Source of the DNA: an uncultured Methanosarcinales archaeon
GTDB lineage: Archaea; Nanobdellota; Nanobdellia; Woesearchaeales; GW2011-AR9
NCBI GenBank assembly: GCA_964632045.1
Contig: CAZWBB010000001.1
Location: 1 to 64,000, forward strand
DNA: 64,000 bases
Direction: 5' to 3'
The notes under the pieces were generated by a model, which was given only the letters and a program-made list of their open reading frames with translations, did not search any database and was not told the origin of the DNA. The translations under genes were made by a program, and so were the position numbers. Shown here piece after piece: positions 1 to 64,000 of the stretch (positions within the stretch are counted from its first letter, which is position 1; every line of letters starts with the position of its first letter).

Positions 1-156
1 GTGGGGGGAAATAATTCACGTTCACAATATCCCTCTCGGGCGGCTGGTTTCTACTGTAGCAATGACAACTTCCGTGTGGATGGCGATGGCAGCCTCGACG
101 ACCGGGGTCGTTCTCGTGGGGTGATTTATCCGCGAAGCGGCGAAACGAAAAAATGA
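1..156 (+). CDS. 3' fragment of a leader-family paralog (array A); C-terminus ...GRSRGVIYPRSGETKK
   Basis: Nt 1-150 are ~85% identical to 770-905, the C-terminal coding region of the next paralog. Stop TGA at 154-156 overlaps ATG 153 (ATGA). Confidence 0.6.
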   Translation: MGGNNSRSQYPSRAAGFYCSNDNFRVDGDGSLDDRGRSRGVIYPRSGETKK

Positions 157-908
157 ACATACTCAAACCACTACGACAATCAGGACTGCTTTCCGAAGAG
201 GAAGCGTTGAGAGACCTAGAGGACATCCCAATGGTGAGAGAAACATCCTCCCCGATCCCCTCAGGAAAGGATACTGGAAACATCATTCTTGATTGCCATG
301 CTGCTGAGAAAGGAGATAGAAGAACTCAGGATGAATGGATTGAATATTGGAATAAAAGTGACAGAGTAATGGCTTCCATGGCAGACTATTATCAGTATTT
401 CAAGCAATTGAAAGGGAATAATGATGAAGACAAAGTCAAGACGTTGCTTACCAGCCTGAGGGAAGATTTTGACCACCAGGAAAAAGGTAACTGGCTCATT
501 AGCAGTACCAGATTAGTCTATTCAAAAGATAATCTGGATGCAAGGATCATTCCTCATTATGGATGCGCTCGAGAGGAAGTAACAATAAAAGTTCCTTATT
601 ATGGTGGCGTCCCTATTACGCAGGTGGTCGGCGAGGGAGAAGGATTAACTTATCTGCAGACATTGTTTGGTACTGAGGATGAAGGGGAAGAGATAATTCA
701 GATATTGGAGTTTGTTAGCGATAGGAATAGAGACGTAATAAAAGTGTGGACGGCTGCTGTGGAAGACGCTTATACACGTTCACAATACCCCTCGCGGGCG
801 GCTGGTTTCGGCTATGGCGATGACGACTTCCATGTTGGTGGCGGCCTCTACGGCCGAGGTCGTTCTCGTGGGGTGATTTATCCGCGAAGCGGCGCGACGA
901 AAAAATGA
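153..908 (+). CDS. Leader-family paralog, subfamily B (N-term MNILKPLRQSGLLSEEEALRDLED; C-term GRGRSRGVIYPRSGATKK)
   Basis: ORF with conserved 25-aa N-terminal leader. Its body is similar to 2619..3347 (EWIEYWNK...MADYYQYFKQLKG). ATGA overlap with the next gene. Confidence 0.8.
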   Translation: MNILKPLRQSGLLSEEEALRDLEDIPMVRETSSPIPSGKDTGNIILDCHAAEKGDRRTQDEWIEYWNKSDRVMASMADYYQYFKQLKGNNDEDKVKTLLTSLREDFDHQEKGNWLISSTRLVYSKDNLDARIIPHYGCAREEVTIKVPYYGGVPITQVVGEGEGLTYLQTLFGTEDEGEEIIQILEFVSDRNRDVIKVWTAAVEDAYTRSQYPSRAAGFGYGDDDFHVGGGLYGRGRSRGVIYPRSGATKK

Positions 909-1768
909 ACATACTCAAACCATTAAGACCATCAGGACTGCTTTCTGAGGAGGAAGCGTTGAAAGATATAGAGAGTGCTCCTGATGCAGAAATTCCCAGA
1001 GACGATAACAAACAAGAAGTACAGGAAATGGGGAATAAACATCTCAGATTAGGTGTTGATTACGGACTGATCTACATCGACCGTGCTACCAGTGACCTGG
1101 TCATTACCGATGGGAAAGATTTTGAAGTCATTCTGAGGGAAGTAAATCTCAATGACGTATTCTATGATGAAAAACTCTACTACACAAAAGATTGCAGCCT
1201 GTATGAATGGCCATCCAGATTGCTGCACGACTACGGTGTGAACGGAACAGGTGGTAAAGAGGCTGTAGGTATCGGCAAACATGACGGAAGACTCATTGTC
1301 ACTCTTCCCTATGTTGGTGAGATCGCTGATGAGCAGGGCAACATAATCTTTGAAGGATTGCAGCAACCCATCAGTGTCTGTTCCTACAAAGGAGAATTAT
1401 ACCACACTGAAGCGTCCCAGGGCAGAGGCCTGGTGAAGACGCCTTATCAGCTTGTTCATCGGCCAGGCAGGTACGCCCTAGGACTTGCTGCTGGGGAAAA
1501 AATATTTTTTGGGGGAGAAGATGAAACATTATACAGCTATGACGGACAGGTGCAACGTGTATGTAATCTGGGATCAACCTGCGGTCTCCTGGAATGTGTT
1601 GGAGATGTTCTCTACGCAGCAGGCCTCCATAAGATAGGCATCCACTCCATCCCATTAGATGATCCATCAGCAAGGAAGACTTTACTGCGAGGACATGTGC
1701 CTGAGGGTATAAGGGCAATGACAGCTGTCCCTATGACTTTCATACATGAACTAAGCGAAAACAAATGA
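905..1768 (+). CDS. Leader-family paralog, subfamily A (putative beta-propeller-like repeats; LYYT..LYEWPS motif)
   Basis: Conserved N-terminal leader. Repeated LY(Y/F)T and GxxY blade-like motifs. Conserved C-terminal V.PMTFI motif shared with 6500, 7291, 8124, 8978 and 9810. Confidence 0.8.
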   Translation: MNILKPLRPSGLLSEEEALKDIESAPDAEIPRDDNKQEVQEMGNKHLRLGVDYGLIYIDRATSDLVITDGKDFEVILREVNLNDVFYDEKLYYTKDCSLYEWPSRLLHDYGVNGTGGKEAVGIGKHDGRLIVTLPYVGEIADEQGNIIFEGLQQPISVCSYKGELYHTEASQGRGLVKTPYQLVHRPGRYALGLAAGEKIFFGGEDETLYSYDGQVQRVCNLGSTCGLLECVGDVLYAAGLHKIGIHSIPLDDPSARKTLLRGHVPEGIRAMTAVPMTFIHELSENK

Positions 1769-2622
1769 ACATCCTAAAACCACTTAAACACGGAAACGTA
1801 CTGACGGAAGAGGAAGCGTTGAAGGATTTGGAGAATGCATCATCTACATCTCAGAATATTCCGATTACTGAAAATGTTTCTGAGACGACGTATTCCTGCT
1901 CAACCCTGGGAATTGATTGCGGACTAGTGTTAATCAATAAGACCAACCAGGAGATTTGTACAACTGATGGTGAAGATGTAACTTGTATCGGTAGAGAAAG
2001 AGGCTACCACAGATTGCACTACAACGGAACTGACTTGTATTACACCCGACATAACAAACTATACAGATGGCCTAGTCAGGAAGTCCAGAAGTATTATTAT
2101 AAAAAGAAAGCTGAGTGTACATCTGGTATAACTGAGTATGATGGAGAGACTCTAGTAGGTTTCCAGGATGGCATCTATAATGAAAAAGGAGAACGAAAGT
2201 ATGGGTCCGGACCCGTCAAGGACTTGATCAGATTTCAGAACAGACTATTCAGCATTCAGTTATGGAGAGGCAAATATTCATTTGTGGAAGTAGGAGTGGA
2301 AGCAAAGAAAGAAATAACATTCAGATCAAGGCTTGCTAAAATGGATGACCTTCTTTTACTGGGGCTTGAATGCGGCTCCGTCTTTTCATTTGATGGTGTA
2401 GACATGAGCCTGGTTTTCGCCTCCAACAGCCAGCAACGTTTATTATGTGCAACAAGTGATCGCCAGATGTATTTTGGCGGATTTGGCGAGGAAGGACTAT
2501 GGACACGTTCTTTGTATCCCCGGAGAAAGTCAGAGGCAATATTGCAGGAAAAGATCAAGAGTTGCACAGCAGGTATCACAGTACCACTTGATTTCATAGA
2601 ACACTTAAACAAAACAAAATGA
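1765..2622 (+). CDS. Leader-family paralog, subfamily A
   Basis: N-term MNILKPLKHGNVLTEEEALKDLE. LYYTRHNKLYRWPS motif. ATGA overlaps on both sides. Confidence 0.8.
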   Translation: MNILKPLKHGNVLTEEEALKDLENASSTSQNIPITENVSETTYSCSTLGIDCGLVLINKTNQEICTTDGEDVTCIGRERGYHRLHYNGTDLYYTRHNKLYRWPSQEVQKYYYKKKAECTSGITEYDGETLVGFQDGIYNEKGERKYGSGPVKDLIRFQNRLFSIQLWRGKYSFVEVGVEAKKEITFRSRLAKMDDLLLLGLECGSVFSFDGVDMSLVFASNSQQRLLCATSDRQMYFGGFGEEGLWTRSLYPRRKSEAILQEKIKSCTAGITVPLDFIEHLNKTK

Positions 2623-3347
2623 ACATCCTAAAACCACTTAAACACGGAAATGTAATGACTGAAGAGGAAGCGTTGAAGGATTTGGAAGGTGTACCATCCA
2701 TAGAACCAGTGAGTGCTGCGGATCAGCCGACTGGACTTGGAATCGTCCTACTCGATCAAGGTAATTCAGAAGACTCAAAAACCCAGCCTGAGTGGCTAGA
2801 ACATTATGACAAGATCACTGATGGTCGTGTATTCGCTGCTATGAGCGACTATTACGGATTCTTCAAACGGAAGATGGATCAGAAAACCGACAAACAGTAC
2901 GCTAAGGCGATGTTATGGCCCAATAATATTTCAGAATGCGACAGTCATCTTCTTACCAGCACCAGGATCGAACTCTTGCCATCCGGTCACACAAAAATAA
3001 TTCAACATTACGGCTGCAAGTATCCAGAACATATCAGCAAAAGAACTATCGTCGCACCGGTATTACACAAGATACCCCTCTCAGAAGCGATCAGGACAAA
3101 TTCGGCAAGGAGATACCTAAAAGCTCTGTTTGACACCGAAGACAAGACCGTCAAAATAATCCAAACGCTCGAGTTTATCGCAGGTGTAGACAGGAGAGAC
3201 ATAACCATTTCCACAATCCCCGATCCTCCCAGCCCTATTGAAAGTGATCAGAGAGCATCCGGGTTCAATTGTTTTTCCTCGGGGCTCGATATCTATACCT
3301 ACTCCCTTATAGGTGTGGGGCAATCACGAGGAGCATCTTACCCATGA
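2619..3347 (+). CDS. Leader-family paralog, subfamily B
   Basis: Same leader. Body is paralogous to 153..908 (EWLEHYDK...MSDYYGFFKRK; C-term GVGQSRGASYP). Confidence 0.8.
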   Translation: MNILKPLKHGNVMTEEEALKDLEGVPSIEPVSAADQPTGLGIVLLDQGNSEDSKTQPEWLEHYDKITDGRVFAAMSDYYGFFKRKMDQKTDKQYAKAMLWPNNISECDSHLLTSTRIELLPSGHTKIIQHYGCKYPEHISKRTIVAPVLHKIPLSEAIRTNSARRYLKALFDTEDKTVKIIQTLEFIAGVDRRDITISTIPDPPSPIESDQRASGFNCFSSGLDIYTYSLIGVGQSRGASYP

Positions 3348-4030
3348 ACATCCTAAAACCACTTAAACACGGAAATGTACTGACGGAAGAGGAAGCGTTG
3401 AAAGATATAGAGAGTGCTCCTGAGGTACTGGATAGCCCGCCGGGAACATGGAACACTATGCCTGAATTTCCAACCTATGGGCAGGCAATCACCCACATTG
3501 GATTGGAATATGCAAAAGGATATTGTAAAGGTCCACTTCACCAACACAATGACAGGACTATGATCCGCCCGCCCACCGTTAAAGAAATCGCGAAAGCCTG
3601 CGTTGAGGACTACGAAACAACAACTACTGCTGATAGTAGCAACCGAAGTGTCGAAGACAGGACTTTCCTGCTGAGAAGTAAGTGGAATACCTGCGCAGCT
3701 ACCATCAATAGTTTCTGGTCTGATAAATGGAAAATAAACCCAGTCTCCGATGAACTTATAACACTGGACAAAAGCACAGAAGTAAGGTATTCAAAGCTTG
3801 AATGGAATGTATTCAGTCTATTGGAAGTAGAAGGACGTGACTTCTGGAGGATTCTTATTAGTGATGATTCTTTGTATCAAGCATATCAAAAGATTGTCAG
3901 TCCGTATGGTCCGTTGGAAGTGGAGATAGAAGAACCATCAAAACAATACCTCAGAAACATCCGGGTTGAAGGGCAGAAACTGGTATTCTGTCCATTGAAT
4001 ATTACAGCAAGGTTCCTGGCAATAAAATGA
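3344..4030 (+). CDS. Leader-family paralog, subfamily C
   Basis: The internal ATG at 3344 restores the conserved leader MNILKPLKHGNVLTEEEALKDIESAP. The track ORF start at 3269 is a 5' run-on. Body is paralogous to 4027..4719 (MIRPPTVKEIAKACVEDYET...). Confidence 0.8.
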   Translation: MNILKPLKHGNVLTEEEALKDIESAPEVLDSPPGTWNTMPEFPTYGQAITHIGLEYAKGYCKGPLHQHNDRTMIRPPTVKEIAKACVEDYETTTTADSSNRSVEDRTFLLRSKWNTCAATINSFWSDKWKINPVSDELITLDKSTEVRYSKLEWNVFSLLEVEGRDFWRILISDDSLYQAYQKIVSPYGPLEVEIEEPSKQYLRNIRVEGQKLVFCPLNITARFLAIK

Positions 4031-4719
4031 ACATCCTAAAACCACTTAAACACGGAAATGTACTGACGGAAGAGGAAGTGTTGAAAGATATAGAGAGTGC
4101 GCCGATCGTTGACAGACCCATAGAGACTTCCAGATACGTTTGCATACGGGAACGCAATAACTATAAGGGAGCTCTTAATTCGCTGTTAATTTATCATGCT
4201 GCCTGCAGACGCAGCGGTCCGCTCTACGAGCATGATGGAAAGATGATAATACGGCCTCCTACAGTAAAAGAAGTAATACAGGCTAGAGTTGAGGATTATG
4301 AAACGCTCACCAATCCGGATGGCAGCAAGAGAAGTCTGGAGGAGAGGACCTGCTTGATTAGAACAAGTTTCAACACCTGCGCCGGTGTTTTGTTCAATCC
4401 TCATACTCAAAAATTAAAACTGAACCCTCTCTGCAAAGAATTGATAACACTGAACAGATCTTGTGGACGTAGAATATTCTATCAGGATTTTGAGGGCGAA
4501 GAATACTACCCTGGTGGTCTGATTGGACCTGATCGCTGGAGGATTTTTACTGAGGATGAGCAGTTACGTCAGGCATACTGGAATATCTCTAATACTGTGG
4601 ATACACCGAAGGAGCCAGTTCAAACTCCGGAAAAATACTTGAACAATGTTAGAGTTGGAGGAACTACTCTTACATTCTATCCCCTAAGCAAAAAAACAAC
4701 ATTCCTGCAGATAAGATGA
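4027..4719 (+). CDS. Leader-family paralog, subfamily C
   Basis: The leader nucleotides are almost identical to 3344-3420. Body is MIIRPPTVKEVIQARVEDYETLTNPDGSKRSLEER. Confidence 0.8.
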   Translation: MNILKPLKHGNVLTEEEVLKDIESAPIVDRPIETSRYVCIRERNNYKGALNSLLIYHAACRRSGPLYEHDGKMIIRPPTVKEVIQARVEDYETLTNPDGSKRSLEERTCLIRTSFNTCAGVLFNPHTQKLKLNPLCKELITLNRSCGRRIFYQDFEGEEYYPGGLIGPDRWRIFTEDEQLRQAYWNISNTVDTPKEPVQTPEKYLNNVRVGGTTLTFYPLSKKTTFLQIR

Positions 4720-6506
4720 CATTAGAACAACTGACACAAGACATAGTGGACGAAGAAACAGCAAAGTTTGATTACAAAGGAGATGTCCGTATCAAAGAGC
4801 AGATGGGAGATCCCTGCTTCTCCGGAAGGATCGACCTGCTGACAACTGCTAAGATAGAGATCTGCTACAATCCGGATTATGAGAAAGAAGCAGAATCCAT
4901 GGAGAAGATTGTCCCTCAACCTTTCAGGAAAGCTTTCACTGCAGTGATGCAGCACGAGCTGAACCATAAAGGGGGAGGAAGATTCCTTGGCTGTCCCAGG
5001 ACGATTGATCTGCACGCAGAGAAAGTTCTGGAACCAGTTTCGGAAGTGCTGAAAAGGGAGGATTTCCCTAACGTACCTGTGAGCAGCGGACAGACACTCT
5101 ATGCCTATATGGCAAATATGGTTGAAGATATCATCGACAATTCTGAACTTGGCAACAAAACGGACCATATCGGTATGTTTCTTTGCTACCATGATGATGC
5201 TATTCATTGTAAAGAAGGATTAAGTCCCCTCTTCAGCGCCTTTGTCAAGCTGCAGGAAGTTCTCTTCGGCGGGAGAAGAAGCAGGAAGCTGTTAAATGGC
5301 CACCATCCGAAAGATGACAAGGTTGACCAGGCGGTTGAAAACGTCATGCAACGCACAGGGATGAGCAGGATGCAGCGTCAGGTTGTTACAAGAAGGAAGA
5401 AGAAAAGAAAAGATGTATTTGACCGAAGGAGGGCAATGGAGCACTACACAGATGAAGAGAACTGGCCGGAAATATCCAAGATCATCACGGAAGAGTTCTG
5501 CGAACTGATCGACAAGGATGAACTTGAAAATCCACAATACATCGAGGAAACCTTCCTTCCACTTAAAGGAGAAGGCGACTCCTTCGGCGATGAGATGGAG
5601 GACGCTGACACTAAGATGAAGTTTGTCTGGAAGAAGTATCAGGGCAAAGGACAGGAATCCGGCGAGGATGATACTGAATTCCAACCACCCGCCTATCTGG
5701 AAAGCTTCGAAGCTCTTGACCTGCTCTATCAAAGATTGGCCAGGAATCTCCACATTAAGACGGAAAGCTCTACTCACAGTGAATCGATGCCAGTGATGTG
5801 GTACGGTAACCGGCCGGCAACACCAAGAGACAGGAGGGTAAGAGTCCGACTGGGAAGAGACGGTTGTCTTGAGCTGACTGCCAAGAGATATCATGAGGAC
5901 GAAGAGATCGAGTACACTGAAAGCATGCCCGGTCTGCCCGAGATAAAGTTTGTCATGCTGGATACCTCTTCCTCGATGCAATGTAGTATCGATGGCAGCC
6001 AGGGGAAGATCATGAATCCCTGGGCCTCCGAAAGTGTACAGTGGGATGATCGAAGCCGATACCATCATGCCCTTATCGCCTGGTATGGGCTGCTGGAACT
6101 GCTGCGGAGACAGGGAACATTGCGACACACTTCCGTAAAGCTTGCCAACTATTCCTGGGAGACCAAGAAAGCGGTCAATCTGAAAGAGGCCAAAAGGCTG
6201 GCCTTGAGTCCTCAGTTCGGAGGAACACAACTTGAACTACCTCAGATTAGGGACATGTTTGGTACAAAGCAGTTGGTAATCTCATTATCTGATGGAGATG
6301 TGATGAACTGGTATGACATAAAGACAGAATACATCAAACGGGCCAGGAACAACCATTATTTCCATCTACAGATAGGTGGGCAGAGTAATATGTCCATGGA
6401 TCTGGAGAAGGCAGGATTGCATGTGGTCTATGATGATGGCAGCAACCTGGGCAATATTGTTGTTGATCTGACAAAACCGTTTATCGTGAGGAAGAAGAAA
6501 TGGTAG
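4716..6506 (+). CDS. HExxH putative zinc metallopeptidase N-domain fused to a vWA domain (DUF2201-like architecture)
   Basis: HELNH motif (AVMQHELNHKGGG). MIDAS DxSxS (VMLDTSSSMQ) plus downstream GGT and SDGD vWA motifs. Embedded in array A with ATGA overlap at 4716-4719. Confidence 0.75.
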   Translation: MTLEQLTQDIVDEETAKFDYKGDVRIKEQMGDPCFSGRIDLLTTAKIEICYNPDYEKEAESMEKIVPQPFRKAFTAVMQHELNHKGGGRFLGCPRTIDLHAEKVLEPVSEVLKREDFPNVPVSSGQTLYAYMANMVEDIIDNSELGNKTDHIGMFLCYHDDAIHCKEGLSPLFSAFVKLQEVLFGGRRSRKLLNGHHPKDDKVDQAVENVMQRTGMSRMQRQVVTRRKKKRKDVFDRRRAMEHYTDEENWPEISKIITEEFCELIDKDELENPQYIEETFLPLKGEGDSFGDEMEDADTKMKFVWKKYQGKGQESGEDDTEFQPPAYLESFEALDLLYQRLARNLHIKTESSTHSESMPVMWYGNRPATPRDRRVRVRLGRDGCLELTAKRYHEDEEIEYTESMPGLPEIKFVMLDTSSSMQCSIDGSQGKIMNPWASESVQWDDRSRYHHALIAWYGLLELLRRQGTLRHTSVKLANYSWETKKAVNLKEAKRLALSPQFGGTQLELPQIRDMFGTKQLVISLSDGDVMNWYDIKTEYIKRARNNHYFHLQIGGQSNMSMDLEKAGLHVVYDDGSNLGNIVVDLTKPFIVRKKKW

Positions 6507-7294
6507 AGACTCTAAAACCATTAAGAAAAGGACCAAGAATCCTCACAGAGGAAGAAGTCTTGGCTGATCTGGCAGGATTACAGGAGCAACCAAATTCATC
6601 TGAAGAAGAAAAGTGGAAAGGATTAGGAATCGATTATTGTCTTGCATTTGCAGATGATATGATCCGATGTACCGATGGAAACCGATCAGACGTGTTTCTG
6701 GAAGAGAGAACTGATTGCCTGACTTACAGCAGCCAGTTGTATTACATAATGGAAGAATCACTTTACAGATGGCCAAAAGAACAGATATTTGACTTTCAGA
6801 AAGCACCACATGGGGTGGCTGCGTACCAAGACGGAGTTGTTATCTCATTTCCATTTTCAGTCTGTGATCAGGGAGGTAATACAATCTTTGAGAACAGGAA
6901 ATCTTTCATAAATCTGATAGAAGTGTTCAACGGAGAGATATACTATGCTACCGGCGTGAACAATGGCGAACTTGTAAAAGCTCCAAATACTTCGATAGAA
7001 ACATTTGGCGAACCACTATTCGGAATCACTACTTCAGAAAATAACTTGTATATCTCCGGACGTCATAATATTTACCGATACGATGGCAAATCTGTAAAAA
7101 GGATATTTCAATATGATGGCCAGATACAATGCATAAAATATGTTCAAGATGTAAGTGGCGAATATCTGTTCATTGGAAATACAAATGAAAATATCGTCCG
7201 CCTATACTTGCAGAATACAAAAAACAAAACATACATCCCTGATACAAAATCTGCATCTTCGATAGCAGTAATACCCATGACCTTTGTAAAATGA
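6500..7294 (+). CDS. Leader-family paralog, subfamily A (variant leader MVETLKPLRKGPRILTEEEVLADLAG)
   Basis: LYYIMEESLYRWPKE motif. C-term IAVIPMTFVK. Confidence 0.75.
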   Translation: MVETLKPLRKGPRILTEEEVLADLAGLQEQPNSSEEEKWKGLGIDYCLAFADDMIRCTDGNRSDVFLEERTDCLTYSSQLYYIMEESLYRWPKEQIFDFQKAPHGVAAYQDGVVISFPFSVCDQGGNTIFENRKSFINLIEVFNGEIYYATGVNNGELVKAPNTSIETFGEPLFGITTSENNLYISGRHNIYRYDGKSVKRIFQYDGQIQCIKYVQDVSGEYLFIGNTNENIVRLYLQNTKNKTYIPDTKSASSIAVIPMTFVK

Positions 7295-8127
7295 ACATCC
7301 TTAAACCATTAAAACGCGGAAATGTACTGACGGAAGAGGAAGTATTGAAAGATATTGAGCAGATTTCCAGTGAGAGGTCTACCCCGAACAATAAACCTAA
7401 GGGCGCTGTCATGAAAGGGTTGGGGAAGGATTATGGATTAGTTTTCTGTGAAGAGGAGACTCTATATGCTTCTTTGGACGGAGAAAGTTCTACCATCGTT
7501 GGCAAAGGAAAATACAATGACTTCTTTTTTGACGGAGATGATCTTTATTACACAACTGGAAATGACTGCTTTAGATGGCCAAATGAAAACATATTTTCTG
7601 CAGAAAAACCTCTTTGGGGAATCTGCAAACACGAAGGAAGAATAATTGTAGCCTGTCCAGAAAGGAAAATGATACTGAGAGATTATGGAAGCCCTGATTA
7701 TCATGCACACCGTCCAGTTGGAATTGCCTCCTACAAAGGCCAGCTTTTTTGTACTTCGGAAGAACCAGATGGATTGATTAGGCTACCAAACGAGCTGATA
7801 GCTTCATGCGGAAGCTATACCGATGGAATCTGCGTACTGGAAGACATATTATACTTTGCCGGACAGAATGGAATCATCTATCAATATGATGGAAATGATG
7901 TTAAAGAGAAATTCAAATTACGAAATAAGTTTGGCTCCACGGAACCGATATTCAAATTAGATGGAGTTCGAGATAATACGGGAGATGTAATATATGCTTC
8001 ACTGGGCCCGGGGACACGAGTTATTAATCTAACTGCTTTGACAGCTAAGACTATCCTTAAGAATCACTCCGGAGCAAAATCAGTAACTGTAGTGCCTCTC
8101 GATTACCTTAAGAACATGATAAAATGA
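7291..8127 (+). CDS. Leader-family paralog, subfamily A
   Basis: MNILKPLKRGNVLTEEEVLKDIE leader. LYYTTGNDCFRWPNE motif. C-term VTVVPLDYLKNMIK. ATGA overlaps. Confidence 0.8.
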   Translation: MNILKPLKRGNVLTEEEVLKDIEQISSERSTPNNKPKGAVMKGLGKDYGLVFCEEETLYASLDGESSTIVGKGKYNDFFFDGDDLYYTTGNDCFRWPNENIFSAEKPLWGICKHEGRIIVACPERKMILRDYGSPDYHAHRPVGIASYKGQLFCTSEEPDGLIRLPNELIASCGSYTDGICVLEDILYFAGQNGIIYQYDGNDVKEKFKLRNKFGSTEPIFKLDGVRDNTGDVIYASLGPGTRVINLTALTAKTILKNHSGAKSVTVVPLDYLKNMIK

Positions 8128-8990
8128 ACATCCTTAAACCATTAAAACGCGGAAATGTAATGACGGAAGAAGAAGTATTGAAGGAGTTAGAGAATGTTCC
8201 TGATAGCAATAATGCTCCAGAGGAGGTAGATGTTGCATCTCCGGATGATCCTGGAGAGACATTCCATGCCCTGGGAATCGATTATGGACTGATCTTTGCC
8301 AGCAATGGGCGAATCTTCACATCCAGAGATGGACAGGAGGTAAAAGAGATCCGACGTAAGGCTGGTGGGGGTATTCTCTATCAGAACAAAAATCTACACC
8401 ACTCATCTGGTAATGAGGTTGTCCAGTGGCCTGACGGAAACACGTATACTTTTGAGGATGAAGTAACGGGTATCAATCAATATCATGGAAGGATATTCAT
8501 AACGCTTCCAGGAAAAATCTGCAATCTTCAGGGAAGAACGATAGCTGAAGCAGAGAGAGCAAAACAAGCAACCTTCTATTGCGGCGACCTGTGGTATATC
8601 TCTAAAGGCAAGCTTCATACAAAACATTTTACGCGTAAGACATGGATGCCTGAGATGGACACCCACCATGAGAAAGTCCTTGCGGAATTTGAAGATTCAT
8701 TGTATACGAGCTGCAGCCAACAGGTGTTGGACAGATACCAACCTAGTGGAGTGCAGCACAGACTGTCCGGAAAATTTCCATATAATCCACACTGCATAAG
8801 AGGGATGAGAGACAGGGACGGAGTAAAAATCTTCTTAGGTACAGAATTTGGAATAAAGTCAATCAACATAGAAAAACCTGAAGATATCTGCAATTACTGT
8901 TCGGGATGGTCACACATTGTAACTTCGATCACTTTTGCTCCGATAGATTTCATAAAAAGACTTAACGCCGGCTCAAAATGGAAATACTAA
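8124..8990 (+). CDS. Leader-family paralog, subfamily A
   Basis: MNILKPLKRGNVMTEEEVLKELE leader. C-term ITFAPIDFIKRL. Confidence 0.8.
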   Translation: MNILKPLKRGNVMTEEEVLKELENVPDSNNAPEEVDVASPDDPGETFHALGIDYGLIFASNGRIFTSRDGQEVKEIRRKAGGGILYQNKNLHHSSGNEVVQWPDGNTYTFEDEVTGINQYHGRIFITLPGKICNLQGRTIAEAERAKQATFYCGDLWYISKGKLHTKHFTRKTWMPEMDTHHEKVLAEFEDSLYTSCSQQVLDRYQPSGVQHRLSGKFPYNPHCIRGMRDRDGVKIFLGTEFGIKSINIEKPEDICNYCSGWSHIVTSITFAPIDFIKRLNAGSKWKY

Positions 8991-9826
8991 AACCCCTAAA
9001 ACAAGGAAACGTACTGACAGAGGAGGAAGCTTTACGCGATCTGGGATACTATGATGACGAAGAGATGCCCACGACGGAATTCCAGGTTCCTGGATTCAGG
9101 ACAAGATTAGGAAAAGATTATGGATTGGCTCTCATAAATCGAGGATCCTGTGATCTTTGCACCACTGTTGACGGCAATACGGTATTCACTTATCCCTCAC
9201 AGAGAGGATACCATAAACTATTCTTTGATGAAAACCTCTATTTCACAAGAAACAAAACATTATACAAATGGCCATCTGAGAAGGTTTCATCTTTTGCTGC
9301 AAATGCTTTTGGTGTATGCAAACTGGAAGGTATGTTTGCTGTTGCTCTGGAAGACGGCATCATAGTGCATAATAATGCTTTTCCCAACATCAGAACCACT
9401 TATAGACTGCATGACCTGGTCAATTTCAAAAGTTGCTTCTACTCAACCACAGAAGATGGCAAACTGCTGGTGACCTACCCATCGGATACTCCATCAACAT
9501 ACGAACTTTCTATCCCTCAGGCTTTGTGCTTGAAGGCAACGGATGACATCCTGTACATAGGTGGGGCTGATGGAAAAGTAACAGCAATGACAGAGGATGG
9601 TTCTGAAGAAGTCTGCCAGCTTTCTTCTGCCGTCCATTCAATGGAGATCGTGCAGGAGGACGGAGACATCAGGCTCCTCTACGTTGGAGGAGAGTTCAGG
9701 AAAGGCATCACGATCGTAAATTTGGCAAACAAGCTGAAGAAGAAGATATTGGAGGAGACAGTAGAAGGAGTGAGTTCGATCGTAAAGATACCTCTCACAA
9801 TGTTAGAAGATGACAGAAATACTTAA
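8978..9826 (+). CDS. Leader-family paralog, subfamily A
   Basis: MEILKPLKQGNVLTEEEALRDL leader. LYFTRNKTLYKWPSEK motif. C-term IVKIPLTMLEDD. Confidence 0.8.
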   Translation: MEILKPLKQGNVLTEEEALRDLGYYDDEEMPTTEFQVPGFRTRLGKDYGLALINRGSCDLCTTVDGNTVFTYPSQRGYHKLFFDENLYFTRNKTLYKWPSEKVSSFAANAFGVCKLEGMFAVALEDGIIVHNNAFPNIRTTYRLHDLVNFKSCFYSTTEDGKLLVTYPSDTPSTYELSIPQALCLKATDDILYIGGADGKVTAMTEDGSEEVCQLSSAVHSMEIVQEDGDIRLLYVGGEFRKGITIVNLANKLKKKILEETVEGVSSIVKIPLTMLEDDRNT

Positions 9827-10688
9827 ACCACTGAGACATGGAAATGTACTTACAGAAGAGGAAGTGTTGAAGGAGTTAGAGAACTACGTTCCACCAAAAA
9901 GGGATTCCCGGGATGATCCAGAAGACTGCCTCATCTCAGGATTAGGAACAGATTATGGATTGATCTTCATCGATGAAGAGGGCACTCAGATACGTACTAC
10001 TTTGGATGGGATGGAGTACCAAACAGTATGTGAAGATACAACGGAACATGAGACAGCACATGCAATAACACCTAATACATTCAACTGCCTCTACGTTGAT
10101 GGGGACGAACTATACTTCACCAAAAGAAATGCTCTTTTCAAGTGGCCCGATCTCCAGATCGCAAAATTTGGATCGCTGGCGGAAGGTATTACAAAGAAAG
10201 GTGATAGGTTTTATGTTACACTTAAGGAAGGATCCATCGTCAATCATCTGCTTGAAGGAATCTCCTTCCGCTTGACCAATCCCTGCCAGTTAACTGTAAT
10301 GGGCGCCGGTATATACCACACAGAAGGAGATAGAGGAAGGGGGCTTGTAAAAACCTGTGTAAAATCTCTCTTCAATCCCAAATGCTGGATGAGCGGCTTG
10401 ACTTCCCTCGATAAAAAGATCTACTGTGGTGGGGGAGATATGAAAATCTACTCCCATAGCCATTCTAGTACTGAAACGCTATTCGAAACTGACTTTGGCA
10501 TATGGAGTCTAAAAGCGATAGAACATGACGGTCAACAGATTCTCTTCGCCGGTGGAGAATGCCACCCGGGAATTCTGGTAGTTGACATCAAAAAGAAGGA
10601 AAAGATGTCCACACTTCTGGAAGGCATGCTTGATGGAGTTTCCTCAATCGTTACGGCTCCACTTGAGTTGATTGAAAGGATGAATTAA
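9810..10688 (+). CDS. Leader-family paralog, subfamily A (last array member in window)
   Basis: MTEILKPLRHGNVLTEEEVLKELE leader. LYFTKRNALFKWPD motif. C-term IVTAPLELIERMN. Confidence 0.8.
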   Translation: MTEILKPLRHGNVLTEEEVLKELENYVPPKRDSRDDPEDCLISGLGTDYGLIFIDEEGTQIRTTLDGMEYQTVCEDTTEHETAHAITPNTFNCLYVDGDELYFTKRNALFKWPDLQIAKFGSLAEGITKKGDRFYVTLKEGSIVNHLLEGISFRLTNPCQLTVMGAGIYHTEGDRGRGLVKTCVKSLFNPKCWMSGLTSLDKKIYCGGGDMKIYSHSHSSTETLFETDFGIWSLKAIEHDGQQILFAGGECHPGILVVDIKKKEKMSTLLEGMLDGVSSIVTAPLELIERMN

Positions 10689-10726
10689 CACAATCTTTAT
10701 TAACAAAGTTACATTTGTATGCACAA

Positions 10727-10819
10727 TGGACATCAAAGAGATAATCGGATGGATTGCTTTGGTAATCTTCATTCTGCTGGGGATCATTTTTTTCCTGAGG
10801 CAGTATGGGGTGATCTAGG
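10727..10819 (+). CDS. Small hydrophobic peptide (30 aa, MDIKEIIGWIALVIFILLGIIFFLRQYGVI)
   Basis: Short ORF encoding a single TM helix immediately after array A. It is in a different frame from track ORF 10719..10907, which looks spurious. Confidence 0.25.
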
Positions 10820-10951
10820 TGCTGAAGGACGTTATTTTCTTCGGTGCCATAACTATTACTCTGTTTTTTATTCTAAGCAATTATTTATTCAACAAGGAAT
10901 GCTTTGACACCCTCCAGACGATCTGCACTATCGCTCTTCTTGTGGAGAGTG

Positions 10952-11437
10952 TTATTGTGCAGAAATTATTTTAATCTTATCCCCGATCTCATATTCTCCA
11001 GGAGAACCTAATTCCACCAGATACTTACCCTCTTTCTCAGAATTCCAAAAAGTAAATGGTCGGAAGTTCCTTTTGATCTCAACTATCCTTTTCTCCTCAT
11101 CCAACACCAACACATCGATGGAAAAGAAAACAAACCACATGTGCAAACGGATTTTCCTCGGTTTCTTGAAAACCATCAGCAGGTTCTGCTTCCGGCGAAA
11201 CATCAGCCCTCTGCCAAAAGAGAAGAAATTGCTGCAGATGAGTTCTTTTTCTGAGATGGTTCTATTATTAGTTTTGTTGATGATCACAATAAGGGAAGAA
11301 ATGGTGGATATTCTATAAACTTTACTACACTGCTTCCTCCTTTCGGACAGAATCAACCAGCGAATCATAATCCCTATGCAGAACTTTTGCCAGATCTGAT
11401 TTAGCGAAACGAGGATTTTCCTCCAACAACACATCAT
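10952..11437 (-). CDS. DUF192-family protein (start uncertain, probably downstream of 11437)
   Basis: GRGLMFR motif and C-terminal YLVELGSPGEYEIGDKI are typical of DUF192/COG1430. Overlaps the upstream gene, which suggests a later start. Confidence 0.5.
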   Translation of the reverse strand: MMCCWRKILVSLNQIWQKFCIGIMIRWLILSERRKQCSKVYRISTISSLIVIINKTNNRTISEKELICSNFFSFGRGLMFRRKQNLLMVFKKPRKIRLHMWFVFFSIDVLVLDEEKRIVEIKRNFRPFTFWNSEKEGKYLVELGSPGEYEIGDKIKIISAQ

Positions 11438-11834
11438 AACCTTTGTCCTTCATCTCCTGACGTGTCTCTGCAAAAAGGTTAGCAGTAGTAACCTTTCTCT
11501 CTGCGTAATTAGGAATTTTATAAGCACAGACGCACATAACCAACATATTGAAATCCATGAACGCCCTGATATACCTCTCCGCCACTTCCAGCTCAGTGAA
11601 TTCCTTGATAACCAAATCACCAAAGCGCTCGGAGAAATCAGACTCTTTATCCCTTGTCATCAAATTCACTTGAATATCATCAATTTCCTCTGTTTCTTGG
11701 AACTTACATACAAAAAGCCACTTCTCTCCATCATCTTCATATGCTCTAAGAATACCTGCTCCTAGTGCCAGATTCTCCAATACGTATTTATTGTTCCCCA
11801 TCAACCGTGATAATTGCCACTTACTTATAAACAT
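11325..11834 (-). CDS. Hypothetical protein
   Basis: 169-aa ORF with no recognisable motif. Confidence 0.45.
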   Translation of the reverse strand: MFISKWQLSRLMGNNKYVLENLALGAGILRAYEDDGEKWLFVCKFQETEEIDDIQVNLMTRDKESDFSERFGDLVIKEFTELEVAERYIRAFMDFNMLVMCVCAYKIPNYAERKVTTANLFAETRQEMKDKGYDVLLEENPRFAKSDLAKVLHRDYDSLVDSVRKEEAV

Positions 11835-11915
11835 TTCGCCATTTACTACTTTGAAATAAGTATGACCCCGCCACAGGAAAAATTTAAATAAGAATGTTTC
11901 CTAGGTGAAGAGTAG

Positions 11916-12023
11916 ATGGCAAAAAAAATAGAGAGAGATTGGTTTGGAATAATTGCCTACGTCGTCGGTATTGGTGCAATACTCTTTACGGTGATAATGA
12001 TTATAGTGATGCTATTCAAATGA
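11916..12023 (+). CDS. Small membrane peptide (35 aa, MAKKIERDWFGIIAYVVGIGAILFTVIMIIVMLFK)
   Basis: AGGTGA RBS 7 nt upstream of ATG 11916. Single TM helix. ATGA overlap with the next small ORF. Confidence 0.35.
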   Translation: MAKKIERDWFGIIAYVVGIGAILFTVIMIIVMLFK

Positions 12024-12148
12024 AAAAGCATATTTTGCTGTTCTTGTCGTTAGTTATTTCTAGTATCACTATATTGTATTTACTTATAGCTAACATGAAT
12101 CGAAGAAGTTTCATAACAAGCGAGGATATACTTACACTCCCATCCTGA
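12020..12148 (+). CDS. Small membrane or secreted peptide (42 aa, MKKHILLFLSLVISSITILYLLIANMNRRSF...)
   Basis: Translationally coupled to 11916..12023 by ATGA. N-terminal hydrophobic helix. The longer track ORF from 11939 is an upstream run-on in the same frame. Confidence 0.35.
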   Translation: MKKHILLFLSLVISSITILYLLIANMNRRSFITSEDILTLPS

Positions 12149-12265
12149 AGAAACAATCCCCCCTGTGCTCAACCTGTTGAATAGACCTTACACAGCTGAA
12201 GTTGTATACCATGCAAAGTCTGTTGGGAAGATTGTCAAAGTAAAGGATTTGAAACCAAGATAATC

Positions 12266-12763
12266 TCACTCCATCTTCCAGAGATCATCTCCCACATAAT
12301 GGATGTTCTTGATAACTTTCCCTTCTGTCATCTCCCTCATCTCTTCTCCGGAAAACATGGTTACTCCAACAGCAAGCGGTTTTCTATTATCCACGTCGAG
12401 AATAACAACAAAATTTCCTTCAGCAATCCCTTCCTCGATATTTGTTATACCGGGCCGCATCACGTCTGCTCCATTGATGACAAATTTTATGGCTCCCATA
12501 TCCACGACTATTCTCTTAAGTAGAAAGACATTTTCCTGTAAGTATTTCAATGTTGGAACAGGATTGCCTTCATAAAAAAAGAATGATGGTTGCTTATTGA
12601 TCAGAATTATCTTCTTATCTTCATCCTCCTGAAGTTCTACCTGATCCTTTTTGCTGAGATGGATTGCGTAGTGTTCCAGTTGCCGATTCGCTTCTTTGCT
12701 TTTAAGATGAGTACGTTTCATGATACTGCCAATATGAAGAATCATATAAACTTTGTTCTCCAC
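12266..12763 (-). CDS. PUA-domain RNA-binding protein
   Basis: IKFVINGADVMRPGI PUA signature. N-terminal MKRTHLKSKE...LSKKD is typical of the archaeal PUA family. Alternative start near 12718. Confidence 0.65.
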   Translation of the reverse strand: MENKVYMILHIGSIMKRTHLKSKEANRQLEHYAIHLSKKDQVELQEDEDKKIILINKQPSFFFYEGNPVPTLKYLQENVFLLKRIVVDMGAIKFVINGADVMRPGITNIEEGIAEGNFVVILDVDNRKPLAVGVTMFSGEEMREMTEGKVIKNIHYVGDDLWKME

Positions 12764-12815
12764 TACAACAAAATTTATAAATACAGCATATACTTCTCCT
12801 GCCAGTTGGGGAAAG

Positions 12816-13793
12816 ATGCCAGAAATCGATTACTTCGGAGAAAAGGAATTCTGCGAGAGTGAGCGCTATAATATGAAGAACTTTCTTGGAGCAGGAGCGG
12901 CTGGAGAGGTATATAAAGTCGGTGACAATACTGCCGAGAAGATTACCCTAATCAGGGATTTTGCTTACAAAGACCACATCTCTCCAAAAGTCAGCAGGTT
13001 GCATGATGTAAGATATTTGGGGGGTCATATCTTACAAGTCGACGACAATCTTCTGCAGCTTACGGATGATGAGCTGAAGAGATTCAGGGAATCATTGTAT
13101 GAGGCTAACATGCTGAGAGAAGCGGATGCTAGGAATGTAGTCAGGCTTAATGAACATAAATATGTAGAATGTCGGGGAGACATATATTCTGTCATCGAGA
13201 TGGAATTTGTCAAAGGAGACTCTCTTCATGACGCTACTATAAGCAACCTTGAAGACAAACTGAAGGCTCTTCGCGACGTGGCAGATGCAATATCAGACAT
13301 TCACAAGCAGAAGATAATTCACAGGGATGTCAAGCCAGCCAATATAATATATACTAAGGACAAAGTTCCGGGAGAGGGAAAAGCTACTTTGATAGATTTC
13401 AGTCTTGCCACAAGAGGGTACGGTTCCATCAAACACGAATATGCTCAGTTGCTAACTAATGAGAGTATCCTCCGCTCCAGGCTATCTGCCGGAACCCTCG
13501 GATACATTGCACCGGAAGTGGTCCGTAGCAGGATGATGAGTCCCATGAATGACATTTTCTCATTTGGATTGGTGGCTTACAAAGTGCTGATGCAGAAAGA
13601 GCCATTTTCCGGCGACGAAGAGACCGCATTACGGCAGATAAGAGACTATTGTGATATCGACAAGGAGATCTTCATGTCACGGATGTGGAAAAGTGGGTTT
13701 TCACATTCTCTTTCGGAAGCCTGGGGACAGATGATGTCAGAGGATCCTGACGAGAGGGAGATTAATTCTTTTTATGGTGAGTTGGTCAACTGA
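12816..13793 (+). CDS. Hanks-type Ser/Thr protein kinase
   Basis: GAGAAGEVYK gly-loop, HRDVKPANI catalytic loop, DFSLA, GTLGYIAPE. Start set at MPEIDYF (ATG 12816) with TATA TTTATAAATA about 40 nt upstream. Track ORF starts at 12753. Confidence 0.75.
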   Translation: MPEIDYFGEKEFCESERYNMKNFLGAGAAGEVYKVGDNTAEKITLIRDFAYKDHISPKVSRLHDVRYLGGHILQVDDNLLQLTDDELKRFRESLYEANMLREADARNVVRLNEHKYVECRGDIYSVIEMEFVKGDSLHDATISNLEDKLKALRDVADAISDIHKQKIIHRDVKPANIIYTKDKVPGEGKATLIDFSLATRGYGSIKHEYAQLLTNESILRSRLSAGTLGYIAPEVVRSRMMSPMNDIFSFGLVAYKVLMQKEPFSGDEETALRQIRDYCDIDKEIFMSRMWKSGFSHSLSEAWGQMMSEDPDEREINSFYGELVN

Positions 13794-14412
13794 GGTCAGG
13801 AAGAAATTTTCTGAACCTTCTCAACAACTCTTTTCTTGACAACATACGATCAAAATACAACGTTCCCACTCCAGCTTCTCCTGCATTTTTAATGTCCATC
13901 TCTTGGCAATCTCCGATATGCAGAATCTCTGCACAATCAACACCAAGCTTCTTGGCTATCATTCGATATAGTCTAGCAGGTTTGCCAGCGATTCCAAAAT
14001 CGTCCAGAGAAGAAAAGACGTGCTGGAAATAATTCTTATTCTCAGCTAACTCAACATCAATAAACTCTCTCGTCGTCGAGGAAGTGATGATAAGAGTTAC
14101 TTTTCCCTGCAGTTCTTCCAGAAGCGGTCTCACCTCCTTAAAGAAATGTGGTCCATTTTTCATCATCTTCAGAACATCCTCAAACTTCTGTTCCAACCCC
14201 AGTTCTTTCATCCAATAATTGTAAGAATAATAACGAGAATCATATTTTCCAAAAACCTTGAATTTCCTCTTCAACTGTTCCTTCGCTTCCAAATCTGTTA
14301 TACCTCTCTTCTCCGCATACAATCCAGGTAAGATCTCCATCCAGAACTCATCGGAGAAAGCACTGTCAGATAATGTTCCCTGCAGATCGAAACTGATCAC
14401 TTTGAATTTCAT
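13786..14412 (-). CDS. HAD-superfamily hydrolase
   Basis: N-terminal FDLQGT (DxD-type motif I) and C-terminal GD motif. Confidence 0.6.
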   Translation of the reverse strand: MKFKVISFDLQGTLSDSAFSDEFWMEILPGLYAEKRGITDLEAKEQLKRKFKVFGKYDSRYYSYNYWMKELGLEQKFEDVLKMMKNGPHFFKEVRPLLEELQGKVTLIITSSTTREFIDVELAENKNYFQHVFSSLDDFGIAGKPARLYRMIAKKLGVDCAEILHIGDCQEMDIKNAGEAGVGTLYFDRMLSRKELLRRFRKFLPDLS

Positions 14413-14987
14413 TCCTCTTCCTCCGAATGATCTTCTATAGCTTTTTTCTCCCTGATCTTCACCAGAGAGAAAAGATCATATCCATCCAATGAATCTCTTC
14501 CACCCAAATATTTCAGTTCAATAACGTAAGCGCAACCTACCACTTCTGCTCCACACTTCTCTGCCAGATTGATGGCTGCCTTTGTTGCCCCTGCCCCAGC
14601 CATGATATCATAGACGATCAACACCCTATCTCCCACACCAAAAGAATCCACTTTCACCTGATATTCTCCTTTTCCATACTCTTTGATGAATTCTTCACGG
14701 ACGACTTTTCCGGGCGTCAGATGAGGTTTCCTGATCAGTACAAGAGGCAGGTTTATCTCATAAGCCAGGGCCGATCCTATGGTAAATCCTTTTGATTCGA
14801 TCGCTGCGATTTTTGTCACTTTTGTTTCCTGGAAATGTTCTTTTATGTCGGAGATCACCTTTCTGAAAGCTGCGGGATCTTTCAGCATAGGAGTGAAGTC
14901 CCAATAGAGGACTCCTTCTTTGGGAAAATCCTGCTGTGATGTTATGAATTCTTTGTAATCAAATTCATTTTCGCCAAATCTCTTCAT
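14409..14987 (-). CDS. apt: Adenine phosphoribosyltransferase-like PRTase
   Basis: PRPP-binding motif VLIVYDIMAGAGAT. Size and layout of APRT. ATGA overlap with neighbours. Confidence 0.65.
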   Translation of the reverse strand: MKRFGENEFDYKEFITSQQDFPKEGVLYWDFTPMLKDPAAFRKVISDIKEHFQETKVTKIAAIESKGFTIGSALAYEINLPLVLIRKPHLTPGKVVREEFIKEYGKGEYQVKVDSFGVGDRVLIVYDIMAGAGATKAAINLAEKCGAEVVGCAYVIELKYLGGRDSLDGYDLFSLVKIREKKAIEDHSEEEE

Positions 14988-15622
14988 TCTTCTCCCTCCT
15001 CGATCAGGATCGCTCTTACCGGTGCTGCGTCTATTCCGGTTACTTTAATGGGCAGGCAAACTAGTTGATACTCTTTGGCTTCTGCTTGTTTCAGTCTCAA
15101 GTTATCGATGACTGTAATGCTTTTCTCCAGAAGGATGCGATGGATCTCATTTGCCCCATCCCTTTCAAAACTCTGATAATCATAACCTATCGTAGTCACG
15201 CCTTGACCAATTAAGTAATGGGCAGCAGCTGGAGTCATCGCTACATGATGAGGATTGTACTCTTCCATTGGATCATAAGAATTTTGTGTCTTCAGCAACA
15301 CTTTAGCCTGCGTTATACTGCATCGTTCAAAATGCTTCACATCAATCATATCGTCTATGTGTGTTAAGTCCAACACCTGACACCTGCCGATTAGCCTTTC
15401 CAAAGGGATTTGGTCAGAAGTCCACTTGTCAGAGAACAGGTAGTAAGGGGCATCAACATGTGTTCCTGCATGGGAGCCAAAATTCAGCCAGGTGAAATTA
15501 ACCGGAGCATCTGGAATTCTTGCTACTGGCTCAAGCTGGGGAGGGAGATCCTCTTTCCACACAACTGTTCTTTCATTAAGTTCCATTGAGATATCAATTA
15601 TCTTCTTTGTATCGATCGACAT
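14984..15622 (-). CDS. Cyclase-family protein (kynurenine formamidase-like)
   Basis: HAGTHVDAPYY matches the HxGTHxDxPxH cyclase motif. Confidence 0.65.
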   Translation of the reverse strand: MSIDTKKIIDISMELNERTVVWKEDLPPQLEPVARIPDAPVNFTWLNFGSHAGTHVDAPYYLFSDKWTSDQIPLERLIGRCQVLDLTHIDDMIDVKHFERCSITQAKVLLKTQNSYDPMEEYNPHHVAMTPAAAHYLIGQGVTTIGYDYQSFERDGANEIHRILLEKSITVIDNLRLKQAEAKEYQLVCLPIKVTGIDAAPVRAILIEEGEE

Positions 15623-15623
15623 T

Positions 15624-16898
15624 TTATTCCTCCAGTAACCTATTCATCCTCTCGTACCACTCATACTTTCTCCCTAGACATGCATCTGAAGCTTGAGTAA
15701 GGATATGAGCTCTTTCTGTGAGATACATCTCTTTCAGGGCAGAAAAATTAGGAAGGCATTTAATCAATTCTCTACTTTTATCTGTCCCACTGAAAAAGTC
15801 TAGATGATTTGCTTTTGGCATAGGAGTCCAAGCGGGACCATACATATCCGCCAACTGCCATAGAAACTCAGCCATTGCTCCTTTGCCATGAGTTTCTTCC
15901 TCTAAAACCAGAAGAAACTGTCTCAATAAATGTTCTCTACCTACAAAATCAATAACTTCAGGAACTGTAAAATTGTTCCGATACATTGTCACCAAATCAG
16001 ACTTGCCAATGAGTCTGTCAATTTCCTCCAGTAATACAGGAAATTCAACTTCATCTTCCCCAGAATATCTTTCCCTTATCTCCTTCAGAGTAACTTTTTG
16101 ATAATTCTCGTCATTCATGAAATAGAAATGGCCAATCAGATCTACCCGATTCTCAAAAGGATAAGCACCAGATTCAAAGCATTCCAACTGAGTGTCCTCG
16201 TCGTACGTAGATAAGAAAACTGAATCATACTGCCCACTCCCTGACGTCCGCATGAAAAAAGACAATATCTTAAAGTTTGCTTTGCCAAAAAAGTTAAGAT
16301 ACATTTCAGCATTTCGTAAGGTGGTTCCCGAATCTACATACTCATCAAAGAATAGGAAAGGTTGGGCAACAATTTCTGCTAGCTTGGTCCCCTTCAGGCG
16401 GTCCGCCATCCTCCCCTGCCATGGATTGGGGTCATTCTGACCGATTCCCCTCAAAACCTGAGGCAGTGGCAGTTTTTCACGTTGAAAAGTAGAAGCTGGC
16501 ATCTTTGCGCAAAGATTCCTTATTGCTTCCTCACGGACCTCCTGCGTTGGTAGAACTTCTTCTTTCTCCTCATCAGCAAGATGGTACGCAACAAGTGGAA
16601 AAATGTTTGTTAATGGTTCCCTGGGAAATTTAAGGTAATGCCAACATACATCGACACCTTCTCTTTTGAGTAACTTTTCGCAGACATATGCTAATGGATT
16701 TGCACCTGTTTCTGATACTGCAACTTGACGATAATCACTGGCGACTATTGCATCTACCATCCGTTGAGCAAGTTGAATTACTCTTTCATCCGTCATGAAA
16801 TCAAATCCTTGACCGTATTCCGGACTCACAAAACCTGAAAGATTATCTACATCTCCATAAATGCCCGTCACTTCAATCATCTTTCTTTGATATATCAA
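15624..16898 (-). CDS. Hypothetical protein with PRTase-like motif
   Basis: FLFFDEYVDSGTT resembles a PRPP-binding loop. Otherwise unassigned. Confidence 0.4.
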   Translation of the reverse strand: MIYQRKMIEVTGIYGDVDNLSGFVSPEYGQGFDFMTDERVIQLAQRMVDAIVASDYRQVAVSETGANPLAYVCEKLLKREGVDVCWHYLKFPREPLTNIFPLVAYHLADEEKEEVLPTQEVREEAIRNLCAKMPASTFQREKLPLPQVLRGIGQNDPNPWQGRMADRLKGTKLAEIVAQPFLFFDEYVDSGTTLRNAEMYLNFFGKANFKILSFFMRTSGSGQYDSVFLSTYDEDTQLECFESGAYPFENRVDLIGHFYFMNDENYQKVTLKEIRERYSGEDEVEFPVLLEEIDRLIGKSDLVTMYRNNFTVPEVIDFVGREHLLRQFLLVLEEETHGKGAMAEFLWQLADMYGPAWTPMPKANHLDFFSGTDKSRELIKCLPNFSALKEMYLTERAHILTQASDACLGRKYEWYERMNRLLEE

Positions 16899-17534
16899 TG
16901 AATTTCTTTATCTTCTCCTCATCCTTCCTGTCTTTCCTAAGGTATTCTGACGAATGAGTACTGACTCCCGTAGAAACATCGGTGCCCTGTGGTTTTGTAA
17001 TATCCATGGCTTCTTTCACATTCTCCGGATCAAGTCCGCCGGCGATAAAAACAGGCTTCTCAGAGATCTCTACTAACTTCTTACAAAGATGCCAGTCATT
17101 AGTTACTCCTGTCCCACCTGTATAACCACCAAACCTGGTGTCCAGAAGGATGAAGTCACAATATGGTTGATATCCCTTCAGCTTCTCAGAACTTTTCTCA
17201 TCGTCAACCACGACTGTCTTGATGATTTTCTTGTCCGTAAGCTCCCTTACTTCTCTAAGAACGTCAACTCCAACATCTTCTGAAACCTGGATCCCAGTTG
17301 CTTTGACATAATCAGCCAGGGCAACAATATCTTCTGCTTCCGTCAGATGAGTAACAATAAAACTATCCACTTTCTCTGGAAACTTCTTAATCATCTCTCT
17401 GACATGCTGAGCATGAGGTTCTACCTCGACCGGCAGTACTTTACCTCCCATCACAAAACCGATTGCATCCGCCCCATGCTTTATTGCATTGAACGCATCA
17501 ATTGAATTGCTTATTCCACATATTTTTACTAACA
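16873..17534 (-). CDS. trpF: Phosphoribosylanthranilate isomerase
   Basis: KICGI, ADAIGFV, GGTGVTNDW and AGGLDPENV motifs. Start set at MLVKICGI (17534). The track ORF extends to 17643. Confidence 0.7.
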
Positions 17535-17554
17535 TTTTATTCTCCTCCATTAAT

Positions 17555-18199
17555 TCAATCTTCATTTTTACCATACACATTCCTATGCAGAAACTCCAAC
17601 AACTCTTCCGCACAGCGTTCCGCTGTTCTTCCCGTCGTATCAATCAGATGCTTAGGACAGGTGAACTGCTCCCATACTTGCTTGTATTTTCTTTCCCTTT
17701 CAATCATACTTTGCGGGTGCTGTCTCAGTCCTCTCCGATACTCATCTTTATCCTCTGCCAGCCGGTCCACAATTTCATCAATTGAAGCTGTTACATGGAC
17801 ATAGAAGCCTGGTTGCAGCAGAAAAGGAGTACACAACTTCCTGAAAAGACGGTTATGTATCCATTCTGAATCTGGCAGGTAAGTATCTACTGATTGCACA
17901 TACCTGTCCTGTAAGACAATCTTATCTGTAGCCAGCTTTGGCTTGATGATGCGGGCTGTTTTTGCGGCCAGATCTAGGTAATAAGCACTGGAATGAGGAC
18001 GACTACTGATCCATCTTCCCCAAGTCGTATCATGAGTGAAACCTTTGCTGTAATGAAGCCTCTCCTGCAATTCTTCATCCGCCATCTGCATGACTGCATT
18101 CAGTATAGTAGTCTTTCCGACGCGGTTGAGTCCTTCAACAACAACAAATTTACCTGACATCCTGGCCCTCTTTCTGCCTGCTTCCATAAGCCCTGTCAA
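17555..18199 (-). CDS. Thymidylate kinase-like P-loop kinase
   Basis: P-loop VVEGLNRVGKTT. DRY motif (LQDRYVQS). Probable start MSGKFVVVEG near 18160. Confidence 0.5.
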   Translation of the reverse strand: MTGLMEAGRKRARMSGKFVVVEGLNRVGKTTILNAVMQMADEELQERLHYSKGFTHDTTWGRWISSRPHSSAYYLDLAAKTARIIKPKLATDKIVLQDRYVQSVDTYLPDSEWIHNRLFRKLCTPFLLQPGFYVHVTASIDEIVDRLAEDKDEYRRGLRQHPQSMIERERKYKQVWEQFTCPKHLIDTTGRTAERCAEELLEFLHRNVYGKNED

Positions 18200-19016
18200 A
18201 GTAATGTCTGTTCATCGTCGCATCAAATCCTTCCATCAACCTTGCTTCCGGAGCGGTCAAAAGACTTCCCAGGTCCTCCAGACCACTATCTGTAGGTCTC
18301 AACAGATGTCCTGCAAATGAAAGTATCCTGCAGCGATCATCGCAGGTATGAGCAGCAGCTGAGACAATATTCAGTCCAGGATAAGCCCTCCTGCATCCAT
18401 CAACAACATCTCTGTATTCCTGCCCGGAAATGGCAAACTCAGATTCATGCTGCTCTCCATACCCACTAGCGATGAATTGAGACAACTTCCAGGCGATCAC
18501 ATTTCCGTCAATCAAATCGCCGATTCCCTGAATACTATTTCTATTCTTTCCAGAGACTAAAGTATTTATCTTCACCCCGATCCTCGAATAATCCCTACTC
18601 AGTAAATCGATCAGTTCGCCTACATGCTGATAATGATCTGGTACCGCTTTGGTGGGCCTCATCTGGTTATGCACATCCGGAAGAACAGAATCCAATGGAA
18701 GATTGACAAAATCCAGGTAGTCTGCGATGTATGGCAGCTTCTCCGCCAGCAATGTTCCGTTGGTAGATAAGACGGTAGTCAGACCAGAATCGTGAGCAAA
18801 CTGAAGAAGCTCATCGATATCTCCTCTCAACAGAGGTTCTCCTCCTGTGAAATTAATCGCCTCCAATCCTCTCGACCTTAAGTATTCTAAGCATTGGATA
18901 ACTTCTTCTGTATCCATCTCCTGGGCTAGGTCTTGTTCTCTCCAAAAGGAAAAGCAAAAACCGCAGTCCATGTCGCATCTGGAAGAGACTTCCGCCGTCA
19001 GGTATCGAATCTTCAT
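18150..19016 (-). CDS. Radical SAM domain protein
   Basis: CDMDCGFC (Cx3Cx2C) and FTGGEPLL motifs. Confidence 0.7.
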   Translation of the reverse strand: MKIRYLTAEVSSRCDMDCGFCFSFWREQDLAQEMDTEEVIQCLEYLRSRGLEAINFTGGEPLLRGDIDELLQFAHDSGLTTVLSTNGTLLAEKLPYIADYLDFVNLPLDSVLPDVHNQMRPTKAVPDHYQHVGELIDLLSRDYSRIGVKINTLVSGKNRNSIQGIGDLIDGNVIAWKLSQFIASGYGEQHESEFAISGQEYRDVVDGCRRAYPGLNIVSAAAHTCDDRCRILSFAGHLLRPTDSGLEDLGSLLTAPEARLMEGFDATMNRHYFDRAYGSRQKEGQDVR

Positions 19017-20161
19017 CTTTTCGTACCACCCACTCCTACTAACGGTCCGATCTCCGATTTCAGGCGATCCAGCTCCTCTTCAAAGCTGATACATTTCCCT
19101 GTGATGTCAAAGTGTTCAAATTCCGTTCCACGCTGTTCAGCTTCCTGAGCTCCGGCCGGATTGACTGCACCGATAGTCTTCACCCTGGTCAATTTGTAGC
19201 CATTGGTACGCATCTGCTTCATCTTCAGTGGATTATTTGTCAGGAATATGATGTCCTTGCTTGTTCCCAGATAATCAAGTACCAGGAAAGTAACTTTATA
19301 TCCAACATTGTTTCCTTCCCGTCTTGGATCAGGCCTTATCCCGATCGCTTCGAAACCGCCCCACATGGTAGCTTGGGTTATCTGCTCTGAAGAATATTCT
19401 CCCCGGTGTCTGATCGATGCTCTTGAGAAAAGGTCGAAGGCAAATTCTTTATTTGTGTAACCGCTACCCATGCCATTCTGAGTATCCACGTGCATCAGGA
19501 TGAATCCTGGCCCTTTGTCCTGTGCAAGATGCTGGTGGTTCTTCAGGAGAACTTGCTGCTGTACCCACTTCTCAAATAGCGAGCCATCATCGATCTTTGG
19601 AGCTTCTACCGGATTAAAATGGGCAGCAAGTTCTCGAATAGAGTCCCATTGATGGGCGCAGTTGCATCTCTGTGAACCAAAGATGAATGAAGGTGTACAA
19701 GCTGACTCGCTACGCAAGACAACTTTCCCATCGTAGACATCTCCAACTAAACCCACATTGACAAACTCGATCCCTAATCCAGGGATGTAGAGACAAAAAC
19801 CGATATGGCGGGTAATGTACGGTGTCTTTGTGTTGGGAGAGATGGAATATAGAGTTGCTCCTTTGTTGCAGATGATCAAAGCTCCCGTCTCTCTATGAAT
19901 CGCTGCCTCGTAGATCTGGCTCAGATCTGCCTGTGCATTTTTGCCGTCAAGCATAGTCCCAAACTGCCTGATCACCTGTCTAAACAGTTTTGGTTCCTCA
20001 ATTCTCCACACTTTCTCTTCAGGATTGTCTTTCTCAGCCAACTGCAACAGTTTCATGTACAGCTTTTTTTTCTTCTCGATCCTCTTGGCAAAGTTATCCA
20101 TGCCCTTTGCCAAGGTCTTTCCGTTTTTAATCGTCTTATTTACCATCTTGTTTTTTACCAT
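19013..20161 (-). CDS. GTP cyclohydrolase II (RibA)-like domain protein with N-terminal extension
   Basis: VVLRSESACTPSFIFGSQRCNCAHQW resembles the RibA zinc site VRVHSECLTGD...RCDCG. Confidence 0.4.
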   Translation of the reverse strand: MVKNKMVNKTIKNGKTLAKGMDNFAKRIEKKKKLYMKLLQLAEKDNPEEKVWRIEEPKLFRQVIRQFGTMLDGKNAQADLSQIYEAAIHRETGALIICNKGATLYSISPNTKTPYITRHIGFCLYIPGLGIEFVNVGLVGDVYDGKVVLRSESACTPSFIFGSQRCNCAHQWDSIRELAAHFNPVEAPKIDDGSLFEKWVQQQVLLKNHQHLAQDKGPGFILMHVDTQNGMGSGYTNKEFAFDLFSRASIRHRGEYSSEQITQATMWGGFEAIGIRPDPRREGNNVGYKVTFLVLDYLGTSKDIIFLTNNPLKMKQMRTNGYKLTRVKTIGAVNPAGAQEAEQRGTEFEHFDITGKCISFEEELDRLKSEIGPLVGVGGTKR

Positions 20162-20697
20162 TTTATTATACCCCTCTCTTTAGCATCCTGCAACATCTGA
20201 TAATGGTCAAAGGCAAACCTATTCTTATTCCTCTCCACATCACCAAGATCCATCAAAAAGACGCGTGTCTTGCCAGGCTCGTCTCTCATCTTTCCCTGAG
20301 CGGTCCCATAGACAGTAGTCGACACCTTAGGCCCACGAGGATCCCTGCCCGGAGTATCGTACCTGCCCAACTCTCCCTGCACTGTCAACTCCAAGCCAGT
20401 CTCCTCAACAAACTCGCGAATTGCGCATTCTACAGGTCCTTCCAGAGTGTCTTCCAGGTCCATTCTACCTCCTGCATCGACTGGATCTCTCCTTCCACCA
20501 GGTAAGGCGTAGCCTAATGGAAACTTCAGCCGTTCCACTAAGACCAGCTTCCCCTGATACAAGGCTATCGTGTCTGCACAATACTCTAAATCTCTCATTA
20601 TTCTCTCCGCACACAGTGCTAATGTTACTCCTGGCAAGTGGCAATATATAAATCTTTCGCTTTTTGGTGTCATTGTTGTCATTTCCATCTGTGTCAT
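20155..20697 (-). CDS. Nudix hydrolase
   Basis: Nudix box GGRRDPVDAGGRMDLEDTLEGPVECAIREFVEETGL. Confidence 0.7.
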   Translation of the reverse strand: MTQMEMTTMTPKSERFIYCHLPGVTLALCAERIMRDLEYCADTIALYQGKLVLVERLKFPLGYALPGGRRDPVDAGGRMDLEDTLEGPVECAIREFVEETGLELTVQGELGRYDTPGRDPRGPKVSTTVYGTAQGKMRDEPGKTRVFLMDLGDVERNKNRFAFDHYQMLQDAKERGIIKW

Positions 20698-20708
20698 CGC
20701 CTTACCTC

Positions 20709-21707
20709 CTAAGCTGCAAGCTGATAGCTTTCATCCCTATCCAACTGTGCAGATTTTCCCACTGCTTCTGCCATATACTTGTCTAGTGGTAAGCTGATCA
20801 GCCAATCTTTGTTCCTCAGGCAGTATTCCTTGCTTCTTGGAATTGATTCTGTAACGACAACTTTCATCCCCGAATCTCTTAGACGCTGCTCCGCGGTTGT
20901 TGATTCACTCACTCTGCTAAATACTCCATGCGTAGCGACTGCATAAACTTCAGCTGCTCCTCTTTCCATCAACATCTTTGCTGCAGAGATTAAAGTACCA
21001 CCCGTGTCGATCATGTCATCGTAGATGACAACCGTCTTGCCTGCAACATCTGGCCCGATGTAGAGCAATGACTTTACCTTATCTGACTTTTTACCGCTTC
21101 TCTGTTTCTCTACCACCCCAATATCTTCCCTGCCATCCAGACAGTTGGCAAATTTCCGGGCCCTCTTGGAGCCACCAAAGTCAGGGCTTACTACAACCAC
21201 GTCTTCAAGAGATCCTGCATACTCTCTTCTAAAATATTCTACCTGTACCGGAGCGGAAGGCAGGTTCTGTACTTCCCGGTCATAGAATCCCTGCGCCTGC
21301 GCGCAATGCATATCCAGCGAGACTATCTTCTCAACTTTTGGATTAGCCTCGATCAGGTTGGCCATCAGTTTTGCTGAGATGGGAACCCCAGGCTCATCCT
21401 GCCTGTCCTGCCGCAGATAGGTCATGTACGGCAACATCAGATTGATACTTCGTGCTCCTGACCGAGCAAGCGCATCGTTCGTCAACAATAATTTCATCAA
21501 TCCATCATTGGGATTGTCGTGGTACAAAGAGTGAAACAGATAAACATCCTTTCCCCGTACCGTTTCGGGAACCTTCACTTTCACTTCCCCACTCTTGAAA
21601 GTGATGTATTCAGCTTCCGAGTAGGAAACTCCACTAAGCTGCTGGTACACCCTTTCTGCCATGTCACTCATCTTCTCTGTTGCTAAAATCTCAATTTTTT
21701 CAGTCAT
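20709..21707 (-). CDS. prs: Ribose-phosphate pyrophosphokinase (PRPP synthetase)
   Basis: VVVSPDFGG and VIYDDMIDTGGT PRPP and ribose-5-P loops. Full-length architecture. Confidence 0.8.
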   Translation of the reverse strand: MTEKIEILATEKMSDMAERVYQQLSGVSYSEAEYITFKSGEVKVKVPETVRGKDVYLFHSLYHDNPNDGLMKLLLTNDALARSGARSINLMLPYMTYLRQDRQDEPGVPISAKLMANLIEANPKVEKIVSLDMHCAQAQGFYDREVQNLPSAPVQVEYFRREYAGSLEDVVVVSPDFGGSKRARKFANCLDGREDIGVVEKQRSGKKSDKVKSLLYIGPDVAGKTVVIYDDMIDTGGTLISAAKMLMERGAAEVYAVATHGVFSRVSESTTAEQRLRDSGMKVVVTESIPRSKEYCLRNKDWLISLPLDKYMAEAVGKSAQLDRDESYQLAA

Positions 21708-21850
21708 TTTTTTGCCTCCAGTTTTGCTTATTTCGTTTGTTTTCCTTGTTAGTTAACGTCTGTTTAACGCTAACACCTGGTGGAAAACACAACTAGTATA
21801 TAAACTTTGCGTTTTTGTTACGTTAAGTATGCGTAATTTGTACGTAACAC

Positions 21851-21857
21851 TTATAAA
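21851..21857 (+). promoter_or_regulatory. TATA box (TTATAAA) for the leaderless Nudix gene at 21882
   Basis: TTATAAA lies 25 nt upstream of ATG 21882, which matches archaeal promoter geometry. Confidence 0.5.
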
Positions 21858-21881
21858 GGTTGAAAACTTTCATTAGTTAAA

Positions 21882-22496
21882 ATGAGCCAAAATTACGAAA
21901 AATCAAAAGTAGCTGTGGATCCTGTCATCTTCACTATCCACCAAGGCAAACTGAAAGTTCTTCTTCATACACGTGAAAAGGAACCCGACCAAGGGAAACT
22001 GGAATTGCCCGGTGGATTACTGCTCCCGGATGAGACTGCGGAAGCGACCTTGAGGAGGAAGCTGCAGGAGTTGATCGGCCATCATAGAATATTCTTCCGT
22101 CAGTTCTTCACTTTCACAGAACCGGAGAGAGATGCCCGGGGCCGGACAGTCTCCATAGGCTTTCTGGCCTTGATCGATGAAGATAAACTGAATGATGTAT
22201 TACATTGGCATGACTATGATGCCCTTTCCGGACTGGCTTTCGACCACAGCAAGATCATCAGAAAAGCTCATCAATATCTCAAAGAAAATCTTTCCGCTCC
22301 CATCGTCAAAGAATTCATGCCCACCATTTTCCCACTCAACAAACTGCAAGCCATCTATGAGATGATTGAAGAGAAAGAACACGACAACAGAAACTTCAGA
22401 AAGAAGATGATCTCTTCAGGAATAGTTGAAGAGACCAAGCAGATGGAAGAGAACGTCTCCCACAGACCAGCCCGGTTGTTCAGGTTTAAGGAATGA
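21882..22496 (+). CDS. Nudix hydrolase (second copy, ADP-ribose pyrophosphatase-like)
   Basis: Nudix box LPGGLLLPDETAEATLRRKLQELIG. Divergently transcribed from prs. Confidence 0.65.
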   Translation: MSQNYEKSKVAVDPVIFTIHQGKLKVLLHTREKEPDQGKLELPGGLLLPDETAEATLRRKLQELIGHHRIFFRQFFTFTEPERDARGRTVSIGFLALIDEDKLNDVLHWHDYDALSGLAFDHSKIIRKAHQYLKENLSAPIVKEFMPTIFPLNKLQAIYEMIEEKEHDNRNFRKKMISSGIVEETKQMEENVSHRPARLFRFKE

Positions 22497-22763
22497 TTTG
22501 CATCTCAACTACTACTTCTACAAAAGATATTTCTGCAAGAAAATCTCCTCTCCGTGGCGCGCTGAGGAGACAGAAATTTGTAAGTTCACTCCATCATTCA
22601 TCCAGAACTGTACAAATTTCTGACGGATAGGATAAGATTTTTGGCTGGCGCTCATTCATTGACTTGCCAAAAATTTATCCGTGAGCGCTGCCCCCGGAGG
22701 AGAGGTGATTTTCGTGAGCAAAGACTAAACAATAACTTTTAAAAACACATACTCTACAAATCC

Positions 22764-24956
22764 CTACCCCCCAACAACCCTCAACAATTCCTCTCCATAC
22801 TTCTTTATTTTCATCGGACCCATCCCATACACGCTTTCCAGCTCAACCTTTGTCATAGGCACCTTTTCAACAATATCAAACATGGTCTTGTCATGCATGA
22901 TCATATAAGGAGCAACTCCCAACTGCCGGCTCATCTCAGTCCTCCATTCCTTCAGACGGGACAAAACATCCGTCGACGGATTACTCACACCACTCTTCTT
23001 CACCAGAGATACAGGTTTTACCTTAACCTCATTCTCTTCAATCATCCCCAGCATCTTATCTGTGATAAAATAAGTAGGCTTGGCACCGGAGTAACTCAGA
23101 TAGAGACTGTTCTTGGCCCGGCTCATCGCTACATAAAAAAGCCGACGCTCCTCTTCCTCTTTGTCATACTCCTCAATATCAACCAACTCCATGACCGGAT
23201 GTTCGCTGCCTTTGCAGGGAAAATTTATCCCATGACAGCCGATGACAAAGACCAGTTCAGCTTCCATCCCCTTGATAGCATGGATAGTGGCCAGGGTAAT
23301 CTCATCCTCCCCTGCCATAATACTGTTTTTCATCTCATCACTTCTGACAACATGCCTAATCCTCCGCACCCGCATCCTCTGCGACAGCTCATTTAACTGC
23401 CGGTTGGTTCTCGCCAATACAAAGATCTCATTCCGAGGTAGTTCGGAGGCAAGTATCCGCTGGATGACAAATTCAGATTCACTCTCTTCTGAATTGAAGG
23501 TTAGCAGATGGATGTCCTTCTTTCCATCCAATGGAGATTCCAGATCCGCTAACCTCATGTTCCGGATAGATTCATTTACTAAATTTACGATGTGCTTGGA
23601 TGAACGATAATTCTTGGTTAAAGTGACGGTCTCACATTGAGGATATTTCTCCTCGAATTGCAGTATATACTTAACATCAGAACCGCGCCAGCCAAAGATG
23701 GATTGCCTGGGATCGCCCACAGCAAACAGGTTTGGAGCCGCAAGCAGGTCGACCAACTTAATCTGTGTGGAGTTGACATCCTGATACTCATCGATGAGAA
23801 TATGTTCATACTCGGGCAGCAGATCAGGACGTTTTTCAAAAAGGGCGATGGCATCGAGCAACTGATCAGCAAAATCCCGCAAGCCTTGCTTCTTCATATG
23901 GGCTTCGATGAAATTGCAAACAGCAAAGACCATCTTACCTGTGAAATTATCCTGTGCACGCTTCTTGTCAAGTGAATTGTTCTTGAACTTGCAGTAATCA
24001 CGCAAAAAGAAGCAGTCATTCATGAAAATATTTGCAAGCTGCTCTTCCATCTTCCCTCGCTTCTGCGCAAAACTAAAATAATTGTCTATAGCTGTACTCA
24101 GACTCATGTTCAGTTTTGCTACTGCCTTCTTAATCATAATTATCTTGTCTTTGTAAGTGATGACTCTCACCGGTTTCTCATAGACAAGATCATTATACTG
24201 GCGCAGAATCTTCTCGCAGAAGGAATTGAATGTCTCTACCTGCACATCCTGCAACGACCCATAATCACCCATCTTAGCCAGACGTGTCATCATCTCTTTC
24301 CTTGCTTTCCTTGTAAAAGTGATGGCTAGGATCTTTGTCGGGGGAACAGACCTATATTTCACCAGAAACTCAATCCTCTTCGTAAGAACAGTCGTCTTAC
24401 CGCTGCCCGCGCCGGCGATACATAGAAGATGTTTCTTATCGCTGATGATTGCCTTCTTTTGCGGGTCATTGTACTTCTCCAGGTAACTTCCCAGGGAAGC
24501 GAACAGTTTACGGTCCTCATCAGTGATCTTGGTCTTGCTTTCTTTATAATTGAACGACAGTTTCTTCTTATAGAGGGATGGATTATCAATCTCTCTCCGA
24601 CCTTTGTCACTCAGTTCAAGAACTTTCCAGTACTGCTTCCCGTTTACACTGGTCATCTTGATTAACCCGTTGAGTACCAGATGATTGATCATCTCCTCTA
24701 ACTCTGTTCTTTCGTAAGCCAGACAGCCAAAGTTGACACAACGATGCAGCTGATTCCTGGAGATTGATTTATGTTCCTCCTTCCCCTGCAGAAACTGTAT
24801 CAGAAGTTTTTTTCCAACTCCAAAAGGGATTTCCTGCAGTGCTTTCAATATGAAAAGATAATCCATCTCTTTTTGCATGTTTTTGGAGAAAGGGAGTTGT
24901 TTAAGAAGTTTTTGATTGTGGAGGTGAGAAAAGACAAGGAGAATTGCATTAATCAA
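22764..24956 (-). CDS. UvrD/Rep/PcrA-family DNA helicase with C-terminal HRDC-like region
   Basis: Walker A CIAGAGSGKTT. Motifs LAITFTRKA, VDEYQD, NYRSS. C-terminal HRDC-like helix bundle. Confidence 0.8.
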   Translation of the reverse strand: MINAILLVFSHLHNQKLLKQLPFSKNMQKEMDYLFILKALQEIPFGVGKKLLIQFLQGKEEHKSISRNQLHRCVNFGCLAYERTELEEMINHLVLNGLIKMTSVNGKQYWKVLELSDKGRREIDNPSLYKKKLSFNYKESKTKITDEDRKLFASLGSYLEKYNDPQKKAIISDKKHLLCIAGAGSGKTTVLTKRIEFLVKYRSVPPTKILAITFTRKARKEMMTRLAKMGDYGSLQDVQVETFNSFCEKILRQYNDLVYEKPVRVITYKDKIIMIKKAVAKLNMSLSTAIDNYFSFAQKRGKMEEQLANIFMNDCFFLRDYCKFKNNSLDKKRAQDNFTGKMVFAVCNFIEAHMKKQGLRDFADQLLDAIALFEKRPDLLPEYEHILIDEYQDVNSTQIKLVDLLAAPNLFAVGDPRQSIFGWRGSDVKYILQFEEKYPQCETVTLTKNYRSSKHIVNLVNESIRNMRLADLESPLDGKKDIHLLTFNSEESESEFVIQRILASELPRNEIFVLARTNRQLNELSQRMRVRRIRHVVRSDEMKNSIMAGEDEITLATIHAIKGMEAELVFVIGCHGINFPCKGSEHPVMELVDIEEYDKEEEERRLFYVAMSRAKNSLYLSYSGAKPTYFITDKMLGMIEENEVKVKPVSLVKKSGVSNPSTDVLSRLKEWRTEMSRQLGVAPYMIMHDKTMFDIVEKVPMTKVELESVYGMGPMKIKKYGEELLRVVGG

Positions 24957-25020
24957 ACCCTTGTGTCACTACTTCCAAGAAAAGAAACATTTATAAATAA
25001 GACATGCTCCCAATATTTTA

Positions 25021-25968
25021 ATGAGGCTCAAAAGACTGGAGGGGATACTTACTGAACTGAATGAAGACAAATTTGACGTAAGTCTTCTCTTGAACCATTG
25101 TACTAAAGTAAGGATCAACTCTGAACATGCAAGTCTTCCCGATACCCATTTGATCGTTCAAGGCAAAGGAAAGAAAAAAGAAGAGATAATGCTTCTGACC
25201 CATTACAGCTTACTCGTTTTTGAGACAAGCAGGAAAGCGTTTGAACAAGCTGAATATGTCGTCAAGAAGGACGAATTTGAGGAGCATGAGACCAAGTCTT
25301 CTGACCCAGAAGACAGACTGAAATTAACAATAGCAGCCGAAGAAGGCAAGTCTGATCAAGAGACTTTTGAACAGGCTAGGAAAGAACAGGATGAATTCTT
25401 CAGTTCCTGTATTGATAATACTACCAAAATATTAGAAAGTTATTCGCTTACATTATTCCCTGAATTAAGAGATAGTGTAATGAATATGCTTGAGTTCACT
25501 TCTCAAAGTAATCTGGAAGAGATTCAGCGATCTTCAGAGAGCTCTTGGGAACTGAAGAAAATCTCCACATTCATGGACACATCCAAAGCTGGAGAAGGGA
25601 CTTATAAAGTGCTCAACTTCCTGACTCTTGGCTTAGTGGGATACAGAATTAGAAAGAGAATTGAAAGAATTGCTGAGCACCATCTGGCCTGGCAGGTGTT
25701 GGAAGCAGTCACTGAACGAGGTGCAAATGATTTCAGAGAGGACGTTCAATATCTCCGGAAACATGGAAACGATGAACTGGCGGGTAAAGTAGAGGACATC
25801 GCCGCTTTCTATCAAAAAGCGAGTGTAATTGCAGCCAGAAATACGCAGCGCATGGAGAGGTACCTTGCCGATGAGATGGAAATGACTGAAATGATGAGAG
25901 CAGGTGTCAACCTTCCTGACCTGCAGCCCTGTAAGAGAGCTGTATTGGAAAAGTATGGAGTGAAGTGA
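25021..25968 (+). CDS. Hypothetical acidic protein
   Basis: 315-aa ORF. No motif recognised. Confidence 0.45.
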   Translation: MRLKRLEGILTELNEDKFDVSLLLNHCTKVRINSEHASLPDTHLIVQGKGKKKEEIMLLTHYSLLVFETSRKAFEQAEYVVKKDEFEEHETKSSDPEDRLKLTIAAEEGKSDQETFEQARKEQDEFFSSCIDNTTKILESYSLTLFPELRDSVMNMLEFTSQSNLEEIQRSSESSWELKKISTFMDTSKAGEGTYKVLNFLTLGLVGYRIRKRIERIAEHHLAWQVLEAVTERGANDFREDVQYLRKHGNDELAGKVEDIAAFYQKASVIAARNTQRMERYLADEMEMTEMMRAGVNLPDLQPCKRAVLEKYGVK

Positions 25969-26103
25969 TTGTTTGGTAAGAGGATTCTGTTTGAAGGTTG
26001 TTTTTGGGTGTCGTATTTCTGACAATAAATTTTCCACGAGGACTGTAATACGCTGAGCTTATAGCAGTGTGTGGATTAGCAAATTTCCACATCATACCAG
26101 CCA

Positions 26104-27087
26104 CTACCACATCCCTTCCGGGTAGGAGAGCCTCTTGATATTCTCTAATACTAACGAAAAAGAATACTGCTGGATGTCCTGCTTCAGATAGGCTCTTAAC
26201 TCAGTGAATTGCTCATCGAACTCCTTCTGATCACCGGCTACGATCACAACCTTCAGATCAAAGTTACCCAGGATTCTCTCAGCATAGAGGATATTTTTCT
26301 GTGTCTTGAAAAAGTAAGAGAGTTTCTTCCTCTTTTCACGAGAGAGCCGGTTGACTTTCAGCAGAAGGACATACTGCTGCAGGTTGAACTTGTCATAGTT
26401 CACGATCGCCTTTCCTTTCCTGACGATCCCTTTCCGGATCAGATTATTGAAACGGACAGAGCAGGTCTCGGGATTCATCTTTGTCTTTCTGGCCAGTTCA
26501 GCGATGCTCATGTTTGCCTTATCTGAAAGCACCTGAAGGATCTTCTTGTCTCTTGCATCCGGAACAATCCCCCCAGTGAACTTCTCCATCTCTTTCGACT
26601 TATAATCAACATCCACCAGAAAATTCAGCTTTTCGTGTTTCAGTGGGACGACAGACATCAACAAGAAATTCTCAGCGATGATCTCACCAAACTTCTCATT
26701 TAATTCGTCCAGAAAGATTGCTAGGCCAATTTTGTCCTTAACTACAACAGTCATGATGAAATCCCAACTTCCGCTGCATCTGTCCAGATACTTGATGTTG
26801 GGATGGTTTTTTATGAAATCACCTATCTCCTGCAACAGCTCATTAGTAGCGCTCTGCAGCTTGACAGTAATATTATACGTCTCAAAGTGCAGTTTCTTAT
26901 TGCTGACAACAAGATTAAAGCCAAGGATGTATTTCTCTCTGACCAGTTTGGCCAGGCGATACTTGACCAGTTCCCTGGAGAGGTGCACTTTCTTAGAGAG
27001 TTGTGTCTGCGTCAAGCGGCAATTCTCATTGAGCAGATACAAGAGTTCTTTATCTTTCTTGTCCAGTTTGGTGACATTTCGCGGCAT
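26104..27087 (-). CDS. Lrp/AsnC-family transcriptional regulator (tandem double-domain)
   Basis: Two HTH_AsnC-like units (LDKKDKELLYLLNENCRLTQTQLSKKV and KKILQVLSDKANMSIAELARKT), each followed by a RAM-like region. Confidence 0.7.
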   Translation of the reverse strand: MPRNVTKLDKKDKELLYLLNENCRLTQTQLSKKVHLSRELVKYRLAKLVREKYILGFNLVVSNKKLHFETYNITVKLQSATNELLQEIGDFIKNHPNIKYLDRCSGSWDFIMTVVVKDKIGLAIFLDELNEKFGEIIAENFLLMSVVPLKHEKLNFLVDVDYKSKEMEKFTGGIVPDARDKKILQVLSDKANMSIAELARKTKMNPETCSVRFNNLIRKGIVRKGKAIVNYDKFNLQQYVLLLKVNRLSREKRKKLSYFFKTQKNILYAERILGNFDLKVVIVAGDQKEFDEQFTELRAYLKQDIQQYSFSLVLENIKRLSYPEGMW

Positions 27088-27329
27088 ATTTTCTCCATTA
27101 CAAGACCCACTTTATAAGATTTTTGGAATATGGAAAGAATAAAATGGCAGATTTTATATTCGCCCCAAGAATTTGGTATCAAGAGAGATCATAGGAACGG
27201 AAATCTTCTGGAGATACCAGAAGAATGCATATAAAACCCACTTTCCCATGAATGTATGGGGGAAGGTGTTACAGGAATTTAGCAGGGTTTAAAGCCCCCC
27301 TTTAGGGCGCTAAATTACTGTTCCAAAAA

Positions 27330-27760
27330 TTCGCCAATAAATGTGAGGAGCGTAAAGCCACGGGCTTTAGCCCGTGGATAGCGAGGAGCGGCGAATTTTT
27401 GTTACATCACAATCACCTCATTGCGCCTCTGGCGCGCCGCAATACAGCCCTACTCAAAGGATATTGGTATATTGTGTTGGCTGCGGTGATAAAGCACAGT
27501 TTTACTGTGCTGCCTATGGAAGGCACTGGTCTGAAACCAGTCATCGGGTTCGATTCCCGGCTACAAAGTAAGGTTGGGCCTGGGTTTGGCCGAGCAGAGC
27601 CTGGCTCTGTGAGGAAGGATGTGGCGTATGTGGTCATGGGGATACCTGCCTTTGAGAAAGTCTGAGGGGCAAGATGGTACCCGTCGCGGTACCGGAAACC
27701 TTGGACTAACATTGGCATCAACCATAACTCCCAAAGCATCTTGACAAACTTGGGCCGGAT
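27330..27760 (+). ncRNA. GC-rich structured RNA candidate (identity unresolved; RNase P RNA is one possibility)
   Basis: A local GC island in an AT-rich genome. At least 7 perfect hairpins (ccacgggctttagcccgtgg; gcacagttttactgtgc; ctggtctgaaaccag; cgggttcgattcccg; cagagcctggctctg; ggtacccgtcgcggtacc). Only short overlapping ORFs on both strands. Weak resemblance to RNase P CR motifs (GCGGUGAUAAAGCAC; ACAAACUUGGGCCGG). Strand is tentative. Confidence 0.45.
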
Positions 27761-27821
27761 CTTACCCCCATATTAAAGATCATCACCTTGACAGACCAGC
27801 GGAGACGCGGAGGTAACCTAA

Positions 27822-28880
27822 ATGGAACAGGAATATGTAATTAGAGAGAACGAAATCGGAATTGTTTTTGTAGATGGACAGCTGCAGGAAAAACTGAAAC
27901 CAGGGAAGTATAAGTTTGGAACTAACATCCTTGACCGCCAGGAAGCGGTCAGAAAGAAAGTGGAAGAGAAAGAAGAGTTCCAGACCATCACTTACCCTCA
28001 GCTGACAAATGTACCTCTGGGCGTAGCGCTGAATGTACGTAGGCTAGAGAGAAAGCTGAGAAACATCAGATATGGATTCACTGCCAGACAGCTGATAGAG
28101 ATGGCTAAGATCCCTTTCGGGGTCCCAAGAATAGAAAGAAAGGAACTAGGCAGACTCTATGAAGATGAACTTAAGGATGCAAAGATCAGAGCGTACGGTG
28201 ATTACAACAAGCTACCAGTGCAGGTTAGAGAAAAGATAATCCAGCTGGAGATAGAGATTGAAGATGCAAACAAAGTACCCAAGATTGAAGTGAAGACTAT
28301 CGACACCAGACAGCTTACTCTAACAATCACCGGACAGGAGATGCTGACCAGAGATAAGGTTTCAATCAGGATCAACGTGATTGTCCAGTACAAAGTTAAG
28401 GACGCAGTGAAAGCTCTAACCAGCGTTGTAAGCTATGAAGACAGACTTTACCAGCAAGTACAGATGATCATCAGAGATTACGCCTGCGCCAACAGCCTGG
28501 ATCAGCTTTTGACCAACAAGAACACTATCGGTAAGTACATCCAGAAGCAAGTTGAAGGATTGGCTACTGCCATCGGACTGCAGGTGATGGAAGTAGGTCT
28601 GAAGGACATCATCCTGCCGGGAGCAATCCAGGAGATGATGAACAAAGTAGTCGAGGCTGAGAGAGAAGGTAAAGCTAAGCTGGTCAGAGCCAGAGAAGAG
28701 ATGGCAGCTGCAAGGATCAACGCTAACATCGCTAAGATGATGCAGAAAGAAGGATCACTGCAGCTTAAGCAGATGGAGGTACTGACTGAGATCGCTAAGT
28801 CACCAGCCACTACAATCTACTTCGGAGTCGGAGATGAGTTGCTCGAATCAATGAAAAAGAAGAGAGTGACTGGAAAATAG
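27822..28880 (+). CDS. SPFH/band-7 domain protein (flotillin/stomatin-like)
   Basis: SPFH core (KVSIRINVIVQYKVKD...) followed by an Ala/Glu-rich coiled coil (EAEREGKAKLVRAREEMAAARINANIAKM). GGAGGT RBS before ATG. Confidence 0.7.
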   Translation: MEQEYVIRENEIGIVFVDGQLQEKLKPGKYKFGTNILDRQEAVRKKVEEKEEFQTITYPQLTNVPLGVALNVRRLERKLRNIRYGFTARQLIEMAKIPFGVPRIERKELGRLYEDELKDAKIRAYGDYNKLPVQVREKIIQLEIEIEDANKVPKIEVKTIDTRQLTLTITGQEMLTRDKVSIRINVIVQYKVKDAVKALTSVVSYEDRLYQQVQMIIRDYACANSLDQLLTNKNTIGKYIQKQVEGLATAIGLQVMEVGLKDIILPGAIQEMMNKVVEAEREGKAKLVRAREEMAAARINANIAKMMQKEGSLQLKQMEVLTEIAKSPATTIYFGVGDELLESMKKKRVTGK

Positions 28881-28904
28881 TTTCTTATTTTTTTTATATT
28901 TTTA
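28881..28904 (+). terminator. Oligo-T terminator after the band-7 gene
   Basis: TTTCTTATTTTTTTTATATTTTT immediately follows the stop codon. Confidence 0.5.
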
Positions 28905-29510
28905 CCCCAACAACTTAACCACAGACTTAGAAAGAGATTCTGAGTCATCAAAATCACCCGCATGGTCTCTCGCTGATTTGACAATATCCATCACATTGTT
29001 AATATCATATTCGGGTAACTCTCCCATTTTGTAGAGAACCCTTCTAGTTGCTCTTGCCAGATCTCCAACATCTGTAAAATCTCCCAGATAGAGCCAGGGA
29101 ATAAGCCATAACGCATCTTCAGCCGGGATATCATTCTCCGCCAAAGCATCTTTGGTTATTGCCACTGCATTTTTCATCCTGTCCAGATCATCAAAATCAC
29201 CTGCATCCTTACTATAAGCCTCCATCAGTTTGGGAGTGTACTTATTCAATTCCTTGATCCGCCGCCCAACCAACTGTTTATGCTTTTTCTCCCTGGCGAT
29301 CTCCTTCCGCCTTTGATCCTCCTGTCGCTTCACCATTTTCTGCAACGACGTATTCTTGTCAGGTGGAGCTGTCAGCAGCATGGGATTGACCCGGTCGACC
29401 AGATCAGAGAGTTCTCCTTTATACCTGCCTTCCTTTGTTGCCAGTTGATAAGAAAAAGCACCATCTGCTGCTTGTTGACATGTGCGAAGGATGTATGATC
29501 TACACCTCAA
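28902..29510 (-). CDS. Hypothetical protein
   Basis: 202-aa ORF. No motif. Confidence 0.45.
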   Translation of the reverse strand: MRCRSYILRTCQQAADGAFSYQLATKEGRYKGELSDLVDRVNPMLLTAPPDKNTSLQKMVKRQEDQRRKEIAREKKHKQLVGRRIKELNKYTPKLMEAYSKDAGDFDDLDRMKNAVAITKDALAENDIPAEDALWLIPWLYLGDFTDVGDLARATRRVLYKMGELPEYDINNVMDIVKSARDHAGDFDDSESLSKSVVKLLG

Positions 29511-29602
29511 AGAATGGTCATGAGCCAGGGAAACCAGAGATTATCAGATTCTACAGGAAAATGCTGACCAACCAAACAGAAAGCTAAACTCAGTTTTCTC
29601 AC

Positions 29603-30514
29603 CTACTTATATCGAGGGGGAGGTGGCGGCGGCAACCCCGATTTTGTCTTAGTCTCAGTCTTCTTATCTCCTGGAGCAGGTGGTGGGGGAGTATGTGTCC
29701 TACCTAGCATCATCGTGTGTTTGACTTCTGGCCCAGCAGCCTGTGCACCAGGCGATGGTACTGCCTGCCTTTGAATTGGCTGACCCGGTACTGCTGCAGG
29801 AATTGTTGGCGGTATCGTTTTCTGCTTAGCTTCTTTCAACTTCCCTTCCAACAAGGCGACTTGCTGTTGGATCATCTGGACTTTTGCAGGATCTTTCTCC
29901 AGATGCCGGTGAATACCCAATTCATGTTTCAAAGCATCTAAACGCTGCTGCAGCATGTTGATTCTGGCTATGGATTCTTGAGTGGGGGGGACAGCTGCTT
30001 GTTGTGGTCTCTGTGTAGACTGTTGAGCCGGTCGACCCAAACTTACCCTCAACTGCTCCGCTCTTGCCTTCCGGCCTACAACTCTTTCTCCGCCGATTTG
30101 CATTACCTGCTTACTTAAAGCAATATCTTCCTGTGTCCCTCTCCTGGCCAGATAATCTCCCAGAAGATGTGAAAGTTTCTCTACTTTCTGTTGCAGATCG
30201 TTATCTTTTTCTGCTCCCAGCTTCTTTTTCATGAAATCAATCTGCTTCTTTAGAGAACTTATGTGGACAGACTCTTCTTTTTCCTTCTTCAATAACTTTT
30301 TCTCTAGTTCAAATACTCCTTTAAGAAGATTTTCCAGGTGAACAATCTCTTTTCTGATAGAAAGCTTAGGTACTTTTTTCTGCGTTGCAAGGTACTTGAT
30401 TTCGTTGACCTTCTTAGTAATCTCCTCTTTGTTGAAGGCTTCCTTGTCCTTCCTGGCTATCTTTGCCGCCTTTCTTAAAAAATTTTTTGCTTTGAATGAA
30501 GGCATATGTTCCAC
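29603..30514 (-). CDS. Coiled-coil protein with C-terminal polyproline tail (…GLPPPPPPRYK)
   Basis: Long heptad-rich region (LENLLKGVFELEKKLLKKEKEE...). Pro-rich C-terminal third ending PPPPPP plus basic residues. Confidence 0.6.
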   Translation of the reverse strand: MEHMPSFKAKNFLRKAAKIARKDKEAFNKEEITKKVNEIKYLATQKKVPKLSIRKEIVHLENLLKGVFELEKKLLKKEKEESVHISSLKKQIDFMKKKLGAEKDNDLQQKVEKLSHLLGDYLARRGTQEDIALSKQVMQIGGERVVGRKARAEQLRVSLGRPAQQSTQRPQQAAVPPTQESIARINMLQQRLDALKHELGIHRHLEKDPAKVQMIQQQVALLEGKLKEAKQKTIPPTIPAAVPGQPIQRQAVPSPGAQAAGPEVKHTMMLGRTHTPPPPAPGDKKTETKTKSGLPPPPPPRYK

Positions 30515-31054
30515 CTATCTGAATACTCCGCCTCTTTTCTTCCCTCCTGTAGGAGGTGGAGGTGGCAAATCATTACTATCATCAATAGGAGGTGCCGCTG
30601 GCATCTCCGGCATTGGAGCGCTTCTTGCAGGAGCTCCACCTATTGGTGAGCCCATTTCGTGTTGAGACCTCATTGCATGCTGTGGTGGTAATGGTGGGGC
30701 TTCCATTCCGGGAGGGACCCCTAGCCCAGGAGAAGTTTTCTTCATCCAATCCTCCAACTTATCTGAGATGGCAATCATTCCTTTAGCGATAGTCTCGTTC
30801 TGACTGACAACCGCCTCCATTTTTTCCTTAACGATCGCCAATACTTTACCCGAATCTTCATCTTTGGATTCTTCCAATGCTTTATGGAAGATACTATTCA
30901 GTTCATGGATAGAATCCTTAAGACTTTCAATCTCTAGAATCAATTCCTGAATTTTATTGTCTGGCTGACTAAGTTTCTTCTTCAAAGCTTCAACATCATG
31001 TTTCAAATCGGCAAGTAGACCTTCAGGAATCATTTCATATTCTTCATTGGCCAT
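30515..31054 (-). CDS. Coiled-coil protein with C-terminal polyproline tail (…DLPPPPPTGGKKRGGVFR), paralogous to 29603..30514
   Basis: Start set at MANEEYEM (ATG 31054) with GGTGA RBS. Coiled coil, then Pro-rich region, polyPro and basic tail. Confidence 0.6.
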   Translation of the reverse strand: MANEEYEMIPEGLLADLKHDVEALKKKLSQPDNKIQELILEIESLKDSIHELNSIFHKALEESKDEDSGKVLAIVKEKMEAVVSQNETIAKGMIAISDKLEDWMKKTSPGLGVPPGMEAPPLPPQHAMRSQHEMGSPIGGAPARSAPMPEMPAAPPIDDSNDLPPPPPTGGKKRGGVFR

Positions 31055-31247
31055 GAATATCACCTTCTTTGTATACCAAAAGCACAAACTTATCGAACAT
31101 TCAATCGTGCCTTTCGGATATCCTAGCAGCAATGTCCGAATATTTATTGCCGCCGAGAGATATCATAAACAATAGTCATGTTGTATTTAAATGTTTCTTT
31201 ACTTTTCATCCAAACCTTAATATACTATTAATAAACTACTGGGTAAT

Positions 31248-32102
31248 ATGCTGTTTGAACTGGTGATGATGGCTTTGGCTATGGCTACTTTGGTAATAGC
31301 TTCTTTTACCGACCTCAAAACTAGAGAAGTCCCTGACTGGCTGAATTACGGACTTATTTTCGCTGCACTAGGCATCCGGTTTATTTATTCATTTGACCTG
31401 GGTTGGCAGATTATCCTAAGTGGCCTACTTGGATTCGTGGCCTGTTTTGTCTTGGCTTGCCTCTTCTATTACACACATCAATGGGGAGGAGGCGACAGCA
31501 AACTGCTTATGGGGATGGGTGCTGTTATCGGAATTACTTATCCTTTGAATAACAGCAGCTTTCTTTTATTGTGGTTTTTCCTAGCTTTGCTACTTTTAGG
31601 AGCATTTTTTGGAGTGATGTGGATGGGCGTACTGGCCATGAAACGGAAGGAACAATTCATGCAATCGTTCAAGAACAACCTGGGTGAATATCGAGGTGTG
31701 CATATTGGAGCAGGTGCGCTTTCACTGAGTTTTGCTATGATCAGTTTTGGCTTTATGCCCCTGTGGCCCATGGCAGTGCTACCGATCGCCTTTTTCTACC
31801 TTTTTACTTTCGTGACTGCCGTGGAAAGGAGCTGTTTCATCTCTGCAATCGATCCGATGAAACTTACTGCTGGCGACTGGCTGGCGGAAGACGTTTCTAT
31901 TGAAGGAAAGACGGTAGTTGCTAAGAAGACACTGGAAATGACAGAGGTAGAGAAGCTGAAACATCTGAAAAGGCAGGGCAAATTATCTTCAGTAGTGGTT
32001 AAGGAAGGTATCCCTTTCGTCCCTGCTTTTCTGCTGGCATACGTCTTCATCGTTATTGGTGGAGAGATGTTTAGTTGGGTCTGGGGTGTTGTTTTTGGGT
32101 AA
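31248..32102 (+). CDS. Type IV prepilin/preflagellin peptidase (A24 family, PibD/FlaK-like) with C-terminal extension
   Basis: FTDLKTREVPD catalytic Asp motif and HQWGGGDSKLL second Asp motif. Multiple TM helices. Confidence 0.75.
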   Translation: MLFELVMMALAMATLVIASFTDLKTREVPDWLNYGLIFAALGIRFIYSFDLGWQIILSGLLGFVACFVLACLFYYTHQWGGGDSKLLMGMGAVIGITYPLNNSSFLLLWFFLALLLLGAFFGVMWMGVLAMKRKEQFMQSFKNNLGEYRGVHIGAGALSLSFAMISFGFMPLWPMAVLPIAFFYLFTFVTAVERSCFISAIDPMKLTAGDWLAEDVSIEGKTVVAKKTLEMTEVEKLKHLKRQGKLSSVVVKEGIPFVPAFLLAYVFIVIGGEMFSWVWGVVFG

Positions 32103-32158
32103 CATTTTTAAATGATAGAAATTTAACTAATACTTTACAATATAAAAGAGGTGTCAAA

Positions 32159-32710
32159 ATGAATAAGAAAGCATCATTAAACCTTTCTATACAAGCGATA
32201 GTGATTGTAGTTATCGCTTTTGTAGTATTAGGATTAGGATTAGGTTTTGTACGTGGAGTCTTTGATGATATTGGAGGTCAGACAGATGAAATATTCAGTT
32301 CGGTATCATCTGATATCAAAGGACAAATCGCCAAAAGTAATGAACCTCTCTATTTTCCAAAAGAGAAGATGAATGTCGAAGCAGGAGAGGAAAAAGTGAG
32401 TGGCGTTGGTGTTAAGAACACGGGGGATGTCCCTCTGCAAATGCAGGTTGTCTTTGAGGTACGTGTTGGAAGTGATTTTGTTCCTTTCATCTCAGGAGAA
32501 GTCGGAACTTTTGGTGAAGGTGATTCGGAGTTTACTGCAGGAATCTTTTGGGACGACTCGATACAGCGGTTTGGTCCTACTGAAGGAAGAGCTATTCCGA
32601 TTACACTAACCGCTCCAAGCAAATTCGGCAACTATCTGTACAAAGTGAAAGTTATGAAAGAGGATGGAAGTGATTTCGCTCAGAAGACTTTCTTTGTCAG
32701 AACATCATAG
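32159..32710 (+). CDS. Pilin-like protein with class III (type IV pilin) signal peptide
   Basis: MNKKA|SLNLSIQAIVIVVIAFVVLGLGLG: basic N-terminus, then a hydrophobic helix. GAGGTG RBS 8 nt upstream. Adjacent to the prepilin peptidase. Confidence 0.6.
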   Translation: MNKKASLNLSIQAIVIVVIAFVVLGLGLGFVRGVFDDIGGQTDEIFSSVSSDIKGQIAKSNEPLYFPKEKMNVEAGEEKVSGVGVKNTGDVPLQMQVVFEVRVGSDFVPFISGEVGTFGEGDSEFTAGIFWDDSIQRFGPTEGRAIPITLTAPSKFGNYLYKVKVMKEDGSDFAQKTFFVRTS

Positions 32711-32720
32711 AGGTGATAGA

Positions 32721-32951
32721 ATGAAAAGATCAAGTTCAAAAAAACGGATGACCGAAGAGCAAGAGTTTCAGATAATGAAATTAGTGTTAGATAAGTTTCT
32801 CTGGTTAGGATTTATCGTCATGGGCTGGGGGATGTTTACTTCGATCAAGGATGGAACGGTCCTTCCTGGATTATGGTACATGATCGGAGGAGCTGTTCTA
32901 CTGGTGCTGTTTGCTGTGATTATCGTGAAAGAGTATGAGATATTCAAGTAA
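32721..32951 (+). CDS. Small membrane protein (76 aa)
   Basis: AGGTGA RBS then ATG 32721. Two predicted TM helices. The track ORF starts earlier at 32664. Confidence 0.45.
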   Translation: MKRSSSKKRMTEEQEFQIMKLVLDKFLWLGFIVMGWGMFTSIKDGTVLPGLWYMIGGAVLLVLFAVIIVKEYEIFK

Positions 32952-32962
32952 TCATTTTTTTC

Positions 32963-33391
32963 TTATTCTATTGTTCTGATGGGGTAGGAGTTCATACTCA
33001 GATACTTATTCAACACTCCCTCTACGATATCAATCGCCTGGTTAGTAATCTCTCTTTTCTGCCCAGCAGTATAACCAGCTTCCGGGAACGGTTCAAATTT
33101 TAGGACCCAGTTAAACTCCAGTTCCCCGCCATGAGGCACCACAAAGTAGCGTTTGTGCAGATTGACCAAGAAATCAGTCCAGTGAGGAGAGGTAGCTGAC
33201 AATATTTGAGATGCAAGTTTTTCGAATTCCTCCTCTTTCTCTTTTGGTACTTCAAAGATTATGTGAGCATACTTCTCTGACTGATCTACTTCCAAATCTT
33301 CAGAATGACCCTCACAACTGGAAGAGGTCTCTATATACGGCACCTTATTGAGCAACTCTACAAGATTCTTTATCCCTGGTTCGATTTCCAC
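32963..33391 (-). CDS. Hypothetical protein
   Basis: 142-aa ORF. No motif. Confidence 0.45.
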   Translation of the reverse strand: MEIEPGIKNLVELLNKVPYIETSSSCEGHSEDLEVDQSEKYAHIIFEVPKEKEEEFEKLASQILSATSPHWTDFLVNLHKRYFVVPHGGELEFNWVLKFEPFPEAGYTAGQKREITNQAIDIVEGVLNKYLSMNSYPIRTIE

Positions 33392-33586
33392 AAAACATAC
33401 ATAATCATTGACTATTTAAACTTTGAGAAAGAAACAACTCTATAGAATTGCTTACTTCGTCATTCTAATGACCCCGTATTGCCGTGGCTGCTCGGCTTAC
33501 TTTTAAGACGAGCCTCACGGACGCCACATATTGGCAATGACAGCAATTCTACAGAGCCGAAAGAAACTTACTTTACAATAGTCACT

Positions 33587-33599
33587 AAAATATATAAAG
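33587..33599 (+). promoter_or_regulatory. TATA box (AAAATATATAAAG) for the leaderless pilin-like gene at 33621
   Basis: 22-30 nt upstream of ATG 33621. Confidence 0.45.
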
Positions 33600-33620
33600 A
33601 TTTCCCCATTTCAACGACTG

Positions 33621-34172
33621 ATGGTTGATAAAAAAGCAGCGATCGGACTTTCCATAAATACACTTGTAGTCGTCATCATCTCTCTGGTCATCCTTTCCAG
33701 CGGCATCACTCTGCTGTATAAATTCATAGGGGGAGCTACTGACATACAAGAAGGACTCGACCAAAGGACTGCCGACCAGCTGGACCGTCTCCTTGTCGAT
33801 CAAGGCAAACAAGTTGCTTTGCCCTTGCACAGGGAGACCATAGACAGAGGAGAGGACCATATTTTTGGCATTGGTATCCTTAATATTGGTGGAGGCGAAG
33901 AGTTCACCATCAAGGTGACTCTTTCTAGAAATGTTGAAGAAAACGGTGAAATGGGCGCCCTATCGACTAATGACGTCTATGACTGGCTTCTATTTGATCC
34001 TGGCCCACACACTATCAGAGAGAATGAGCATCGCAAGGAAGGTATCCAGGTGATCGTTCCTAAGGATGCTCTCAAGGGGCAGTATATCTTCAACGCTCGC
34101 GTGTATAGGGAGGAAAGTGGAGAAGAAGTGCAGTACGGCAACACGCAGAAGTTTACTGTTATTGTAGTTTGA
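33621..34172 (+). CDS. Pilin-like protein with class III signal peptide (paralog of 32159..32710)
   Basis: MVDKKA|AIGLSINTLVVVIISLVIL is a near-parallel N-terminus to the other pilin-like gene. Confidence 0.6.
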   Translation: MVDKKAAIGLSINTLVVVIISLVILSSGITLLYKFIGGATDIQEGLDQRTADQLDRLLVDQGKQVALPLHRETIDRGEDHIFGIGILNIGGGEEFTIKVTLSRNVEENGEMGALSTNDVYDWLLFDPGPHTIRENEHRKEGIQVIVPKDALKGQYIFNARVYREESGEEVQYGNTQKFTVIVV

Positions 34173-34532
34173 TTACTCGGACCAGATGATCTTCATCCTC
34201 TTGCTGTAAAGAGGGAAACACAGTTGAGGATCTTTTGCAGCAAGTTTGGTTAGGAAAAGTATCATCCTGTTCTTTAGTCTTTTGTCCATCAGGATTCCAC
34301 CATAGATTGAAGCAAGAGGAATTGGCCTCAGGGCCTGTACTTCAGCCATCCTACCAGCCAGGCCACCTGTAGTGTACTCTATACTTATTCCTGCTGCCTG
34401 GCAAGCAGCCTTCTCTCTTTCGTGGATATTACTACCTCTGAACACAAAGAATCCGCTTTCTTTCACAAGTTCCGGATCGATGATAAAAGCGACAGCGTCA
34501 CCCCAAAAATCCACGTTGTTTGGATCAATCAC
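34173..34532 (-). CDS. Hypothetical protein
   Basis: 119-aa ORF. TATA (AGCTATAAATTC) about 120 nt upstream on the minus strand. Confidence 0.4.
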   Translation of the reverse strand: MIDPNNVDFWGDAVAFIIDPELVKESGFFVFRGSNIHEREKAACQAAGISIEYTTGGLAGRMAEVQALRPIPLASIYGGILMDKRLKNRMILFLTKLAAKDPQLCFPLYSKRMKIIWSE

Positions 34533-34699
34533 AATATCAAGTGATACAACATCCGGAAAATAAGACCCCCGGTGTGTTCCCAGGTCGACTCTGCGAGGCG
34601 GTTGCAGACCATTTTTTACAAAACGGGCTAAAGTAGATGGATGCCAGAATTTATAGCTTGTTCATAGGATAAGGATTCTGTGGCAGATAATAAATGTTA

Positions 34700-36739
34700 C
34701 TATCTAGGAAGACAAGTGTTACCTGGACAGATGGTGTTATCTGAATCCAATTTGCATTCATACCCAAGTCTGCAATCATTATCAGAATCGCAACCGATGA
34801 TGCAATATAGTGATCTATGATTACCATTGACTACCTGACAACAATGAGCACCAAAATCTTCACAACTATCATTGACGTGACCCGGGCAACCGGATGATAC
34901 ACACATCCCCCCTGGCCATTCAGAGATACAATGACCATCAATAAAATCATCACCTACAGAGTAATTTCTACAATCTCTTAATCCAATACACTCATCTCCT
35001 AACAGGCAATTAGGAAAACAATCAGGCCTGTTAGCTACACATGCTCCATCTACACATTGTTGGTCTTCACCACACTCATTCAATCTTTCTTCCCTATTAC
35101 CACAACTGTCCTGCCAATATACATCTCCATCGTGACATGTGGTGTTGGTATGCGACGCGCATTCAGATTCCTCCTCCACACATGCTCCATTTTGACAAAC
35201 CCTATCATCACCACACCACATTTCTTCATCCAGCCAGTTTCCGCAGGAGTCCCTTGACCATACGTCGTTATTCCTACATACATTTGAGGTTCTTGGCATA
35301 CAAACATCATGATAATCGTTGCATGTGGCTGTCTCATCACAATCAGCATCAGAGTTACAACGGGAATCAGAAACACAAACCCAATGATCAGAATTTCCAG
35401 ATGAAAGACAAAGACCCCAGTCTCTACAATCCCAATTTCCTTCACAAGGGTCACAGTAGCCAGCATCACCAAAACACGAACCTTCCTCACAAATACTGTG
35501 CCTTCCACATTCCTCTACTAATCGGCGTAGATTACCACAACTATCTTGATGCCATACATTGCCTTCGTGACATACCCTTTGCAGGTGCCGGCAAGGATCT
35601 GATTGCGTACATTCCCCCTCCCGGCAGTAACCTAGTTCACAGGATTCAATAAATTCTTCTATACGTCCACAGCTGTCTTTCCAATGTACATTCCCATCAT
35701 GACAGGTCCTATCGACGTGTGATGAGCACTGTGGGTCTCCTTCGATACAGCGTCCATCATTACAATTATGCCCATCGGTGCAGGGTGTTATGATGCTCCA
35801 TTCAAAGCAGGCATCATCATCCCAATTTCCACAACTTTTCCAGCCATTATCAAAGCACTCATTTTTTCCTTCAACACTGCATTCGTCCTCGCAGGTTTCA
35901 TCGCAACCATTTTGCTCGGTCAGATCCAAACCCATAAGAGTAGATGTAGGCGGAAATCCATGTTCCATCGGTCGGAAACTTCGGACCCGGGCCGTCTGGT
36001 CATCACGCATCTCTTCCTTTATCCTATGGGCTAAATAATCAGCCATCAAGCTGGAATATCCATCCATGCCAGTGGTTTTCTTAACCATAGCTGCACCAAA
36101 ATCAATATGGGTCTCCAACCATGCTCTATCTCTGCAACCATTATCATCCCAACCATTCCAACTAGCAAAACTCTCAGCCGATGCTTGATTTCTCTCTTTC
36201 TCTTTGCTATTGTATTCCACTTGCTGAAGCGGCATTTTTGTCAAACGATAGTGATGTCGGCTGTGGTGAGCAGCAATTTCCAGTTGGGGCGCGTAATCAG
36301 GATGATCTAAAAGGAATGCCTCGTAACCATCTCCATTGAAATATAGAACATTAACATCAGGTATGGCGTTAGCAAATTGGCTCTTCACCTCGACAACTAC
36401 TTCTTCCTCATCATCCTGGAAATATGCTTTTCCTTCCCTATCAGTTTTTCCGGAGTAAACAGGAATCCCTGCAACTGATTTTGTAATTATAGAATCAGGG
36501 CTAACGCCAACACATTCTCCTTCCTGACAGATGGTCTCTCCTATACAGTCTGAGTTATTGCTGCATTGACCAGTTTGATCCATGGGGATACATACAGAAT
36601 AATAACAAACCTCACCTTGAGGACAGTCTAAGTCAAATTCGCAGGAGTCATCCATTATTTTACATCCACTAACATAGGAGGAGATTGTATACAAAGATAG
36701 CAATCCGACAATTCCTTTTGAAAGTATATTCATCCCCAT
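34700..36739 (-). CDS. Large secreted cysteine-rich repeat protein
   Basis: N-terminal signal peptide (MGMNILSKGIVGLLSLYTISSYVSG). Six or more ~40-aa modules of the form C..G.V.W.DSCGN......C.....C..G.C. Central non-repeat region. High Cys content throughout. Confidence 0.7.
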   Translation of the reverse strand: MGMNILSKGIVGLLSLYTISSYVSGCKIMDDSCEFDLDCPQGEVCYYSVCIPMDQTGQCSNNSDCIGETICQEGECVGVSPDSIITKSVAGIPVYSGKTDREGKAYFQDDEEEVVVEVKSQFANAIPDVNVLYFNGDGYEAFLLDHPDYAPQLEIAAHHSRHHYRLTKMPLQQVEYNSKEKERNQASAESFASWNGWDDNGCRDRAWLETHIDFGAAMVKKTTGMDGYSSLMADYLAHRIKEEMRDDQTARVRSFRPMEHGFPPTSTLMGLDLTEQNGCDETCEDECSVEGKNECFDNGWKSCGNWDDDACFEWSIITPCTDGHNCNDGRCIEGDPQCSSHVDRTCHDGNVHWKDSCGRIEEFIESCELGYCREGECTQSDPCRHLQRVCHEGNVWHQDSCGNLRRLVEECGRHSICEEGSCFGDAGYCDPCEGNWDCRDWGLCLSSGNSDHWVCVSDSRCNSDADCDETATCNDYHDVCMPRTSNVCRNNDVWSRDSCGNWLDEEMWCGDDRVCQNGACVEEESECASHTNTTCHDGDVYWQDSCGNREERLNECGEDQQCVDGACVANRPDCFPNCLLGDECIGLRDCRNYSVGDDFIDGHCISEWPGGMCVSSGCPGHVNDSCEDFGAHCCQVVNGNHRSLYCIIGCDSDNDCRLGYECKLDSDNTICPGNTCLPR

Positions 36740-36780
36740 AAAAGCTTGGAGACATTAAAACATATAAAGTTATGCTTTTC

Positions 36781-37437
36781 CTACATCAACATCTCTCTAA
36801 GAAACTTCACTGGATTCTTTGCTTTAGGAACAGCATGCCCAATTAAAACGCCCTCTGCTCCCAACAGCAGGGCATGTCCCAGGTCTTCTTTAGAATGAAT
36901 CCCTGCCCCGCACAGTACTTTACTCTGCCTACTTATTTCCCTGGTTACTTCCACTGCTTTAAGGACAATTTCTGGTTTGGCTTTCGTAACAGAAATATCC
37001 CCACCAATAAGTTCTTTGGGTTCATAAGCGATAAAATTAGGATGGAGCTGAGCTACTTTCTTGACTTCGTGGATTGTAGAGGCACAGATGATCGTTGACA
37101 ACCTCCTTTTTTTGCACAACTCAACTGTTTTTTGTAGCATCGAGAAAGGAATTTTCCTCTCAGAATGGTTAAGGATCGTTCCTTTTACTCCCATTTTTTT
37201 CAGTTCCTGTACTGAGATGCTTCCTGTGTGTGCTCCGGCGATAATTGGGTCAGCGTGTTGTGCATAGATCGGAATATTTACTTTACAGGTAATTTCCTTA
37301 AGTGTCAACATGGAAGGAGCGATAGCAATCTGGTACTTTTGTCTCCTTACTTTAGCTATCTGTCTGGCCAAAGGAAGCGCTTTATCTCCAGCAGCCTCTT
37401 TATATGTCTTGAAATTGATAAGGATTAATGGTTTCAT
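36781..37437 (-). CDS. tpiA: Triosephosphate isomerase, archaeal type
   Basis: MKPLILINFKTYKEA, NHSERK, AYEPKELIGG and GAGI motifs. About 218 aa, typical of archaeal TIM. Confidence 0.8.
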   Translation of the reverse strand: MKPLILINFKTYKEAAGDKALPLARQIAKVRRQKYQIAIAPSMLTLKEITCKVNIPIYAQHADPIIAGAHTGSISVQELKKMGVKGTILNHSERKIPFSMLQKTVELCKKRRLSTIICASTIHEVKKVAQLHPNFIAYEPKELIGGDISVTKAKPEIVLKAVEVTREISRQSKVLCGAGIHSKEDLGHALLLGAEGVLIGHAVPKAKNPVKFLREMLM

Positions 37438-37703
37438 TTTCCTAACTTCCTATTTATCTCTTCCAGATTCTGGCCGACTTTCTTCAACGTATTCTTTGTG
37501 ATTTCTGAATGAACTTCTAGTTTAGCAGTCTTAGCATTCAGACTGATAAGGTAACCGGTCAGCATGACCACATACCCCATAATCAATTGCTGTACCGTGG
37601 GGCTGTCTCCAAAGATTCCCCATAACAAGAGGACAATGACTACCAAAGCACCAAGGTACATGACCACTTTAGAGATGGTTTCTGAAAAGCTTTTTGTTTC
37701 CAT
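37434..37703 (-). CDS. Small membrane protein, translationally coupled to tpiA
   Basis: Two TM helices. ATGA overlap with tpiA. Confidence 0.5.
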   Translation of the reverse strand: METKSFSETISKVVMYLGALVVIVLLLWGIFGDSPTVQQLIMGYVVMLTGYLISLNAKTAKLEVHSEITKNTLKKVGQNLEEINRKLGK

Positions 37704-37792
37704 TGCCTAAAACAGATATATTTTCGCCAGATAGATCAAAAACAAAACTAAAACGATCCACAACAACAGATTGTCAATATTAAGACTTTTAT

Positions 37793-38029
37793 TCATTTCT
37801 TCACCTTATACTTAACGTTGATGACATCCTTTGGTTTCTCTTTTTTAACTTTGTTGAGCATTTTGAAGAGGTAACTCAGAACCAGGATGATTATCGCTAT
37901 CGGTAGAAGGAATAGAAGTAGGTGGAATACCAGGACCAATATTACGGCGACGACTAGGATAGCAAAAAGAGCGATGATCCATGCTTTGAGTCCTCTTACT
38001 GTGTAGAGCATGAGTTGAAGAATATCCAA
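37793..38029 (-). CDS. Small membrane protein
   Basis: 78 aa, two hydrophobic helices, Lys-rich tail. Confidence 0.45.
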   Translation of the reverse strand: MDILQLMLYTVRGLKAWIIALFAILVVAVILVLVFHLLLFLLPIAIIILVLSYLFKMLNKVKKEKPKDVINVKYKVKK

Positions 38030-38082
38030 TAGTATAAAAGATGTTTGTATTACTCAAAAATGGTTTTGTCTACATCAATAAC

Positions 38083-38841
38083 TCATCCACAATTCCCTTG
38101 TAGAAACCTTTCCAGCTCTTCCTTCCCCATCGCTCCTCTGAGACGCGCTTTTTCCTCGCCCGCCACATAAAGGACGGTGGTAGGAACTTTCTCTATCTTC
38201 TGTTCCTCAGCAACACTACCGCTCCCCCTGGTGTTGACCTTGGCAAACTGGATCACTTTTCCATGCTCCTCTGCAACGGCTGCAAAGACTGGAGCAAAGG
38301 CTGCGCAAGGGTGACATCCGTTATGGTAGAAATCAACAAGAAGATATTCATTACCCCTCAGCGCCTCTGGGAAGCTCTCTTCATCAAGAAGGGAGACGAT
38401 CCCATCATCATAATCAACATCGACTGCTTCAGCAGCTGGTTTCTTCTCTTCTGTTTTTATCTTCTCTGCTGAAACAACAGCTATCAGGTCAGGAGCGCGT
38501 CTGGCATAACCTGCAAGAACTCCTGCTATGGCAAGTGCATCTTTCTGTGTAGCCATAACCTCTTCCCTGTTAGCAGGATCATGAAGATAGGCCTGCTTCC
38601 TTCCTGTCTTGACACTCGCATCTACGTCCTTCTGCGCAATATCATAACCTCTCTTAAGTCTGCGTCCGGCAACTTCTGCTTTTTCCTGGATAGCATCTTT
38701 GGCTACTCTCGATCCTTTTGATATTCTTTCCTGAGCGACCTTTGTACTCTCTGCGATCCTTCCCGAAGCTGCTCTTGAACTTTCCGCAATCTTTCCCTGA
38801 GCTTCTCTCGATTTTTCTTTCAGTCTGTCCCATAATCCCAT
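38083..38841 (-). CDS. Thioredoxin-domain protein with N-terminal 11-mer (LEA/apolipoprotein-like) repeats
   Basis: C-terminal Trx fold with CHPC active site (LLVDFYHNGCHPCAAFAP). N-terminal repeats (GKIAESSRAASGRIAESTKVAQERISKGSRVAKDAIQEKAEVAGRR). Start set at MGLWDRL (38841) with TATA about 30 nt upstream. Confidence 0.65.
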   Translation of the reverse strand: MGLWDRLKEKSREAQGKIAESSRAASGRIAESTKVAQERISKGSRVAKDAIQEKAEVAGRRLKRGYDIAQKDVDASVKTGRKQAYLHDPANREEVMATQKDALAIAGVLAGYARRAPDLIAVVSAEKIKTEEKKPAAEAVDVDYDDGIVSLLDEESFPEALRGNEYLLVDFYHNGCHPCAAFAPVFAAVAEEHGKVIQFAKVNTRGSGSVAEEQKIEKVPTTVLYVAGEEKARLRGAMGKEELERFLQGNCG

Positions 38842-38986
38842 TTTACTACATAGAACCAGCCACAGTATATAAGTTTTTCGGAATGTAACTACTAAATAGT
38901 TGATAATGGCTTGCCGGCCGTTTGCTTTTGCCGCTTTCCTCTCCAGAATTTGTTCTCCAACCCAATATCTTCGACTTTGTAGGTTT

Positions 38987-40054
38987 TCACTTTTTGGGTT
39001 CCTGTCCATCGGAAGGAGCAACTTTCGGAGCAGTAGGTTTTTCTTCAACCTTCCTAGCTTCTTCTTTTGGCTTCTTCGTTCCTATTTCTCCATCAACCAT
39101 CCCTTCCTCCAACTCAAGGGCTTTTGCTTTACTTCTCCTATATTCCCGCTTCCCTTTTGCCTTCTTAGATGGTTCGCCGCCTTGCAGTATTCCGCTTAAC
39201 AAAGGATTGCCCGTTGAAATTATCAAGTTGGGTTTAGATTCCGCAAGAACTTCATACGTCCGCAAAGTCTCCCAGAACTTATAGAACTCAGGGTCCTGAC
39301 TGAACACTTCATTGTAGTACTTGGCAACCTCCCCTTCAGCCTCTCCCAGAATCTCCTCAACCTGCCTCTGCCCATCAGAGACATATAATTGCACTTTGGC
39401 TTCCATCTGTCCCAGGATCCTCTTTCTTGCCGCCTCTCCTTCCGCTCTGGTAAAAGCAGCCTGCTTCCTTACCTCAGCGATCATCCCTTTGTGGATAGCT
39501 CCTCTGCTTTCACTTGGGATATCGGTCCTCTTGATCCTTATATCTACTATTTCAATTCCATACTTAGCCATGGCCTCATTTCCTCCTTCCACAGCTTTTT
39601 GTCGGATCTCCTGACGCTTGGTATGCTGATTCTGTTCAAAAGTGTGGTTAGACATCTCAGCCCAAACCCTGGCAAAGACATTCTTATCCAGTATAGTCTG
39701 AGCCCTCTCTTCATGCTTGACCTGCGGAATGTACTTAAAAGGATCTTCTACTCTCCACTTAGCAAATCTGTCCGATTTCATGAACTTATCATCTTTAGTA
39801 GGTATCTGCTCTGCCCTGTCCTCATATTCACGAAGCCTATTGTCTTCCCTTTGTACTTCAGTTACAACCCAGGCAAAGGGGATGTACCAATTTTTGATCA
39901 GATGGGGCCCAGGTGATTTTTTAACATCAACCAAAGCATTCAACTGTCTCTCCGCCCCAATCTCTATCTTATGCAGCTCATATACTGAAGGAGCATAAGC
40001 GATTGCCAAACACCCCAGGGCAACTCCTGCTCCGATCAACTTTGTAATGCTCAT
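38987..40054 (-). CDS. SPFH/band-7 protein, HflC-like
   Basis: N-terminal TM helix, SPFH domain, then a long charged coiled coil. ATGA-coupled to the upstream HflK-like gene. Confidence 0.65.
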   Translation of the reverse strand: MSITKLIGAGVALGCLAIAYAPSVYELHKIEIGAERQLNALVDVKKSPGPHLIKNWYIPFAWVVTEVQREDNRLREYEDRAEQIPTKDDKFMKSDRFAKWRVEDPFKYIPQVKHEERAQTILDKNVFARVWAEMSNHTFEQNQHTKRQEIRQKAVEGGNEAMAKYGIEIVDIRIKRTDIPSESRGAIHKGMIAEVRKQAAFTRAEGEAARKRILGQMEAKVQLYVSDGQRQVEEILGEAEGEVAKYYNEVFSQDPEFYKFWETLRTYEVLAESKPNLIISTGNPLLSGILQGGEPSKKAKGKREYRRSKAKALELEEGMVDGEIGTKKPKEEARKVEEKPTAPKVAPSDGQEPKK

Positions 40055-41097
40055 TTTTCTTTTCCATGGATGAGGTGCTGCATCAATCCGCCGCCCTCTC
40101 CGATGTCCTTGTCGATGACTGTAACATTCGCTTTCAATAGTCCCCGTACAGTTCTCTGATGCAACCTGAAGCGATGCAGATCCAGGTTTCCTTTCCCGTA
40201 CTGGGCATAGGCTCGCTTAAAACGTTCTACCTCTCCTCGAGCTTCATTTTTCATCAAGTCTGCACGTCCTCTTGCTGTTTGAATCATCATGTCTCTCTGA
40301 CCCTTAGCCTCTTCGACTTTTGTTGCTTTCACAGCCAGAGCTTCCTCCTGATATCTCTTTGCATCCAGTTTGGCATCCTGTAGATCGTGATAGGCATCTT
40401 CTACTTCCTTTGTAGGCAGTGTTACCGGTTGCAGCAGAAGAGAGTTGATCGTGATACCTACTCCATAACTATCCAGTATTTCCTGAGCAAGTATGGCCGC
40501 TTCACGCCAGATAAGTTCCTTACCAGTCTTCAATACTTGAGTATATTCCTTTCCGGCAATTACTTCCCGCAGAGCAGATTCAGCAACATCGGCGACTGTC
40601 TTATGAGGATTTCTTACATTGAACAGAAAGGCGCTGGGATCACTCTTCTTGTATTCCACGCTGTACATGACATGAAGTTCCCCTTCATCCCCCGTAACCA
40701 TCAATGATTCTTTGCTAAAATCTCCTTCTTCGTACTCTGTTTGCACCCCTGACTTTTTTGTCCGGAAACCTCTTTCCAGGCGGAAGACCTTATCCACGTT
40801 TACATCATAACCAACTTCCTGAGGATACCTACAATGGAAACCTGCTCCCTGAACACGTTCCCATAATCCTCCCATCCCCAGGAGGACTTTCTTGTGCCCT
40901 TGTCTTATCTCATAGCAGACCCGCTCATCAAGGTAGACCGTATCAACCTGATTGTTGTCAATCTTGTATTCCTTAAGAACTTCCGGCTTCATCAGATTGT
41001 GTACGCCAAACCAGACACCAATCCCTACAGCAGCTGCCCCGACAGGAATACCTACATACTTCCCTAATGCTTTGCCAAGATTTGATAACCGACCCAT
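40051..41097 (-). CDS. SPFH/band-7 protein, HflK-like
   Basis: N-terminal TM helix (YVGIPVGAAAVGIGVWFGV), SPFH core and coiled coil. Paired with 38987..40054. Confidence 0.65.
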   Translation of the reverse strand: MGRLSNLGKALGKYVGIPVGAAAVGIGVWFGVHNLMKPEVLKEYKIDNNQVDTVYLDERVCYEIRQGHKKVLLGMGGLWERVQGAGFHCRYPQEVGYDVNVDKVFRLERGFRTKKSGVQTEYEEGDFSKESLMVTGDEGELHVMYSVEYKKSDPSAFLFNVRNPHKTVADVAESALREVIAGKEYTQVLKTGKELIWREAAILAQEILDSYGVGITINSLLLQPVTLPTKEVEDAYHDLQDAKLDAKRYQEEALAVKATKVEEAKGQRDMMIQTARGRADLMKNEARGEVERFKRAYAQYGKGNLDLHRFRLHQRTVRGLLKANVTVIDKDIGEGGGLMQHLIHGKEK

Positions 41098-41216
41098 TTT
41101 ACCCCAAAATTGGATTTAGATATCGCTGCTAGTATATAAGTTTTATGGTGCAGTACTACTCCCAAATAGCTACGCACGAAAACTTTATAAACCTCGGTGT
41201 TTGTCACCACAATTGT

Positions 41217-42893
41217 ATGGCAGAAATCGGGGGAAGCAGTATGTGGGACATAGTAAAAGAAGAACTTGACGGTTTAAATTATGAACTGCTCAGAGAACTG
41301 TCTGACGGCAGATCTTCAAATTCGAAAGTGTGGCTGGCCCACCGCCTTAATGGTGATGCAGATCTTGAAGAGATTGCGGTGAAAGTCTCGTCCTGCGTAC
41401 TTTTTGGCAGTTGGGATTTTGATGATCCACAGAAGATGGACGAGAAATCAGAGAGGGAATTAGAGATCTATGAAAAACTTCCTCCACATCCAAATATTGT
41501 TTCTTTCAAAGACTTCCACAGGATCGCCATCGGAGATTCGGTGTCTATTCCCGTGGACATCCTGGCTATGGAATACGTGGATTCTCCGAACCTGCTCAAC
41601 CGCATCAGGAAGAAAAGGAAACTCAGCGAGGAAGAGGCCAAGAAATTGCTGGAAGGCTCTCTATCCGGATTGGCTCATGTTCATAATGGGGTGGAGGGAC
41701 ATCAGATACTGCATAGAGACATCCGTCCATCCAACATCTTATTCAATGGAGATGTCAAGTTGTTTGACTTCAATTTCTCAAAGATCGGTGACGCGACCAG
41801 CGCTTCCCGTCTAGTTGAAAATCCTTATTATCCAGTCGATGCGGTCGGTAAGCAGACGCAGAGCCAGGATCTGGTCGCTTTGGCCAATAGAGTCATCTGC
41901 GCAGGTTATGGTTTGGAGATCGAGGAAGTAAGAGACAAGCAGGGGAAGACTGGATTGGATCCGATCGACGTTGACGGTCTCAATTTTGGACAAAAGGTGA
42001 AGAGCATCCTGATGAAATTGAGCCACGACAACCCGGCTTTGAGATATCAGACGGCCGAACAGGCTCTGCAAGATCTGCGCAGCATGGATGCTCTAGCCGT
42101 TATTGACTTCGACAATAAGTTATCGACTGTTGAAAGGAGCCCACAGATGCAGGAACTGCTGACTAAATTGAAGGATAAAGATACACTGTTTGATTACAAT
42201 GTTCCTGTCGTGATGAGAAACAATTCCGATGATGATGCTCTGCTGGAACACTTAGAAAAGATCTATTCCCAGGAAAGGTTCATAGTAGAGGGAGATGAAG
42301 CTGTGAAGCAGCATATCAAAAAGTGTGACAGGGTAATAAAAAAGGACTTAGGGACTGTAATTAAGAACAGAATAAGTAAAGGGGCTCAAGGGATAGTACT
42401 TGACCCTCATCACAATGATACACAAGCAAGAGTTGAGTTCCACAGCGGAATTGTCAAAGGTACCAAAGTCTGGCATATAAACCATAAATGTATGGATGTA
42501 ACGGGCAAAAGGCGTAAGTGGCTGGGGGACAAAGCCTATGATGACGAAGTGAGAGCAGATAAGTTTCCCGGAGGACTTGCCCACAATCATTTTGTTGAAT
42601 ATACGGGAGATGAAATTACTGAGTATAGTTTCTACGTGGAAGATAGCTCGGAAGGGATCGTGGCACGCATAAATAAACAAGATGAACTTCCCTTGCGCAT
42701 CGTCTGGGAAAACCGACCAGGACTGATCCAGGATCTTGACTCCTCTTCTCGCAATCACGGTTTGATAGATATTGGAATAAGGTCCATGTACTCAACGGTC
42801 AACCTTGTCAAACCAAACCCCGTCAACTTCAAACAACTTTACAAAGAATGCTTCCCAGATACTTCTGACGAAAATTCTGATTCAGAAGAATGA
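41217..42893 (+). CDS. Ser/Thr protein kinase-like protein with a large C-terminal domain
   Basis: HRDIRPSNIL catalytic loop, DFNFS, and N-terminal lysine (IAVKV). TATA AACTTTATAAACC 26-34 nt upstream of ATG 41217. The track ORF begins at 41145. Confidence 0.65.
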   Translation: MAEIGGSSMWDIVKEELDGLNYELLRELSDGRSSNSKVWLAHRLNGDADLEEIAVKVSSCVLFGSWDFDDPQKMDEKSERELEIYEKLPPHPNIVSFKDFHRIAIGDSVSIPVDILAMEYVDSPNLLNRIRKKRKLSEEEAKKLLEGSLSGLAHVHNGVEGHQILHRDIRPSNILFNGDVKLFDFNFSKIGDATSASRLVENPYYPVDAVGKQTQSQDLVALANRVICAGYGLEIEEVRDKQGKTGLDPIDVDGLNFGQKVKSILMKLSHDNPALRYQTAEQALQDLRSMDALAVIDFDNKLSTVERSPQMQELLTKLKDKDTLFDYNVPVVMRNNSDDDALLEHLEKIYSQERFIVEGDEAVKQHIKKCDRVIKKDLGTVIKNRISKGAQGIVLDPHHNDTQARVEFHSGIVKGTKVWHINHKCMDVTGKRRKWLGDKAYDDEVRADKFPGGLAHNHFVEYTGDEITEYSFYVEDSSEGIVARINKQDELPLRIVWENRPGLIQDLDSSSRNHGLIDIGIRSMYSTVNLVKPNPVNFKQLYKECFPDTSDENSDSEE

Positions 42894-43085
42894 AAAAGAA
42901 AGCCTCGCAGCCGAAAGAATAATGATTTAACGATTTGGGGGGTCGTAAAATCTCGGCTGTGAGACCTCTTTTATCATTATACTACCCGGTAAAACGTACT
43001 CGTTTATAAACTTTTCGGTTGGCTTTGTCACTGCGTTGTGGTGCGAGGGGTTCACTACTGTGTTATTGCGAAAAAATTGCGAATA

Positions 43086-43700
43086 TTATAGCTTCCCTTT
43101 CTTAAAGAATACAGAAATAATCCCCAGCAGCAACGTCAACAAGAATATTTTCACACTCAAACCAAAGAAGAACCTTCCTGGAAAAGTCTGTATCAGCATC
43201 GAATCTGCTGCAAACATCCAGTTGCCCTGCGGGAAGAAGAGAAGATGGAAGATGGTGAAAGTCAGTGGGAAACTGACCAGGGAAAAGAAGAGAACCATAA
43301 GAATCCCAATCGTTGTCGTCAGTCCTCCGAAAAAGAATAATTTTCGCAGTGCCTTTTTCCTCTTCCTGTGAGTCGTGATAATCAACGTCGAAAATAGCAG
43401 CGAAACGAAAAATACAATCTCCGTCCATCTCATCACTTCTTTGACATCCTGCAGATGAGAAATCTCTTTTGACGTGTAATTCAGTTGTAGCTCTTCTTCT
43501 CCTTGCACGAAGTCAATAGTGTTTTGTTGCGCAGGATCCAGGTCGGAAAACAAAAGGACAATTTTGTACGAGAAGAGGGTAAGAAATACTGGTAAAGTGA
43601 TACAGAAGATGATGAGTTGAAGCGTCTCTTTTTTCATATTGAGATATTGAAAAAGCAGTAAATCAAACATTGTTAACTGTTTTTCTATCTTGTTTGTCAA
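43086..43700 (-). CDS. Polytopic membrane protein, hypothetical
   Basis: Five or more hydrophobic helices. Confidence 0.5.
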   Translation of the reverse strand: MTNKIEKQLTMFDLLLFQYLNMKKETLQLIIFCITLPVFLTLFSYKIVLLFSDLDPAQQNTIDFVQGEEELQLNYTSKEISHLQDVKEVMRWTEIVFFVSLLFSTLIITTHRKRKKALRKLFFFGGLTTTIGILMVLFFSLVSFPLTFTIFHLLFFPQGNWMFAADSMLIQTFPGRFFFGLSVKIFLLTLLLGIISVFFKKGKL

Positions 43701-43707
43701 TAAATAA

Positions 43708-44079
43708 TCAACTAAGTTTCTGTACTAATACCACTAGCGCTACAATGATGATGATGATGATGATGAGGATATAAGGATCAATCTGAGCTTTCTTGTTCAT
43801 CCAGAAATGTTCAACGGCTTCTTTCCAACCTTCTAATTTTGATGTTTTTTCTTTGAGGTTTTCCATCATCTTTCGATTTTCCTGTTTCAACAGACTAATT
43901 TCTTTTCTTAGGTTTTGTATCTTGGAATCATAATTGTTCTTAAGATACAAAGTAATAATCACTATCCCAATAATGAATGAAGGATACCGAACATAAGGAT
44001 GCAGTCCTTCTATGAAACCGGCGGGAATGAGAAACAGACTCAGCAGCCCGATTAAATCCATTAACTTCTGCTTCCCCAT
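43708..44079 (-). CDS. Membrane/coiled-coil protein containing a poly-Ile tract
   Basis: N-terminal TM helix, central coiled coil, and a C-terminal TM helix carrying IIIIIIII. Nt 43744-43767 are an (ATG/CAT)8 microsatellite. Confidence 0.5.
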   Translation of the reverse strand: MGKQKLMDLIGLLSLFLIPAGFIEGLHPYVRYPSFIIGIVIITLYLKNNYDSKIQNLRKEISLLKQENRKMMENLKEKTSKLEGWKEAVEHFWMNKKAQIDPYILIIIIIIIVALVVLVQKLS

Positions 44080-44111
44080 TTTTCATTTCTCTATCACCTG
44101 TCAATTTTATG

Positions 44112-44392
44112 TTTTAGGGGCACACCCGCGGTCGAACCAACCAAGCCTCGTTGGCTTAATCCCGAAAGCTTCTCGAGCTTGCTACCCTTTGAACATGAAA
44201 CTTAAAAGTTAAGGCTGCTCCATTCCTGGCCTGACCTGATTCCCAGTAAGCACATCCCAAAGGACAAACCGTCAGCAAAGACGATCGGGACCAACAAAAC
44301 AAAATCAGCCCTTCTTTGGGCTTCGGCTCCGTGTGAGGTCCGTTCACGGTAACAGCGCAGGACCAGCGCGCCAGCCTAGCTATCCCTACTTC
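44112..44392 (-). ncRNA. Signal recognition particle 7S RNA (SRP RNA)
   Basis: Minus-strand reading AUCAGGUCAGGCCAGGAAUGGAGCAGCC (plus-strand 44213-44240). It matches the universally conserved helix-8 motif CAGGUCAGGUCCGGAAGGAAGCAGCC. Alu-like GGUCC/GGACC loops near the 5' end (44340-44370). GC island. TTTAAAAAAAAC TATA on the minus strand at ~44412-44425. Confidence 0.7.
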
Positions 44393-44601
44393 CAATACCC
44401 AGTATTAGCATGTTTTTTTTAAAGGTTTCTGCTGTGCAGTATCTCCGATGGTGCAGTAAACAGCGCCGGCTACGTCTTAAGGTGAACCGAGAGCCGCTAC
44501 TCGTAAGAAATAGAGTGTAGATGCCCCGGGTCTATTATGACAGATTCTACTGGGGCAATCCCCACATCAAAGGGACACGAGGTGAACGACGTAGGCGGTG
44601 T

Positions 44602-45699
44602 TTAAGTAGCAGTCGGAGATATGTTGCCAGCCTTCAATTCCTCAACAATCCCCCGTACTGCACTATAACCTTCCACCAGTTTCTCCCAGCCGCCCACTTC
44701 AATGTGTTCTTCCAATTTATCTGCCAGGTAGTCGATGACTTCATTACAGGTCTGTCTTACATCCTCAACCCTACTGTCGGCAAGTTCATTAATATCAGCA
44801 TGGAAATACGACTTTAGCCTCTCTTCTGCCTGCTCATCACTGATATTCCTGTATCCTATGCCTACTCCCAAGGTATATTTCTCATCATCAATGTCATACA
44901 TGAAGATAGTAATTGACTGACACAGGTTCTCATTGAGGTAAAGTTGCCTCCCTAGCTGCTGGCCCAGAAGATGACTGTTCGTTGCTCTCATTCTGGTGAA
45001 TCTGCCCAATTCATCCAGCTCTTCCATTTCTATCTCTCCTTCATTGAGTAGAATATCTGTCATCTTTCTGATGTAATCCTTCCAGGGTCTCCTTAAGTAG
45101 TTTTCTGCAACATCTTCCAGTTTTGTCTCTCTTGGAACCGGGATAGTAAGCAGAAAAGCCTCAATTTCTGGCACCCCTGCTTCCTTAAGTTGGTTGTATG
45201 AATAAGCTACCAGTTCCATTGCGAATTTCCTTCTAAGAATTTTACCCCAGTCCTTTGCCTCGAATGCACTTCTTGCCCGGCGATACTCTTCTTCTGGCAA
45301 CTTCTTACTTTCCTCTTCCCAAGCAGCTTTAAGTATTTCTCTCTCTTTGCGAAAAATTTCCAGAGACGGATTATACCGCTCGTGAAAAGCATGCATCACT
45401 TCATGATCAACCGTGTCCTCCTCCGGCTCTGAGAAGAACTGGATTACATTCCTGTCCCCCCGCTTTTCATAGATAGCTTCTGTATCAACACTTTGCTTAC
45501 CGGCCCGCTCAGCCAAATATGAAGGCAACAGGTTTTCATCTCGCTTAATCGGAAACTCATACTCAAACTCTAGTGCAGGAAATCCAAGCAAACCAGAAAG
45601 TTCTGCATTTGCTTTCGCTACCAGATCCTCTGCCAATGGTGTCCACTCTCTCTTTCTTCTTCGTTGTTCCAGAAAATTCTTGACCCGTCTGATTAACAT
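44602..45699 (-). CDS. Hypothetical protein with HExxH motif (putative metallopeptidase)
   Basis: VDHEVMHAFHE. 365 aa. Otherwise unassigned. Confidence 0.45.
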   Translation of the reverse strand: MLIRRVKNFLEQRRRKREWTPLAEDLVAKANAELSGLLGFPALEFEYEFPIKRDENLLPSYLAERAGKQSVDTEAIYEKRGDRNVIQFFSEPEEDTVDHEVMHAFHERYNPSLEIFRKEREILKAAWEEESKKLPEEEYRRARSAFEAKDWGKILRRKFAMELVAYSYNQLKEAGVPEIEAFLLTIPVPRETKLEDVAENYLRRPWKDYIRKMTDILLNEGEIEMEELDELGRFTRMRATNSHLLGQQLGRQLYLNENLCQSITIFMYDIDDEKYTLGVGIGYRNISDEQAEERLKSYFHADINELADSRVEDVRQTCNEVIDYLADKLEEHIEVGGWEKLVEGYSAVRGIVEELKAGNISPTAT

Positions 45700-45711
45700 T
45701 TTTCAGAAATA

Positions 45712-47559
45712 CTACCCTTTCGCCAACCCATACAAACATCCCTCGTACCTGTGAACAGGAATGTCTATCCAAATACCCTCTAACTCTTCCTGAAGTTTCT
45801 CCGGTTCCATCGTACTGCCGGTCTCCAGATAGAACCTGCTGATATCCTCATTCTGCAGCTGTTCACTTGCTGCTTTCAGACGAAGCAGGTCAAGATATAC
45901 TTTTTCGTTTTTTCCGTCCAACTCAAGGGCTCTGCTTAGATATCTTTCCGCAGTTGGATAATCGCCTGCATTGAAAGCAACCGCTCCCAAGAACCAGTTG
46001 GCCTGGTAAGAAGTATCCAGATGACTGGCCAAATCTATTTCATACTCCTGCATATTGCCTTCCATCTCTTCATACTTAATTGAACATCTTGTCAGACGGA
46101 CATCTAAACTTCTTCCTTTCACTTTACCCAGATGTTCCAAAGCTCCCTCACGATCGCCCAGTTCCAGTTTGAGGTATCCGACAACCGCTTCCTCCCTGGG
46201 AGTTCTATCTGTCAGTTTGGAATATTCCTGCAACGCTGCTTCGTTCCTCTTCAGGAAAAGGCTAGCTAAAACATATGTCCTGATTAATCCTGCATCACTG
46301 GTCGAACTGAATAATCCTTTTTCCTCTTCCAGCAACTTTCCTAATCCAATGTGGTCTTTCTCCTTCATGTACTTGTGAGCGTCAGCAAGTACATCAACAT
46401 GCCCCTCATTGAAAGCACGCGAGACAAAAATTTGTTCAATTTCAGCCGCTTTCAAAACCAACCTTTCTCCCATCTGCTGAGCGTCTTCATGGAAAGCAGC
46501 TCTCAACCTTCTCTTCACTCTTTCCAAAGGCAGAGTGGGATACTTTACATTGACACGGACGATAAAATTATCTTCACCAACATCCTGCAGCGAGATATCA
46601 ATTTCCGGTCCATTTGATGTGTCCATGAAAAGAAACCGGCCCATCCGTTGCGCCGTCTGGTAAGCTGCATCAAGTTTGTCCTGCAGCAAGTAATCAAGGT
46701 CTCCTTGATAATTCTCTTCAATAGCCGATGGGTCAAGAAGAACATTTATCTGCTCTGCTAACGCTTCTTTCATGGCTTGGGCATCTCGTTCCAGCAAAGC
46801 TGCACTCAATCTTGTCTCCTTAAGTTTCTCGCTTTCCCTACCATATTCAATCGAAAATCGTAAAGTTGTATCGGGCATTTCTCCGGCTTCTGCTTTTCTG
46901 TACGTTTCATAACCGCTGGCCAGTGCTTCCGTGGCCATCATCTGAACAACACGCGTATTAAAGTATGCCCATAGGGATTTGAAATATTGCTGCAGTTCCT
47001 TAGATGACGGTTGCAGAGCGGCAGTATCCAGCAGATCAACTTTATCTTCAAGTGTCCTGATTGAATGATTAGCGATCGTGTGGTGGGCATATACTGCCTC
47101 CCTGGTAACTTCTCCAGCTGTTGCATGAGGATGATGGAAGATATAACGTCCATCTTTGGTAACTTGAAAAATGGCCCTGGTCTGAACTCCCGGCGTCAGG
47201 GTTGTATTACGATCAAGATGATCGATGAAAGAAAATCGGTTTCTGTCACATTGAACATCTCTTTCCTGCAACAGGATCGTGATGTCCCTGACTTCAAAGA
47301 AAGCAGCGATCTCACTCCCTTCTCGTCCCAAAATAACTGGTTTAGGAGCTGGTCTTGGAGGAGTCGGTCGAGGAGCCGGAGGAGGAGGAATCCAGTTGGG
47401 GTCCCATCGGGGATCGAGTGGATCATATCCTTTTGGCATCTTAGGAAGAGGTCCGAATAATGCTTCATCTGCTCTTAGAAGAGCTCTATCCACCTTATCC
47501 ATCGCTTTTTCCGCTTTAGCAGCGACCTTTTCTGCTCCTTTGAGTAGTTTATCCAACAT
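45712..47559 (-). CDS. TPR-repeat protein with N-terminal proline-rich segment
   Basis: PPPPAPRPTPPRPAPKP. C-terminal TPR-like helices (AERYLSRALELDGKNEKVYLDLLRL). Confidence 0.55.
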   Translation of the reverse strand: MLDKLLKGAEKVAAKAEKAMDKVDRALLRADEALFGPLPKMPKGYDPLDPRWDPNWIPPPPAPRPTPPRPAPKPVILGREGSEIAAFFEVRDITILLQERDVQCDRNRFSFIDHLDRNTTLTPGVQTRAIFQVTKDGRYIFHHPHATAGEVTREAVYAHHTIANHSIRTLEDKVDLLDTAALQPSSKELQQYFKSLWAYFNTRVVQMMATEALASGYETYRKAEAGEMPDTTLRFSIEYGRESEKLKETRLSAALLERDAQAMKEALAEQINVLLDPSAIEENYQGDLDYLLQDKLDAAYQTAQRMGRFLFMDTSNGPEIDISLQDVGEDNFIVRVNVKYPTLPLERVKRRLRAAFHEDAQQMGERLVLKAAEIEQIFVSRAFNEGHVDVLADAHKYMKEKDHIGLGKLLEEEKGLFSSTSDAGLIRTYVLASLFLKRNEAALQEYSKLTDRTPREEAVVGYLKLELGDREGALEHLGKVKGRSLDVRLTRCSIKYEEMEGNMQEYEIDLASHLDTSYQANWFLGAVAFNAGDYPTAERYLSRALELDGKNEKVYLDLLRLKAASEQLQNEDISRFYLETGSTMEPEKLQEELEGIWIDIPVHRYEGCLYGLAKG

Positions 47560-47615
47560 AGTATGCTGAAATTACCATTCATTTATAAAACTTTCGGAGA
47601 ATTTGTCACTCCAGA

Positions 47616-48275
47616 ATGGCAACCATTTCGCAAAAAATATTTATATGCCGCCTCCCTGCCCTTTACATGTTACATCTCAGAACATTCAAAGGAGGATATG
47701 ACAGCAACTTCAGCTACATCCTCTATGATCACTCTACAAAGGAAGCAGCTATCATCGACACATCAATAGAACCAGACACTCTACTGAGCTTTATCCAAGA
47801 GAAGAGATTGCAGCTCAAATTCGTTGTCATCATGCATTCCCATTTTGATCATATGGTCGGAATCGATCGCTATCGGGAGAAAGGAATCAAACTTGCCGCT
47901 TCCGAGAAGATGCAGAAGGAAATTGACATCAAACTAAAAGATGGCGATGAACTGCAGCTGGGAGATCATCAACTGAAAGTGCTGTTCACACCCGGCCACA
48001 TCTATGACAGCATCTGCATCCTAGTGCAAGGGAAACTGTTCACTTCTGACACTTTATTCATCGACGGCTGCGGAAGAGTCGATCTTCAGGGGGCGGATGT
48101 AGAAGATATGTTCAATTCCTTGCAGAAGATTAAGCAGCTACCTGACGATACGATCATCTATCCGGGACATGACTATGGAAGAGTTCCTTTTGAAACGTTG
48201 GGAAATCAGAAGAAGAGCAATCGGTTTCTGCAGGCGGAACCTATGGAAGAGTTTGTTGGGGAGAGAGGGGGTTGA
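47616..48275 (+). CDS. Metallo-beta-lactamase-fold hydrolase (glyoxalase II-like)
   Basis: MHSHFDHMVG (HxHxDH), TPGHIYDS and PGHDYG motifs. Alternative start at 47667. Confidence 0.7.
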   Translation: MATISQKIFICRLPALYMLHLRTFKGGYDSNFSYILYDHSTKEAAIIDTSIEPDTLLSFIQEKRLQLKFVVIMHSHFDHMVGIDRYREKGIKLAASEKMQKEIDIKLKDGDELQLGDHQLKVLFTPGHIYDSICILVQGKLFTSDTLFIDGCGRVDLQGADVEDMFNSLQKIKQLPDDTIIYPGHDYGRVPFETLGNQKKSNRFLQAEPMEEFVGERGG

Positions 48276-48279
48276 GCAT

Positions 48280-48390
48280 TTATCGTAAGTGATATACCTC
48301 TCCACGGTGGTCCAAGGCCACTAGATATACCACTTTATTCTCTTCATTAACTTTGAAAATCAGTCGGAAACTACCTGTCCATTCAGACAT
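48280..48390 (-). pseudogene. Truncated RelE/ParE-family toxin remnant (36-aa ORF: MSEWTGSFRLIFKVNEENKVVYLVALDHRGEVYHLR)
   Basis: Matches the RelE C-terminal core (GYRLVYQVIDEKVVVFVISVGKRERSEVY) but lacks the N-terminal ~50 aa. Sits 2 nt after the stop of the antitoxin-like ORF. Confidence 0.5.
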
Positions 48391-48392
48391 TT

Positions 48393-48608
48393 TCACATCT
48401 CGCTCAATAATTCTTGAGCAGAATTTACTGTCTTAACTTTACCATATTTAATATCTTCACTACTTTCAGCCACTTGCATCATTGTCTCAGGATGGCTCAT
48501 TATCTCAATAGTCTCTGCCAGCTCCTTTACGTCTTTTTTTGTTGCCATGTTCTCTTCTATGAATTTTAATTCCTTTAGAATCTGATTCATTGATATAGCT
48601 TCTGTCAT
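48393..48608 (-). CDS. Putative antitoxin-like small protein upstream of the relE remnant
   Basis: 71 aa. C-terminus ...EDIKYGKVKTVNSAQELLSEM resembles RelB/ParD-type antitoxin tails. Its position fits a relBE layout. Confidence 0.4.
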   Translation of the reverse strand: MTEAISMNQILKELKFIEENMATKKDVKELAETIEIMSHPETMMQVAESSEDIKYGKVKTVNSAQELLSEM

Positions 48609-48768
48609 ATGTTAACGTAGGCCACTCTTCTTTAAATCATTTTTGCCATCTTAAGCAAAAGTCAAACCGAGTGAAGAGGCTCTATGGCAGATAGAAAAGA
48701 AGCACCGGCAGTGTAACCACTAATTAGAAGCGAAAACATTATATACTAAAGACATTTAAATTGCCTGT

Positions 48769-49467
48769 ATGACTGAAAATATACAAAGGATAAAGACATT
48801 CCATGACCATTTCAACACAAGCGGTCTGCAGAAAGTAGAGCTAGATGATGGAACAAGCAAGACAGCAGTGATTTCTGTTGCTGCAGTATTTCCTGAGCTG
48901 AGGAAGCGGCTGTTAGAAGAGTTTCGAAGGATTCGCAAGCTTCTTCCTGTGGAGAATCAATCCTCTCCCCGGCTTCTTTCTATCGGTCTGGGAAATGGGA
49001 TCATCGAAGAGGAATTGCAGAAGAATGGTTTTCAGGTTGAGGGAATAGAGTTGTCAGAAGTGCAGGCGGAAGAGGCAAGAAAGAGAGGAATCCTGGTGAA
49101 AGTCGGGGATGTTCATAAGATACTACCACGGTTGACGGATGAGAGTTTTAATATTGTTTTCATAGGAGAAGCGATAGGTTATCTGGAAGTGGATAAGATT
49201 TTCCTGGAGACAGAACGGGTCTTAGCGGATGGAGGCGTAATCGTAGTGACTTCTTATCCGGTTTCTAGTGAGGAGGAATTCAAAGTCTCTCCAACCCACT
49301 ATGTGAATGTACCTGTGTCAAGGATAAAAGAAGAGTTGGCTGAGGCAGGTTTGCAGTTCATCGAGGAAGTGCAGATTCTCCGTGCGGAGTTTTCTGGATT
49401 TAGGATACATAAACATATCAAAAGGGAAGTTATCTCTTCAGTTATTGTTGGAAGGAAGGCCCCATAG
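48769..49467 (+). CDS. Class I SAM-dependent methyltransferase
   Basis: LSIGLGNG (motif I), IEL (motif II acidic residue) and FNIVFIGEA (motif III). TATA about 29 nt upstream. Confidence 0.6.
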   Translation: MTENIQRIKTFHDHFNTSGLQKVELDDGTSKTAVISVAAVFPELRKRLLEEFRRIRKLLPVENQSSPRLLSIGLGNGIIEEELQKNGFQVEGIELSEVQAEEARKRGILVKVGDVHKILPRLTDESFNIVFIGEAIGYLEVDKIFLETERVLADGGVIVVTSYPVSSEEEFKVSPTHYVNVPVSRIKEELAEAGLQFIEEVQILRAEFSGFRIHKHIKREVISSVIVGRKAP

Positions 49468-49494
49468 GTTGGTGTAGTTAGAGAGCTGTATGGT

Positions 49495-50055
49495 CTATTC
49501 TTTCATAAAAGCCCTGATGTAATCCTGGTTCTCAATCGTCTGAGCCATCACTAAGGTAAACCCTTTGAGCGCAATGACCAGGTCGTCCTCACTGCTTTCT
49601 CTGGTATGGACAGTTCCTGAGACTTTCCCGTCCCTCTCAAAGCAAAAGACTTGGGTGAGGGGTGAAGGGTGTTCAACAAAGTAGGCATGAGTCACTCCCA
49701 TCTCCTCCAGCCCTTTGTATTCCTCTTTTTTTAGAAGAGCTTTCCGGAGTACTTTTCTGAAGGGGATAACCTTGCCATTCTCTTGGTATTCACCTTTTCT
49801 GTTGAATGAAGCGACAGGATCCATCCTTCCCCATCTCTTCTTCCGCATGATGGAAAGATAGTCCTTTTTGTCATAAAGTCTTGCCTGGGCGATTACTTTT
49901 CTTTTCTTTGGATCAAGAATGTCTTCCAGGGAGATGTCCCTTGAGTCAGGCTGCAGGTAGTAGTCTGTGTAGATGAAACCTAATCTCTTGGGGTTTTCAC
50001 CTAGCTTGAGAATGTGGGTTCCGTCATCTTCCGTTCTTATCAGGTATTGTGTCAT
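49495..50055 (-). CDS. Hypothetical protein, terminal gene of the array-B operon
   Basis: 186 aa. Starts 18 nt downstream of the vWA gene stop. No motif. Confidence 0.45.
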   Translation of the reverse strand: MTQYLIRTEDDGTHILKLGENPKRLGFIYTDYYLQPDSRDISLEDILDPKKRKVIAQARLYDKKDYLSIMRKKRWGRMDPVASFNRKGEYQENGKVIPFRKVLRKALLKKEEYKGLEEMGVTHAYFVEHPSPLTQVFCFERDGKVSGTVHTRESSEDDLVIALKGFTLVMAQTIENQDYIRAFMKE

Positions 50056-50072
50056 TTTTGGTTACCGCTCTT

Positions 50073-51839
50073 TTATGCTATTCCATAGGTCTTAAACAGT
50101 CTGAGCATCTCATCCGGCAGTCGGTGTAATTCATCCCTGCCCAGCAGAGTGTAATGCTTAGGTCCGATGTGTTTTGTCAGCTCTTTTGCATAACCGTCGA
50201 ACTCCTTGCCGATAACGATGACAAAGGGAAACACTTTGTTGTCGTACAGTTCTTTGAGGACTTCAGGAGCCCCCTTATCGGTCGATTCCCCGTCAGTAAT
50301 GATGGTGATCCCCCGAGGTCGTTCGCCTTGTCTTTCCAACACATGGCCGACCGCTTTTGAACTGGCAGCCAGACGAGTTCCTGCAACATCACTTTTCCTA
50401 CATACAGAGATGATCTTGTTGGCCACTTGAGGATTGTAGGTTTCAGGGAAGTCTTTGATCCTATAAAGGTTACCGCTGAAAGCAAAGAGGCCGAATGGAT
50501 AGTCAGTAACTCCTAACGCTTCCCCCTGGATAAGTAATCCTGCTTTTATCTCATTGATGATATTGTAATGATCCAGATCTGTAGATGGACTGATGTCAGC
50601 CAGGACTGCCCAGGCCGGTCTGTGCTTAAAGCGGCTTTTGGAGACGAAGTGGCGGCCGTTCCTGCTGATGCTGGTCACTTCTCTCTCCAGATCGGTCTGC
50701 AAAAATTCTTCATATTCTAAGTCTTGACCGGAAAAATCCAGGCGTGAAGAACGATGTGTCTGTTTCAGGCGTCGGAAAATACTTTTCATGGAGCCGATGG
50801 CGTAGGCATACTTGTCCCGCAGCTCTTTTTCTTTACGAATGACCCAGTCGGAGTAATCTGGATTCACTTTGACGATGGAGATGTCGGCATCCTCGGATGC
50901 TTCTGTATAGAGACTTTCCCTATCTTTGTCATGCTTAGATGGTTTGGGCTTAGTCTTTTTCCCTTTTGGGTCCGGCTTTTCCTCCTTACCTTTGCCTTTC
51001 TTGAGCCGTTTGGGTCTTTTCTCCTTTTTGTCACGTCCTTCTCTGGGTTTGACTTCCCCCCCATAACCCTGCTGCGGGCTGCCAGGAGTCTTGCTGTGGT
51101 TGCCTTTTCCCTGCTGTTGGGGGAGACGTTTTATCTTCTGCTTGATGTCAAAATTCTCTTTGAATATCTGGTAGATCTTATCGACGGCTTCTTTGTCTTC
51201 ATAGATGGAATCGGCAGAATGACACAGTTCTACACATTCTTCCAGTATCTGCTGATGTTCTTCAGGGACAGGTTCAACTGTGCAGCCCAGCAGAGCCTGC
51301 TGCAGGAATTGTTCTCTGAAAGCGTCCAGCTCAGACATTTTTTTTATGCTTGGCCGGAAATATTTTATGGCATCGTGATGAACTTCCTTGTCATACTTGG
51401 CCAATCCAGGCAACTGCTCACAACGCTGCGCATCGATCCGTCTGTCTTTGACGATGTTATCTATGAATCCGGCCAGGGCAGGATTCTCGGTGAGGTCTGC
51501 ATGGTTCCTCTGCAGGTAGACTCCGACCACACCTTCTCCTTGATTCCTAATAGAATGGATCTCATCTCCGAAATATTCTTCATATTCCCTGATATGGTCA
51601 GCTTCATGAGCAGTGGAGTTGGCTATGTTCATCTCATTATCTCTTTTTTTCTTGCAGAGCTTCTCTCTTGCTGGCAGGAAGATCTTCGTTCCGTCAGTAG
51701 CAGGACAGCCGTTATCACCTTCGATCATCGAACCGCCCTGAATCTCGATGGGATGTTTTTGAGAGGCGCCTTTACCGATACGAAAATCTACCATCCTTTC
51801 CAGTTTTCCAAGCACTTCTGATGTTTTTACTGTGGTCAT
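50073..51839 (-). CDS. HExxH putative metallopeptidase N-domain, Lys-rich linker and vWA domain (DUF2201-like architecture)
   Basis: HEADH (STAHEADHIREYEEY). MIDAS DxSxS (AVLADISPSTD) with downstream T and ITDGEST motifs. About 70-aa K/E/P-rich low-complexity linker. ATGA overlap with 51836. Confidence 0.75.
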   Translation of the reverse strand: MTTVKTSEVLGKLERMVDFRIGKGASQKHPIEIQGGSMIEGDNGCPATDGTKIFLPAREKLCKKKRDNEMNIANSTAHEADHIREYEEYFGDEIHSIRNQGEGVVGVYLQRNHADLTENPALAGFIDNIVKDRRIDAQRCEQLPGLAKYDKEVHHDAIKYFRPSIKKMSELDAFREQFLQQALLGCTVEPVPEEHQQILEECVELCHSADSIYEDKEAVDKIYQIFKENFDIKQKIKRLPQQQGKGNHSKTPGSPQQGYGGEVKPREGRDKKEKRPKRLKKGKGKEEKPDPKGKKTKPKPSKHDKDRESLYTEASEDADISIVKVNPDYSDWVIRKEKELRDKYAYAIGSMKSIFRRLKQTHRSSRLDFSGQDLEYEEFLQTDLEREVTSISRNGRHFVSKSRFKHRPAWAVLADISPSTDLDHYNIINEIKAGLLIQGEALGVTDYPFGLFAFSGNLYRIKDFPETYNPQVANKIISVCRKSDVAGTRLAASSKAVGHVLERQGERPRGITIITDGESTDKGAPEVLKELYDNKVFPFVIVIGKEFDGYAKELTKHIGPKHYTLLGRDELHRLPDEMLRLFKTYGIA

Positions 51840-52870
51840 TTTATATCTGTTTCTAGTGTGTTCTTTATCTCCGGTATATCAACCTTCCATGGATCGATAA
51901 TCTTTACATTTTTAGGTTTGACTTCTGGCTTAGGTTTCTTTTTCTTTGGTGGCTTCATGTATGGTCTCAGGGTACTTCTGCCGGTGGGGAAAACATAGGG
52001 GTAGACTAGCGATGCTGCTAACCTTACAGGGTAGACTAAAGGATGAATTCCGTCCAGAAGAAGAAATCCTGCCACGGGGATAAGTGCCGCATTGGCTATG
52101 TCTGCTTCTGGGGAGTATCCTTTTCCTGCTTTGTCAAGAATGTCCTCGCCCCGCAGTTTTCGTGAAGCATATCCAAACAATAAGGGAAGGATTCCTCCCA
52201 GGAGTATTCCTGCTCCCCAGGGAATCCTGTCTTCCCAGGGAAAATCGTCAGAAATTCTTTTTATATCAAGTGTGTCCCTTCTTTTGTAGAGGCCGCTCTT
52301 GAAGCGTTTAATATCTTCGGGCGGTCTGAAAGTACCATATAGGTCCCAGATATTTCCATTTAAGTCCAGTCTTAATTGTTTTGTGATGCCCGCGCCATGA
52401 TGCAGAAATCTGTAGTGTGTCTCACGGACCCACTCTTCTTTTGCTGCAAGATGCGTCTGCATCGCTTTGAGATCATTTCCGGCCACACTTCTAACAAATT
52501 CAAAATATTCCCGCTGTTCTGGAGTGTGGACAAGACTGTTCTTTTGAGTCTCTGAGGTCTTCTGGCGGATCTCTTTATCGGTCCTGCTTAGGACGGATTC
52601 TAAAGCAGTGATCTCATGGGTGTTCAGTTCACGATCAGCGCTGAAAGCATTGTATAGATCGCTGTAGACAAGATATTCTTTTTTTGAGTCGTCGAAAGTG
52701 GGCTGCTCTGGAGTAAGTTTTTCCGGGAGTGAGATGCCAGCTTTGGCGATAGTCTCCTCTACTGTCGGTTCCAGTTTTCTCTCAGCAGCAAGCATGAAGC
52801 CGCTGCCCACCAGCAATCCACCAGCTAGAACAAGTGGAGTACTTTTCCTAAGCATGTATCTGTAGTTCAT
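51836..52870 (-). CDS. C-tail-family paralog, secreted subtype (signal peptide; C-term IIDPWKVDIPEIKNTLE)
   Basis: N-terminal MNYRYMLRKSTPLVLAGGLLVGSGFMLA signal. GxxxG-rich hydrophobic segment (GAGILLGGILPLLFGYASRKLRG). Conserved C-terminal motif. Confidence 0.75.
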   Translation of the reverse strand: MNYRYMLRKSTPLVLAGGLLVGSGFMLAAERKLEPTVEETIAKAGISLPEKLTPEQPTFDDSKKEYLVYSDLYNAFSADRELNTHEITALESVLSRTDKEIRQKTSETQKNSLVHTPEQREYFEFVRSVAGNDLKAMQTHLAAKEEWVRETHYRFLHHGAGITKQLRLDLNGNIWDLYGTFRPPEDIKRFKSGLYKRRDTLDIKRISDDFPWEDRIPWGAGILLGGILPLLFGYASRKLRGEDILDKAGKGYSPEADIANAALIPVAGFLLLDGIHPLVYPVRLAASLVYPYVFPTGRSTLRPYMKPPKKKKPKPEVKPKNVKIIDPWKVDIPEIKNTLETDIK

Positions 52871-53943
52871 TCTGAATCTTTCCTCACTTCTAATGTACTT
52901 TTTATCTCTGGTATCTCAACTTCCCATGGATCGATGATCTTTGCTTTTGGAGGTTCGATCTCAGGAGGTTCTGTTTCAGGCTCTTCTACCTGCACCTTTC
53001 CTGTTTTCTTCTTTTCGCTCGGGAAAATATATGGGCAGACTAACGCTGCCGCGATCCTTACTGGGTAGACCATTGGATGGATACTATCAAGAAGTATGAA
53101 TCCCGCGACGGGATTTGCAATAATGTTGATGTAATCACTTGTGCCTCCGTTTTCTCCATCACCTATAAATTCCTCGCCACGAATTCTCCTTACTCCATAA
53201 CTAAAAAGTCCTGGCAGCAGTAATCCCATAAAAAGACCCAGGGAGTAAGGTATCTTATCCTCCCAGGGGTAGTCGTCGATGAAGTCTCTAATCAGAAGGT
53301 TTTCTCTGCTGTTGTAGAGACCACTCTTGAAATGTTCTATTTCTTTGCTTGGATTGAATAGGTTCCTCAGGTATACGGGTTCTCCTTTTCTCCGGTCACC
53401 GCGGTCTTGCTTATGGATGTTTCCAGTGTACGGTGTAGAAAGATTGACGATCTTACCTGAACCATGATGCCAGTATCTGTCCACTGTTGAAGCCAACCAT
53501 TCTTCCTTTTTCTCAAGATGCAGGCGAAGTTCTTTAAGATCAGTGCTTTTGATTCCAAGAACATAAGTTACATATTTCTGTTCTGCTTCTGAACGGATTG
53601 CGTTGATGTCCCACAATTCCTCGCTCTTCTTACCTATTTCCTCCACCAATCTGTCCAGGATATATTCTAGCGCTTCGATCTCTCCAGTACTGAGTTCATC
53701 ATCGGTAGTGAATCTTTCATAAGCTCTGCTGTAGATAAGGAATTCTTGTTTTGGCTTATCGTAGATAGGCTCTTTTGGAGTCAGTCTTTCTGGTAGGGGG
53801 AAGTCGATGCTGGCAGGGATGCCTTCTTCTGCATTTTCTCCCTCGGTTGGTTGTTCACTTCCACTTAACATGATGCTTCCTGTCAACAATCCACCAGCTA
53901 GGATGAGTGGAGTTCCTTTCCTAAGTATCTTTTTGTAGTTCAT
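52867..53943 (-). CDS. C-tail-family paralog, secreted subtype
   Basis: Signal peptide MNYKKILRKGTPLILAGGLLTG. C-term KIIDPWEVEIPEIKSTLE. Confidence 0.75.
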   Translation of the reverse strand: MNYKKILRKGTPLILAGGLLTGSIMLSGSEQPTEGENAEEGIPASIDFPLPERLTPKEPIYDKPKQEFLIYSRAYERFTTDDELSTGEIEALEYILDRLVEEIGKKSEELWDINAIRSEAEQKYVTYVLGIKSTDLKELRLHLEKKEEWLASTVDRYWHHGSGKIVNLSTPYTGNIHKQDRGDRRKGEPVYLRNLFNPSKEIEHFKSGLYNSRENLLIRDFIDDYPWEDKIPYSLGLFMGLLLPGLFSYGVRRIRGEEFIGDGENGGTSDYINIIANPVAGFILLDSIHPMVYPVRIAAALVCPYIFPSEKKKTGKVQVEEPETEPPEIEPPKAKIIDPWEVEIPEIKSTLEVRKDSE

Positions 53944-54932
53944 GTTGTGTCTTTGAGGATGTTTTCTATCTCAGGGATCTCTACTTTCCAGGGATTGATG
54001 ATCTTTGGTTTAACTTTGGGCTTATTCATGAGCGGCTTCTTGTACTTTTTCGGTTTACGATTTCTAGTATGGAAAACATAAGGATAAATTATAGATGCAG
54101 CTAGTCGGATTGGGTAGACTAGAGGATGGATGCCATCAAGAAGAAAGATGCCGGCTGCTGGATTAAGTACAGCGTTAATTATATCTGAGTATCGAGCGGA
54201 TTGTTTTCTTGCATCAAATAAATTCTCACCACGTAGTTTTCGCGAGGCATATCCAAACAATACTGGAAGGAATCCTCCTAATAGCAGTCCTGCTCCCCAA
54301 GGTATTCTGTCTTCCCAGGGATGGTCTTCCTTGAATGTTTTTATGACAACATCAGGATATTTGTTGTAAACAACGTTAAGGAGATAGGTTCCTTTTGGTT
54401 CAAATACTGATTCAAGGTCACGGATATTCCCCTCGTCTAGATCAGCTAGGTATTTTGATGCCCCAAATCCGTGATGCCAGTATTTTCCTTCAGTAGTTGA
54501 TATCCATTCTTCCTTTGCTTTTAGATGTTTACGTAATTCTTTTAGGTCCTTGGCCATACGTTCAGTTAAGTAGAAATGATCCCTTCCTTGCTTCGATTTC
54601 ATTTGATAAGCTCTTTCAGTCTTATGTTGCAATTCCAGGATGGTTCTACTTAGCACGTGCTCCAAGGCGGTGATCTCGTGGGTGTCTAATTCTCCATCAT
54701 TGGTGAAAGCAGTGTACAATTCACTGAAGACCGAATATTCTTTTGTAGGATCACCAAGAAGCGGTTTCTCAGGAGTCATCCTTTCCGGCAGTGTTATCCC
54801 AGCAGCAGCAATCGTCTCTTCTACTGTCGGCTCTTCAGCAGCTTCGTGAGCTGGATAAAGAGCGCTGCCTACCAATAAGCCACCTGCCAGCGCAAGTGGA
54901 ATACTTTTTTTGATTATATTTTTGTATTTCAT
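53940..54932 (-). CDS. C-tail-family paralog, secreted subtype
   Basis: Signal peptide MKYKNIIKKSIPLALAGGLLVG. C-term KIINPWKVEIPEIENILK. Confidence 0.75.
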   Translation of the reverse strand: MKYKNIIKKSIPLALAGGLLVGSALYPAHEAAEEPTVEETIAAAGITLPERMTPEKPLLGDPTKEYSVFSELYTAFTNDGELDTHEITALEHVLSRTILELQHKTERAYQMKSKQGRDHFYLTERMAKDLKELRKHLKAKEEWISTTEGKYWHHGFGASKYLADLDEGNIRDLESVFEPKGTYLLNVVYNKYPDVVIKTFKEDHPWEDRIPWGAGLLLGGFLPVLFGYASRKLRGENLFDARKQSARYSDIINAVLNPAAGIFLLDGIHPLVYPIRLAASIIYPYVFHTRNRKPKKYKKPLMNKPKVKPKIINPWKVEIPEIENILKDTT

Positions 54933-54947
54933 CTTTTGCCTACCTCA

Positions 54948-56384
54948 TCATACAAATTTCTCCACAACCTCCATCAGCTCCTTAGCCATCTGGCCTCCTC
55001 CATGAGCGATGTCGTTCTCGTAGGTCACCAATGGATTGATAACCATGTCTCTGAACAGATCTCTCTGGGTGATGTTCGTTCCAGAAGCGATCCGTTGCGC
55101 TACTTCAACAGCTCCTTTCAGTCCAAGATCCTTGTTGTAGGTGTGTACCTTGCCGCGCATCTCATCAAGCACACTGGAGATCATCTCTGCTGTATCATAC
55201 TCGATTCCCGGTGCACGGGCCATGAGGATGTCTGTAGTATTGTCTTTAGAGGGGTAGCCCATCTTTAGCTGGTTGAACCTCTGTAATGTTGCGTCGTTCC
55301 ATTCATTGTGGGTATAGTTGGCGTGGAAATTACCCAGCGCAACAAACCTGAAGTTTGGTCCTGCTCTGAGCAGCTCGTAACCAAAATGGGTGTTTACTGG
55401 CAACTCGCCGGTTTCCAGGAAAACGTTCAATGCTGTAAACTCATCCTGGTGAATCGGAGCGGCTTCTTCCAAAGCATAAACGCCGTCGTGTATCAATGCG
55501 AGGGTCAGTGCTCCCGGTGAAAAGACTGGTTTGTCTATACCTGGAACAAACTGTCCGATCGTCCGTGAGACACGGAAAGAGCTTCCACCTTTCTCGTAGA
55601 AGTAAGGGATACTTCTCTCACAGGCATATTCCCTGGTAAGTACGCTCTTTCCATTTCCGGTCGGTCCGTTGAGGATTATCGGTCTTGTGTATTCATCCAT
55701 GTAAGTAAAGAACCTGTCCTTTTCTCCTTTCTGGTCCTGGTAAGGGAAAGCATCTTTGATCATCCTGGGGGCAAAGTGTTGCTTTACAAAACAGGTGAAA
55801 TCTGTCTCTTCCATGCTCTTTCGCGGCGTGATGACGGTCGGAGCCTTCACTTCCTTCTTCTTGACACTTTTTCCTTCAACATCGGCCATAATCCTTTCCA
55901 GCATCACCAAAGGCAGAAAGGCTTTGCATTCTGAAGAGGTGGTGGTTAGAGTGGCCCTTTTCCTTCCGTCGCTTTCAAAGAGATCCAATACACCCTGCTC
56001 CTCCTTGCTGCGGATATTATAGCGGTGGGTGATACCCATCTCCTGCAACTTTTCTAATCCTTCTTCTTCAGGCAGCTCATCGGCATCTGCCCGGTCGATG
56101 TCGTATTTTCGGCCATTGACACGCAGAGTCAAATGGTCTTCATCCTCAAAAGTAAGGATGGAGAGAAATTCACCGTTCTTCAGCTGAACACGGTCTTTTT
56201 CCGGCAGATGGGAACTGATAATTCCTAGTTCACTATCATCCTGCATCGAACTCACTTCGTAGTGTATGGGCAGTTCCAGTTCATCCTCAAGAGTAGGCGT
56301 CTTCACTGCCACTTTGTCACCTTGGTCGTCCGTATTGACCAGCACAACTCCTTTTTCCTGAAAAGCTATGGTATATTGTTTCAT
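54948..56384 (-). CDS. AAA+ ATPase, CbbQ/NorQ/MoxR-like, with N-terminal extra domain
   Basis: Walker A LNGPTGNGKS (compare CbbQ GPTGCGKT). Walker B-like VYALEEA. Start set at MKQYTIAFQ so that ATG overlaps the TGA of the upstream paralog (ATGA). The track ORF extends to 56444. Confidence 0.7.
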   Translation of the reverse strand: MKQYTIAFQEKGVVLVNTDDQGDKVAVKTPTLEDELELPIHYEVSSMQDDSELGIISSHLPEKDRVQLKNGEFLSILTFEDEDHLTLRVNGRKYDIDRADADELPEEEGLEKLQEMGITHRYNIRSKEEQGVLDLFESDGRKRATLTTTSSECKAFLPLVMLERIMADVEGKSVKKKEVKAPTVITPRKSMEETDFTCFVKQHFAPRMIKDAFPYQDQKGEKDRFFTYMDEYTRPIILNGPTGNGKSVLTREYACERSIPYFYEKGGSSFRVSRTIGQFVPGIDKPVFSPGALTLALIHDGVYALEEAAPIHQDEFTALNVFLETGELPVNTHFGYELLRAGPNFRFVALGNFHANYTHNEWNDATLQRFNQLKMGYPSKDNTTDILMARAPGIEYDTAEMISSVLDEMRGKVHTYNKDLGLKGAVEVAQRIASGTNITQRDLFRDMVINPLVTYENDIAHGGGQMAKELMEVVEKFV

Positions 56385-57367
56385 TTTTTTCCTCCAAATC
56401 TGTTTTCTAGTATGTTTTTTATCTCTGGAATGTCTACACTCCATGGATCGATAAGCCTGAAAGGTTCTTGTTCTATTACTTCTTCCGTCTCGTCTTCTTC
56501 CGCCTGTGGCTGTTGTTTTTGATGGGTTGCTTTCTTTCCTGTGATCAGAGATTCAAAAAACTCATAGATCATGTTCTTGTCGGAGCGGGTATATCCTATG
56601 GAGAGTCCTCTTTGGGAATCTGTGTTTTTGAATTCTTCTCGAAGAATCTCAAAATGCTTGTCTAGTTTTTTCCTTAGCCTTTTTATTCTCTGTTTGCTGA
56701 ATGGTCCTTTCACGCTTTTAATATCCTCGTAAGCACGCATGAACCTGTCAAGGAAAAAATCAGGGTTCTTCAGTTTTCTTTCGAGATGTTTATATGTGGG
56801 AATGTACCCAATTGCATGAAGTGGACCGCAGGGGCTACCTTTGTAGCCTTTGAGACCTGTCAACATTTCCGCTGCGAATAATCCTGCTACGACGGGCAGA
56901 TAGAGGCGTTCAGGAACCCCAAGATAAATGGAAGCTTCTGTCAATCCCAGGACTCCTGCAATAGAGGCTGCGAATCCAGGAAGGCGGCTTCTACGCAGAT
57001 ACGAGTCCCAGTGAGAGATGTATCCTCTTTTCCGGGTGAGTTGGACCTCGACGCTGCCTGGATGCCAGATTCTCCAGTGGCCTTCACTTAAGTATTCCAT
57101 ATAATCCTCCTCCTCATGCGGTACCTTTTGCCCTGTGGCAGATTCAGTCCTCTCCATGAGAGTACGGAAAAGTGGATAATCTTTCTCTTCAAGATCGGGT
57201 CTGAAAAGTACACCCTGGTAATAGTCGTTTTCGGAACTGCCAAGGTTCCTGTATAGGCGGACAATATACCCGTCTAAGGTTGTCTGCGCCATATACTTCC
57301 TTCTCTTCTTCACTTCAATGATATCTTTAAAGATTCCCTGGGAGAACCTCATGGTGGTGTAGCTCAT
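56381..57367 (-). CDS. C-tail-family paralog, cytoplasmic/membrane subtype (C-term LIDPWSVDIPEIKNILENRFGGKK)
   Basis: Family core (YYQGVLFRPDLEEKDYPLFRTLMER). GxxxG hydrophobic segment, then GPLHAIGYIP. Conserved C-tail. Confidence 0.75.
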   Translation of the reverse strand: MSYTTMRFSQGIFKDIIEVKKRRKYMAQTTLDGYIVRLYRNLGSSENDYYQGVLFRPDLEEKDYPLFRTLMERTESATGQKVPHEEEDYMEYLSEGHWRIWHPGSVEVQLTRKRGYISHWDSYLRRSRLPGFAASIAGVLGLTEASIYLGVPERLYLPVVAGLFAAEMLTGLKGYKGSPCGPLHAIGYIPTYKHLERKLKNPDFFLDRFMRAYEDIKSVKGPFSKQRIKRLRKKLDKHFEILREEFKNTDSQRGLSIGYTRSDKNMIYEFFESLITGKKATHQKQQPQAEEDETEEVIEQEPFRLIDPWSVDIPEIKNILENRFGGKK

Positions 57368-58137
57368 CTTTCCTTCCCTCCTTGCAGCACATTCTCTATC
57401 TCAGGGACTTCTACTTCCCACGGATCGACTACCCCAGTGGGGACCATTACCACAGATTCTGGCTCCTCTGCGTCCTCATCGAGTTCTGCATGTACCCCTA
57501 AAGCAGCGTAGTACACGGCACGCTCAAGTTTTAACAGATGTGGACTACGCATCTGTACAGAGAGACCTTTCTGAAATGCTGTAAATGGGAATAAATCTGT
57601 GATCAGATCATAATAGTAATCTATTTTCTCCTCCATCTTGCCAAGTTTTTTCAGGCTTAGTGAATCTCTATTATTATCAAATCTGGTGTATGCTTCCAGG
57701 AATCTATCAGGGATGTGATTGGGATGCAGGGCTTTGTTCTTTTGGAGGTAGTATGACAACATGAATCCGGCTTTTGCCCTAACTCCTGCAGGCAGCATTT
57801 TCGTCTGTTCCGGGTTGAGATGGATGGTAAGGTTATGACTGTCATAGTGCAGCTTCAATCCACCCCTGGCTAAATACTCGTCAAATGAATCTGAGTCATT
57901 CGCTATACCCCGCTTAGTTGCATTGGCAATCCTGTTGGTCATGTCCTTGAAAAAGTGAGAGAAGCTCTGAGGAGAGTGGATCACTGCCTGGAAATCCTTT
58001 TGGCCTGCCTCTCTATAGAGCCGGTAAAATCTATACCTTCCCAAATCAGTATGCATGTAGAAAGCACCATCTCTCCTGATCTCTAATCTACTTCTTCCAG
58101 TTACCTGGTCTGCCATGGTCGTTACCTGAAGAGTCAT
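57364..58137 (-). CDS. C-tail-family paralog (short, no hydrophobic segment; C-term VVDPWEVEVPEIENVLQGGKER)
   Basis: Conserved C-tail. GGAGG encoded by the GG codons precedes the next ATG. Confidence 0.7.
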   Translation of the reverse strand: MTLQVTTMADQVTGRSRLEIRRDGAFYMHTDLGRYRFYRLYREAGQKDFQAVIHSPQSFSHFFKDMTNRIANATKRGIANDSDSFDEYLARGGLKLHYDSHNLTIHLNPEQTKMLPAGVRAKAGFMLSYYLQKNKALHPNHIPDRFLEAYTRFDNNRDSLSLKKLGKMEEKIDYYYDLITDLFPFTAFQKGLSVQMRSPHLLKLERAVYYAALGVHAELDEDAEEPESVVMVPTGVVDPWEVEVPEIENVLQGGKER

Positions 58138-59108
58138 TCTCTCTTCACCTCCAACACATTCTCGATCTCAGGGATTTCTACACTCCAAGGGTCGATCAAT
58201 TTTACTGGTTCTGCTCTCTCTATAGGTTCTGCTGTCTCATCCGGAGATTCACCACACGCTACCCAATTATTTATCCCTGTGCTGAGATAGGCGATGCGTT
58301 CAAACACTCTGTCTTGGTCGGAGTTGACAAAAGTGATGGAGAATCCTTTCTGTTTGTAAGTTTGTTTGAATATCTCCTTGATAACCTCATAGTATAAGTC
58401 CATCTTGTTGATCATCTTCATGATTTTTCTTGGAGAAGCTGTCTTCTTTTTCTTTTCAAGAGCATTATGAGTCCGCATAAATCTTTCAGTGGCATAATCC
58501 GGATGCATCATCTTATTTTTGGCAAGGAACCATGCCGGAACGTAGCCGAGGGCATGGACAGGACCTACCCACTCTTTCCTTTCCACTAATGTAAATGCAC
58601 CGCCCATCCCTTCAAGAACTGAGTACATCATTCCAGCTAACACCATGTCACCACCACCTGATCCAAACTGCTCGTTATATGCCGCCAAAATAACTCCCGC
58701 AAAACCCGCCAACGTGCATACTGTCCCAGGAATGTGGGCGATGTTGGCCGCTCTTCTGTGTAGTCTTCCAGTGAATGGATATCCTTTGGTGTTTACATTC
58801 AATACAGAACCGTCAGAATAATTTTTCACCATCCCTTTTCTGGCGATGTAACCGTAATAATCATCGACATCATTGTCAACATGCTCCCCCGTGATATCCT
58901 CCATCCTGTCCGTAAGCAGCTTGAACAGAGCAGGATCCTTCTCTGTTGAAAAGACAGAACCCTCATATTTCTGACCTAAAGCATGATGCAATCGGGAGTA
59001 CAAGCCGTTACCATGACGGTCCTGAAAGTAGTACTCGTCATCTCTCTTGATGGATATCCTTTTGAAACCTTTTACAGTATCCTCGATTGTGGTTACTTTG
59101 TAGTTCAT
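58134..59108 (-). CDS. C-tail-family paralog (C-term LIDPWSVEIPEIENVLEVKRE)
   Basis: Start set at MNYKVTTIED (ATGA overlap with upstream stop at 59105-59108). Gly-rich hydrophobic segment, then GPVHALGYVP. Confidence 0.7.
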   Translation of the reverse strand: MNYKVTTIEDTVKGFKRISIKRDDEYYFQDRHGNGLYSRLHHALGQKYEGSVFSTEKDPALFKLLTDRMEDITGEHVDNDVDDYYGYIARKGMVKNYSDGSVLNVNTKGYPFTGRLHRRAANIAHIPGTVCTLAGFAGVILAAYNEQFGSGGGDMVLAGMMYSVLEGMGGAFTLVERKEWVGPVHALGYVPAWFLAKNKMMHPDYATERFMRTHNALEKKKKTASPRKIMKMINKMDLYYEVIKEIFKQTYKQKGFSITFVNSDQDRVFERIAYLSTGINNWVACGESPDETAEPIERAEPVKLIDPWSVEIPEIENVLEVKRE

Positions 59109-59833
59109 CTTCTTCCCCCCTGTGCTACGTTTTCTATCTCTGGTATGTCTACTTCCCATGGGTCGATGATTTCAGTTGGCACTGTTGCGATGATGGGCTG
59201 TTCTTCCACAACTTCCTCTTTGGATTCTTCAGCCACCCGAAGGATTTTGCTGTAATGATTGTATAGGAGGTATAGATTCCTGCTTCTGGTGAATAAAGAA
59301 AAACCGTTCTGTTTACCAGAAAAAATCTTATCAAGAAGGGAAAAATGCTGATCCAGTTCCTGACCCAAACGCAAGGCCTCATCCTTCTGGTTAAAGCCAA
59401 GGGTGTGGTATTCTTTGTGCGTCTGAAGGAATTCTTTCCACAATTCGTCTCCTGTTTCAACTAGTATGTCCTCGGCACCTGGTTCTGGGATCGTTATGTC
59501 GGTGTATTTAGTGTCGACAGATAAGCCTTTTCGATTTACAAAATTGATAAATTCTGCTGGAGAGGTATCTATCCCGGACGGTTTACCTTGCTTCTCTTCG
59601 ATTCTTTCAACCAACAGCTTAAAGAGGTTGTAGTCCTTTTCATCATCCGTGAAATCTGGTTTGAACAGAGTTCCAAGGTATTGGGCGACTGGGGGAATAC
59701 CGTTTTCCATCTTGTAGACCCTTAGAAACAGGCAATCATCCAGTTCTGCCTGAGCCAGCATCTTATCTCCGCATCTAATTTCGGTTACAGGTTTTCCAAA
59801 TCCTCTGTCTACTTCCTGAACTGAATAGCTCAT
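59105..59833 (-). CDS. C-tail-family paralog (MSYSVQEVDRGFGK N-type; C-term IIDPWEVDIPEIENVAQGGRR)
   Basis: N-terminus is near-identical to 60750 and 62704 members. Conserved C-tail. Confidence 0.75.
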   Translation of the reverse strand: MSYSVQEVDRGFGKPVTEIRCGDKMLAQAELDDCLFLRVYKMENGIPPVAQYLGTLFKPDFTDDEKDYNLFKLLVERIEEKQGKPSGIDTSPAEFINFVNRKGLSVDTKYTDITIPEPGAEDILVETGDELWKEFLQTHKEYHTLGFNQKDEALRLGQELDQHFSLLDKIFSGKQNGFSLFTRSRNLYLLYNHYSKILRVAEESKEEVVEEQPIIATVPTEIIDPWEVDIPEIENVAQGGRR

Positions 59834-60753
59834 CCTTTCACCCCCTGCAGCAAACTCTTGATTTCAGGAATGTCTACTTCCCATGGGTTGATTAGGGGCA
59901 ATGGTTGTCCTGAATCCTCTGGCTGTATCAGATGCTTTTGATTTCCTGTCTTTAGGTAAGAGAAAAAACCAAGTACTTCATCAAGGGTTCCTTTATAATG
60001 GATGGTAAGGCCCTGATAATCCTGAGTCTGGTGAAATTGTCCTTCCAGGAGTGGAATCAAAGGACATAATCTGTTTCTTAGAGACTGACATTCTCCGTAG
60101 TTCGTAGAATTTTCTGCCTTCAGGGCAATACCTACAGCTTTTTCCCACAACCAGGAAGGGTGGCTGAACTTGCGGGAGTAATATTGTTTGTATGGAAGGT
60201 GGCCTAGGCATCTAAGTGGACCAAGCCAGTATTTGGATTCTCTCTTTTCACCCAGATAAATGCCGATTAATAATTCTGGGGTTGTGGACATGAGGAAGGC
60301 GAGAGGTGCAGGAAGGCCAACTTGATTCAGCACACAGGCCCCGGCAGTTATTCCTGCTACTATGGTAGCGATGCCCAAAGGCAATGATTTATCGCGGGCA
60401 TAATCATCATAGCCGTAGGGGGTAAAACGGGTACTTTTATGATTGATTCTTAGAATTGTCTTATCAGAGTACTTAACAAGTCCCTCCCGTAGATATTTGG
60501 GATAGGTGCCAATGCTATTATCAATTTCGATCCCTGGATAATCCTCCAGAAAGGCTGTTAAGTTTTGAAATCTTTTATAATCAGCGGGCAAAATTTGCAG
60601 CGGTCTGAAGAGGACTCCATAAGCACAATCTTTGTGGCCCCATATCCTCAGGCAGTCTCCCTCCAAGGTGGTCTGCTGTAGGGATCTTTTGCCATCACTA
60701 AGGCAGCCTCCTCCAAGTATGGGATGAGTTCTGGTGACTATTCTATATGTCAT
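59830..60753 (-). CDS. C-tail-family paralog (C-term LINPWEVDIPEIKSLLQGVKG)
   Basis: Hydrophobic GxxxG segment, then GPLRCLGHLP. 3' ~45 nt are near-identical to the 60750 member. Confidence 0.75.
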   Translation of the reverse strand: MTYRIVTRTHPILGGGCLSDGKRSLQQTTLEGDCLRIWGHKDCAYGVLFRPLQILPADYKRFQNLTAFLEDYPGIEIDNSIGTYPKYLREGLVKYSDKTILRINHKSTRFTPYGYDDYARDKSLPLGIATIVAGITAGACVLNQVGLPAPLAFLMSTTPELLIGIYLGEKRESKYWLGPLRCLGHLPYKQYYSRKFSHPSWLWEKAVGIALKAENSTNYGECQSLRNRLCPLIPLLEGQFHQTQDYQGLTIHYKGTLDEVLGFFSYLKTGNQKHLIQPEDSGQPLPLINPWEVDIPEIKSLLQGVKG

Positions 60754-61769
60754 CCTTTCACCCCCTGCAGCAAACTCTTGATTTCAGGAGCATCTACGTC
60801 CCATGGGTTGGTGATCTTTGGCTTGTCATCTAATTCTGGAATATCCATCTCCCACGGATCGATGATCGGAAAAGAGTCCTCCTTCGCGAGTACGCTCTGT
60901 CTGCAGCAGTCTATTCCGGCGAAAGTTTCGTTTACTTTGTCCAGTATACCATCCCGGTAGCTGATGGAAAGACCTTTCTGTCTTTGGGTGTAAGGAAAGA
61001 TTGATGTAAGATATGAAAAGTATTTGTCTGCTTTTCTTTGCAGGAAGTATCTGCTTATTCTGTTGCTGCCTTGTAGTTTGTCGTTAGTGTGGAGAAATTC
61101 ATCCCATACTTTTGCCGGGCCGAGAATCCTTTCTCTCATGTACATATGGCTGAATGCCCAGCCTAAGGAGTGGAATGGGCCTGACCATCCTCTCTCTTTG
61201 AAATTGTGGAAGCCGGCGCAGATCTCAAAGATTCCCATGGCCATCATCCCTTCTAACATAGTACCTGGAAATCCGACTGATTGTATAAATGGTCCTCCAA
61301 TAGCAGCAGTACCAATCGCTGATGTCAGCAGACCGGGGATTCTGCCTTTCCAGCTGAGGTTCTTATCCAACCATTGTGATAACTGTCCTTGCCAGAACTT
61401 ATGTGAATTCCGTTCCAATTTTAGTTCAATTCCATCTACACTGGCATTGAGATACTGGTCACCCATCAGGTTCATCCTGTAAGCAGCAGGCGAAGTATCG
61501 ATACCACTCTTCTTTCCCGTGTAAGTTTCAATAGCTTCTACCATCGTCAGGAAATCCTGGTATCCAGCAGCATTAGCTCCAACCTTCTTGAAAAGTATCC
61601 CATGATGGTCCTTGTTGGCAAGAGGCACTCTATTCTCCTGCAGTCCATGATAGGTCCTGTAAAAAAATCCATCATCCAATTCCACCTGAGCCAGCATCTT
61701 CTTTCCACATCTCACTTCCGTGACCAGTTTTCCAAGTCCTCTGTCTACTTCATGGATGGAATAACTCAT
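60750..61769 (-). CDS. C-tail-family paralog with duplicated C-tail motif (IIDPWEMDIPELDDKPKITNPWDVDAPEIKSLLQGVKG)
   Basis: MSYSIHEVDRGLGKLVTEVRCG N-type. GPFHSLGW motif. Tandem duplication of the DPW..PEI tail. Confidence 0.75.
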   Translation of the reverse strand: MSYSIHEVDRGLGKLVTEVRCGKKMLAQVELDDGFFYRTYHGLQENRVPLANKDHHGILFKKVGANAAGYQDFLTMVEAIETYTGKKSGIDTSPAAYRMNLMGDQYLNASVDGIELKLERNSHKFWQGQLSQWLDKNLSWKGRIPGLLTSAIGTAAIGGPFIQSVGFPGTMLEGMMAMGIFEICAGFHNFKERGWSGPFHSLGWAFSHMYMRERILGPAKVWDEFLHTNDKLQGSNRISRYFLQRKADKYFSYLTSIFPYTQRQKGLSISYRDGILDKVNETFAGIDCCRQSVLAKEDSFPIIDPWEMDIPELDDKPKITNPWDVDAPEIKSLLQGVKG

Positions 61770-62707
61770 CTTTCCTTGCCTCCCTGCAGTACATTCTTTA
61801 TCTCAGGAATCTCTACTTTCCATGGGTCGATTATGGGGGATGGGTCCTGCACGATTTCTGGTTCTTCTTCTGTTATAACATTTATTCCTGCAAGTATGCC
61901 GGAAAAAGTGTTGTAAACATCATCCAGGCTCCTGCTGCTATAAGTGACAAAAAACCCTTTGGCTAGTTCAGTATTCTTGAATGTCTCTTCCAGGACGGCA
62001 AAACTATCCTCCATCTTTCTGCATAAAGAATGATATTTCTTCATGTTGCAGATATTACCCTGCAGGGACTGGGCTTTCTGGTGGGTTTTCGTTAGTTCAC
62101 TCAAGATTCTATCAGTGTTGTAGTATTTACTTAGGACATATTCAGTTGGAAAATGTGCCAGGCCGTGGAATCCTTCTCTGAGTTCCAGGCCTCTAATTAA
62201 TCCCACACTACAATCGGTTAAGGCTGCAAAAAGACCTACTGCTAGGGCAGCTCCGACACCTACACTCATCCCGGAGATAGCAGCAGAAGAAGTCAACCAA
62301 CCAGGAATACTGCCTTTCTTTCTGATATATTCATTGCGGTTAGGCGAATATTGGGTTCTGTCATTTGTATTGAGCTCCCATCTTAGGGGTCCTAATTTGT
62401 GATAGGTCCCTGGATGCTTGGCCCAACCCACGAAATTTTCTGGAGTGATGTCCAATCTGCTAGAGCGGCCTGATTGCTCCTCCATCCCTCGGGCCAGAAG
62501 CTCAAATGTATGGTAGAATTCTTGGTCCATTTTTGTCGGTCGGGTAAAGAGTACCCCTTGATAATCCGAACTGTTTCGGCCTCCATATATCCGAAGTTCA
62601 AGATCTCTCTCCAAAGATGTGACTCGGGCTAGATATGAATCATCGTACTTGATTTCCTCTACCTTGCTGCCATTGATCCAATCTCTGGTGTCTACAGAAA
62701 TGCTCAT
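61766..62707 (-). CDS. C-tail-family paralog (C-term IIDPWKVEIPEIKNVLQGGKER)
   Basis: Family core GVLFTRPTKMDQEFYHTFELLARGMEE. GxxxG segment. Confidence 0.75.
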   Translation of the reverse strand: MSISVDTRDWINGSKVEEIKYDDSYLARVTSLERDLELRIYGGRNSSDYQGVLFTRPTKMDQEFYHTFELLARGMEEQSGRSSRLDITPENFVGWAKHPGTYHKLGPLRWELNTNDRTQYSPNRNEYIRKKGSIPGWLTSSAAISGMSVGVGAALAVGLFAALTDCSVGLIRGLELREGFHGLAHFPTEYVLSKYYNTDRILSELTKTHQKAQSLQGNICNMKKYHSLCRKMEDSFAVLEETFKNTELAKGFFVTYSSRSLDDVYNTFSGILAGINVITEEEPEIVQDPSPIIDPWKVEIPEIKNVLQGGKER

Positions 62708-63702
62708 CCTTCCACCTCCAGTACATTCTGTATCTCAGGAATCTCTACATCCCACGGGTCGATGATGGGCGAGGGTTCTGAAGGATTTGCATCCTCCGCT
62801 TCTCCTAGCCCGCTTCCATGCAAGATCTCTGCGAAGGTATCATATAAAGAATCAAAATCATGACTCTTGAGACTGATCGAGAATCCTTTTTGGAGAGTTG
62901 TATAGCCGAATATCTCTCTCAGAAATCCAAAGTAATAATCCTGTGTGTTAAGGAGAGAAGTGTATCTCCTTTGCTGCTTGATACAGTTGCCCAAAGATTC
63001 CATTTCTCTATGTGCTTCCAGGAATTTACCAAGTACAAACTGGGGGTCTTTTAGATTTTTGAGGCGGTGAAAGAATGATGGAGCATGTCCCAAGCTGAAT
63101 AATGGACCTCGCCGGCCATTCTGTGCTGGCATACACAAATCAGCATATGTTCTGACTCCGATTATTTCAGGCAAGGTAGAGCAGCCTATGAGTGGCAACG
63201 AAATATATAGCGGAATATCTGGCGCGGAAAAAAGCACACTCGCTGACGTTAAAATACCTCCGATTGAGGTCATTAACCCCATAATATGAGGTGTTTCTCG
63301 CAGATACGAGTACATTTTTGGTGAGTAATAACCTGAATTCCAGACGTGCTTCGTAATACGTTTATCCTGGATGCGCAGTCTGAGATCGAAGTAGCCAACA
63401 TCTGCGCTTGCTCCCTTCCTTTTCACATAGTCGACGAAGCTGGGAGCGTCTGTCTTCAATCCACTGGACTTTCCTGTGCAGATTTCAATTCTCTCAACAA
63501 GGGATTTGAATGTTTGATGTTTCTTCTCATCAACCGTTAGGTTGGGAATGAATAGGACCCCTCTGTGACTTCGGCCATCATCATACGCCCGGAAATAGAC
63601 GTTATCATCTACAGCAACCTGGGCAATCCTCGTATTGTCACAAATAACTTCCGTGACCAGTTTTCCAAGTCCTCTGTCTACTTCATGGATGGAATAGCTC
63701 AT
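62704..63702 (-). CDS. C-tail-family paralog (MSYSIHEVDRGLGKLVTEV N-type; C-term IIDPWDVEIPEIQNVLEVEG)
   Basis: The 5' ~50 nt are near-identical to the 60750 member. GPLFSLGHAP motif. Confidence 0.75.
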   Translation of the reverse strand: MSYSIHEVDRGLGKLVTEVICDNTRIAQVAVDDNVYFRAYDDGRSHRGVLFIPNLTVDEKKHQTFKSLVERIEICTGKSSGLKTDAPSFVDYVKRKGASADVGYFDLRLRIQDKRITKHVWNSGYYSPKMYSYLRETPHIMGLMTSIGGILTSASVLFSAPDIPLYISLPLIGCSTLPEIIGVRTYADLCMPAQNGRRGPLFSLGHAPSFFHRLKNLKDPQFVLGKFLEAHREMESLGNCIKQQRRYTSLLNTQDYYFGFLREIFGYTTLQKGFSISLKSHDFDSLYDTFAEILHGSGLGEAEDANPSEPSPIIDPWDVEIPEIQNVLEVEG

Positions 63703-63902
63703 TCTCCCTCCTCCAGCACATCTATCGTCACCTGTACTATCGTCTGTGGTTTCAGTTTATCTTTTAGGAAAGAAGGAAGTATTATTACAGATTGCTTTCC
63801 GTGCTTGGCTATCTTCTTAGTCAGTACTATCGGCTTCAATATTACACCACCAACACATAAATGATGTGTCTCTAACACACCCCACAGAACCACCTGACAC
63901 AT
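63699..63902 (-). CDS. Small ORF at the head of the array-B operon, possibly an AbrB/SpoVT-like swapped-hairpin protein
   Basis: C-terminal ...KHGKQSVIILPSFLKDKLKPQTIVQVTIDVLEEGE resembles AbrB/MazE-type (K.G.vtIP..hR..L.h..GD.h.h). ATGA overlap with the first paralog. True start may be an internal TTG. Confidence 0.3.
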   Translation of the reverse strand: MCQVVLWGVLETHHLCVGGVILKPIVLTKKIAKHGKQSVIILPSFLKDKLKPQTIVQVTIDVLEEGE

Positions 63903-64000
63903 GGAAAATGAGGGTTATATATAAATCTTTTGGTGGGTTGTTACTTGCGAGTGGTCGGGGGTGAAGGTGTGGTAAAATTTAAAAGGAAATAGTGACTTCA

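What the first reader, a model, noticed from the sequence alone, without database searches (positions are those of the whole stretch)
1..10688. Array A: 13+ tandem, ATGA-coupled paralogs sharing a 25-aa N-terminal leader on three unrelated bodies
Every gene from 153 to 10688, plus a fragment at 1-156, begins MNILKPLK(H/R)GNVLTEEEALKD(L/I)E. The following C-terminal regions fall into at least three sequence-unrelated groups: a beta-propeller-like LYYT..LY.WP family (7 members); an EWIEYWNK...YYQYFK family (2 members); and an MIRPPTVKE...VEDYET family (2 members). The first ~75 nt of different members are near-identical in a mosaic pattern, which points to ongoing gene conversion or cassette exchange rather than purifying selection alone. 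Examples: 1765-1840 vs 2619-2695; 3344-3421 vs 4027-4104; 930-985 vs 3390-3421. Consecutive genes overlap by ATGA with no Shine-Dalgarno sequence. A shared short terminal peptide fused to diversifying bodies is the pattern seen in conflict or secretion systems, such as polymorphic toxins, though here the conserved end is N-terminal.
Basis: seen in the sequence. Interest (0 to 1): 0.85.

Follow-up and report, generated by a model that had tools for sequence, protein, structure and literature searches.

The report
Tagged binding-protein array in DPANN archaeon
Eleven back-to-back genes in a tiny symbiotic-type (DPANN) archaeon encode unrelated binding proteins that all start with the same 25-residue tag; they surround a conserved VWA-domain protein in a gene cluster found across DPANN archaea that often carries its own targeted-hypermutation retroelement, which suggests a plug-in molecular-recognition system.

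Summary
There are 11 complete leader-bearing genes plus one C-terminal fragment, not 13+. The gene at 4716-6506 has no leader.

That gene is the conserved core. It encodes a 596-aa protein with an invariant HExxH motif and a VWA domain with a complete MIDAS site.

About 80 DPANN loci carry the same cluster: small RHH/AbrB protein, AAA+ ATPase, tagged protein(s), VWA protein, tagged protein(s). A DGR template repeat and reverse transcriptase lie next to 20 of 32 complete loci.

All tagged genes in a locus share one N-terminal peptide, even when their bodies are unrelated. The same body families carry different tags in other lineages.

- **Body A** is a six-bladed YWTD-like β-propeller. The tag lies outside the fold.
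- **Bodies B and C** belong to families that are proven DGR targets in relatives.

Synonymous sites are saturated in the bodies (0.40, equal to chance). They are much less diverged in the leaders (0.65 overall, up to 0.92 between unrelated bodies). This supports recombination or gene conversion at the leader DNA.

Best reading: the tag docks interchangeable binding modules onto the VWA/AAA+ machine. That step is inferred, not shown. No cognate AAA+, template repeat or reverse transcriptase lies in this window.

The parts
1..156 (+). 3' end of a type-B tagged gene (B0), cut by the window edge. It contains a VR-like segment at about 14-110.
   Evidence: Translation. It is 84-88% identical to 772-912; the differences fall at codon positions 1 and 2 of N/D/G/Y/S/H/C codons, and there is a 6-nt indel.
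153..908 (+). Tagged gene B1: leader, linker and a type-B body. Type B is a family of DGR targets in relatives. The VR-like segment is at about 772-860.
   Evidence: The family ends in the ERVARF...SLGVR-type motif seen in proven DGR targets.
905..1768 (+). Tagged gene A1: leader plus a six-bladed β-propeller body. Its leader is a mosaic of a B1-like 5' half and a C1-like 3' half.
1765..2622 (+). Tagged gene A2 (β-propeller body).
2619..3347 (+). Tagged gene B2 (type-B body). It shares no nucleotide-level VR with B1.
3344..4030 (+). Tagged gene C1 (type-C body). This family is DGR-targeted in L012 and L047. The true start is the ATG at 3344, not the upstream TTG.
4027..4719 (+). Tagged gene C2 (type-C body).
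4716..6506 (+). Leaderless core gene V (596 aa). The N-terminal alpha/beta domain has an invariant HExxH motif (H80, E81, H84). The C-terminal VWA domain has a complete MIDAS site (D416-x-S418-x-S420, T504, D526).
6500..7294 (+). Tagged gene A3 (β-propeller body). Its leader is diverged: MVETLKPLRKGPRILTEEEVLADLAG.
7291..8127 (+). Tagged gene A4 (β-propeller body). This is the gene that was modelled.
   Evidence: AlphaFold pLDDT 89.6, six blades. Foldseek matches the LRP2, LRP4 and LRP6 YWTD propellers with TM 0.6-0.66.
8124..8990 (+). Tagged gene A5 (β-propeller body).
8978..9826 (+). Tagged gene A6 (β-propeller body). It overlaps the upstream gene by 13 nt.
9810..10688 (+). Tagged gene A7 (β-propeller body), the last gene of the array. 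It overlaps the upstream gene by 17 nt.
   Evidence: No template-repeat-like sequence follows it.

Best explanation
Array A is an expanded copy of a gene cluster conserved across DPANN archaea.

**The canonical cluster.** It consists of a small RHH/AbrB-type regulator, an AAA+ ATPase, one or more 'tagged' proteins, a roughly 600-aa protein (V) with an HExxH domain and a MIDAS-bearing VWA domain, and more tagged proteins. A DGR template repeat and reverse transcriptase often follow.

**The tagged proteins.** Each has three parts:
- a roughly 25-residue N-terminal tag, made of a short extended piece followed by an acidic amphipathic helix;
- a disordered linker;
- a ligand-binding-type body.

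**What I infer.**
- The tag is a system-specific docking or recognition peptide. It couples interchangeable binding modules to the V protein and its AAA+ partner. The most plausible contact is between the tag's invariant acidic residues and the VWA MIDAS site, as in other AAA+/VWA pairs.
- The machine may then remodel the bound module, or the HExxH domain may cleave it.
- This genome appears to hold a germline repertoire of at least 12 modules of three folds, rather than (or in addition to) hypermutating two or three targets with a DGR.
- Every body is flanked by the same 75-nt leader DNA. Homologous recombination or gene conversion between leaders therefore homogenises them and can shuffle, duplicate or delete whole cassettes.

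**Shown:** the anatomy, conservation, modularity, folds, DGR targeting in relatives and excess synonymous identity in the leaders.

**Inferred:** physical docking of the tag to V/AAA+, any cleavage, and the biological role. That role could be sensing of invaders or host/partner recognition.
For: 1. **Conserved context.**
   - V has 44 homologues in the protein collection, and all those that carry a source name are DPANN or unclassified archaeal MAGs.
   - 89 genome stretches encode a relative of V and 80 loci were kept. Nearly all their record titles name DPANN lineages; a minority are labelled Methanosarcinales and one Saccharibacteria.
   - An AAA+ gene lies upstream on the same strand in 50 loci, and a DGR-type RT is present in 37.
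   - The usual gene order is AAA+, tagged gene, V, tagged gene, then RT where present.
2. **The tag belongs to the locus, not the body.** In about 60 loci the genes on both sides of V share a locus-specific N-terminal peptide even when their bodies are unrelated. Examples are L010, L013 (11 genes), L026 (9), L032 (7) and L036 (10).
3. **The same bodies carry other tags.**
   - Type-B bodies occur in 50 loci and type-C bodies in 8, with different tags.
   - Type-A propellers occur with YDPNLAEKIN-, GKRPEGAIERAL- and N.RFLELA-type tags.
   - These propellers sit in canonical operons in L094 and L095.
   - Among locus pairs that share a body family, the tags are similar in 109 of 163 pairs when the V proteins are similar, but in 2 of 271 pairs when they are not.
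4. **The tag lies outside the fold.** It is a coil plus a helix of low pLDDT, followed by a disordered linker and then a six-bladed propeller. No protein in the array has a transmembrane or signal-like hydrophobic segment.
5. **V has a VWA fold and an invariant MIDAS site.**
   - D416, S418, S420, T504 and D526 are invariant across 36 homologues.
   - The fold matches include NorD in the NorQ-NorD complex, the MDN1 MIDAS domain and BchD.
   - E15-E17 are invariant among the window's seven type-A tags, and E17 is the only one invariant across the LKPL-type tags of six relatives.
6. **DGR link.** In L006, L008, L012, L019, L025 and L047 a single template repeat matches the 3' ends of the tagged genes. 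In L012 (4), L019 (3) and L025 (5) it matches every tagged gene detected. Mismatches are all or almost all at template adenines.
7. **Expansion as an alternative to a DGR.** An RT is adjacent in 1 of 6 arrays with five or more tagged genes, against 19 of 26 small loci (Fisher p=0.018).
8. **Concerted evolution of the leader DNA.** The fraction of identical codons at identical amino acids is 0.65 in leaders (up to 0.92) against 0.40 in bodies, which is the chance level. Leaders cluster by physical adjacency rather than by body type.
9. **A second, sequence-unrelated system in the same window follows the same logic with the tag at the other end.** An AbrB-like gene, 11 genes with a shared C-terminal tag, an AAA_5 ATPase and a VWA/HExxH protein lie on the minus strand.
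Against: - No interaction between the tag and V or the AAA+ has been measured or modelled. Conserved co-location is compatible with other roles for the tag.
- The cognate AAA+ is not in the 64-kb window. A contig from a metagenome that also holds identical pieces of this genome may be the head of this array; there an AbrB-like gene is followed directly by tagged genes with no AAA+.
- No RT or template repeat is present in the window. The DGR link for this array therefore rests on homology and on the VR-like differences between B0 and B1.
- Assignment of the relatives' AAA+ to the MoxR class is weak. Pfam AAA_3 and AAA_5 matches are below threshold. The PDB profile search hits Clp D2 modules about as well as a MoxR (4e-5 against 4e-4).
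- The zincin fold of V's N-terminal domain rests on the invariant HExxH motif plus low-probability Foldseek hits only.
- The correlation between tag and V could simply reflect fast divergence of a short peptide along the same phylogeny.
Confidence: 0.55

Rival explanations
1. The leader is a degron or propeptide. The tagged proteins are substrates rather than docked partners. The AAA+ engages the unstructured N-terminus, and the HExxH domain of V removes the tag or degrades the protein. In effect this would be a split FtsH-like protease with a VWA adaptor. Ligand binding by the body might modulate turnover.
For: The HExxH motif is invariant in 36 V homologues. There are weak fold hits to the zincins DPP III and MATCAP. 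The AAA+ profile matches Clp D2 unfoldase modules best. The first 14 residues are unstructured and a flexible linker follows the tag. LKPL-type tags end in a recurring L-E-(G/S/N)-(A/V/Y/M)-P pattern.
Confidence: 0.15
2. The leader is a non-classical export or surface-display signal. The bodies would be adhesins or receptors that the episymbiont presents to its host cell, and the AAA+/VWA pair would act as an assembly or export chaperone.
For: DGR targets of DPANN archaea have been proposed to mediate cell-cell attachment (PMC6349945, citing Paul et al. 2017; read). YWTD-type propellers and DGR-target binding domains are typical extracellular binding modules. Many VWA structural neighbours are pilus-tip adhesins such as SpaC, Mfa5 and RrgA. 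A MoxR/VWA pair has been linked to extracellular tail development of an archaeal virus (PMC7159879, citing Scheele et al. 2011).
Against: The tag is acidic and has no hydrophobic core, and no protein in the array has a transmembrane segment. No transporter, secretin or sortase-like gene is conserved in the cluster.
Confidence: 0.15
3. The leader is a homo- or hetero-oligomerisation helix that bundles the paralogues into mixed multimers. It would act independently of V and the AAA+.
For: A short amphipathic helix (residues 15-27) is predicted. All paralogues of a locus share it, which would allow mixed assemblies.
Against: A 13-residue helix predicted with low confidence is short for a stable coiled coil. 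This model does not explain the strict flanking of V on both sides, or why tag similarity between loci is seen only where V is similar.
Confidence: 0.08
4. The conserved element acts at the nucleic-acid level, for example as a translational-coupling or initiation signal or an RNA structure at each gene junction. The peptide would be a by-product.
For: Nucleotide identity in the leaders is high, and ATGA junctions imply termination-reinitiation coupling.
Against: In relatives the peptide is conserved through different codons and different residues of similar character (LKPL..G..LTEEEAL in L006, L008, L012-L014 and L016). Three leaders in this very array are only 55-70% identical at the nucleotide level yet keep the peptide. 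In array B the shared tag sits at the 3' end of each gene rather than at a start codon, with only modest codon identity of 0.51.
Confidence: 0.03

Closest known systems
MoxR-vWA 'ternary' conflict systems of bacteria with DGR-diversified C-type-lectin/FGS domains (Kaur, Burroughs, Iyer and Aravind 2020, PMC7159879; Doré et al. 2024, PMC10907252)
   Same: An AAA+ ATPase, a MIDAS-bearing VWA protein and a DGR-diversified binding domain lie in one cluster. A peptidase-type motif is present. Short adaptor modules link variable parts to a constant core.
   Different: - The variable domain here is not fused to the VWA protein. It sits on separate small proteins joined only by a 25-residue tag.
- No VMAP, iSTAND or FtsH component is seen.
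- The hosts are DPANN archaea, not multicellular bacteria.
- The AAA+ is only weakly MoxR-like.
[quoted passage not shown]
DGR variable (target) proteins of Nanoarchaeota and Woesearchaeota (Paul et al. 2015, PMC4372165; Handa et al. 2016, PMC5006420, AvpA)
   Same: Body families B and C are homologous to proteins whose 3' ends match a template repeat with adenine-specific mismatches. One locus, L049, comes from SCGC AAA011-G17, a genome studied by Paul et al..
   Different: - No TR or RT lies in this window.
- AvpA's CLec fold starts at residue 8, with no tag, and it is not detectably related by sequence.
- The papers I could read describe neither the shared tag nor the AAA+/VWA context. Paul et al. 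2017 was not available.
AAA+/VWA chaperone pairs: NorQ-NorD, CbbQ-CbbO, BchI-BchD and Midasin with Rsa4/Ytm1
   Same: The VWA domain uses its MIDAS site to hold an acidic residue of a client, and the AAA+ ring then remodels the client. V's VWA domain superposes on NorD, MDN1-MIDAS and BchD.
   Different: Those systems serve one dedicated client. This one would serve many interchangeable clients marked by a common tag. V also carries an extra HExxH domain.
Phage receptor-binding proteins and polymorphic toxins (conserved N-terminus, variable C-terminus)
   Same: A constant N-terminal attachment part is joined to swappable C-terminal parts. Recombination occurs at the conserved part.
   Different: The constant part here is only about 25 residues. 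The bodies are not toxins and no immunity genes are present. No relative of V was found in IMG/VR viral contigs, and the flanking genes are cellular housekeeping genes.

Membership tests
DGR target (variable) protein | A 3' variable region matched by a template repeat, with mismatches confined to template adenines | tested here: inconclusive
   The window holds no third (TR) copy; only 1-160 and 772-912 match each other. Their differences are VR-like: 11 at codon positions 1 or 2 against 2 at position 3, by my reading of the alignment. In relatives (L006, L008, L012, L019, L025, L047) the feature is met.
DGR target (variable) protein | A DGR-type reverse transcriptase near the target | tested here: not met
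   tblastn with the L008 RT finds nothing in the window at E<=1. An RT is adjacent in 20 of 32 complete related loci.
DGR target (variable) protein | Homology of the body to proven targets | tested here: met
   This holds for types B and C only. jackhmmer gives 111 hits in 50 loci for B and 24 hits in 8 loci for C, including targets with adenine-specific TR/VR pairs. Type A has no proven DGR-target relative.
MoxR-type AAA+ / VWA system | A VWA domain with a complete MIDAS motif (DxSxS...T...D) | tested here: met
MoxR-type AAA+ / VWA system | An adjacent MoxR-class AAA+ ATPase | tested here: not met
   No homologue of the relatives' AAA+ lies in the window. In relatives an AAA+ is adjacent in 50 loci, but its MoxR assignment is weak: AAA_3 and AAA_5 are below cut-off, the MoxR 2r44 scores E 4e-4 against 4e-5 for ClpE, and AAA_5 plus AAA_lid_2 are the precomputed Pfam families in L095.
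VMAP / iSTAND / FtsH ternary conflict systems (Kaur et al. 2020) | A third core component (VMAP, inactive STAND or FtsH), with effector domains fused to the vWA protein | tested here: not met
   Pfam and PADLOC return nothing for the array proteins. V has no C-terminal effector after its VWA domain. No such gene appears in the conserved order.
Zincin metallopeptidase (N-terminal domain of V) | An HExxH motif plus a third zinc ligand in a zincin fold | tested here: inconclusive
Six-bladed YWTD-type β-propeller (body A) | Six four-stranded blades, with structural superposition on known propellers | tested here: met
   The AlphaFold model has pLDDT 89.6 and about 24 strands. Foldseek matches LRP2, LRP4 and LRP6 propellers at E about 1e-7 and TM 0.6-0.66. 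The profile also hits Kelch, WD40 and Reg_prop proteins.
Polymorphic toxin system | A variable C-terminal toxin domain followed by a cognate immunity gene | tested here: not met
   The bodies are a propeller and two DGR-target families. The genes abut each other with 4-17 nt overlaps, leaving no room for small immunity genes.
Sec/Tat or archaeal class III signal peptide | A hydrophobic core in the N-terminal peptide | tested here: not met
   Leader net charge is -1 to -3. The maximum Kyte-Doolittle 19-residue mean is below 1.4 in all the proteins.

The most novel reading that the evidence does not exclude
DPANN archaea may possess a modular, antibody-like recognition system. In this reading a constant hub (AAA+ ATPase plus a VWA/HExxH protein) accepts interchangeable receptor modules through a 25-residue N-terminal docking tag. 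The receptor repertoire would be generated in one of two ways: somatically, by a DGR acting on two to five tagged targets, or in the germline, by leader-mediated recombination that builds arrays of 10 or more tagged receptors of different folds. The system would sense invaders or partner cells and answer through ATP-driven remodelling or proteolysis. This window would hold two independent systems of this logic, one tagged at the N-terminus and one at the C-terminus.
Probability: 0.3. Interest if true: 0.88.

Novelty: new variant of a known kind. Interest (0 to 1): 0.75.

Why it matters
The function of DGR targets in DPANN and CPR organisms is an open question. The literature calls these targets exceptionally diverse, with little known about their function (PMC5758913). 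[quoted passage not shown]

The evidence here places many of these targets, together with non-DGR propeller modules, inside one conserved cluster with an AAA+ ATPase and a MIDAS-bearing VWA/HExxH protein. It also identifies a short tag that is the only feature the variable proteins share.

This makes the question directly testable:
- Does a synthetic 25-mer bind the VWA protein?
- Does the HExxH domain cut it?
- What do the bodies bind?

The data also suggest two routes to the same kind of diversity: hypermutation, or a recombining cassette array. Finally, they give a concrete example of how a short repeated coding segment drives concerted evolution and domain shuffling.

Tried and rejected
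- **Pfam and PADLOC scans of the array proteins:** nothing above threshold.
- **Single-sequence search with 7291-8127 in the word-indexed collection:** only the protein itself and one paralogue. The exhaustive profile search was needed to find relatives.
- **Leader-only profile search in the 5.8-billion-protein collection:** The 44-residue version gave no hit at E<=0.01, because a short profile lacks power at that database size.
- **Sequence searches of B1, the L006 target and the type-B profile against PDB chains:** no meaningful hit, and no link to AvpA, TvpA or Mtd. The fold of types B and C therefore remains unassigned. A C-type-lectin fold is only a guess.
- **BLASTP between V and the array-B VWA protein:** no significant similarity. 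The V and AAA+ profiles do not detect the array-B components either.
- **Recovering DNA upstream of the window:** the exact-product look-ups for 153-908 and P0001 were not on record. Look-ups for V gave only contigs of about 4 kb. A metagenome scan with B1 gave one distant, untagged homologue.
- **Viral origin:** rejected for now. No relative of V was found in IMG/VR, and the window's flanks are housekeeping genes.
- **Foldseek against AFDB50:** this library was not available.
- **Paul et al. 2017 (Nat Microbiol):** could not be read. I cannot exclude that it mentions the AAA+/VWA neighbours.

Full report
**1. Checking the observation**

The + strand from 1 to 10688 is one uninterrupted run of overlapping genes.

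Eleven of them begin with almost the same 24-26 residues, MNILKPLKHGNVLTEEEALKDLE and close variants. They are 153-908, 905-1768, 1765-2622, 2619-3347, 3344-4030, 4027-4719, 6500-7294, 7291-8127, 8124-8990, 8978-9826 and 9810-10688.

The repeat finder reports the leader DNA as 10 copies of a 69-nt unit, 70-96% identical to the reference copy.

Three details in the finding need correction:
- The 596-aa gene at 4716-6506 lies in the middle of the array and has no leader.
- The fragment at 1-156 is the C-terminal end of a type-B gene, so its start is not visible.
- The window therefore shows 11 complete tagged genes plus one fragment, not '13+'.

Nine of the 12 junctions are ATGA overlaps. The other three overlap by 7, 13 and 17 nt. 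Shine-Dalgarno-like motifs are scarce before genes everywhere in this window, so their absence here is not a property of the array.

**2. The three bodies**

The seven type-A proteins align over their full length at 27-34% identity. B1 and B2 are 35% identical, and C1 and C2 are 39% identical. Profile-profile comparison of the three body families gives probabilities of 0.1%, 0.4% and 12%. 'Unrelated by sequence' therefore holds.

*Type A.* An AlphaFold model of 7291-8127 was built on 30 sequences and reached pLDDT 89.6. Residues 41-278 form a six-bladed β-propeller. Its best solved neighbours are the YWTD propellers of LRP2, LRP4 and LRP6, with E about 1e-7 and TM 0.6-0.66.

The leader is not part of that fold. 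Residues 1-14 are coil, residues 15-27 form a helix of low confidence, and residues 27-40 are disordered.

No protein in the array has a hydrophobic segment that could be a signal peptide or membrane helix.

**3. The leaderless gene is the key**

The 596-aa protein (V) has 44 homologues at 31-62% identity. All that carry a source name are from DPANN or unclassified archaeal MAGs.

In an alignment of 36 homologues the invariant residues include H80-E81-x-x-H84 and a complete MIDAS set: D416-x-S418-x-S420, T504 and D526.

The AlphaFold model (pLDDT 88.8) has a C-terminal VWA domain:
- Foldseek hits the VWA domains of CLCA1, TFIIH p44, Rpn10 and NorD.

For the N-terminal domain there are only weak Foldseek hits to the zincins DPP III and MATCAP. 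A peptidase function is suggested by the motif but not established.

**4. The cluster is conserved across DPANN archaea**

A scan of one genome per species found 89 stretches encoding a relative of V, and 80 loci were kept. Nearly all record titles name Woesearchaeota, Pacearchaeota, Nanoarchaeia or Micrarchaeota. A minority are labelled Methanosarcinales and one Saccharibacteria, and I did not check those binning labels. One locus comes from SCGC AAA011-G17.

In these loci:
- An AAA+ ATPase gene lies upstream on the same strand in 50 loci, and a DGR-type reverse transcriptase is present in 37.
- The usual order is a small RHH or AbrB-like gene, AAA+, tagged gene(s), V, tagged gene(s), then TR and RT.
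- Related expanded arrays exist: L013 (AAA+, 7 tagged, V, 4 tagged), L036 (AAA+, 10 tagged, V), L026 and L032.

The AAA+ is a genuine AAA+, with Walker A and B motifs and PDB profile hits. Its subclass is uncertain:
- ClpE scores 4e-5, the MoxR 2r44 scores 4e-4 and CbbQ scores 0.02.
- Pfam AAA_3 and AAA_5 are below cut-off.
- AAA_5 and AAA_lid_2 are the precomputed Pfam families for the L095 protein.

No relative of V was found in IMG/VR viral contigs.

**5. The tag belongs to the locus, not to the body**

A de novo comparison of N-termini shows the pattern clearly. In about 60 loci the genes on both sides of V share a locus-specific peptide of about 25 residues, whether or not their bodies are related.

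The tag differs between lineages:
- LKPL..G.vLTEEEAL.dLE in the window and in L006, L008, L012-L014 and L016
- KYDPDLA..vNeE
- FAGFSeEDA
- IPd.FMGkPieGAmErvL
- FGi.TeEAY
- NPWKYv...NPY

By eye, most variants share a Gly, a few residues, then an acidic amphipathic helix, followed by a Pro-rich or highly charged linker.

The body families are shared across these lineages:
- Type B is found in 50 loci and type C in 8.
- Type-A propellers were invisible to the word-indexed search. The exhaustive profile search found 24 proteins at E<=1e-30, seven of them the window's own paralogues. It also found weaker hits to other propellers.
- The type-A relatives carry the other tag types.
- Two of them, looked up in their contigs, sit in canonical operons: L094 with a 49-aa ORF, AAA+, three tagged genes, V and two more; L095 with a 73-aa ORF, AAA+, two tagged genes, V and one more.

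Among pairs of loci that share a body family, the tags are recognisably similar in 109 of 163 pairs when their V proteins are similar, but in only 2 of 271 pairs when they are not.

A type-B homologue found alone, away from any V or AAA+, lacks the tag.

**6. Link to diversity-generating retroelements**

In L006 and L008 the two tagged proteins flanking V are near-identical except for their last 30 or so residues. A third copy of that segment lies between the last tagged gene and the RT. Within the matched segment, mismatches to that copy fall only at its adenines.

The same holds in other loci:

| Locus | Body type | Targets matched by one TR | Mismatches |
|---|---|---|---|
| L012 | C | 4 | 10, 10, 10 and 15, all at adenines |
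| L047 | C | 3 | mostly at adenines |
| L025 | B | 5 | almost all at adenines |
| L019 | B | 3 | almost all at adenines |

Body families B and C are therefore bona fide DGR-target families.

In the window itself there is no RT and no third copy. The ends of the fragment B0 and of B1 (14-160 against 772-912) do differ in a VR-like way. By my reading of the alignment, 11 differences fall at codon positions 1 or 2 and 2 at position 3, in N/D/G/Y/S/H/C codons. The C-termini of C1 and C2 lack the N/D/S/Y-rich stretch seen at that position in the DGR-targeted relatives (by eye).

Across 32 loci with complete flanks, an RT is adjacent in 20. It is adjacent in only 1 of 6 arrays with five or more tagged genes, against 19 of 26 smaller loci (Fisher p=0.018). 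It is adjacent in 2 of 8 loci with more than one body family, against 18 of 24 (p=0.03). These loci are not phylogenetically independent. The pattern nevertheless suggests that paralogue expansion and hypermutation are alternative ways of diversifying the same kind of protein.

**7. Gene conversion or cassette exchange**

At positions where two paralogues have the same amino acid, the bodies use the same codon 39.7% of the time. That is exactly the 39.8% expected from codon usage, so synonymous sites in the bodies are saturated.

The leaders use the same codon 64.6% of the time overall. The figure is 80-92% among the genes at 1765, 2619, 3344 and 4027, whose bodies are of types A, B, C and C, and 89% for the pair 7291 and 8124.

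Leader similarity follows physical adjacency, not body type. The leader at 905 is a mosaic of a B1-like 5' half and a C1-like 3' half. Three leaders (6500, 8978 and 9810) are much more diverged, at 55-73% nucleotide identity to the others. Homogenisation is therefore local and recent, not universal.

Each body is bracketed by leader DNA. Unequal crossing-over or conversion between leaders is thus the natural mechanism. It would also duplicate, delete or reorder whole cassettes.

A contig (L092) from a metagenome that also holds pieces identical to this window shows a different neighbourhood. An AbrB-like gene is followed by two type-A genes, and then by a gene whose first 146 nt are 95% identical to B1. 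This is either the head of this array (with that gene being B0) or a strain with a different cassette order. I could not decide between the two.

**8. How it most likely works**

*Shown:*
- the modular anatomy (tag, linker, body);
- sharing of the tag among unrelated bodies within a locus;
- different tags on the same body families in lineages with divergent V;
- strict flanking of a MIDAS-bearing VWA protein;
- an AAA+ partner in relatives;
- DGR targeting in relatives;
- concerted evolution of the leader DNA.

*Inferred:* the tag is the docking or recognition peptide that couples interchangeable binding modules to V and its AAA+. In characterised AAA+/VWA pairs the VWA MIDAS site holds an acidic residue of the client (established knowledge of NorQD, CbbQO, BchID and Midasin; PMC7159879). 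The acidic core of the tag is conserved: E15-E17 are invariant among the window's type-A genes, and E17 across the LKPL-type relatives.

Whether the modules are stably docked sensors, are remodelled, or are cleaved by the HExxH domain is open.

The cytoplasmic, signal-less nature of all the parts resembles the bacterial MoxR-vWA systems with DGR-diversified lectin domains, which have been proposed as invader sensors (PMC7159879; PMC10907252). That favours an intracellular recognition role. The adhesion idea proposed for DPANN DGR targets (PMC6349945) cannot be excluded.

*Main weaknesses:*
- No interaction has been measured.
- This window contains no cognate AAA+, RT or TR.

**9. A second system in the same window**

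A second, sequence-unrelated system on the minus strand (49495-63902) repeats the logic with the tag at the other end. It consists of an AbrB-like gene, eight genes and then three more that all end in (I/L)(I/V)(D/N)PW.V(E/D)(I/V)PEI..(V/I/L)L, an AAA_5 ATPase and a VWA protein with an HEADH motif. It lends indirect support to reading such tags as client marks for AAA+/VWA machines.

**10. Novelty**

The ingredients are known: DGR targets in Nanoarchaeota and Woesearchaeota, AAA+/VWA pairs, and DGR-linked MoxR-vWA systems in bacteria.

What I could not find in the searchable literature:
- the shared terminal tag;
- the DPANN AAA+/V cluster around the targets;
- the recruitment of non-DGR folds such as the propeller by the same tag;
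- the inverse relation between array size and RT presence.

One relevant paper, Paul et al. 2017, could not be read.

I therefore file this as a new variant of a known kind, of high interest to people working on DGRs, DPANN biology and AAA+/VWA systems.

Noticed in passing
window 49495-63902, minus strand: A second array ('array B'). It consists of an AbrB-like gene (63699-63902), eight genes (56381-63702), an AAA_5 ATPase (54948-56444), three genes with an N-terminal hydrophobic segment (51836-54932), a VWA protein with an HEADH motif (50073-51839) and a 186-aa gene. All 11 paralogues end in the same C-terminal peptide, (I/L)(I/V)(D/N)PW.V(E/D)(I/V)PEI..(V/I/L)L; the gene at 60750-61769 carries it twice. 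The identical-codon fraction in this tag is 0.51. Its VWA and AAA+ proteins are not detectably related to those of the array-A system.
   Followed up: partly
L092 6455-8441 (JGI 3300009374, which also holds contigs L002 and L091 carrying proteins identical to the window's): An AbrB-like 58-aa gene is followed directly by two tagged type-A genes, and then by a gene whose first 146 nt are 95% identical to window 149-291. This may be the missing head of array A, with no AAA+, or a strain with a different cassette order. The AbrB-like gene is 79% identical in DNA to the one heading array B.
   Followed up: partly
protein P0066 (705 aa), from the exhaustive search: A ThiF/E1-like domain (Pfam E 9e-31) is fused to a type-A propeller body at residues 349-607. 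This hints at a link between this propeller family and ubiquitin-like activation.
   Followed up: no
L006 6419-14100: A phage-type integrase gene lies directly upstream of the RHH, AAA+, tagged gene, V, tagged gene, TR and RT cassette, and the RT is split into two ORFs. The cassette may be mobile in some lineages.
   Followed up: no
L093 7857-8672: A lone type-B homologue (37% identical to B1) has no LKPL tag and no AAA+ or V neighbours. It lies among housekeeping genes of a groundwater contig.
   Followed up: partly
window 12753-13793 and 41145-42893: Two eukaryotic-type Ser/Thr protein-kinase-like genes. Pfam Pkinase scores 6e-20 for the second. The first was judged by eye from its HRDVKPANI motif.
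   Followed up: no
window 31248-34172 and 34700-36739: A prepilin-peptidase-like membrane protein followed by small proteins with archaeal pilin-type N-termini. Next to them, on the opposite strand, is a 679-aa Cys-rich protein with an N-terminal hydrophobic segment. These could be surface structures of the episymbiont. They were judged by eye from the translations.
   Followed up: no

What the first reader, a model, noticed from the sequence alone, without database searches (positions are those of the whole stretch)
1..63902. The two arrays are one system type with opposite handle polarity, each with its own HExxH-vWA gene
Array A (N-terminal handle, plus strand, 0-10.7 kb) and array B (C-terminal handle, minus strand, 49.5-63.9 kb) each contain one HExxH-vWA gene. 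Both use ATGA coupling, and both show nt-level mosaic identity at the handle-encoding ends. The HExxH-vWA copies are divergent from each other (HELNH/DTSSS vs HEADH/DISPS). That argues for two specialised machines, not a recent duplication. A testable model is that each peptidase-vWA (plus AAA+) recognises its own handle type.
Basis: inference. Interest (0 to 1): 0.8.

Follow-up and report, generated by a model that had tools for sequence, protein, structure and literature searches.

The report
Two tagged-client AAA+/vWA operons
A tiny DPANN-type archaeon carries two distantly related ATPase/adaptor operons, each surrounded by about a dozen very different proteins that share only a short end-tag; one operon belongs to a family that elsewhere is built into hypermutating retroelement (DGR) cassettes, which had not been linked to such machines in these archaea in the papers I could read.

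Summary
Array A (1-10688, +) has 11 genes plus a cut one that share an N-terminal tag (ILKPLKxGNVLTEEEALKDLE). Array B (49495-63839, -) has 11 genes that share a C-terminal tag (IDPWEVEIPEI). Each array holds one protein with an HExxH motif and a vWA domain.

The two HExxH-vWA proteins are not recent duplicates. BLASTP finds nothing between them, but deep profiles align them end to end, including HExxH, N-x3-D and the MIDAS residues.

They belong to different families with different partners.
- **B** is NorQ/NorD-like. It has a Midasin/CbbQ-type AAA_5 ATPase, a NorD-like vWA protein and a 186-aa paralog of the ATPase N-domain. Its clients are partly hydrophobic.
- **A** is a DPANN-restricted family. 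Of 39 related loci, 22 carry a divergent MoxR ATPase and 21 carry a DGR reverse transcriptase, with textbook adenine-specific template/variable repeat pairs. There the tagged genes are the DGR targets.

The window itself has no RT, template repeat or A-type ATPase. Array A runs off the left edge.

Across 73 loci, tag type follows the vWA family without mixing. That fits "each machine reads its own tag" but does not prove it. Peptidase activity is unverified. A 46-aa AbrB-like gene heads operons of both types.

The parts
1..156 (+). 3' end of a further array-A client, cut by the window edge. CLec/VR-like C-terminus.
   Evidence: Aligns with 753-908. The differences are mostly NNY codon changes at positions 1 and 2, followed by the GC hairpin CCGCGAAGCGG and an A-run.
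153..908 (+). Array-A client with N-terminal tag. Body of the class that is the DGR target in related loci (ends ...GRSRGVIYP).
   Evidence: (CLecA class also found in L009, L014, L021, L030 and others).
905..2622 (+). Two array-A clients (905-1768, 1765-2622) with N-terminal tag and beta-propeller-like bodies.
   Evidence: A profile of this class hits Reg_prop and PQQ propellers in the PDB at E 1.6e-4 to 8.5e-4.
2619..3347 (+). Array-A client with N-terminal tag; second member of the CLec-like class.
3344..4719 (+). Two array-A clients (3344-4030, 4027-4719) with N-terminal tag and a third body class (IRPPTVKE...). Their tag-coding 77 nt differ at only 2 positions.
4716..6506 (+). HExxH-vWA protein of type A (596 aa). 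N-domain has invariant H80, E81, H84, N134 and D138. C-terminal vWA has a complete MIDAS (D416, S418, S420, T504, D526).
6500..10688 (+). Five array-A clients (6500-7294, 7291-8127, 8124-8990, 8978-9826, 9810-10688) with N-terminal tag and propeller-like bodies.
49495..50055 (-). 186-aa protein, paralog of the N-terminal extra domain of the array-B ATPase. Last gene of the B operon.
   Evidence: jackhmmer links it only to the AAA_B N-domain. Present in 24 of 34 vWA-B loci.
50073..51839 (-). HExxH-vWA protein of type B (588 aa), NorD-like. It has an HEADH N-domain, a K-rich disordered linker, a vWA domain with MIDAS, and a conserved C-terminal tail (FRLFKTYGIA).
   Evidence: Pfam VWA. PDB profile hit to NorD 9qhd_G, E 2.6e-17. 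Foldseek top hits are NorD and then the Midasin MIDAS domain. Invariant columns.
51836..54932 (-). Three array-B clients (51836-52870, 52867-53943, 53940-54932). Each has an N-terminal hydrophobic anchor, hydrophobic C-terminal segments, a K/P-rich linker and the C-terminal tag.
   Evidence: The simple hydropathy scan reached its threshold in only one of the three.
54948..56384 (-). MoxR-class AAA_5 ATPase of type B. It has a ~230-aa N-terminal extra domain and intact Walker A (GPTGNGKS) and Walker B motifs.
   Evidence: Pfam AAA_5 5e-9. PDB profile: Midasin 8.6e-49, CbbQ 1.4e-24, NorQ 5e-21. Start set by homologs.
56381..63702 (-). Eight array-B clients of class B1 (56381-57367, 57364-58137, 58134-59159, 59105-59833, 59830-60753, 60750-61769, 61766-62707, 62704-63702). 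They share an N-domain (MSYSIHEVDRGLGK...) and the C-terminal tag. Six have a central, moderately hydrophobic segment that two (57364, 59105) lack.
   Evidence: The same family is the single client in bacterial-like loci.
63702..63839 (-). 46-aa AbrB/MazE-like small ORF at the head of the B operon, joined by ATGA to the first client.
   Evidence: ORFs 40-65% identical sit directly upstream of the ATPase in about a dozen vWA-A loci and at the head of the vWA-B loci L047 and L056. One copy has a weak PF04014 hit, E 0.007.

Best explanation
The window holds two separate operons of one broad design. In each, a MoxR-class AAA+ ATPase works with an adaptor that has an N-terminal HExxH domain and a C-terminal vWA/MIDAS domain. 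Each operon is surrounded by an expanded set of 'client' genes whose bodies are unrelated folds and whose only shared part is a ~20-residue terminal tag.

Shown:
- The two adaptors are distant homologs, and so are the two ATPases.
- Each family has its own partners and its own tag position.
- Tag type and tag sub-type follow the adaptor family in 73 loci.

System B is a NorQ/NorD-like remodelling motor. Its ancestral single client (class B1, already tagged in bacterial-like loci) has multiplied here, and the tag has spread to other, partly hydrophobic proteins.

System A is a DPANN-restricted family that is usually part of a diversity-generating retroelement. There the tagged clients are the hypermutated C-type-lectin-like targets. 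In this window the same tag also sits on propeller-like and other bodies. The RT, the template repeat and the A-type ATPase lie outside the window, if the genome has them.

Inferred mechanism:
- The tag is a docking peptide that plugs many different binding or membrane modules into the operon's own adaptor/ATPase. It would replace the covalent vWA-lectin fusion seen in bacterial MoxR-vWA-DGR systems.
- The ATPase, through the vWA domain as in NorQD, CbbQO and Rea1, then remodels, assembles or releases the client.
- Whether the HExxH site cuts the tag or merely holds a metal is open.
For: - Anatomy and tags.
- Adaptor B is NorD-like.
- ATPase B is Midasin/CbbQ/NorQ-like.
- Adaptor A has a vWA domain with full MIDAS.
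- ATPase A is a divergent MoxR (2r44, E 3e-6) and is homologous to ATPase B (96.6%, E 5e-10).
- Collinear distant homology of the two adaptors.
- Locus census. Of 39 vWA-A loci, 22 have ATPase A, 21 have an RT, none has ATPase B or p186, and 23 have two or more ORFs with a shared N-terminus. Of 34 vWA-B loci, 31 have ATPase B, 24 have p186, none has an RT, and 9 have two or more ORFs with a shared C-terminus, up to 13.
- DGR signature in relatives. L004 has one TR and four VRs, with 45 of 45 mismatches at TR adenines. Fifteen loci in all show such pairs.
- The module also exists without an RT in full-flank loci L011, L014, L015 and L018, so it is tied to the clients and not to retrohoming.
- A contig from the same sample places a 458-aa ATPase A directly upstream of window gene 905-1768.
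- Mechanistic precedent: NorD's vWA finger sits in the NorQ pore, its C-terminus contacts the ring, and its MIDAS or linker is proposed to contact the client (PMC13036017). vWA-FGS/CLec fusions occur in DGR-linked MoxR systems (PMC7159879, PMC10907252).
Against: - No physical evidence that a tag binds its adaptor or ATPase. Co-variation is also what shared descent of whole operons would give.
- No acidic residue in either tag is invariant across clades, which weakens a simple MIDAS-carboxylate contact.
- The HExxH domain has no detectable relative among solved structures or Pfam families, including canonical NorD N-domains.
- Support for adaptor homology is moderate only (63% and 78% probability). 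It appeared only with deep alignments; the small ones gave 2%.
- The window lacks RT, TR and ATPase A, so array A may be a decayed or rearranged copy.
- The alternative junction in L076 may be an assembly artefact at the ~75-nt tag repeat.
- Membrane topology of the B clients rests on a crude hydropathy scan.
Confidence: 0.6

Rival explanations
1. Literal first-reader model. Each HExxH domain is an active zincin peptidase that recognises and cleaves its own tag (leader-like at the N-terminus in A, tail-like at the C-terminus in B). The AAA+ feeds the substrates to it.
For: - HExxH plus a downstream N-x3-D on a later helix is invariant in both families, including distant members.
- The predicted order (N-terminal helix, three strands, HExxH helix, further helices) is compatible with a minimal zincin.
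- Each tag is separated from the body by a variable, low-complexity linker.
- Peptidases, rarely metallopeptidases, are known in the effector position of vWA proteins (PMC7159879).
Against: - No fold-level or profile-level match to any peptidase family.
- No conserved cleavage-site residue next to the tags across clades.
- Many peptidase domains fused to vWA proteins in related systems are inactive (PMC7159879).
- Characterised MoxR-vWA pairs remodel clients or insert metals; they do not degrade them (PMC13036017).
Confidence: 0.25
2. Metallochaperone reading. As with NorQD, CobST and other MoxR-vWA pairs, the machines insert a metal into their clients. The HExxH site is a metal-holding site, and the tags only bring clients to the chaperone.
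For: - Adaptor B's closest solved relative is NorD, an iron-insertion factor (PMC13036017).
- B clients carry conserved His-containing motifs, such as GP(L/V)H..G in class B1 and WHHG and DGIHP in class B2.
Against: - The clients have at least three unrelated bodies per array, including hypermutated lectin-like binding domains that have no obvious metal centre.
- No known metalloenzyme genes lie in or next to either array.
Confidence: 0.15
3. The tags are sorting or assembly signals read by some other machinery, such as export, surface display or a filament. The AAA+/vWA genes are merely co-regulated helpers.
For: - DPANN DGR targets have been proposed to mediate host interactions, although their function is unknown (PMC5006420).
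- The tags are followed by P/T/Q/E-rich linkers typical of displayed proteins.
- A-clients lack Sec signals, so a non-classical route would be needed.
Against: - The only genes that always travel with the tagged clients in 73 loci are the adaptor, the ATPase, p186 (in B) and the small AbrB-like gene.
- Tag sub-types change together with adaptor sub-clades.
Confidence: 0.15
4. There is no functional tag. The conserved ends are by-products of tandem duplication, gene conversion or translational-coupling signals at ATGA junctions.
For: - Some tag-coding stretches are nearly identical in DNA: 77 nt with 2 mismatches and up to 98.5% identity.
- An alternative contig joins exactly at a tag.
Against: - Mean third-position identity in tags is only 50-58%, while amino-acid identity is 66-68%.
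- The same peptide motifs are kept in loci whose adaptors are only 46-62% (A) or 40-57% (B) identical.
- The B tag lies 6-12 codons before the stop, with a variable tail after it.
- Bodies of unrelated fold carry the same tag.
Confidence: 0.03

Closest known systems
NorQ/NorD (and CbbQ/CbbO) MoxR-vWA remodelling pairs
   Same: System B has a CbbQ/NorQ/Midasin-type AAA_5 ATPase next to a ~590-aa protein. That protein has an N-domain, a long disordered linker, a C-terminal vWA/MIDAS domain and a conserved extreme C-terminus. Its best sequence and fold matches are to NorD. Several clients have hydrophobic segments, which would parallel membrane-bound cNOR.
   Different: - No nor or Rubisco genes are present.
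- The ATPase has a ~230-aa N-terminal extra domain and a free-standing paralog of it.
- The N-domain has an invariant HExxH and no detectable sequence similarity to solved NorD N-domains.
- The clients are a multigene family marked by a C-terminal peptide tag.
DGR-associated MoxR-vWA (VMAP-ternary) conflict systems of multicellular bacteria (Kaur et al. 2020, PMC7159879; Dore et al. 2024, PMC10907252)
   Same: Relatives of system A combine a MoxR ATPase, a vWA protein and DGR-diversified lectin-fold proteins in one cassette. A peptidase-like domain sits in the effector position N-terminal to the vWA domain.
   Different: - The lectin-like targets are separate proteins, often several per locus, that carry an N-terminal tag instead of being fused to the vWA domain.
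- No VMAP-like third component was seen in the gene inventory.
- The family is restricted to DPANN archaea. [quoted passage not shown]
- Versions without an RT and with propeller clients exist, including this window.
Rea1/Midasin MIDAS domain pulling on Rsa4 and Ytm1
   Same: One AAA_5-type motor with a MIDAS domain acts on several different clients that share an N-terminal recognition module followed by a beta-propeller (established knowledge of ribosome biogenesis, not tested here). Array A clients are an N-terminal tag plus propeller-like bodies. ATPase B's best PDB match is Midasin.
   Different: The tags here are ~20-residue peptides and not UBL domains. The ATPase and the MIDAS domain are separate proteins. 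No invariant acidic residue was found in the tags.
DPANN/Nanoarchaeota DGR variable proteins (AvpA; PMC5006420)
   Same: Both are archaeal DGR targets with C-terminal variable regions in small-genome archaea, with several targets per DGR.
   Different: No sequence match between AvpA and the clients here. In AvpA the VR is internal and followed by 46 residues. That paper does not mention an N-terminal tag or an ATPase/vWA partner.

Membership tests
MoxR-vWA pair of the NorQ/NorD (CbbQ/CbbO) type - system B | AAA_5/MoxR ATPase with intact Walker A and B motifs | tested here: met
   Pfam AAA_5 5e-9. CbbQ 1.4e-24 and NorQ 5e-21. Invariant GPTGNGKS and EE columns.
MoxR-vWA pair of the NorQ/NorD (CbbQ/CbbO) type - system B | Adjacent partner with a C-terminal vWA domain carrying a MIDAS motif | tested here: met
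   NorD 9qhd_G E 2.6e-17. Foldseek 6e-11. D415, S419 and D516 invariant.
MoxR-vWA pair of the NorQ/NorD (CbbQ/CbbO) type - system B | vWA finger that enters the ATPase pore, and a C-terminal tail that contacts the ring | tested here: inconclusive
   A low-confidence insertion at 361-405 precedes the vWA core, and the extreme C-terminus is highly conserved. No complex model was possible.
MoxR-vWA pair of the NorQ/NorD (CbbQ/CbbO) type - system B | Known client (cNOR or Rubisco) encoded nearby | tested here: not met
   No such genes in the window or in the related loci read. The neighbours are the tagged clients.
MoxR-vWA pair - system A | MoxR-class AAA+ gene next to the vWA gene | tested here: inconclusive
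   Absent from the window. Present in 22 of 39 related loci and on contig L076 from the same sample. The family is a divergent MoxR.
MoxR-vWA pair - system A | vWA fold with a complete MIDAS | tested here: met
Diversity-generating retroelement cassette - array A | DGR-type reverse transcriptase | tested here: not met
   No RT among window ORFs. An RT is present in 21 of 39 related loci (RVT_1 2.7e-24).
Diversity-generating retroelement cassette - array A | Template repeat / variable repeat pair with mismatches only at template adenines | tested here: not met
   None in the window. Fifteen related loci have them, for example L004 with 15/15, 10/10, 10/10 and 10/10.
Diversity-generating retroelement cassette - array A | Target gene with a C-terminal variable region, followed by a GC hairpin | tested here: inconclusive
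   Genes 1-156 and 153-908 differ mainly by position-1/2 changes in NNY codons, and both are followed by CCGCGAAGCGG and an A-run, as in L003 and L004. They also differ by a 6-nt indel, and no template was seen.
VMAP-ternary conflict system (Kaur et al. 2020) | Third component with a VMAP domain and an N-terminal effector | tested here: inconclusive
   The gene inventory of 73 loci shows only clients, ATPase, adaptor, p186 and a small AbrB-like gene. No VMAP profile was available, and PADLOC gave no hits.
Zincin metallopeptidase | HExxH with a downstream third ligand | tested here: inconclusive
   HExxH, and N-x3-D about 54 residues later, are invariant in both families. Which residue, if any, is the third ligand is unknown.
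Zincin metallopeptidase | Zincin fold or profile match to a peptidase family | tested here: not met

The most novel reading that the evidence does not exclude
DPANN archaea use a split, plug-in receptor system. Short terminal peptides act as universal connectors that dock interchangeable binding modules onto a dedicated MoxR-AAA+/vWA-HExxH machine. The modules include DGR-hypermutated lectin-like domains, propellers and membrane proteins. The same principle has evolved in two mirror-image versions: N-tag with a C-extended ATPase, and C-tag with an N-extended ATPase. This would give the first mechanistic handle on how archaeal DGR variable proteins are deployed.
Probability: 0.35. Interest if true: 0.8.

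Novelty: new variant of a known kind. Interest (0 to 1): 0.66.

Why it matters
DGRs are abundant in DPANN archaea, but what their variable proteins do, and with what partners, is unknown (PMC5006420, PMC5758913). A recent survey stated that the CPR/DPANN DGRs of its RT clade 5F lack links to conflict-system domains (PMC10907252).

Here a DPANN-restricted adaptor/ATPase pair turns out to be a near-constant neighbour of such DGR targets. The targets carry a conserved N-terminal tag that also appears on non-DGR proteins. That yields concrete experiments: tag-adaptor binding, tag swapping and HExxH mutants.

The second array shows the same logic around a NorQD-like motor. It offers a natural comparison and broadens the client range of MoxR-vWA chaperones. 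If the tags are portable docking peptides, they could also serve as tools.

Tried and rejected
- Pairwise BLASTP of the two adaptors gave nothing. hhalign on 21-sequence alignments gave 2%. Only deeper, domain-split alignments gave signal.
- Pfam, NCBIfam and PADLOC on adaptor A, all client classes and p186 gave no hits. The DUF2201-type metallopeptidase-vWA family, recalled from memory, did not match.
- A PDB sequence search with clients found nothing, including AvpA. The joint N-domain profile also found nothing.
- IMG/VR scans for both adaptors found no viral relatives, so a virus-borne origin is not supported.
- A search for RT and TR in the window found none.
- Attempts to reach the sequence left of the window failed. 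The first gene is not on record, and the 109-kb contig could not be fetched. Only a 4.6-kb alternative contig came back.
- Paul et al. 2017 (Nat Microbiol 2:17045), the main survey of DPANN DGRs, is not held. I cannot exclude that it noted these neighbours.
- My first regular expressions for the tags were too strict and found nothing. They were replaced by HMMs and within-locus clustering.
- I considered and rejected the ideas that the tags are encapsulin-type cargo signals, archaeosortase signals or class III pilin signals. There is no shell or sortase gene, and the tags have no hydrophobic stretch (reading).

Full report
**1. What is in the window**

Gene content (archaeal-type short triosephosphate isomerase, Lrp/AsnC regulator, class III pilin-like proteins and a prepilin peptidase) points to a DPANN archaeon. 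So do the names attached to the closest homologs: Woesearchaeota, Pacearchaeota and Nanoarchaeota. Identical genes occur in JGI metagenome 3300009374.

Array A:
- It occupies 1-10688 on the + strand.
- It holds eleven complete genes plus the 3' end of a twelfth at the window edge.
- All begin with M(N/E)ILKPL(K/R)xGxx(L/M)(T/S)EEE(A/V)L..L.
- A 596-aa gene at 4716-6506 carries HELNH and a DTSSS MIDAS motif.

Array B:
- It occupies 49495-63839 on the - strand.
- It starts with a 46-aa ORF.
- Eight 'B1' genes follow (N-termini like MSYSIHEVDRGLGK), then an AAA_5 ATPase and three genes with an N-terminal hydrophobic anchor.
- Next comes a 588-aa gene with HEADH and DISPS, and last a 186-aa gene.
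- All eleven B1 and anchor genes end with (D/N)PWx(V/M)(E/D)(I/V/A)PE(I/L) plus a short variable tail.

ATGA overlaps join most neighbours.

**2. Is it more than chance?**

- The tags average 66% (A) and 68% (B) identity. The remainders of the same proteins average 21-22%.
- There are at least three unrelated body classes in A. They are lectin-like; an 'IRPPTVKE' class; and propeller-like, whose profile hits Reg_prop/PQQ propellers at about 1e-4.
- There are two body classes in B in this window, and more in related loci.
- DNA identity in the tag-coding parts reaches 98.5% for some pairs in A. Third codon positions average only 50-58% identity, so selection acts mainly on the peptide, with some recent conversion or duplication.

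**3. The two HExxH-vWA proteins**

BLASTP finds nothing between them.

Each defines a compact family. B has 52 clusters at 90% identity, in DPANN and a few bacteria, and one member is annotated as a nitric oxide reductase activation protein. A has 44 clusters, all archaeal, and only 351 clusters at 50% identity among 1.84 billion proteins.

Family B:
- Its profile matches NorD in the PDB at E 2.6e-17.
- Its AF2 model (pLDDT 81.6) matches NorD and then the Midasin MIDAS domain.

Family A:
- It has no Pfam or PDB sequence match.
- It has an invariant DxSxS...T...D MIDAS.

Evidence that A and B are related:
- Small alignments give 2% by hhalign.
- Alignments of 119 and 51 sequences, split into halves, align collinearly. 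The N-domains give E 7e-5 with HExxH on HExxH. The C-halves give E 2e-5 with the MIDAS residues on each other.
- A joint MAFFT alignment of 16 N-domains has invariant P53, H80, E81, H84, N134, D138, L179 and L193.

I conclude that they are distant homologs of the same architecture.

Nothing links the N-domain to a known peptidase fold. The predicted order of secondary-structure elements is compatible with a small zincin, but that is a reading and not a test.

**4. The ATPases**

- The array-B ATPase is a Midasin/CbbQ/NorQ-type AAA_5 (8.6e-49, 1.4e-24 and 5e-21) with a ~230-aa N-terminal extra domain.
- The 186-aa last gene of the operon is a paralog of that extra domain.
- Array A has no ATPase in the window.
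- In related loci, a conserved 400-480-aa protein sits next to adaptor A. Its Walker A lies near residue 60, it has a C-terminal extension, and its best PDB match is the MoxR protein 2r44 at 3e-6. It is homologous to the B ATPase at 96.6% probability, E 5e-10.
- A 4.6-kb contig from the same sample (L076) is 99.9% identical to window 898-3574. It places a 458-aa member of this family directly upstream of window gene 905-1768. The join falls exactly at the tag repeat.
- That is either a real variant or an assembly switch at the repeat. Either way the population encodes the A-type ATPase in this array.

**5. What the relatives show**

I fetched 39 loci around adaptor-A relatives from genomes and 34 around adaptor-B relatives from metagenomes.

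| Feature | A-type loci (39) | B-type loci (34) |
|---|---|---|
| Own ATPase | 22 | 31 |
| p186 | 0 | 24 |
| Reverse transcriptase | 21 | 0 |
| ATPase of the other type | 0 | 0 |
| Two or more ORFs with a shared N-terminus | 23 | 3, incidental pairs unrelated to the A tag (L053, L054, L069) |
| Two or more ORFs with a shared C-terminus | many (DGR variable ends, ...LGVR) | 9 (up to 13 in L053, 9 in L054) |

- HMMs of the window's tags find the N-tag only in A-type loci and the C-tag only in B-type loci. The exceptions are three isolated weak hits at E up to 1.
- The RT loci are textbook DGRs. In L004 one template repeat sits upstream of the RT and matches four variable repeats at the 3' ends of four tagged genes. 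All 45 mismatches fall at template adenines. Fifteen loci show such pairs.
- The usual gene order is small ORF, ATPase A, target(s), adaptor A, target, TR, RT.
- The tag differs between adaptor sub-clades: LKP(L/I)..G..(L/I)(T/S).EE; IIG(D/N)(K/R)....DP.LA; I.IP...(F/W/L)G......(Y/M). It is shared by all targets within a locus and keeps a strand-Gly-helix pattern.
- Full-flank loci L011, L014, L015 and L018 have the module without an RT. L011 has propeller-type clients like the window.
- So the adaptor/ATPase pair goes with the tagged clients and not with retrohoming as such.

In the window, the cut gene at 1-156 and gene 153-908 differ mainly at positions 1 and 2 of NNY codons. Both are followed by a GC hairpin and an A-run like those after the VRs of L003 and L004. 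This is consistent with past or present DGR action. However, there is a 6-nt indel between them and no template repeat or RT in the window.

In B-type loci, the B1 client is already present as a single, tagged gene (tag D(V/I)W(R/H).x(I/V)) in bacterial-like loci next to HflK/C genes. The DPANN loci multiply it and put the tag on other bodies.

**6. A shared small gene**

The 46-aa ORF at 63839-63702 has relatives that are 40-65% identical. They lie directly upstream of the ATPase in about a dozen A-type loci and at the head of B-type loci L047 and L056. One copy has a weak MazE/AbrB match.

It is by far the most similar component between the two system types. I read it as a SpoVT/AbrB-type regulator; this is an inference.

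**7. How it most likely works**

Shown: two homologous but long-separated adaptor/ATPase pairs, each with its own client family and its own tag position, with tags co-varying with the adaptors.

Inferred from the NorQD, CbbQO and Rea1 precedents (PMC13036017):
- The vWA domain couples to the ATPase ring.
- The adaptor's MIDAS, linker or N-domain holds the client.
- ATP hydrolysis remodels, assembles or releases the client.

The tag is best explained as a docking peptide that lets many bodies use one machine. In bacterial DGR-linked MoxR-vWA systems the lectin domain is fused to the vWA protein (PMC7159879, PMC10907252). The DPANN version looks like a split form in which the tag replaces the fusion.

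Open points:
- Which surface reads the tag. No acidic residue is invariant, so a simple MIDAS-carboxylate contact is not supported. In B, the ATPase N-domain and its paralog are candidates.
- Whether HExxH cuts the tag, holds a metal for insertion, or is structural.
- Where the clients end up.

**8. Comparison and novelty**

System B works like NorQD but is not NorQD: there is no cNOR gene, it has extra domains and an HExxH N-domain, and its clients are a tagged multigene family.

System A works like the DGR-linked MoxR-vWA systems but is not a VMAP-ternary system by gene inventory. It is also DPANN-specific.

Neither PADLOC, NCBIfam nor Pfam knows the parts. No relatives occur in IMG/VR.

I could not read Paul et al. 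2017, the main DPANN DGR survey, so prior mention of these neighbours cannot be excluded.

I rate this as a new variant of a known kind.

**9. Verdict**

It is right about divergence, shared architecture and tag/adaptor co-variation. It is incomplete or unverified on 'one system type', on the AAA+ of array A, and on peptidase function.
- The main added value is the link of array A to DGR cassettes, and the recognition of terminal tags as a family-wide feature of both systems.

Noticed in passing
window 63702-63839 (-); L004, L007, L012, L020, L021, L028, L031, L033, L034, L039, L041, L047, L056: A 46-aa AbrB/MazE-like ORF (…ITK.IAKHGKQSVI.IPSFL...LKPKTIV…) heads operons of both system types at 40-65% identity. 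That is far more similar than any other shared component.
   Followed up: partly
L076 599-1975 and its junction at window ~898-905: A contig from the same sample places a 458-aa A-type ATPase, preceded by another propeller client, directly upstream of window gene 905-1768. The window and ENA contig L077 have the lectin-like client there instead. The switch is exactly at the ~75-nt tag repeat, so it is either recombination or an assembly chimera.
   Followed up: partly
window 60750-61769 (-): This client carries two C-terminal tags in tandem (PIIDPWEMDIPELDD then KITNPWDVDAPEIK).
   Followed up: no
window 38987-41097 (-) and 27822-28880 (+); L058 12025-13950; L062 12011-13887: The bacterial-like B-type loci lie directly next to an HflK/HflC-like (SPFH) pair. 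The window also has such a pair about 9 kb from array B, and a third SPFH gene. This may be coincidence.
   Followed up: no
L020 12598-13821; L030 12477-13721: In some A-type DGR loci the template repeat lies inside the 5' end of the RT reading frame. The RT ORF begins by translating a target-like ...ARFNANSDRANLNCNRN... peptide.
   Followed up: no
window 34700-36739 (-): A 679-aa cysteine-rich protein with an N-terminal hydrophobic segment and many repeated C-x-C-rich modules.
   Followed up: no
window 31248-34172: A prepilin-peptidase-like membrane protein (31248-32102) is followed by two class III signal (pilin-like) proteins (32075-32710, 33621-34172).
   Followed up: no
window 12753-13793 (+) and 41145-42893 (+): Two Ser/Thr protein-kinase-like genes in a small DPANN-type genome segment (HRDVKPANI and HRDIRPSNI motifs).
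   Followed up: no
L014 4183-12975: A locus with seven N-tagged lectin-like clients around adaptor A but no RT within 10 kb on either side. The variable-type ends (…ALGVR…) are retained.
   Followed up: partly

What the first reader, a model, noticed from the sequence alone, without database searches (positions are those of the whole stretch)
4716..6506. HExxH metallopeptidase-vWA fusion gene embedded in the middle of the leader-family array
The 596-aa protein has an N-terminal HELNH motif and a C-terminal vWA with MIDAS DTSSS. It is translationally coupled by ATGA at both ends to leader-family paralogs. This HExxH_N plus vWA architecture is the usual partner of MoxR-type AAA+ ATPases (established family knowledge: DUF2201_N/DUF2201). 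Its position suggests the leader peptides could be substrates or recognition tags for this peptidase-vWA module. That link is inference. The cognate AAA+ ATPase for array A is not in the window and may lie upstream of position 1.
Basis: partly seen in the sequence, partly recalled or inferred. Interest (0 to 1): 0.75.

Follow-up and report, generated by a model that had tools for sequence, protein, structure and literature searches.

The report
Protease–adaptor hub for tagged variable proteins
The gene is real and encodes a very divergent zinc-protease-like domain fused to a metal-dependent adhesion (vWA) domain; in tiny symbiotic (DPANN) archaea it always sits with a MoxR-type ATPase among genes for binding proteins that share a short terminal tag, most of them hypermutated by a retroelement, which gives a first testable idea of how these proteins are handled.

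The parts
4716..6506 (+). Target gene V_A: 596-aa zincin-like + vWA protein
   Evidence: ORF and translation. 44 homologs with no Pfam hit. AF2 model with pLDDT 89.3 and pTM 0.83.
4716..5759 (+). N-terminal domain (aa 1-348), zincin-like metallohydrolase core plus a helical bundle
4953..4967 (+). HELNH motif (H80 E81 H84)
   Evidence: H80 and H84 are present in 79/79 relatives; E81 in 73/79, with Gly in the other 6. The motif lies on predicted helix 69-85.
4989..4997 (+). G92-C93-P94 motif, 8-10 residues after the second His; candidate extra metal ligand or switch
   Evidence: G 73/79, C 76/79, P 79/79. The role is inference.
5115..5129 (+). N134...E137-D138 on helix 128-148; D138 is the candidate third metal ligand
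   Evidence: N134 and D138 in 79/79, E137 in 65/79. The ligand role is inferred; no coordinates were available to check it.
5928..6491 (+). C-terminal vWA domain (about aa 405-592)
5961..5975 (+). MIDAS DxSxS (D416 T S418 S S420)
   Evidence: D416 79/79, S418 79/79, S420 as 76 Ser plus 3 Thr.
6225..6227 (+). MIDAS Thr (T504, in FGGT)
   Evidence: 79/79.
6291..6293 (+). MIDAS Asp (D526, in SDGD)
   Evidence: 79/79.
1..155 (+). 3' end of a truncated a-type paralog (a0) that runs off the window start, with a VR-like variable stretch
   Evidence: 84% identical to 772-908: the flanks are identical and the middle is variable.
153..908 (+). Tagged paralog a1
   Evidence: The tag HMM hits aa 1-33. The body is 32% identical to a2.
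905..1768 (+). Tagged paralog c1; in sibling contig L086 the MoxR gene sits directly upstream of this gene
1765..2622 (+). Tagged paralog c2
2619..3347 (+). Tagged paralog a2
3344..4030 (+). Tagged paralog b1 (the true start is ATG 3344, not TTG 3269)
   Evidence: The tag lies at aa 26-58 of the longer ORF. The repeat register agrees.
4027..4719 (+). Tagged paralog b2, homologous to the proven DGR targets of locus L003
   Evidence: BLASTP E 1e-12 to 4e-22 against the L003 targets. The L003 TR/VR pairs are shown.
6500..7294 (+). Tagged paralog c3 (7-nt overlap with the target gene)
7291..10688 (+). Tagged paralogs c4 (7291-8127), c5 (8124-8990), c6 (8978-9826) and c7 (9810-10688)
50073..51839 (-). 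V_B: a second HExxH (HEADH) + vWA protein belonging to the analogous array B
   Evidence: Pfam VWA at E 1.7e-4, below threshold. The family alignment has invariant H77, E78, H81, D414, S418 and D515. It is not detectably homologous to V_A.
54948..56444 (-). MoxR-type AAA+ ATPase of array B
   Evidence: Pfam AAA_5 at E 5e-9. A weak GvpN match.
51836..63702 (-). Eleven array-B paralogs (three at 51836-54932, eight at 56381-63702), each ending in [DN]PWx[VM][DE]xPE[IL]
   Evidence: The regex hits 12 times, only at these C-termini.
63702..63839 (-). Small AbrB-like ORF (46 aa) heading array B; it is homologous to the small ORF that heads V_A-type cassettes
   Evidence: tblastn E 2.8e-4, HMM E 1e-20, alignment A6.

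Best explanation
The gene encodes the adaptor-protease subunit of a DPANN-archaeal MoxR-vWA machine. Its clients are the neighbouring tag-bearing binding proteins.

Shown:
- It has a vWA domain with a complete, invariant MIDAS site.
- It has an N-terminal domain with an invariant His-x-x-x-His metal site on a zincin-like core.
- It is always encoded with a MoxR-like AAA+ ATPase.
- It is flanked by proteins that share a locus-specific N-terminal peptide of about 25-35 residues.
- In most relatives those proteins carry C-terminal variable regions rewritten by an adjacent diversity-generating retroelement.

Inferred mechanism:
- The acidic, helix-forming tag (here LKPLxxGxxLTEEEALxDLE) docks by a Glu/Asp carboxylate onto the MIDAS metal of the vWA domain, as in other MIDAS-ligand pairs.
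- The MoxR hexamer binds the vWA protein and uses ATP to remodel or present the client.
- The zincin-like site then cuts in or just after the tag and its flexible linker, which releases or activates the binding protein.
- One hub therefore serves many interchangeable paralogs, because they all carry the same handle.

In this window the array is expanded to 12 tagged genes of three unrelated body types. The retroelement and the ATPase lie outside the window.
For: Domains:
- H80, H84, D138, D416, S418, T504 and D526 are present in 79/79 relatives; E81 in 73/79.
- One divergent family member gives sub-threshold Pfam VWA_2/VWA hits.

Partnership:
- A MoxR-like gene lies upstream in 45/45 loci.
- Its profile best matches the MoxR structure 2r44 (E 6e-7). 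Walker A G72-K73 and Walker B E143 are invariant, as are N185, R206 and R317, which I take to be sensor and arginine-finger residues.
- Sibling contig L086 joins that ATPase to the gene equal to window 905-1768.

Tags:
- In 41/46 loci at least two flanking ORFs share an N-terminal peptide; in 39/46 they lie on both sides of the gene.
- Tag sequences differ between loci but are near-identical within a locus.
- In the window the tag DNA is 70-96% identical, while the protein bodies are 22-40% identical or belong to unrelated families.
- The tag occurs nowhere else in the 64 kb.

Independent parallel:
- Array B in the same window combines a MoxR ATPase, a non-homologous HExxH-vWA protein and 11 paralogs with a shared acidic C-terminal tag.

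Retroelement link:
- In L003, 45/45 TR/VR mismatches fall at TR adenines.
- 32/39 loci with a reverse transcriptase have adenine-biased TR/VR pairs, with the VRs at the 3' ends of the tagged genes on either side of the gene.
Against: - No experiment or complex model supports tag-MIDAS binding or tag cleavage. Both are inference from synteny and family knowledge.
- The catalytic Glu is Gly in 6/79 relatives while the His pair is kept. The metal site may therefore matter for something other than proteolysis.
- The third metal ligand is not identified.
- MoxR ATPases are usually chaperones for complex or cofactor maturation rather than protease partners.
- The window itself holds no ATPase, reverse transcriptase or template repeat for array A.
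- Within-locus tag identity could partly reflect gene conversion or recent duplication rather than selection for a common receptor.
Confidence: 0.55

Rival explanations
1. Regulated degradation. The tags are degrons. MoxR plus the zincin-vWA protein form a split, FtsH-like ATP-dependent protease that turns over the tagged proteins, for example to clear misfolded products of hypermutation or to reset the repertoire, rather than maturing them.
For: The composition is the same as for the best explanation: an AAA+ ATPase, an HExxH domain and a receptor domain. All clients share one tag. Retroelement mutagenesis should generate many non-functional variants.
Against: MoxR-clade ATPases are not known as processive unfoldases (family knowledge). 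Paralogs without a recognisable variable region (the 7 c-type genes) carry the tag too. Keeping 12 co-transcribed genes only to degrade their products seems costly.
Confidence: 0.15
2. Non-proteolytic chaperone or assembly factor. As with NorQ-NorD, CbbQ-CbbO and RavA-ViaA, the pair matures or assembles the tagged proteins into a complex. The His-x-x-x-His site binds or delivers a metal, or is structural, and does not cut peptide bonds.
For: The vWA domain resembles NorD, BchD and midasin. The His pair is invariant, but the catalytic Glu is lost in 6/79 members. The N-domain is only a distant zincin relative.
Against: The Glu is kept in 92% of members. The best structural neighbours are mostly real peptidases: minigluzincins, M48, M13 and CapP. 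No cofactor-dependent enzyme is encoded in the cassette.
Confidence: 0.15
3. Retroelement accessory factor. The gene and the ATPase serve the retroelement itself, in cDNA synthesis or retrohoming, in the way Avd does in bacterial DGRs. They do not act on the protein products.
For: The gene sits between target genes and next to TR-RT in most loci.
Against: 8 of 27 loci with wide flanks have no reverse transcriptase, and neither does this window. L008 is a second expanded array with no reverse transcriptase in the stretch held, although that contig ends about 3.2 kb beyond the gene. Array B has the same logic with no retroelement. A MIDAS site and a zincin core are protein-directed modules.
Confidence: 0.05
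4. Ordinary DUF2201-type MoxR partner whose position among the tagged genes is incidental. The shared N-termini merely reflect recent tandem duplication and gene conversion.
For: The tag DNA is highly similar within the window, which is consistent with conversion. An alternative junction lies exactly at a leader.
Against: There is no HMM match to PF13203 or PF09967 in 34 members. Tagged ORFs lie on both sides of the gene in 39/46 loci spanning 23-62% identity. The same tag is attached to three unrelated body types. About half of the tag codon differences are synonymous (241 versus 248), so the copies have diverged at the DNA level while the peptide stayed conserved.
Confidence: 0.05

Closest known systems
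VMAP ternary MoxR-vWA conflict systems coupled to DGRs in cyanobacteria and gammaproteobacteria (Kaur et al. 2020, PMC7159879; Dore et al. 2024, PMC10907252)
   Same: A MoxR-type ATPase, a vWA protein, a peptidase function and retroelement-diversified ligand-binding proteins are encoded together. The variable protein is thought to be the sensor and the ATPase the transducer.
   Different: No VMAP protein was found. The peptidase is a zincin-like domain fused to the vWA protein, rather than a trypsin or caspase on VMAP. The variable proteins are not fused to vWA; they are separate small proteins that share a terminal tag, often several per locus. The hosts are DPANN archaea. [quoted passage not shown]
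Pfam DUF2201_N (PF13203) + DUF2201 (PF09967): putative metallopeptidase + vWA-like proteins found beside MoxR genes
   Same: An HExxH-bearing N-domain is followed by a vWA-like domain, and the partner gene is a MoxR-class ATPase.
   Different: There is no HMM match for the protein or for 34 relatives, even at E <= 1. The family is unannotated in Pfam, NCBIfam and PADLOC.
MoxR-vWA chaperone pairs: NorQ-NorD, CbbQ-CbbO, BchI-BchD, RavA-ViaA, and midasin MIDAS with its UBL ligands
   Different: Those partners have no peptidase domain and act on one defined client complex. Here there is an array of interchangeable tagged paralogs.
Nanoarchaeota/Woesearchaeota DGRs and their variable protein AvpA (Paul et al. 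2015, PMC4372165; Handa et al. 2016, PMC5006420)
   Same: The organisms and the kind of cassette are the same. One related locus (L044) comes from Nanoarchaeota SCGC AAA011-G17, a genome studied in PMC4372165. There are multiple target genes per reverse transcriptase.
   Different: Those papers describe TP-VR-TR-RT only and call the function of the targets unknown. They do not mention the ATPase, the vWA-zincin gene or a shared N-terminal tag. Paul et al. 2017 (PMC5436926) could not be read.
FtsH (AAA+ ATPase fused to an M41 HExxH zincin)
   Same: An AAA+ ATPase is combined with an HExxH metalloprotease that acts on tagged or recognised substrates.
   Different: This is an analogy only. Here the ATPase is of the MoxR clade and is a separate polypeptide, a vWA receptor domain is present, and there is no membrane anchor.

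Membership tests
vWA (von Willebrand factor A) domain superfamily | Rossmann-like alpha/beta fold of about 180 residues | tested here: met
vWA (von Willebrand factor A) domain superfamily | MIDAS motif DxSxS ... T ... D | tested here: met
   D416, S418, T504 and D526 are present in 79/79 relatives; S420 is 76 Ser plus 3 Thr.
vWA (von Willebrand factor A) domain superfamily | Match to Pfam VWA models (PF00092, PF13519) above the gathering score | tested here: not met
   No hits for the protein at E <= 10 or for 34 relatives at E <= 1. One divergent member, P0239, gives sub-threshold hits at 9e-5 and 4e-4.
Zincin-like metallopeptidases | HExxH on the active-site helix, conserved in orthologs | tested here: met
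   H80 and H84 are present in 79/79; E81 in 73/79, with Gly in 6. The motif lies on predicted helix 69-85.
Zincin-like metallopeptidases | Zincin core fold (mixed beta-sheet, active-site helix, ligand helix) | tested here: inconclusive
Zincin-like metallopeptidases | Identified third metal ligand | tested here: inconclusive
   The candidates are D138 (79/79), C93 (76/79) and H100 (64/79).
Zincin-like metallopeptidases | Peptide-bond hydrolysis | not testable with these tools
   This needs biochemistry.
Pfam DUF2201_N (PF13203) / DUF2201 (PF09967) | HMM match to either model | tested here: not met
   No match in the protein or in any of 34 family members at E <= 1.
MoxR-vWA partner pair | MoxR-class AAA+ gene in the same operon | tested here: met
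   Not in the window for array A. It is present in 45/45 related loci with at least 3.5 kb upstream and in sibling contig L086 (HMM E 2e-136). The ATPase profile best matches MoxR structure 2r44 at E 6e-7.
VMAP ternary conflict system (Kaur et al. 2020) | A VMAP (vWA-MoxR-associated) protein as the third component | tested here: not met
   The target, five of the eleven array-A paralogs and one L003 tagged protein gave no significant Pfam hit (one search listed only chance-level matches, E 0.04-0.17). The remaining paralogs were not scanned.
VMAP ternary conflict system (Kaur et al. 2020) | MoxR ATPase plus vWA protein, often with DGR-diversified CLec/FGS sensors | tested here: met
   Met in relatives. 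In the window only the vWA protein and the putative sensors are present.
Diversity-generating retroelement cassette | Reverse transcriptase (RVT_1) next to a TR/VR pair whose mismatches fall at TR adenines | tested here: met
   Met in relatives. RVT_1 scores E 2.7e-24. In L003, 45/45 mismatches are at adenines. 32/39 loci with a reverse transcriptase have adenine-biased pairs.
Diversity-generating retroelement cassette | Reverse transcriptase and template repeat present in this window | tested here: not met
   tblastn with the L003 reverse transcriptase finds nothing. No TR-like repeat of the paralog 3' ends exists elsewhere in the 64 kb. Only a0 and a1 share a VR-like stretch.

The most novel reading that the evidence does not exclude
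DPANN archaea run a modular 'plug-in receptor' system. Many binding proteins, most of them continuously rewritten by a retroelement, each carry the same short terminal peptide. That peptide plugs them, through a MIDAS-carboxylate contact, into one MoxR-vWA-zincin hub. Ligand capture by any one of them is converted by the ATPase and the protease into a common output, such as tag cleavage, release or activation. This would be an archaeal, non-covalent counterpart of the bacterial vWA-CLec sensor fusions. It would amount to an anticipatory recognition system, for hosts or for viruses, in organisms with minimal genomes. The tag principle would be general, because a second system with unrelated sequences uses C-terminal tags in the same genome.
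Probability: 0.3. Interest if true: 0.85.

Novelty: new variant of a known kind. Interest (0 to 1): 0.72.

Why it matters
The function of the retroelement-diversified proteins of DPANN archaea is an acknowledged open question. Published surveys find no recognisable domain or membrane anchor in them (PMC8144416) and call the function unknown (PMC5006420).

The results here show three things:
- These proteins carry a shared terminal tag.
- They are always encoded with a MoxR ATPase and a vWA-zincin protein. All three lie outside current domain libraries.
- The cassette composition is conserved across hundreds of family representatives.

This turns the question into concrete binding and cleavage experiments. 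It extends the MoxR-vWA-DGR theme from multicellular bacteria to ultra-small archaea. It also suggests a general way for one ATPase-adaptor hub to serve many interchangeable clients. In addition, it defines three unannotated protein families (V_A, its MoxR partner and the small regulator) that could be added to domain and defence-system databases.

Tried and rejected
- Pfam, NCBIfam and PADLOC scans of the protein and its relatives found nothing.
- Sequence and profile searches of PDB gave only spurious hits: noelin, a C-type lectin neck and eS31.
- BLASTP and hhalign between the two HExxH-vWA proteins of the window showed no detectable homology. They are analogues, not paralogs.
- tblastn for a reverse transcriptase or an array-A MoxR in the window found none. 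blastn for a template repeat in the window found none.
- A second word-indexed homolog search with the alignment added only one fragment.
- The AlphaFold-database fold library was unavailable. Foldseek against PDB for the N-domain gave nothing significant.
- phmmer of three tagged proteins against PDB gave no AvpA or other hit.
- The profile of the small ORF against PDB gave no significant hit. The AbrB-like label rests on the motif only.
- A scan of viral contigs found no relatives, so a virion-assembly role is not favoured.
- Paul et al. 2017 could not be retrieved, so prior mention of the ATPase or vWA genes there cannot be excluded.
- The exact-protein look-up for window 153-908 found no record.
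- Promoter/terminator and tRNA scans were uninformative.
- A YbeY-like RNase reading of the N-domain was rejected. The motif is HExxH with a conserved Glu, and the YbeY third His at +6 is absent.
Full report
**1. The observation**

The + strand ORF 4716-6506 encodes 596 aa. HELNH is at residues 80-84 and DTSSS at 416-420. Its ATG overlaps the TGA of the preceding gene (ATGA). The following gene starts at ATG 6500 and the target ends at TAG 6506, so that overlap is the 7-nt ATGGTAG, not ATGA.

The gene sits inside a run of twelve overlapping, co-oriented genes (1-10688). Eleven of them, plus a truncated one at the window edge, begin with MNILKPLKxGNVLTEEEALKDLE. One listed ORF (3269-4030) really starts at ATG 3344.

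**2. Is it a metallopeptidase-vWA fusion?**

- Pfam gives no family for the protein even at E <= 10.
- None of 34 relatives hits PF13203, PF09967, PF00092 or PF13519 at E <= 1.
- NCBIfam and PADLOC are also empty.
- Sequence and profile searches of PDB give only noise.

The architecture is nevertheless supported in two other ways.

Conservation:
- The protein has 44 close homologs and 364 cluster representatives at E <= 1e-3 among 1.84 billion proteins.
- 89 tblastn-confirmed genomic stretches were found, of which 80 were kept as loci. Nearly all come from Woese-, Pace-, Nano- and Micrarchaeota bins.
- In 79 distinct members down to 23% identity, these residues are invariant: H80, H84, N134, D138, D416, S418, T504 and D526.
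- S420 is Ser or Thr throughout, C93 is kept in 76 and E81 in 73, with Gly in the other 6.

Structure:
- An AlphaFold2 model built on the family alignment is confident (pLDDT 89.3, pTM 0.83).
- The N-terminal 348 residues, modelled alone (pLDDT 91.9), match mainly zincin-fold proteins. These are YbeY (7.7), projannalysin (7.4), BepA, PepO, HtpX, M32, ZMPSTE24, CapP, Wss1 and Spartan.
- Those scores are moderate, and Foldseek finds nothing significant.
- One divergent member gives sub-threshold Pfam VWA hits.

I conclude that the vWA domain with a functional MIDAS site is well supported. The N-domain is a very divergent zincin-like metal site. It is probably, but not certainly, a peptidase.

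**3. The surroundings in relatives**

One cassette is conserved on one strand, in this order:
- a small ORF of about 48 aa (AbrB-like by motif; RHH-like in a few loci);
- a protein of about 450 aa;
- one to several proteins of about 250-300 aa;
- the target family;
- another protein of about 270 aa;
- a short non-coding repeat;
- a reverse transcriptase (Pfam RVT_1, E 2.7e-24).

The 450-aa protein is an AAA+ ATPase.
- Walker A G72-K73 and Walker B E143 are invariant. So are N185, R206 and R317, which I take to be sensor and arginine-finger residues.
- Its profile best matches the MoxR structure 2r44 (E 6e-7), followed by Clp D2 rings.
- It is upstream in 45 of 45 loci with at least 3.5 kb of flank. 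The small ORF is there in 40 of 45.

The repeat is the template repeat of a diversity-generating retroelement.
- In L003, all 45 mismatches between it and four variable regions fall at template adenines.
- 32 of 39 loci with a reverse transcriptase have such adenine-biased pairs.
- The variable regions lie at the 3' ends of the genes immediately upstream of the target family and immediately upstream of the template.

The target family is therefore an integral, previously unannotated gene of DPANN DGR cassettes.

**4. The leaders**

- In 41 of 46 loci with flanks on both sides, at least two neighbouring ORFs share an N-terminal peptide. In 39 they lie on both sides of the gene. At least two of the five exceptions have similar N-termini that fall below my cut-off, or a masked sequence.
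- The peptide differs between loci. Recurring types are LKPLxxGxxLTxEEAL, IPDxFxGKPxEGAxERxL, IFGxxTxEAYxK and RKSRxDPDLAxxxNEE. Within a locus it is nearly identical. It typically pairs a short hydrophobic stretch with an acidic, helix-prone segment and is followed by a low-complexity linker.
- In the window, with the tag removed, the paralogs fall into three unrelated body families: a (2 genes plus the truncated one), b (2) and c (7). Identity within a family is 22-40%.
- The 69-nt tag DNA is 70-96% identical across all of them. Codon differences are split about evenly between synonymous and non-synonymous changes (241 versus 248).
- The b family is homologous to the proven DGR targets of L003.
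- The a family shows a VR-like pattern between a0 and a1: identical flanks and a variable centre.
- The window contains no template repeat and no reverse transcriptase.

**5. The missing ATPase**

- Contig L086 comes from the same metagenome as a contig identical to part of array B. It matches window 898-3574 at 99.9%.
- Upstream of the leader it carries a 458-aa MoxR-like gene (HMM E 2e-136). That gene overlaps, by ATGA, the gene equal to window 905-1768.
- Another contig (L087) confirms the window's own arrangement at 100%.

Two arrangements therefore exist, and they differ exactly at a leader. This suggests recombination at the repeated leader, or a second copy. Locus L008 (54% identity) has a similarly expanded array of at least 12 tagged genes, with the ATPase at its head.

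**6. A second system in the window**

On the minus strand, 50073-63839 encodes, in order:
- the same kind of small ORF;
- eight paralogs;
- a MoxR ATPase (AAA_5, E 5e-9);
- three more paralogs with N-terminal hydrophobic segments;
- a 588-aa HEADH + vWA protein.

All eleven paralogs end in [DN]PWx[VM][DE]xPE[IL], and that motif occurs nowhere else in the window. The array-B HExxH-vWA family keeps its HExxH and MIDAS-like residues. It is not detectably homologous to the target family. Two unrelated sequence families therefore realise the same logic: ATPase, metal-site-plus-vWA protein, and an array of proteins with a shared acidic terminal tag. One system uses N-terminal tags and the other C-terminal tags. 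I regard this as the strongest in-window support for reading the tags as handles for the vWA module.

**7. Mechanism**

Shown:
- the domains and their conserved metal sites;
- the obligatory gene partnership;
- the tag rule;
- the retroelement link.

Inferred:
- an acidic residue of the tag completes the MIDAS site, as in integrin, midasin and CbbO-type interactions (family knowledge);
- the MoxR ring, docked on the vWA protein, remodels the client with ATP;
- the zincin-like site cleaves at or after the tag.

I put about 0.85 on 'zincin-like + vWA partner of a MoxR ATPase', about 0.6 on 'the tags are recognised by this module', and about 0.35 on 'the tags are cleaved'.

The rivals are regulated degradation (tags as degrons), a non-proteolytic chaperone or assembly role, a retrohoming accessory role and mere coincidence. 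The chaperone reading is favoured by the Glu-to-Gly replacements. The retrohoming reading is disfavoured by loci and arrays without a reverse transcriptase. Coincidence is disfavoured by the cross-locus tag rule.

No relatives were found in viral contigs. Integrase genes flank some cassettes.

**8. Comparison with what is known**

- MoxR-vWA systems with DGR-diversified sensors are described in multicellular bacteria as VMAP ternary systems (PMC7159879; PMC10907252).
- The present cassette differs in four ways. It has no VMAP. The peptidase is a zincin fused to vWA. The sensors are detached and tagged. The hosts are DPANN archaea.
- The archaeal DGR papers that I could read describe only target, TR and RT, and call the target function unknown.
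- Paul et al. 2017 could not be read, so prior notice there is not excluded.

I rate it a new variant of a known kind, carried by protein families that are absent from current libraries.

**9. Verdict**

Interest is 0.72.

Noticed in passing
window 50073-63839 (-): A second, sequence-unrelated system built on the same logic. It has a small AbrB-like ORF, 11 paralogs sharing the C-terminal tail [DN]PWx[VM][DE]xPE[IL], a MoxR AAA_5 ATPase and a HEADH + vWA protein. One paralog (60750-61769) carries the tail twice.
   Followed up: partly
L086 1-1975 versus window 898: A metagenome contig is 99.9% identical to window 898-3574 but diverges exactly at the start of a leader. Upstream it carries a c-type paralog and the MoxR-like ATPase instead of the window's a-type genes. 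This is either recombination at the repeated leader or a second genomic copy. Contig L087 confirms the window's arrangement.
   Followed up: partly
window 1-155 and 772-908: The 3' ends of two a-type paralogs have identical flanks and a variable centre with a 6-nt length difference. This looks like retroelement variable regions, but no template repeat exists in the window.
   Followed up: partly
family alignment, position E81: Six of 79 family members have Gly in place of the HExxH glutamate, while both His, D138 and the whole MIDAS site stay invariant. These may be catalytically dead members that still bind metal.
   Followed up: no
L001 6419-7651; L003 797-1534 and 4735-5244: Phage-integrase-family genes lie next to the cassettes in two related loci, so the cassette may travel on integrative elements. 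No relatives were found in the viral contig collection.
   Followed up: partly
L001 7712-7855; L020 5884-6033: In some loci the small AbrB-like ORF at the head of the cassette is replaced by a ribbon-helix-helix-like ORF. This is consistent with a transcriptional regulator role.
   Followed up: no
window 31248-34172 (+): A type IV prepilin-peptidase homolog (Peptidase_A24, E 2e-13) is followed by ORFs whose N-termini look like archaeal pilins. A 679-aa Cys-rich protein with an N-terminal hydrophobic segment lies nearby at 34700-36739 (-).
   Followed up: partly
window 44602-45699 (-): Another protein with an HExxH motif (HEVMH) and no Pfam match lies next to a 615-aa TPR-containing protein (45712-47559).
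   Followed up: no
P0086, P0090, P0049: Distant relatives of the array-B HExxH-vWA protein include one that its source names 'nitric oxide reductase activation protein' (NorD-like). Others come from an Aerophobetes bacterium and a Heimdallarchaeaceae bin. That family therefore reaches beyond DPANN, unlike the target family.
   Followed up: no
window 1-64000: ARAGORN found no tRNA gene in the 64 kb. Several related bins are labelled 'Methanosarcinales' or 'Saccharibacteria' although their cassettes are DPANN-like, which suggests mis-binning or mislabelling.
   Followed up: no
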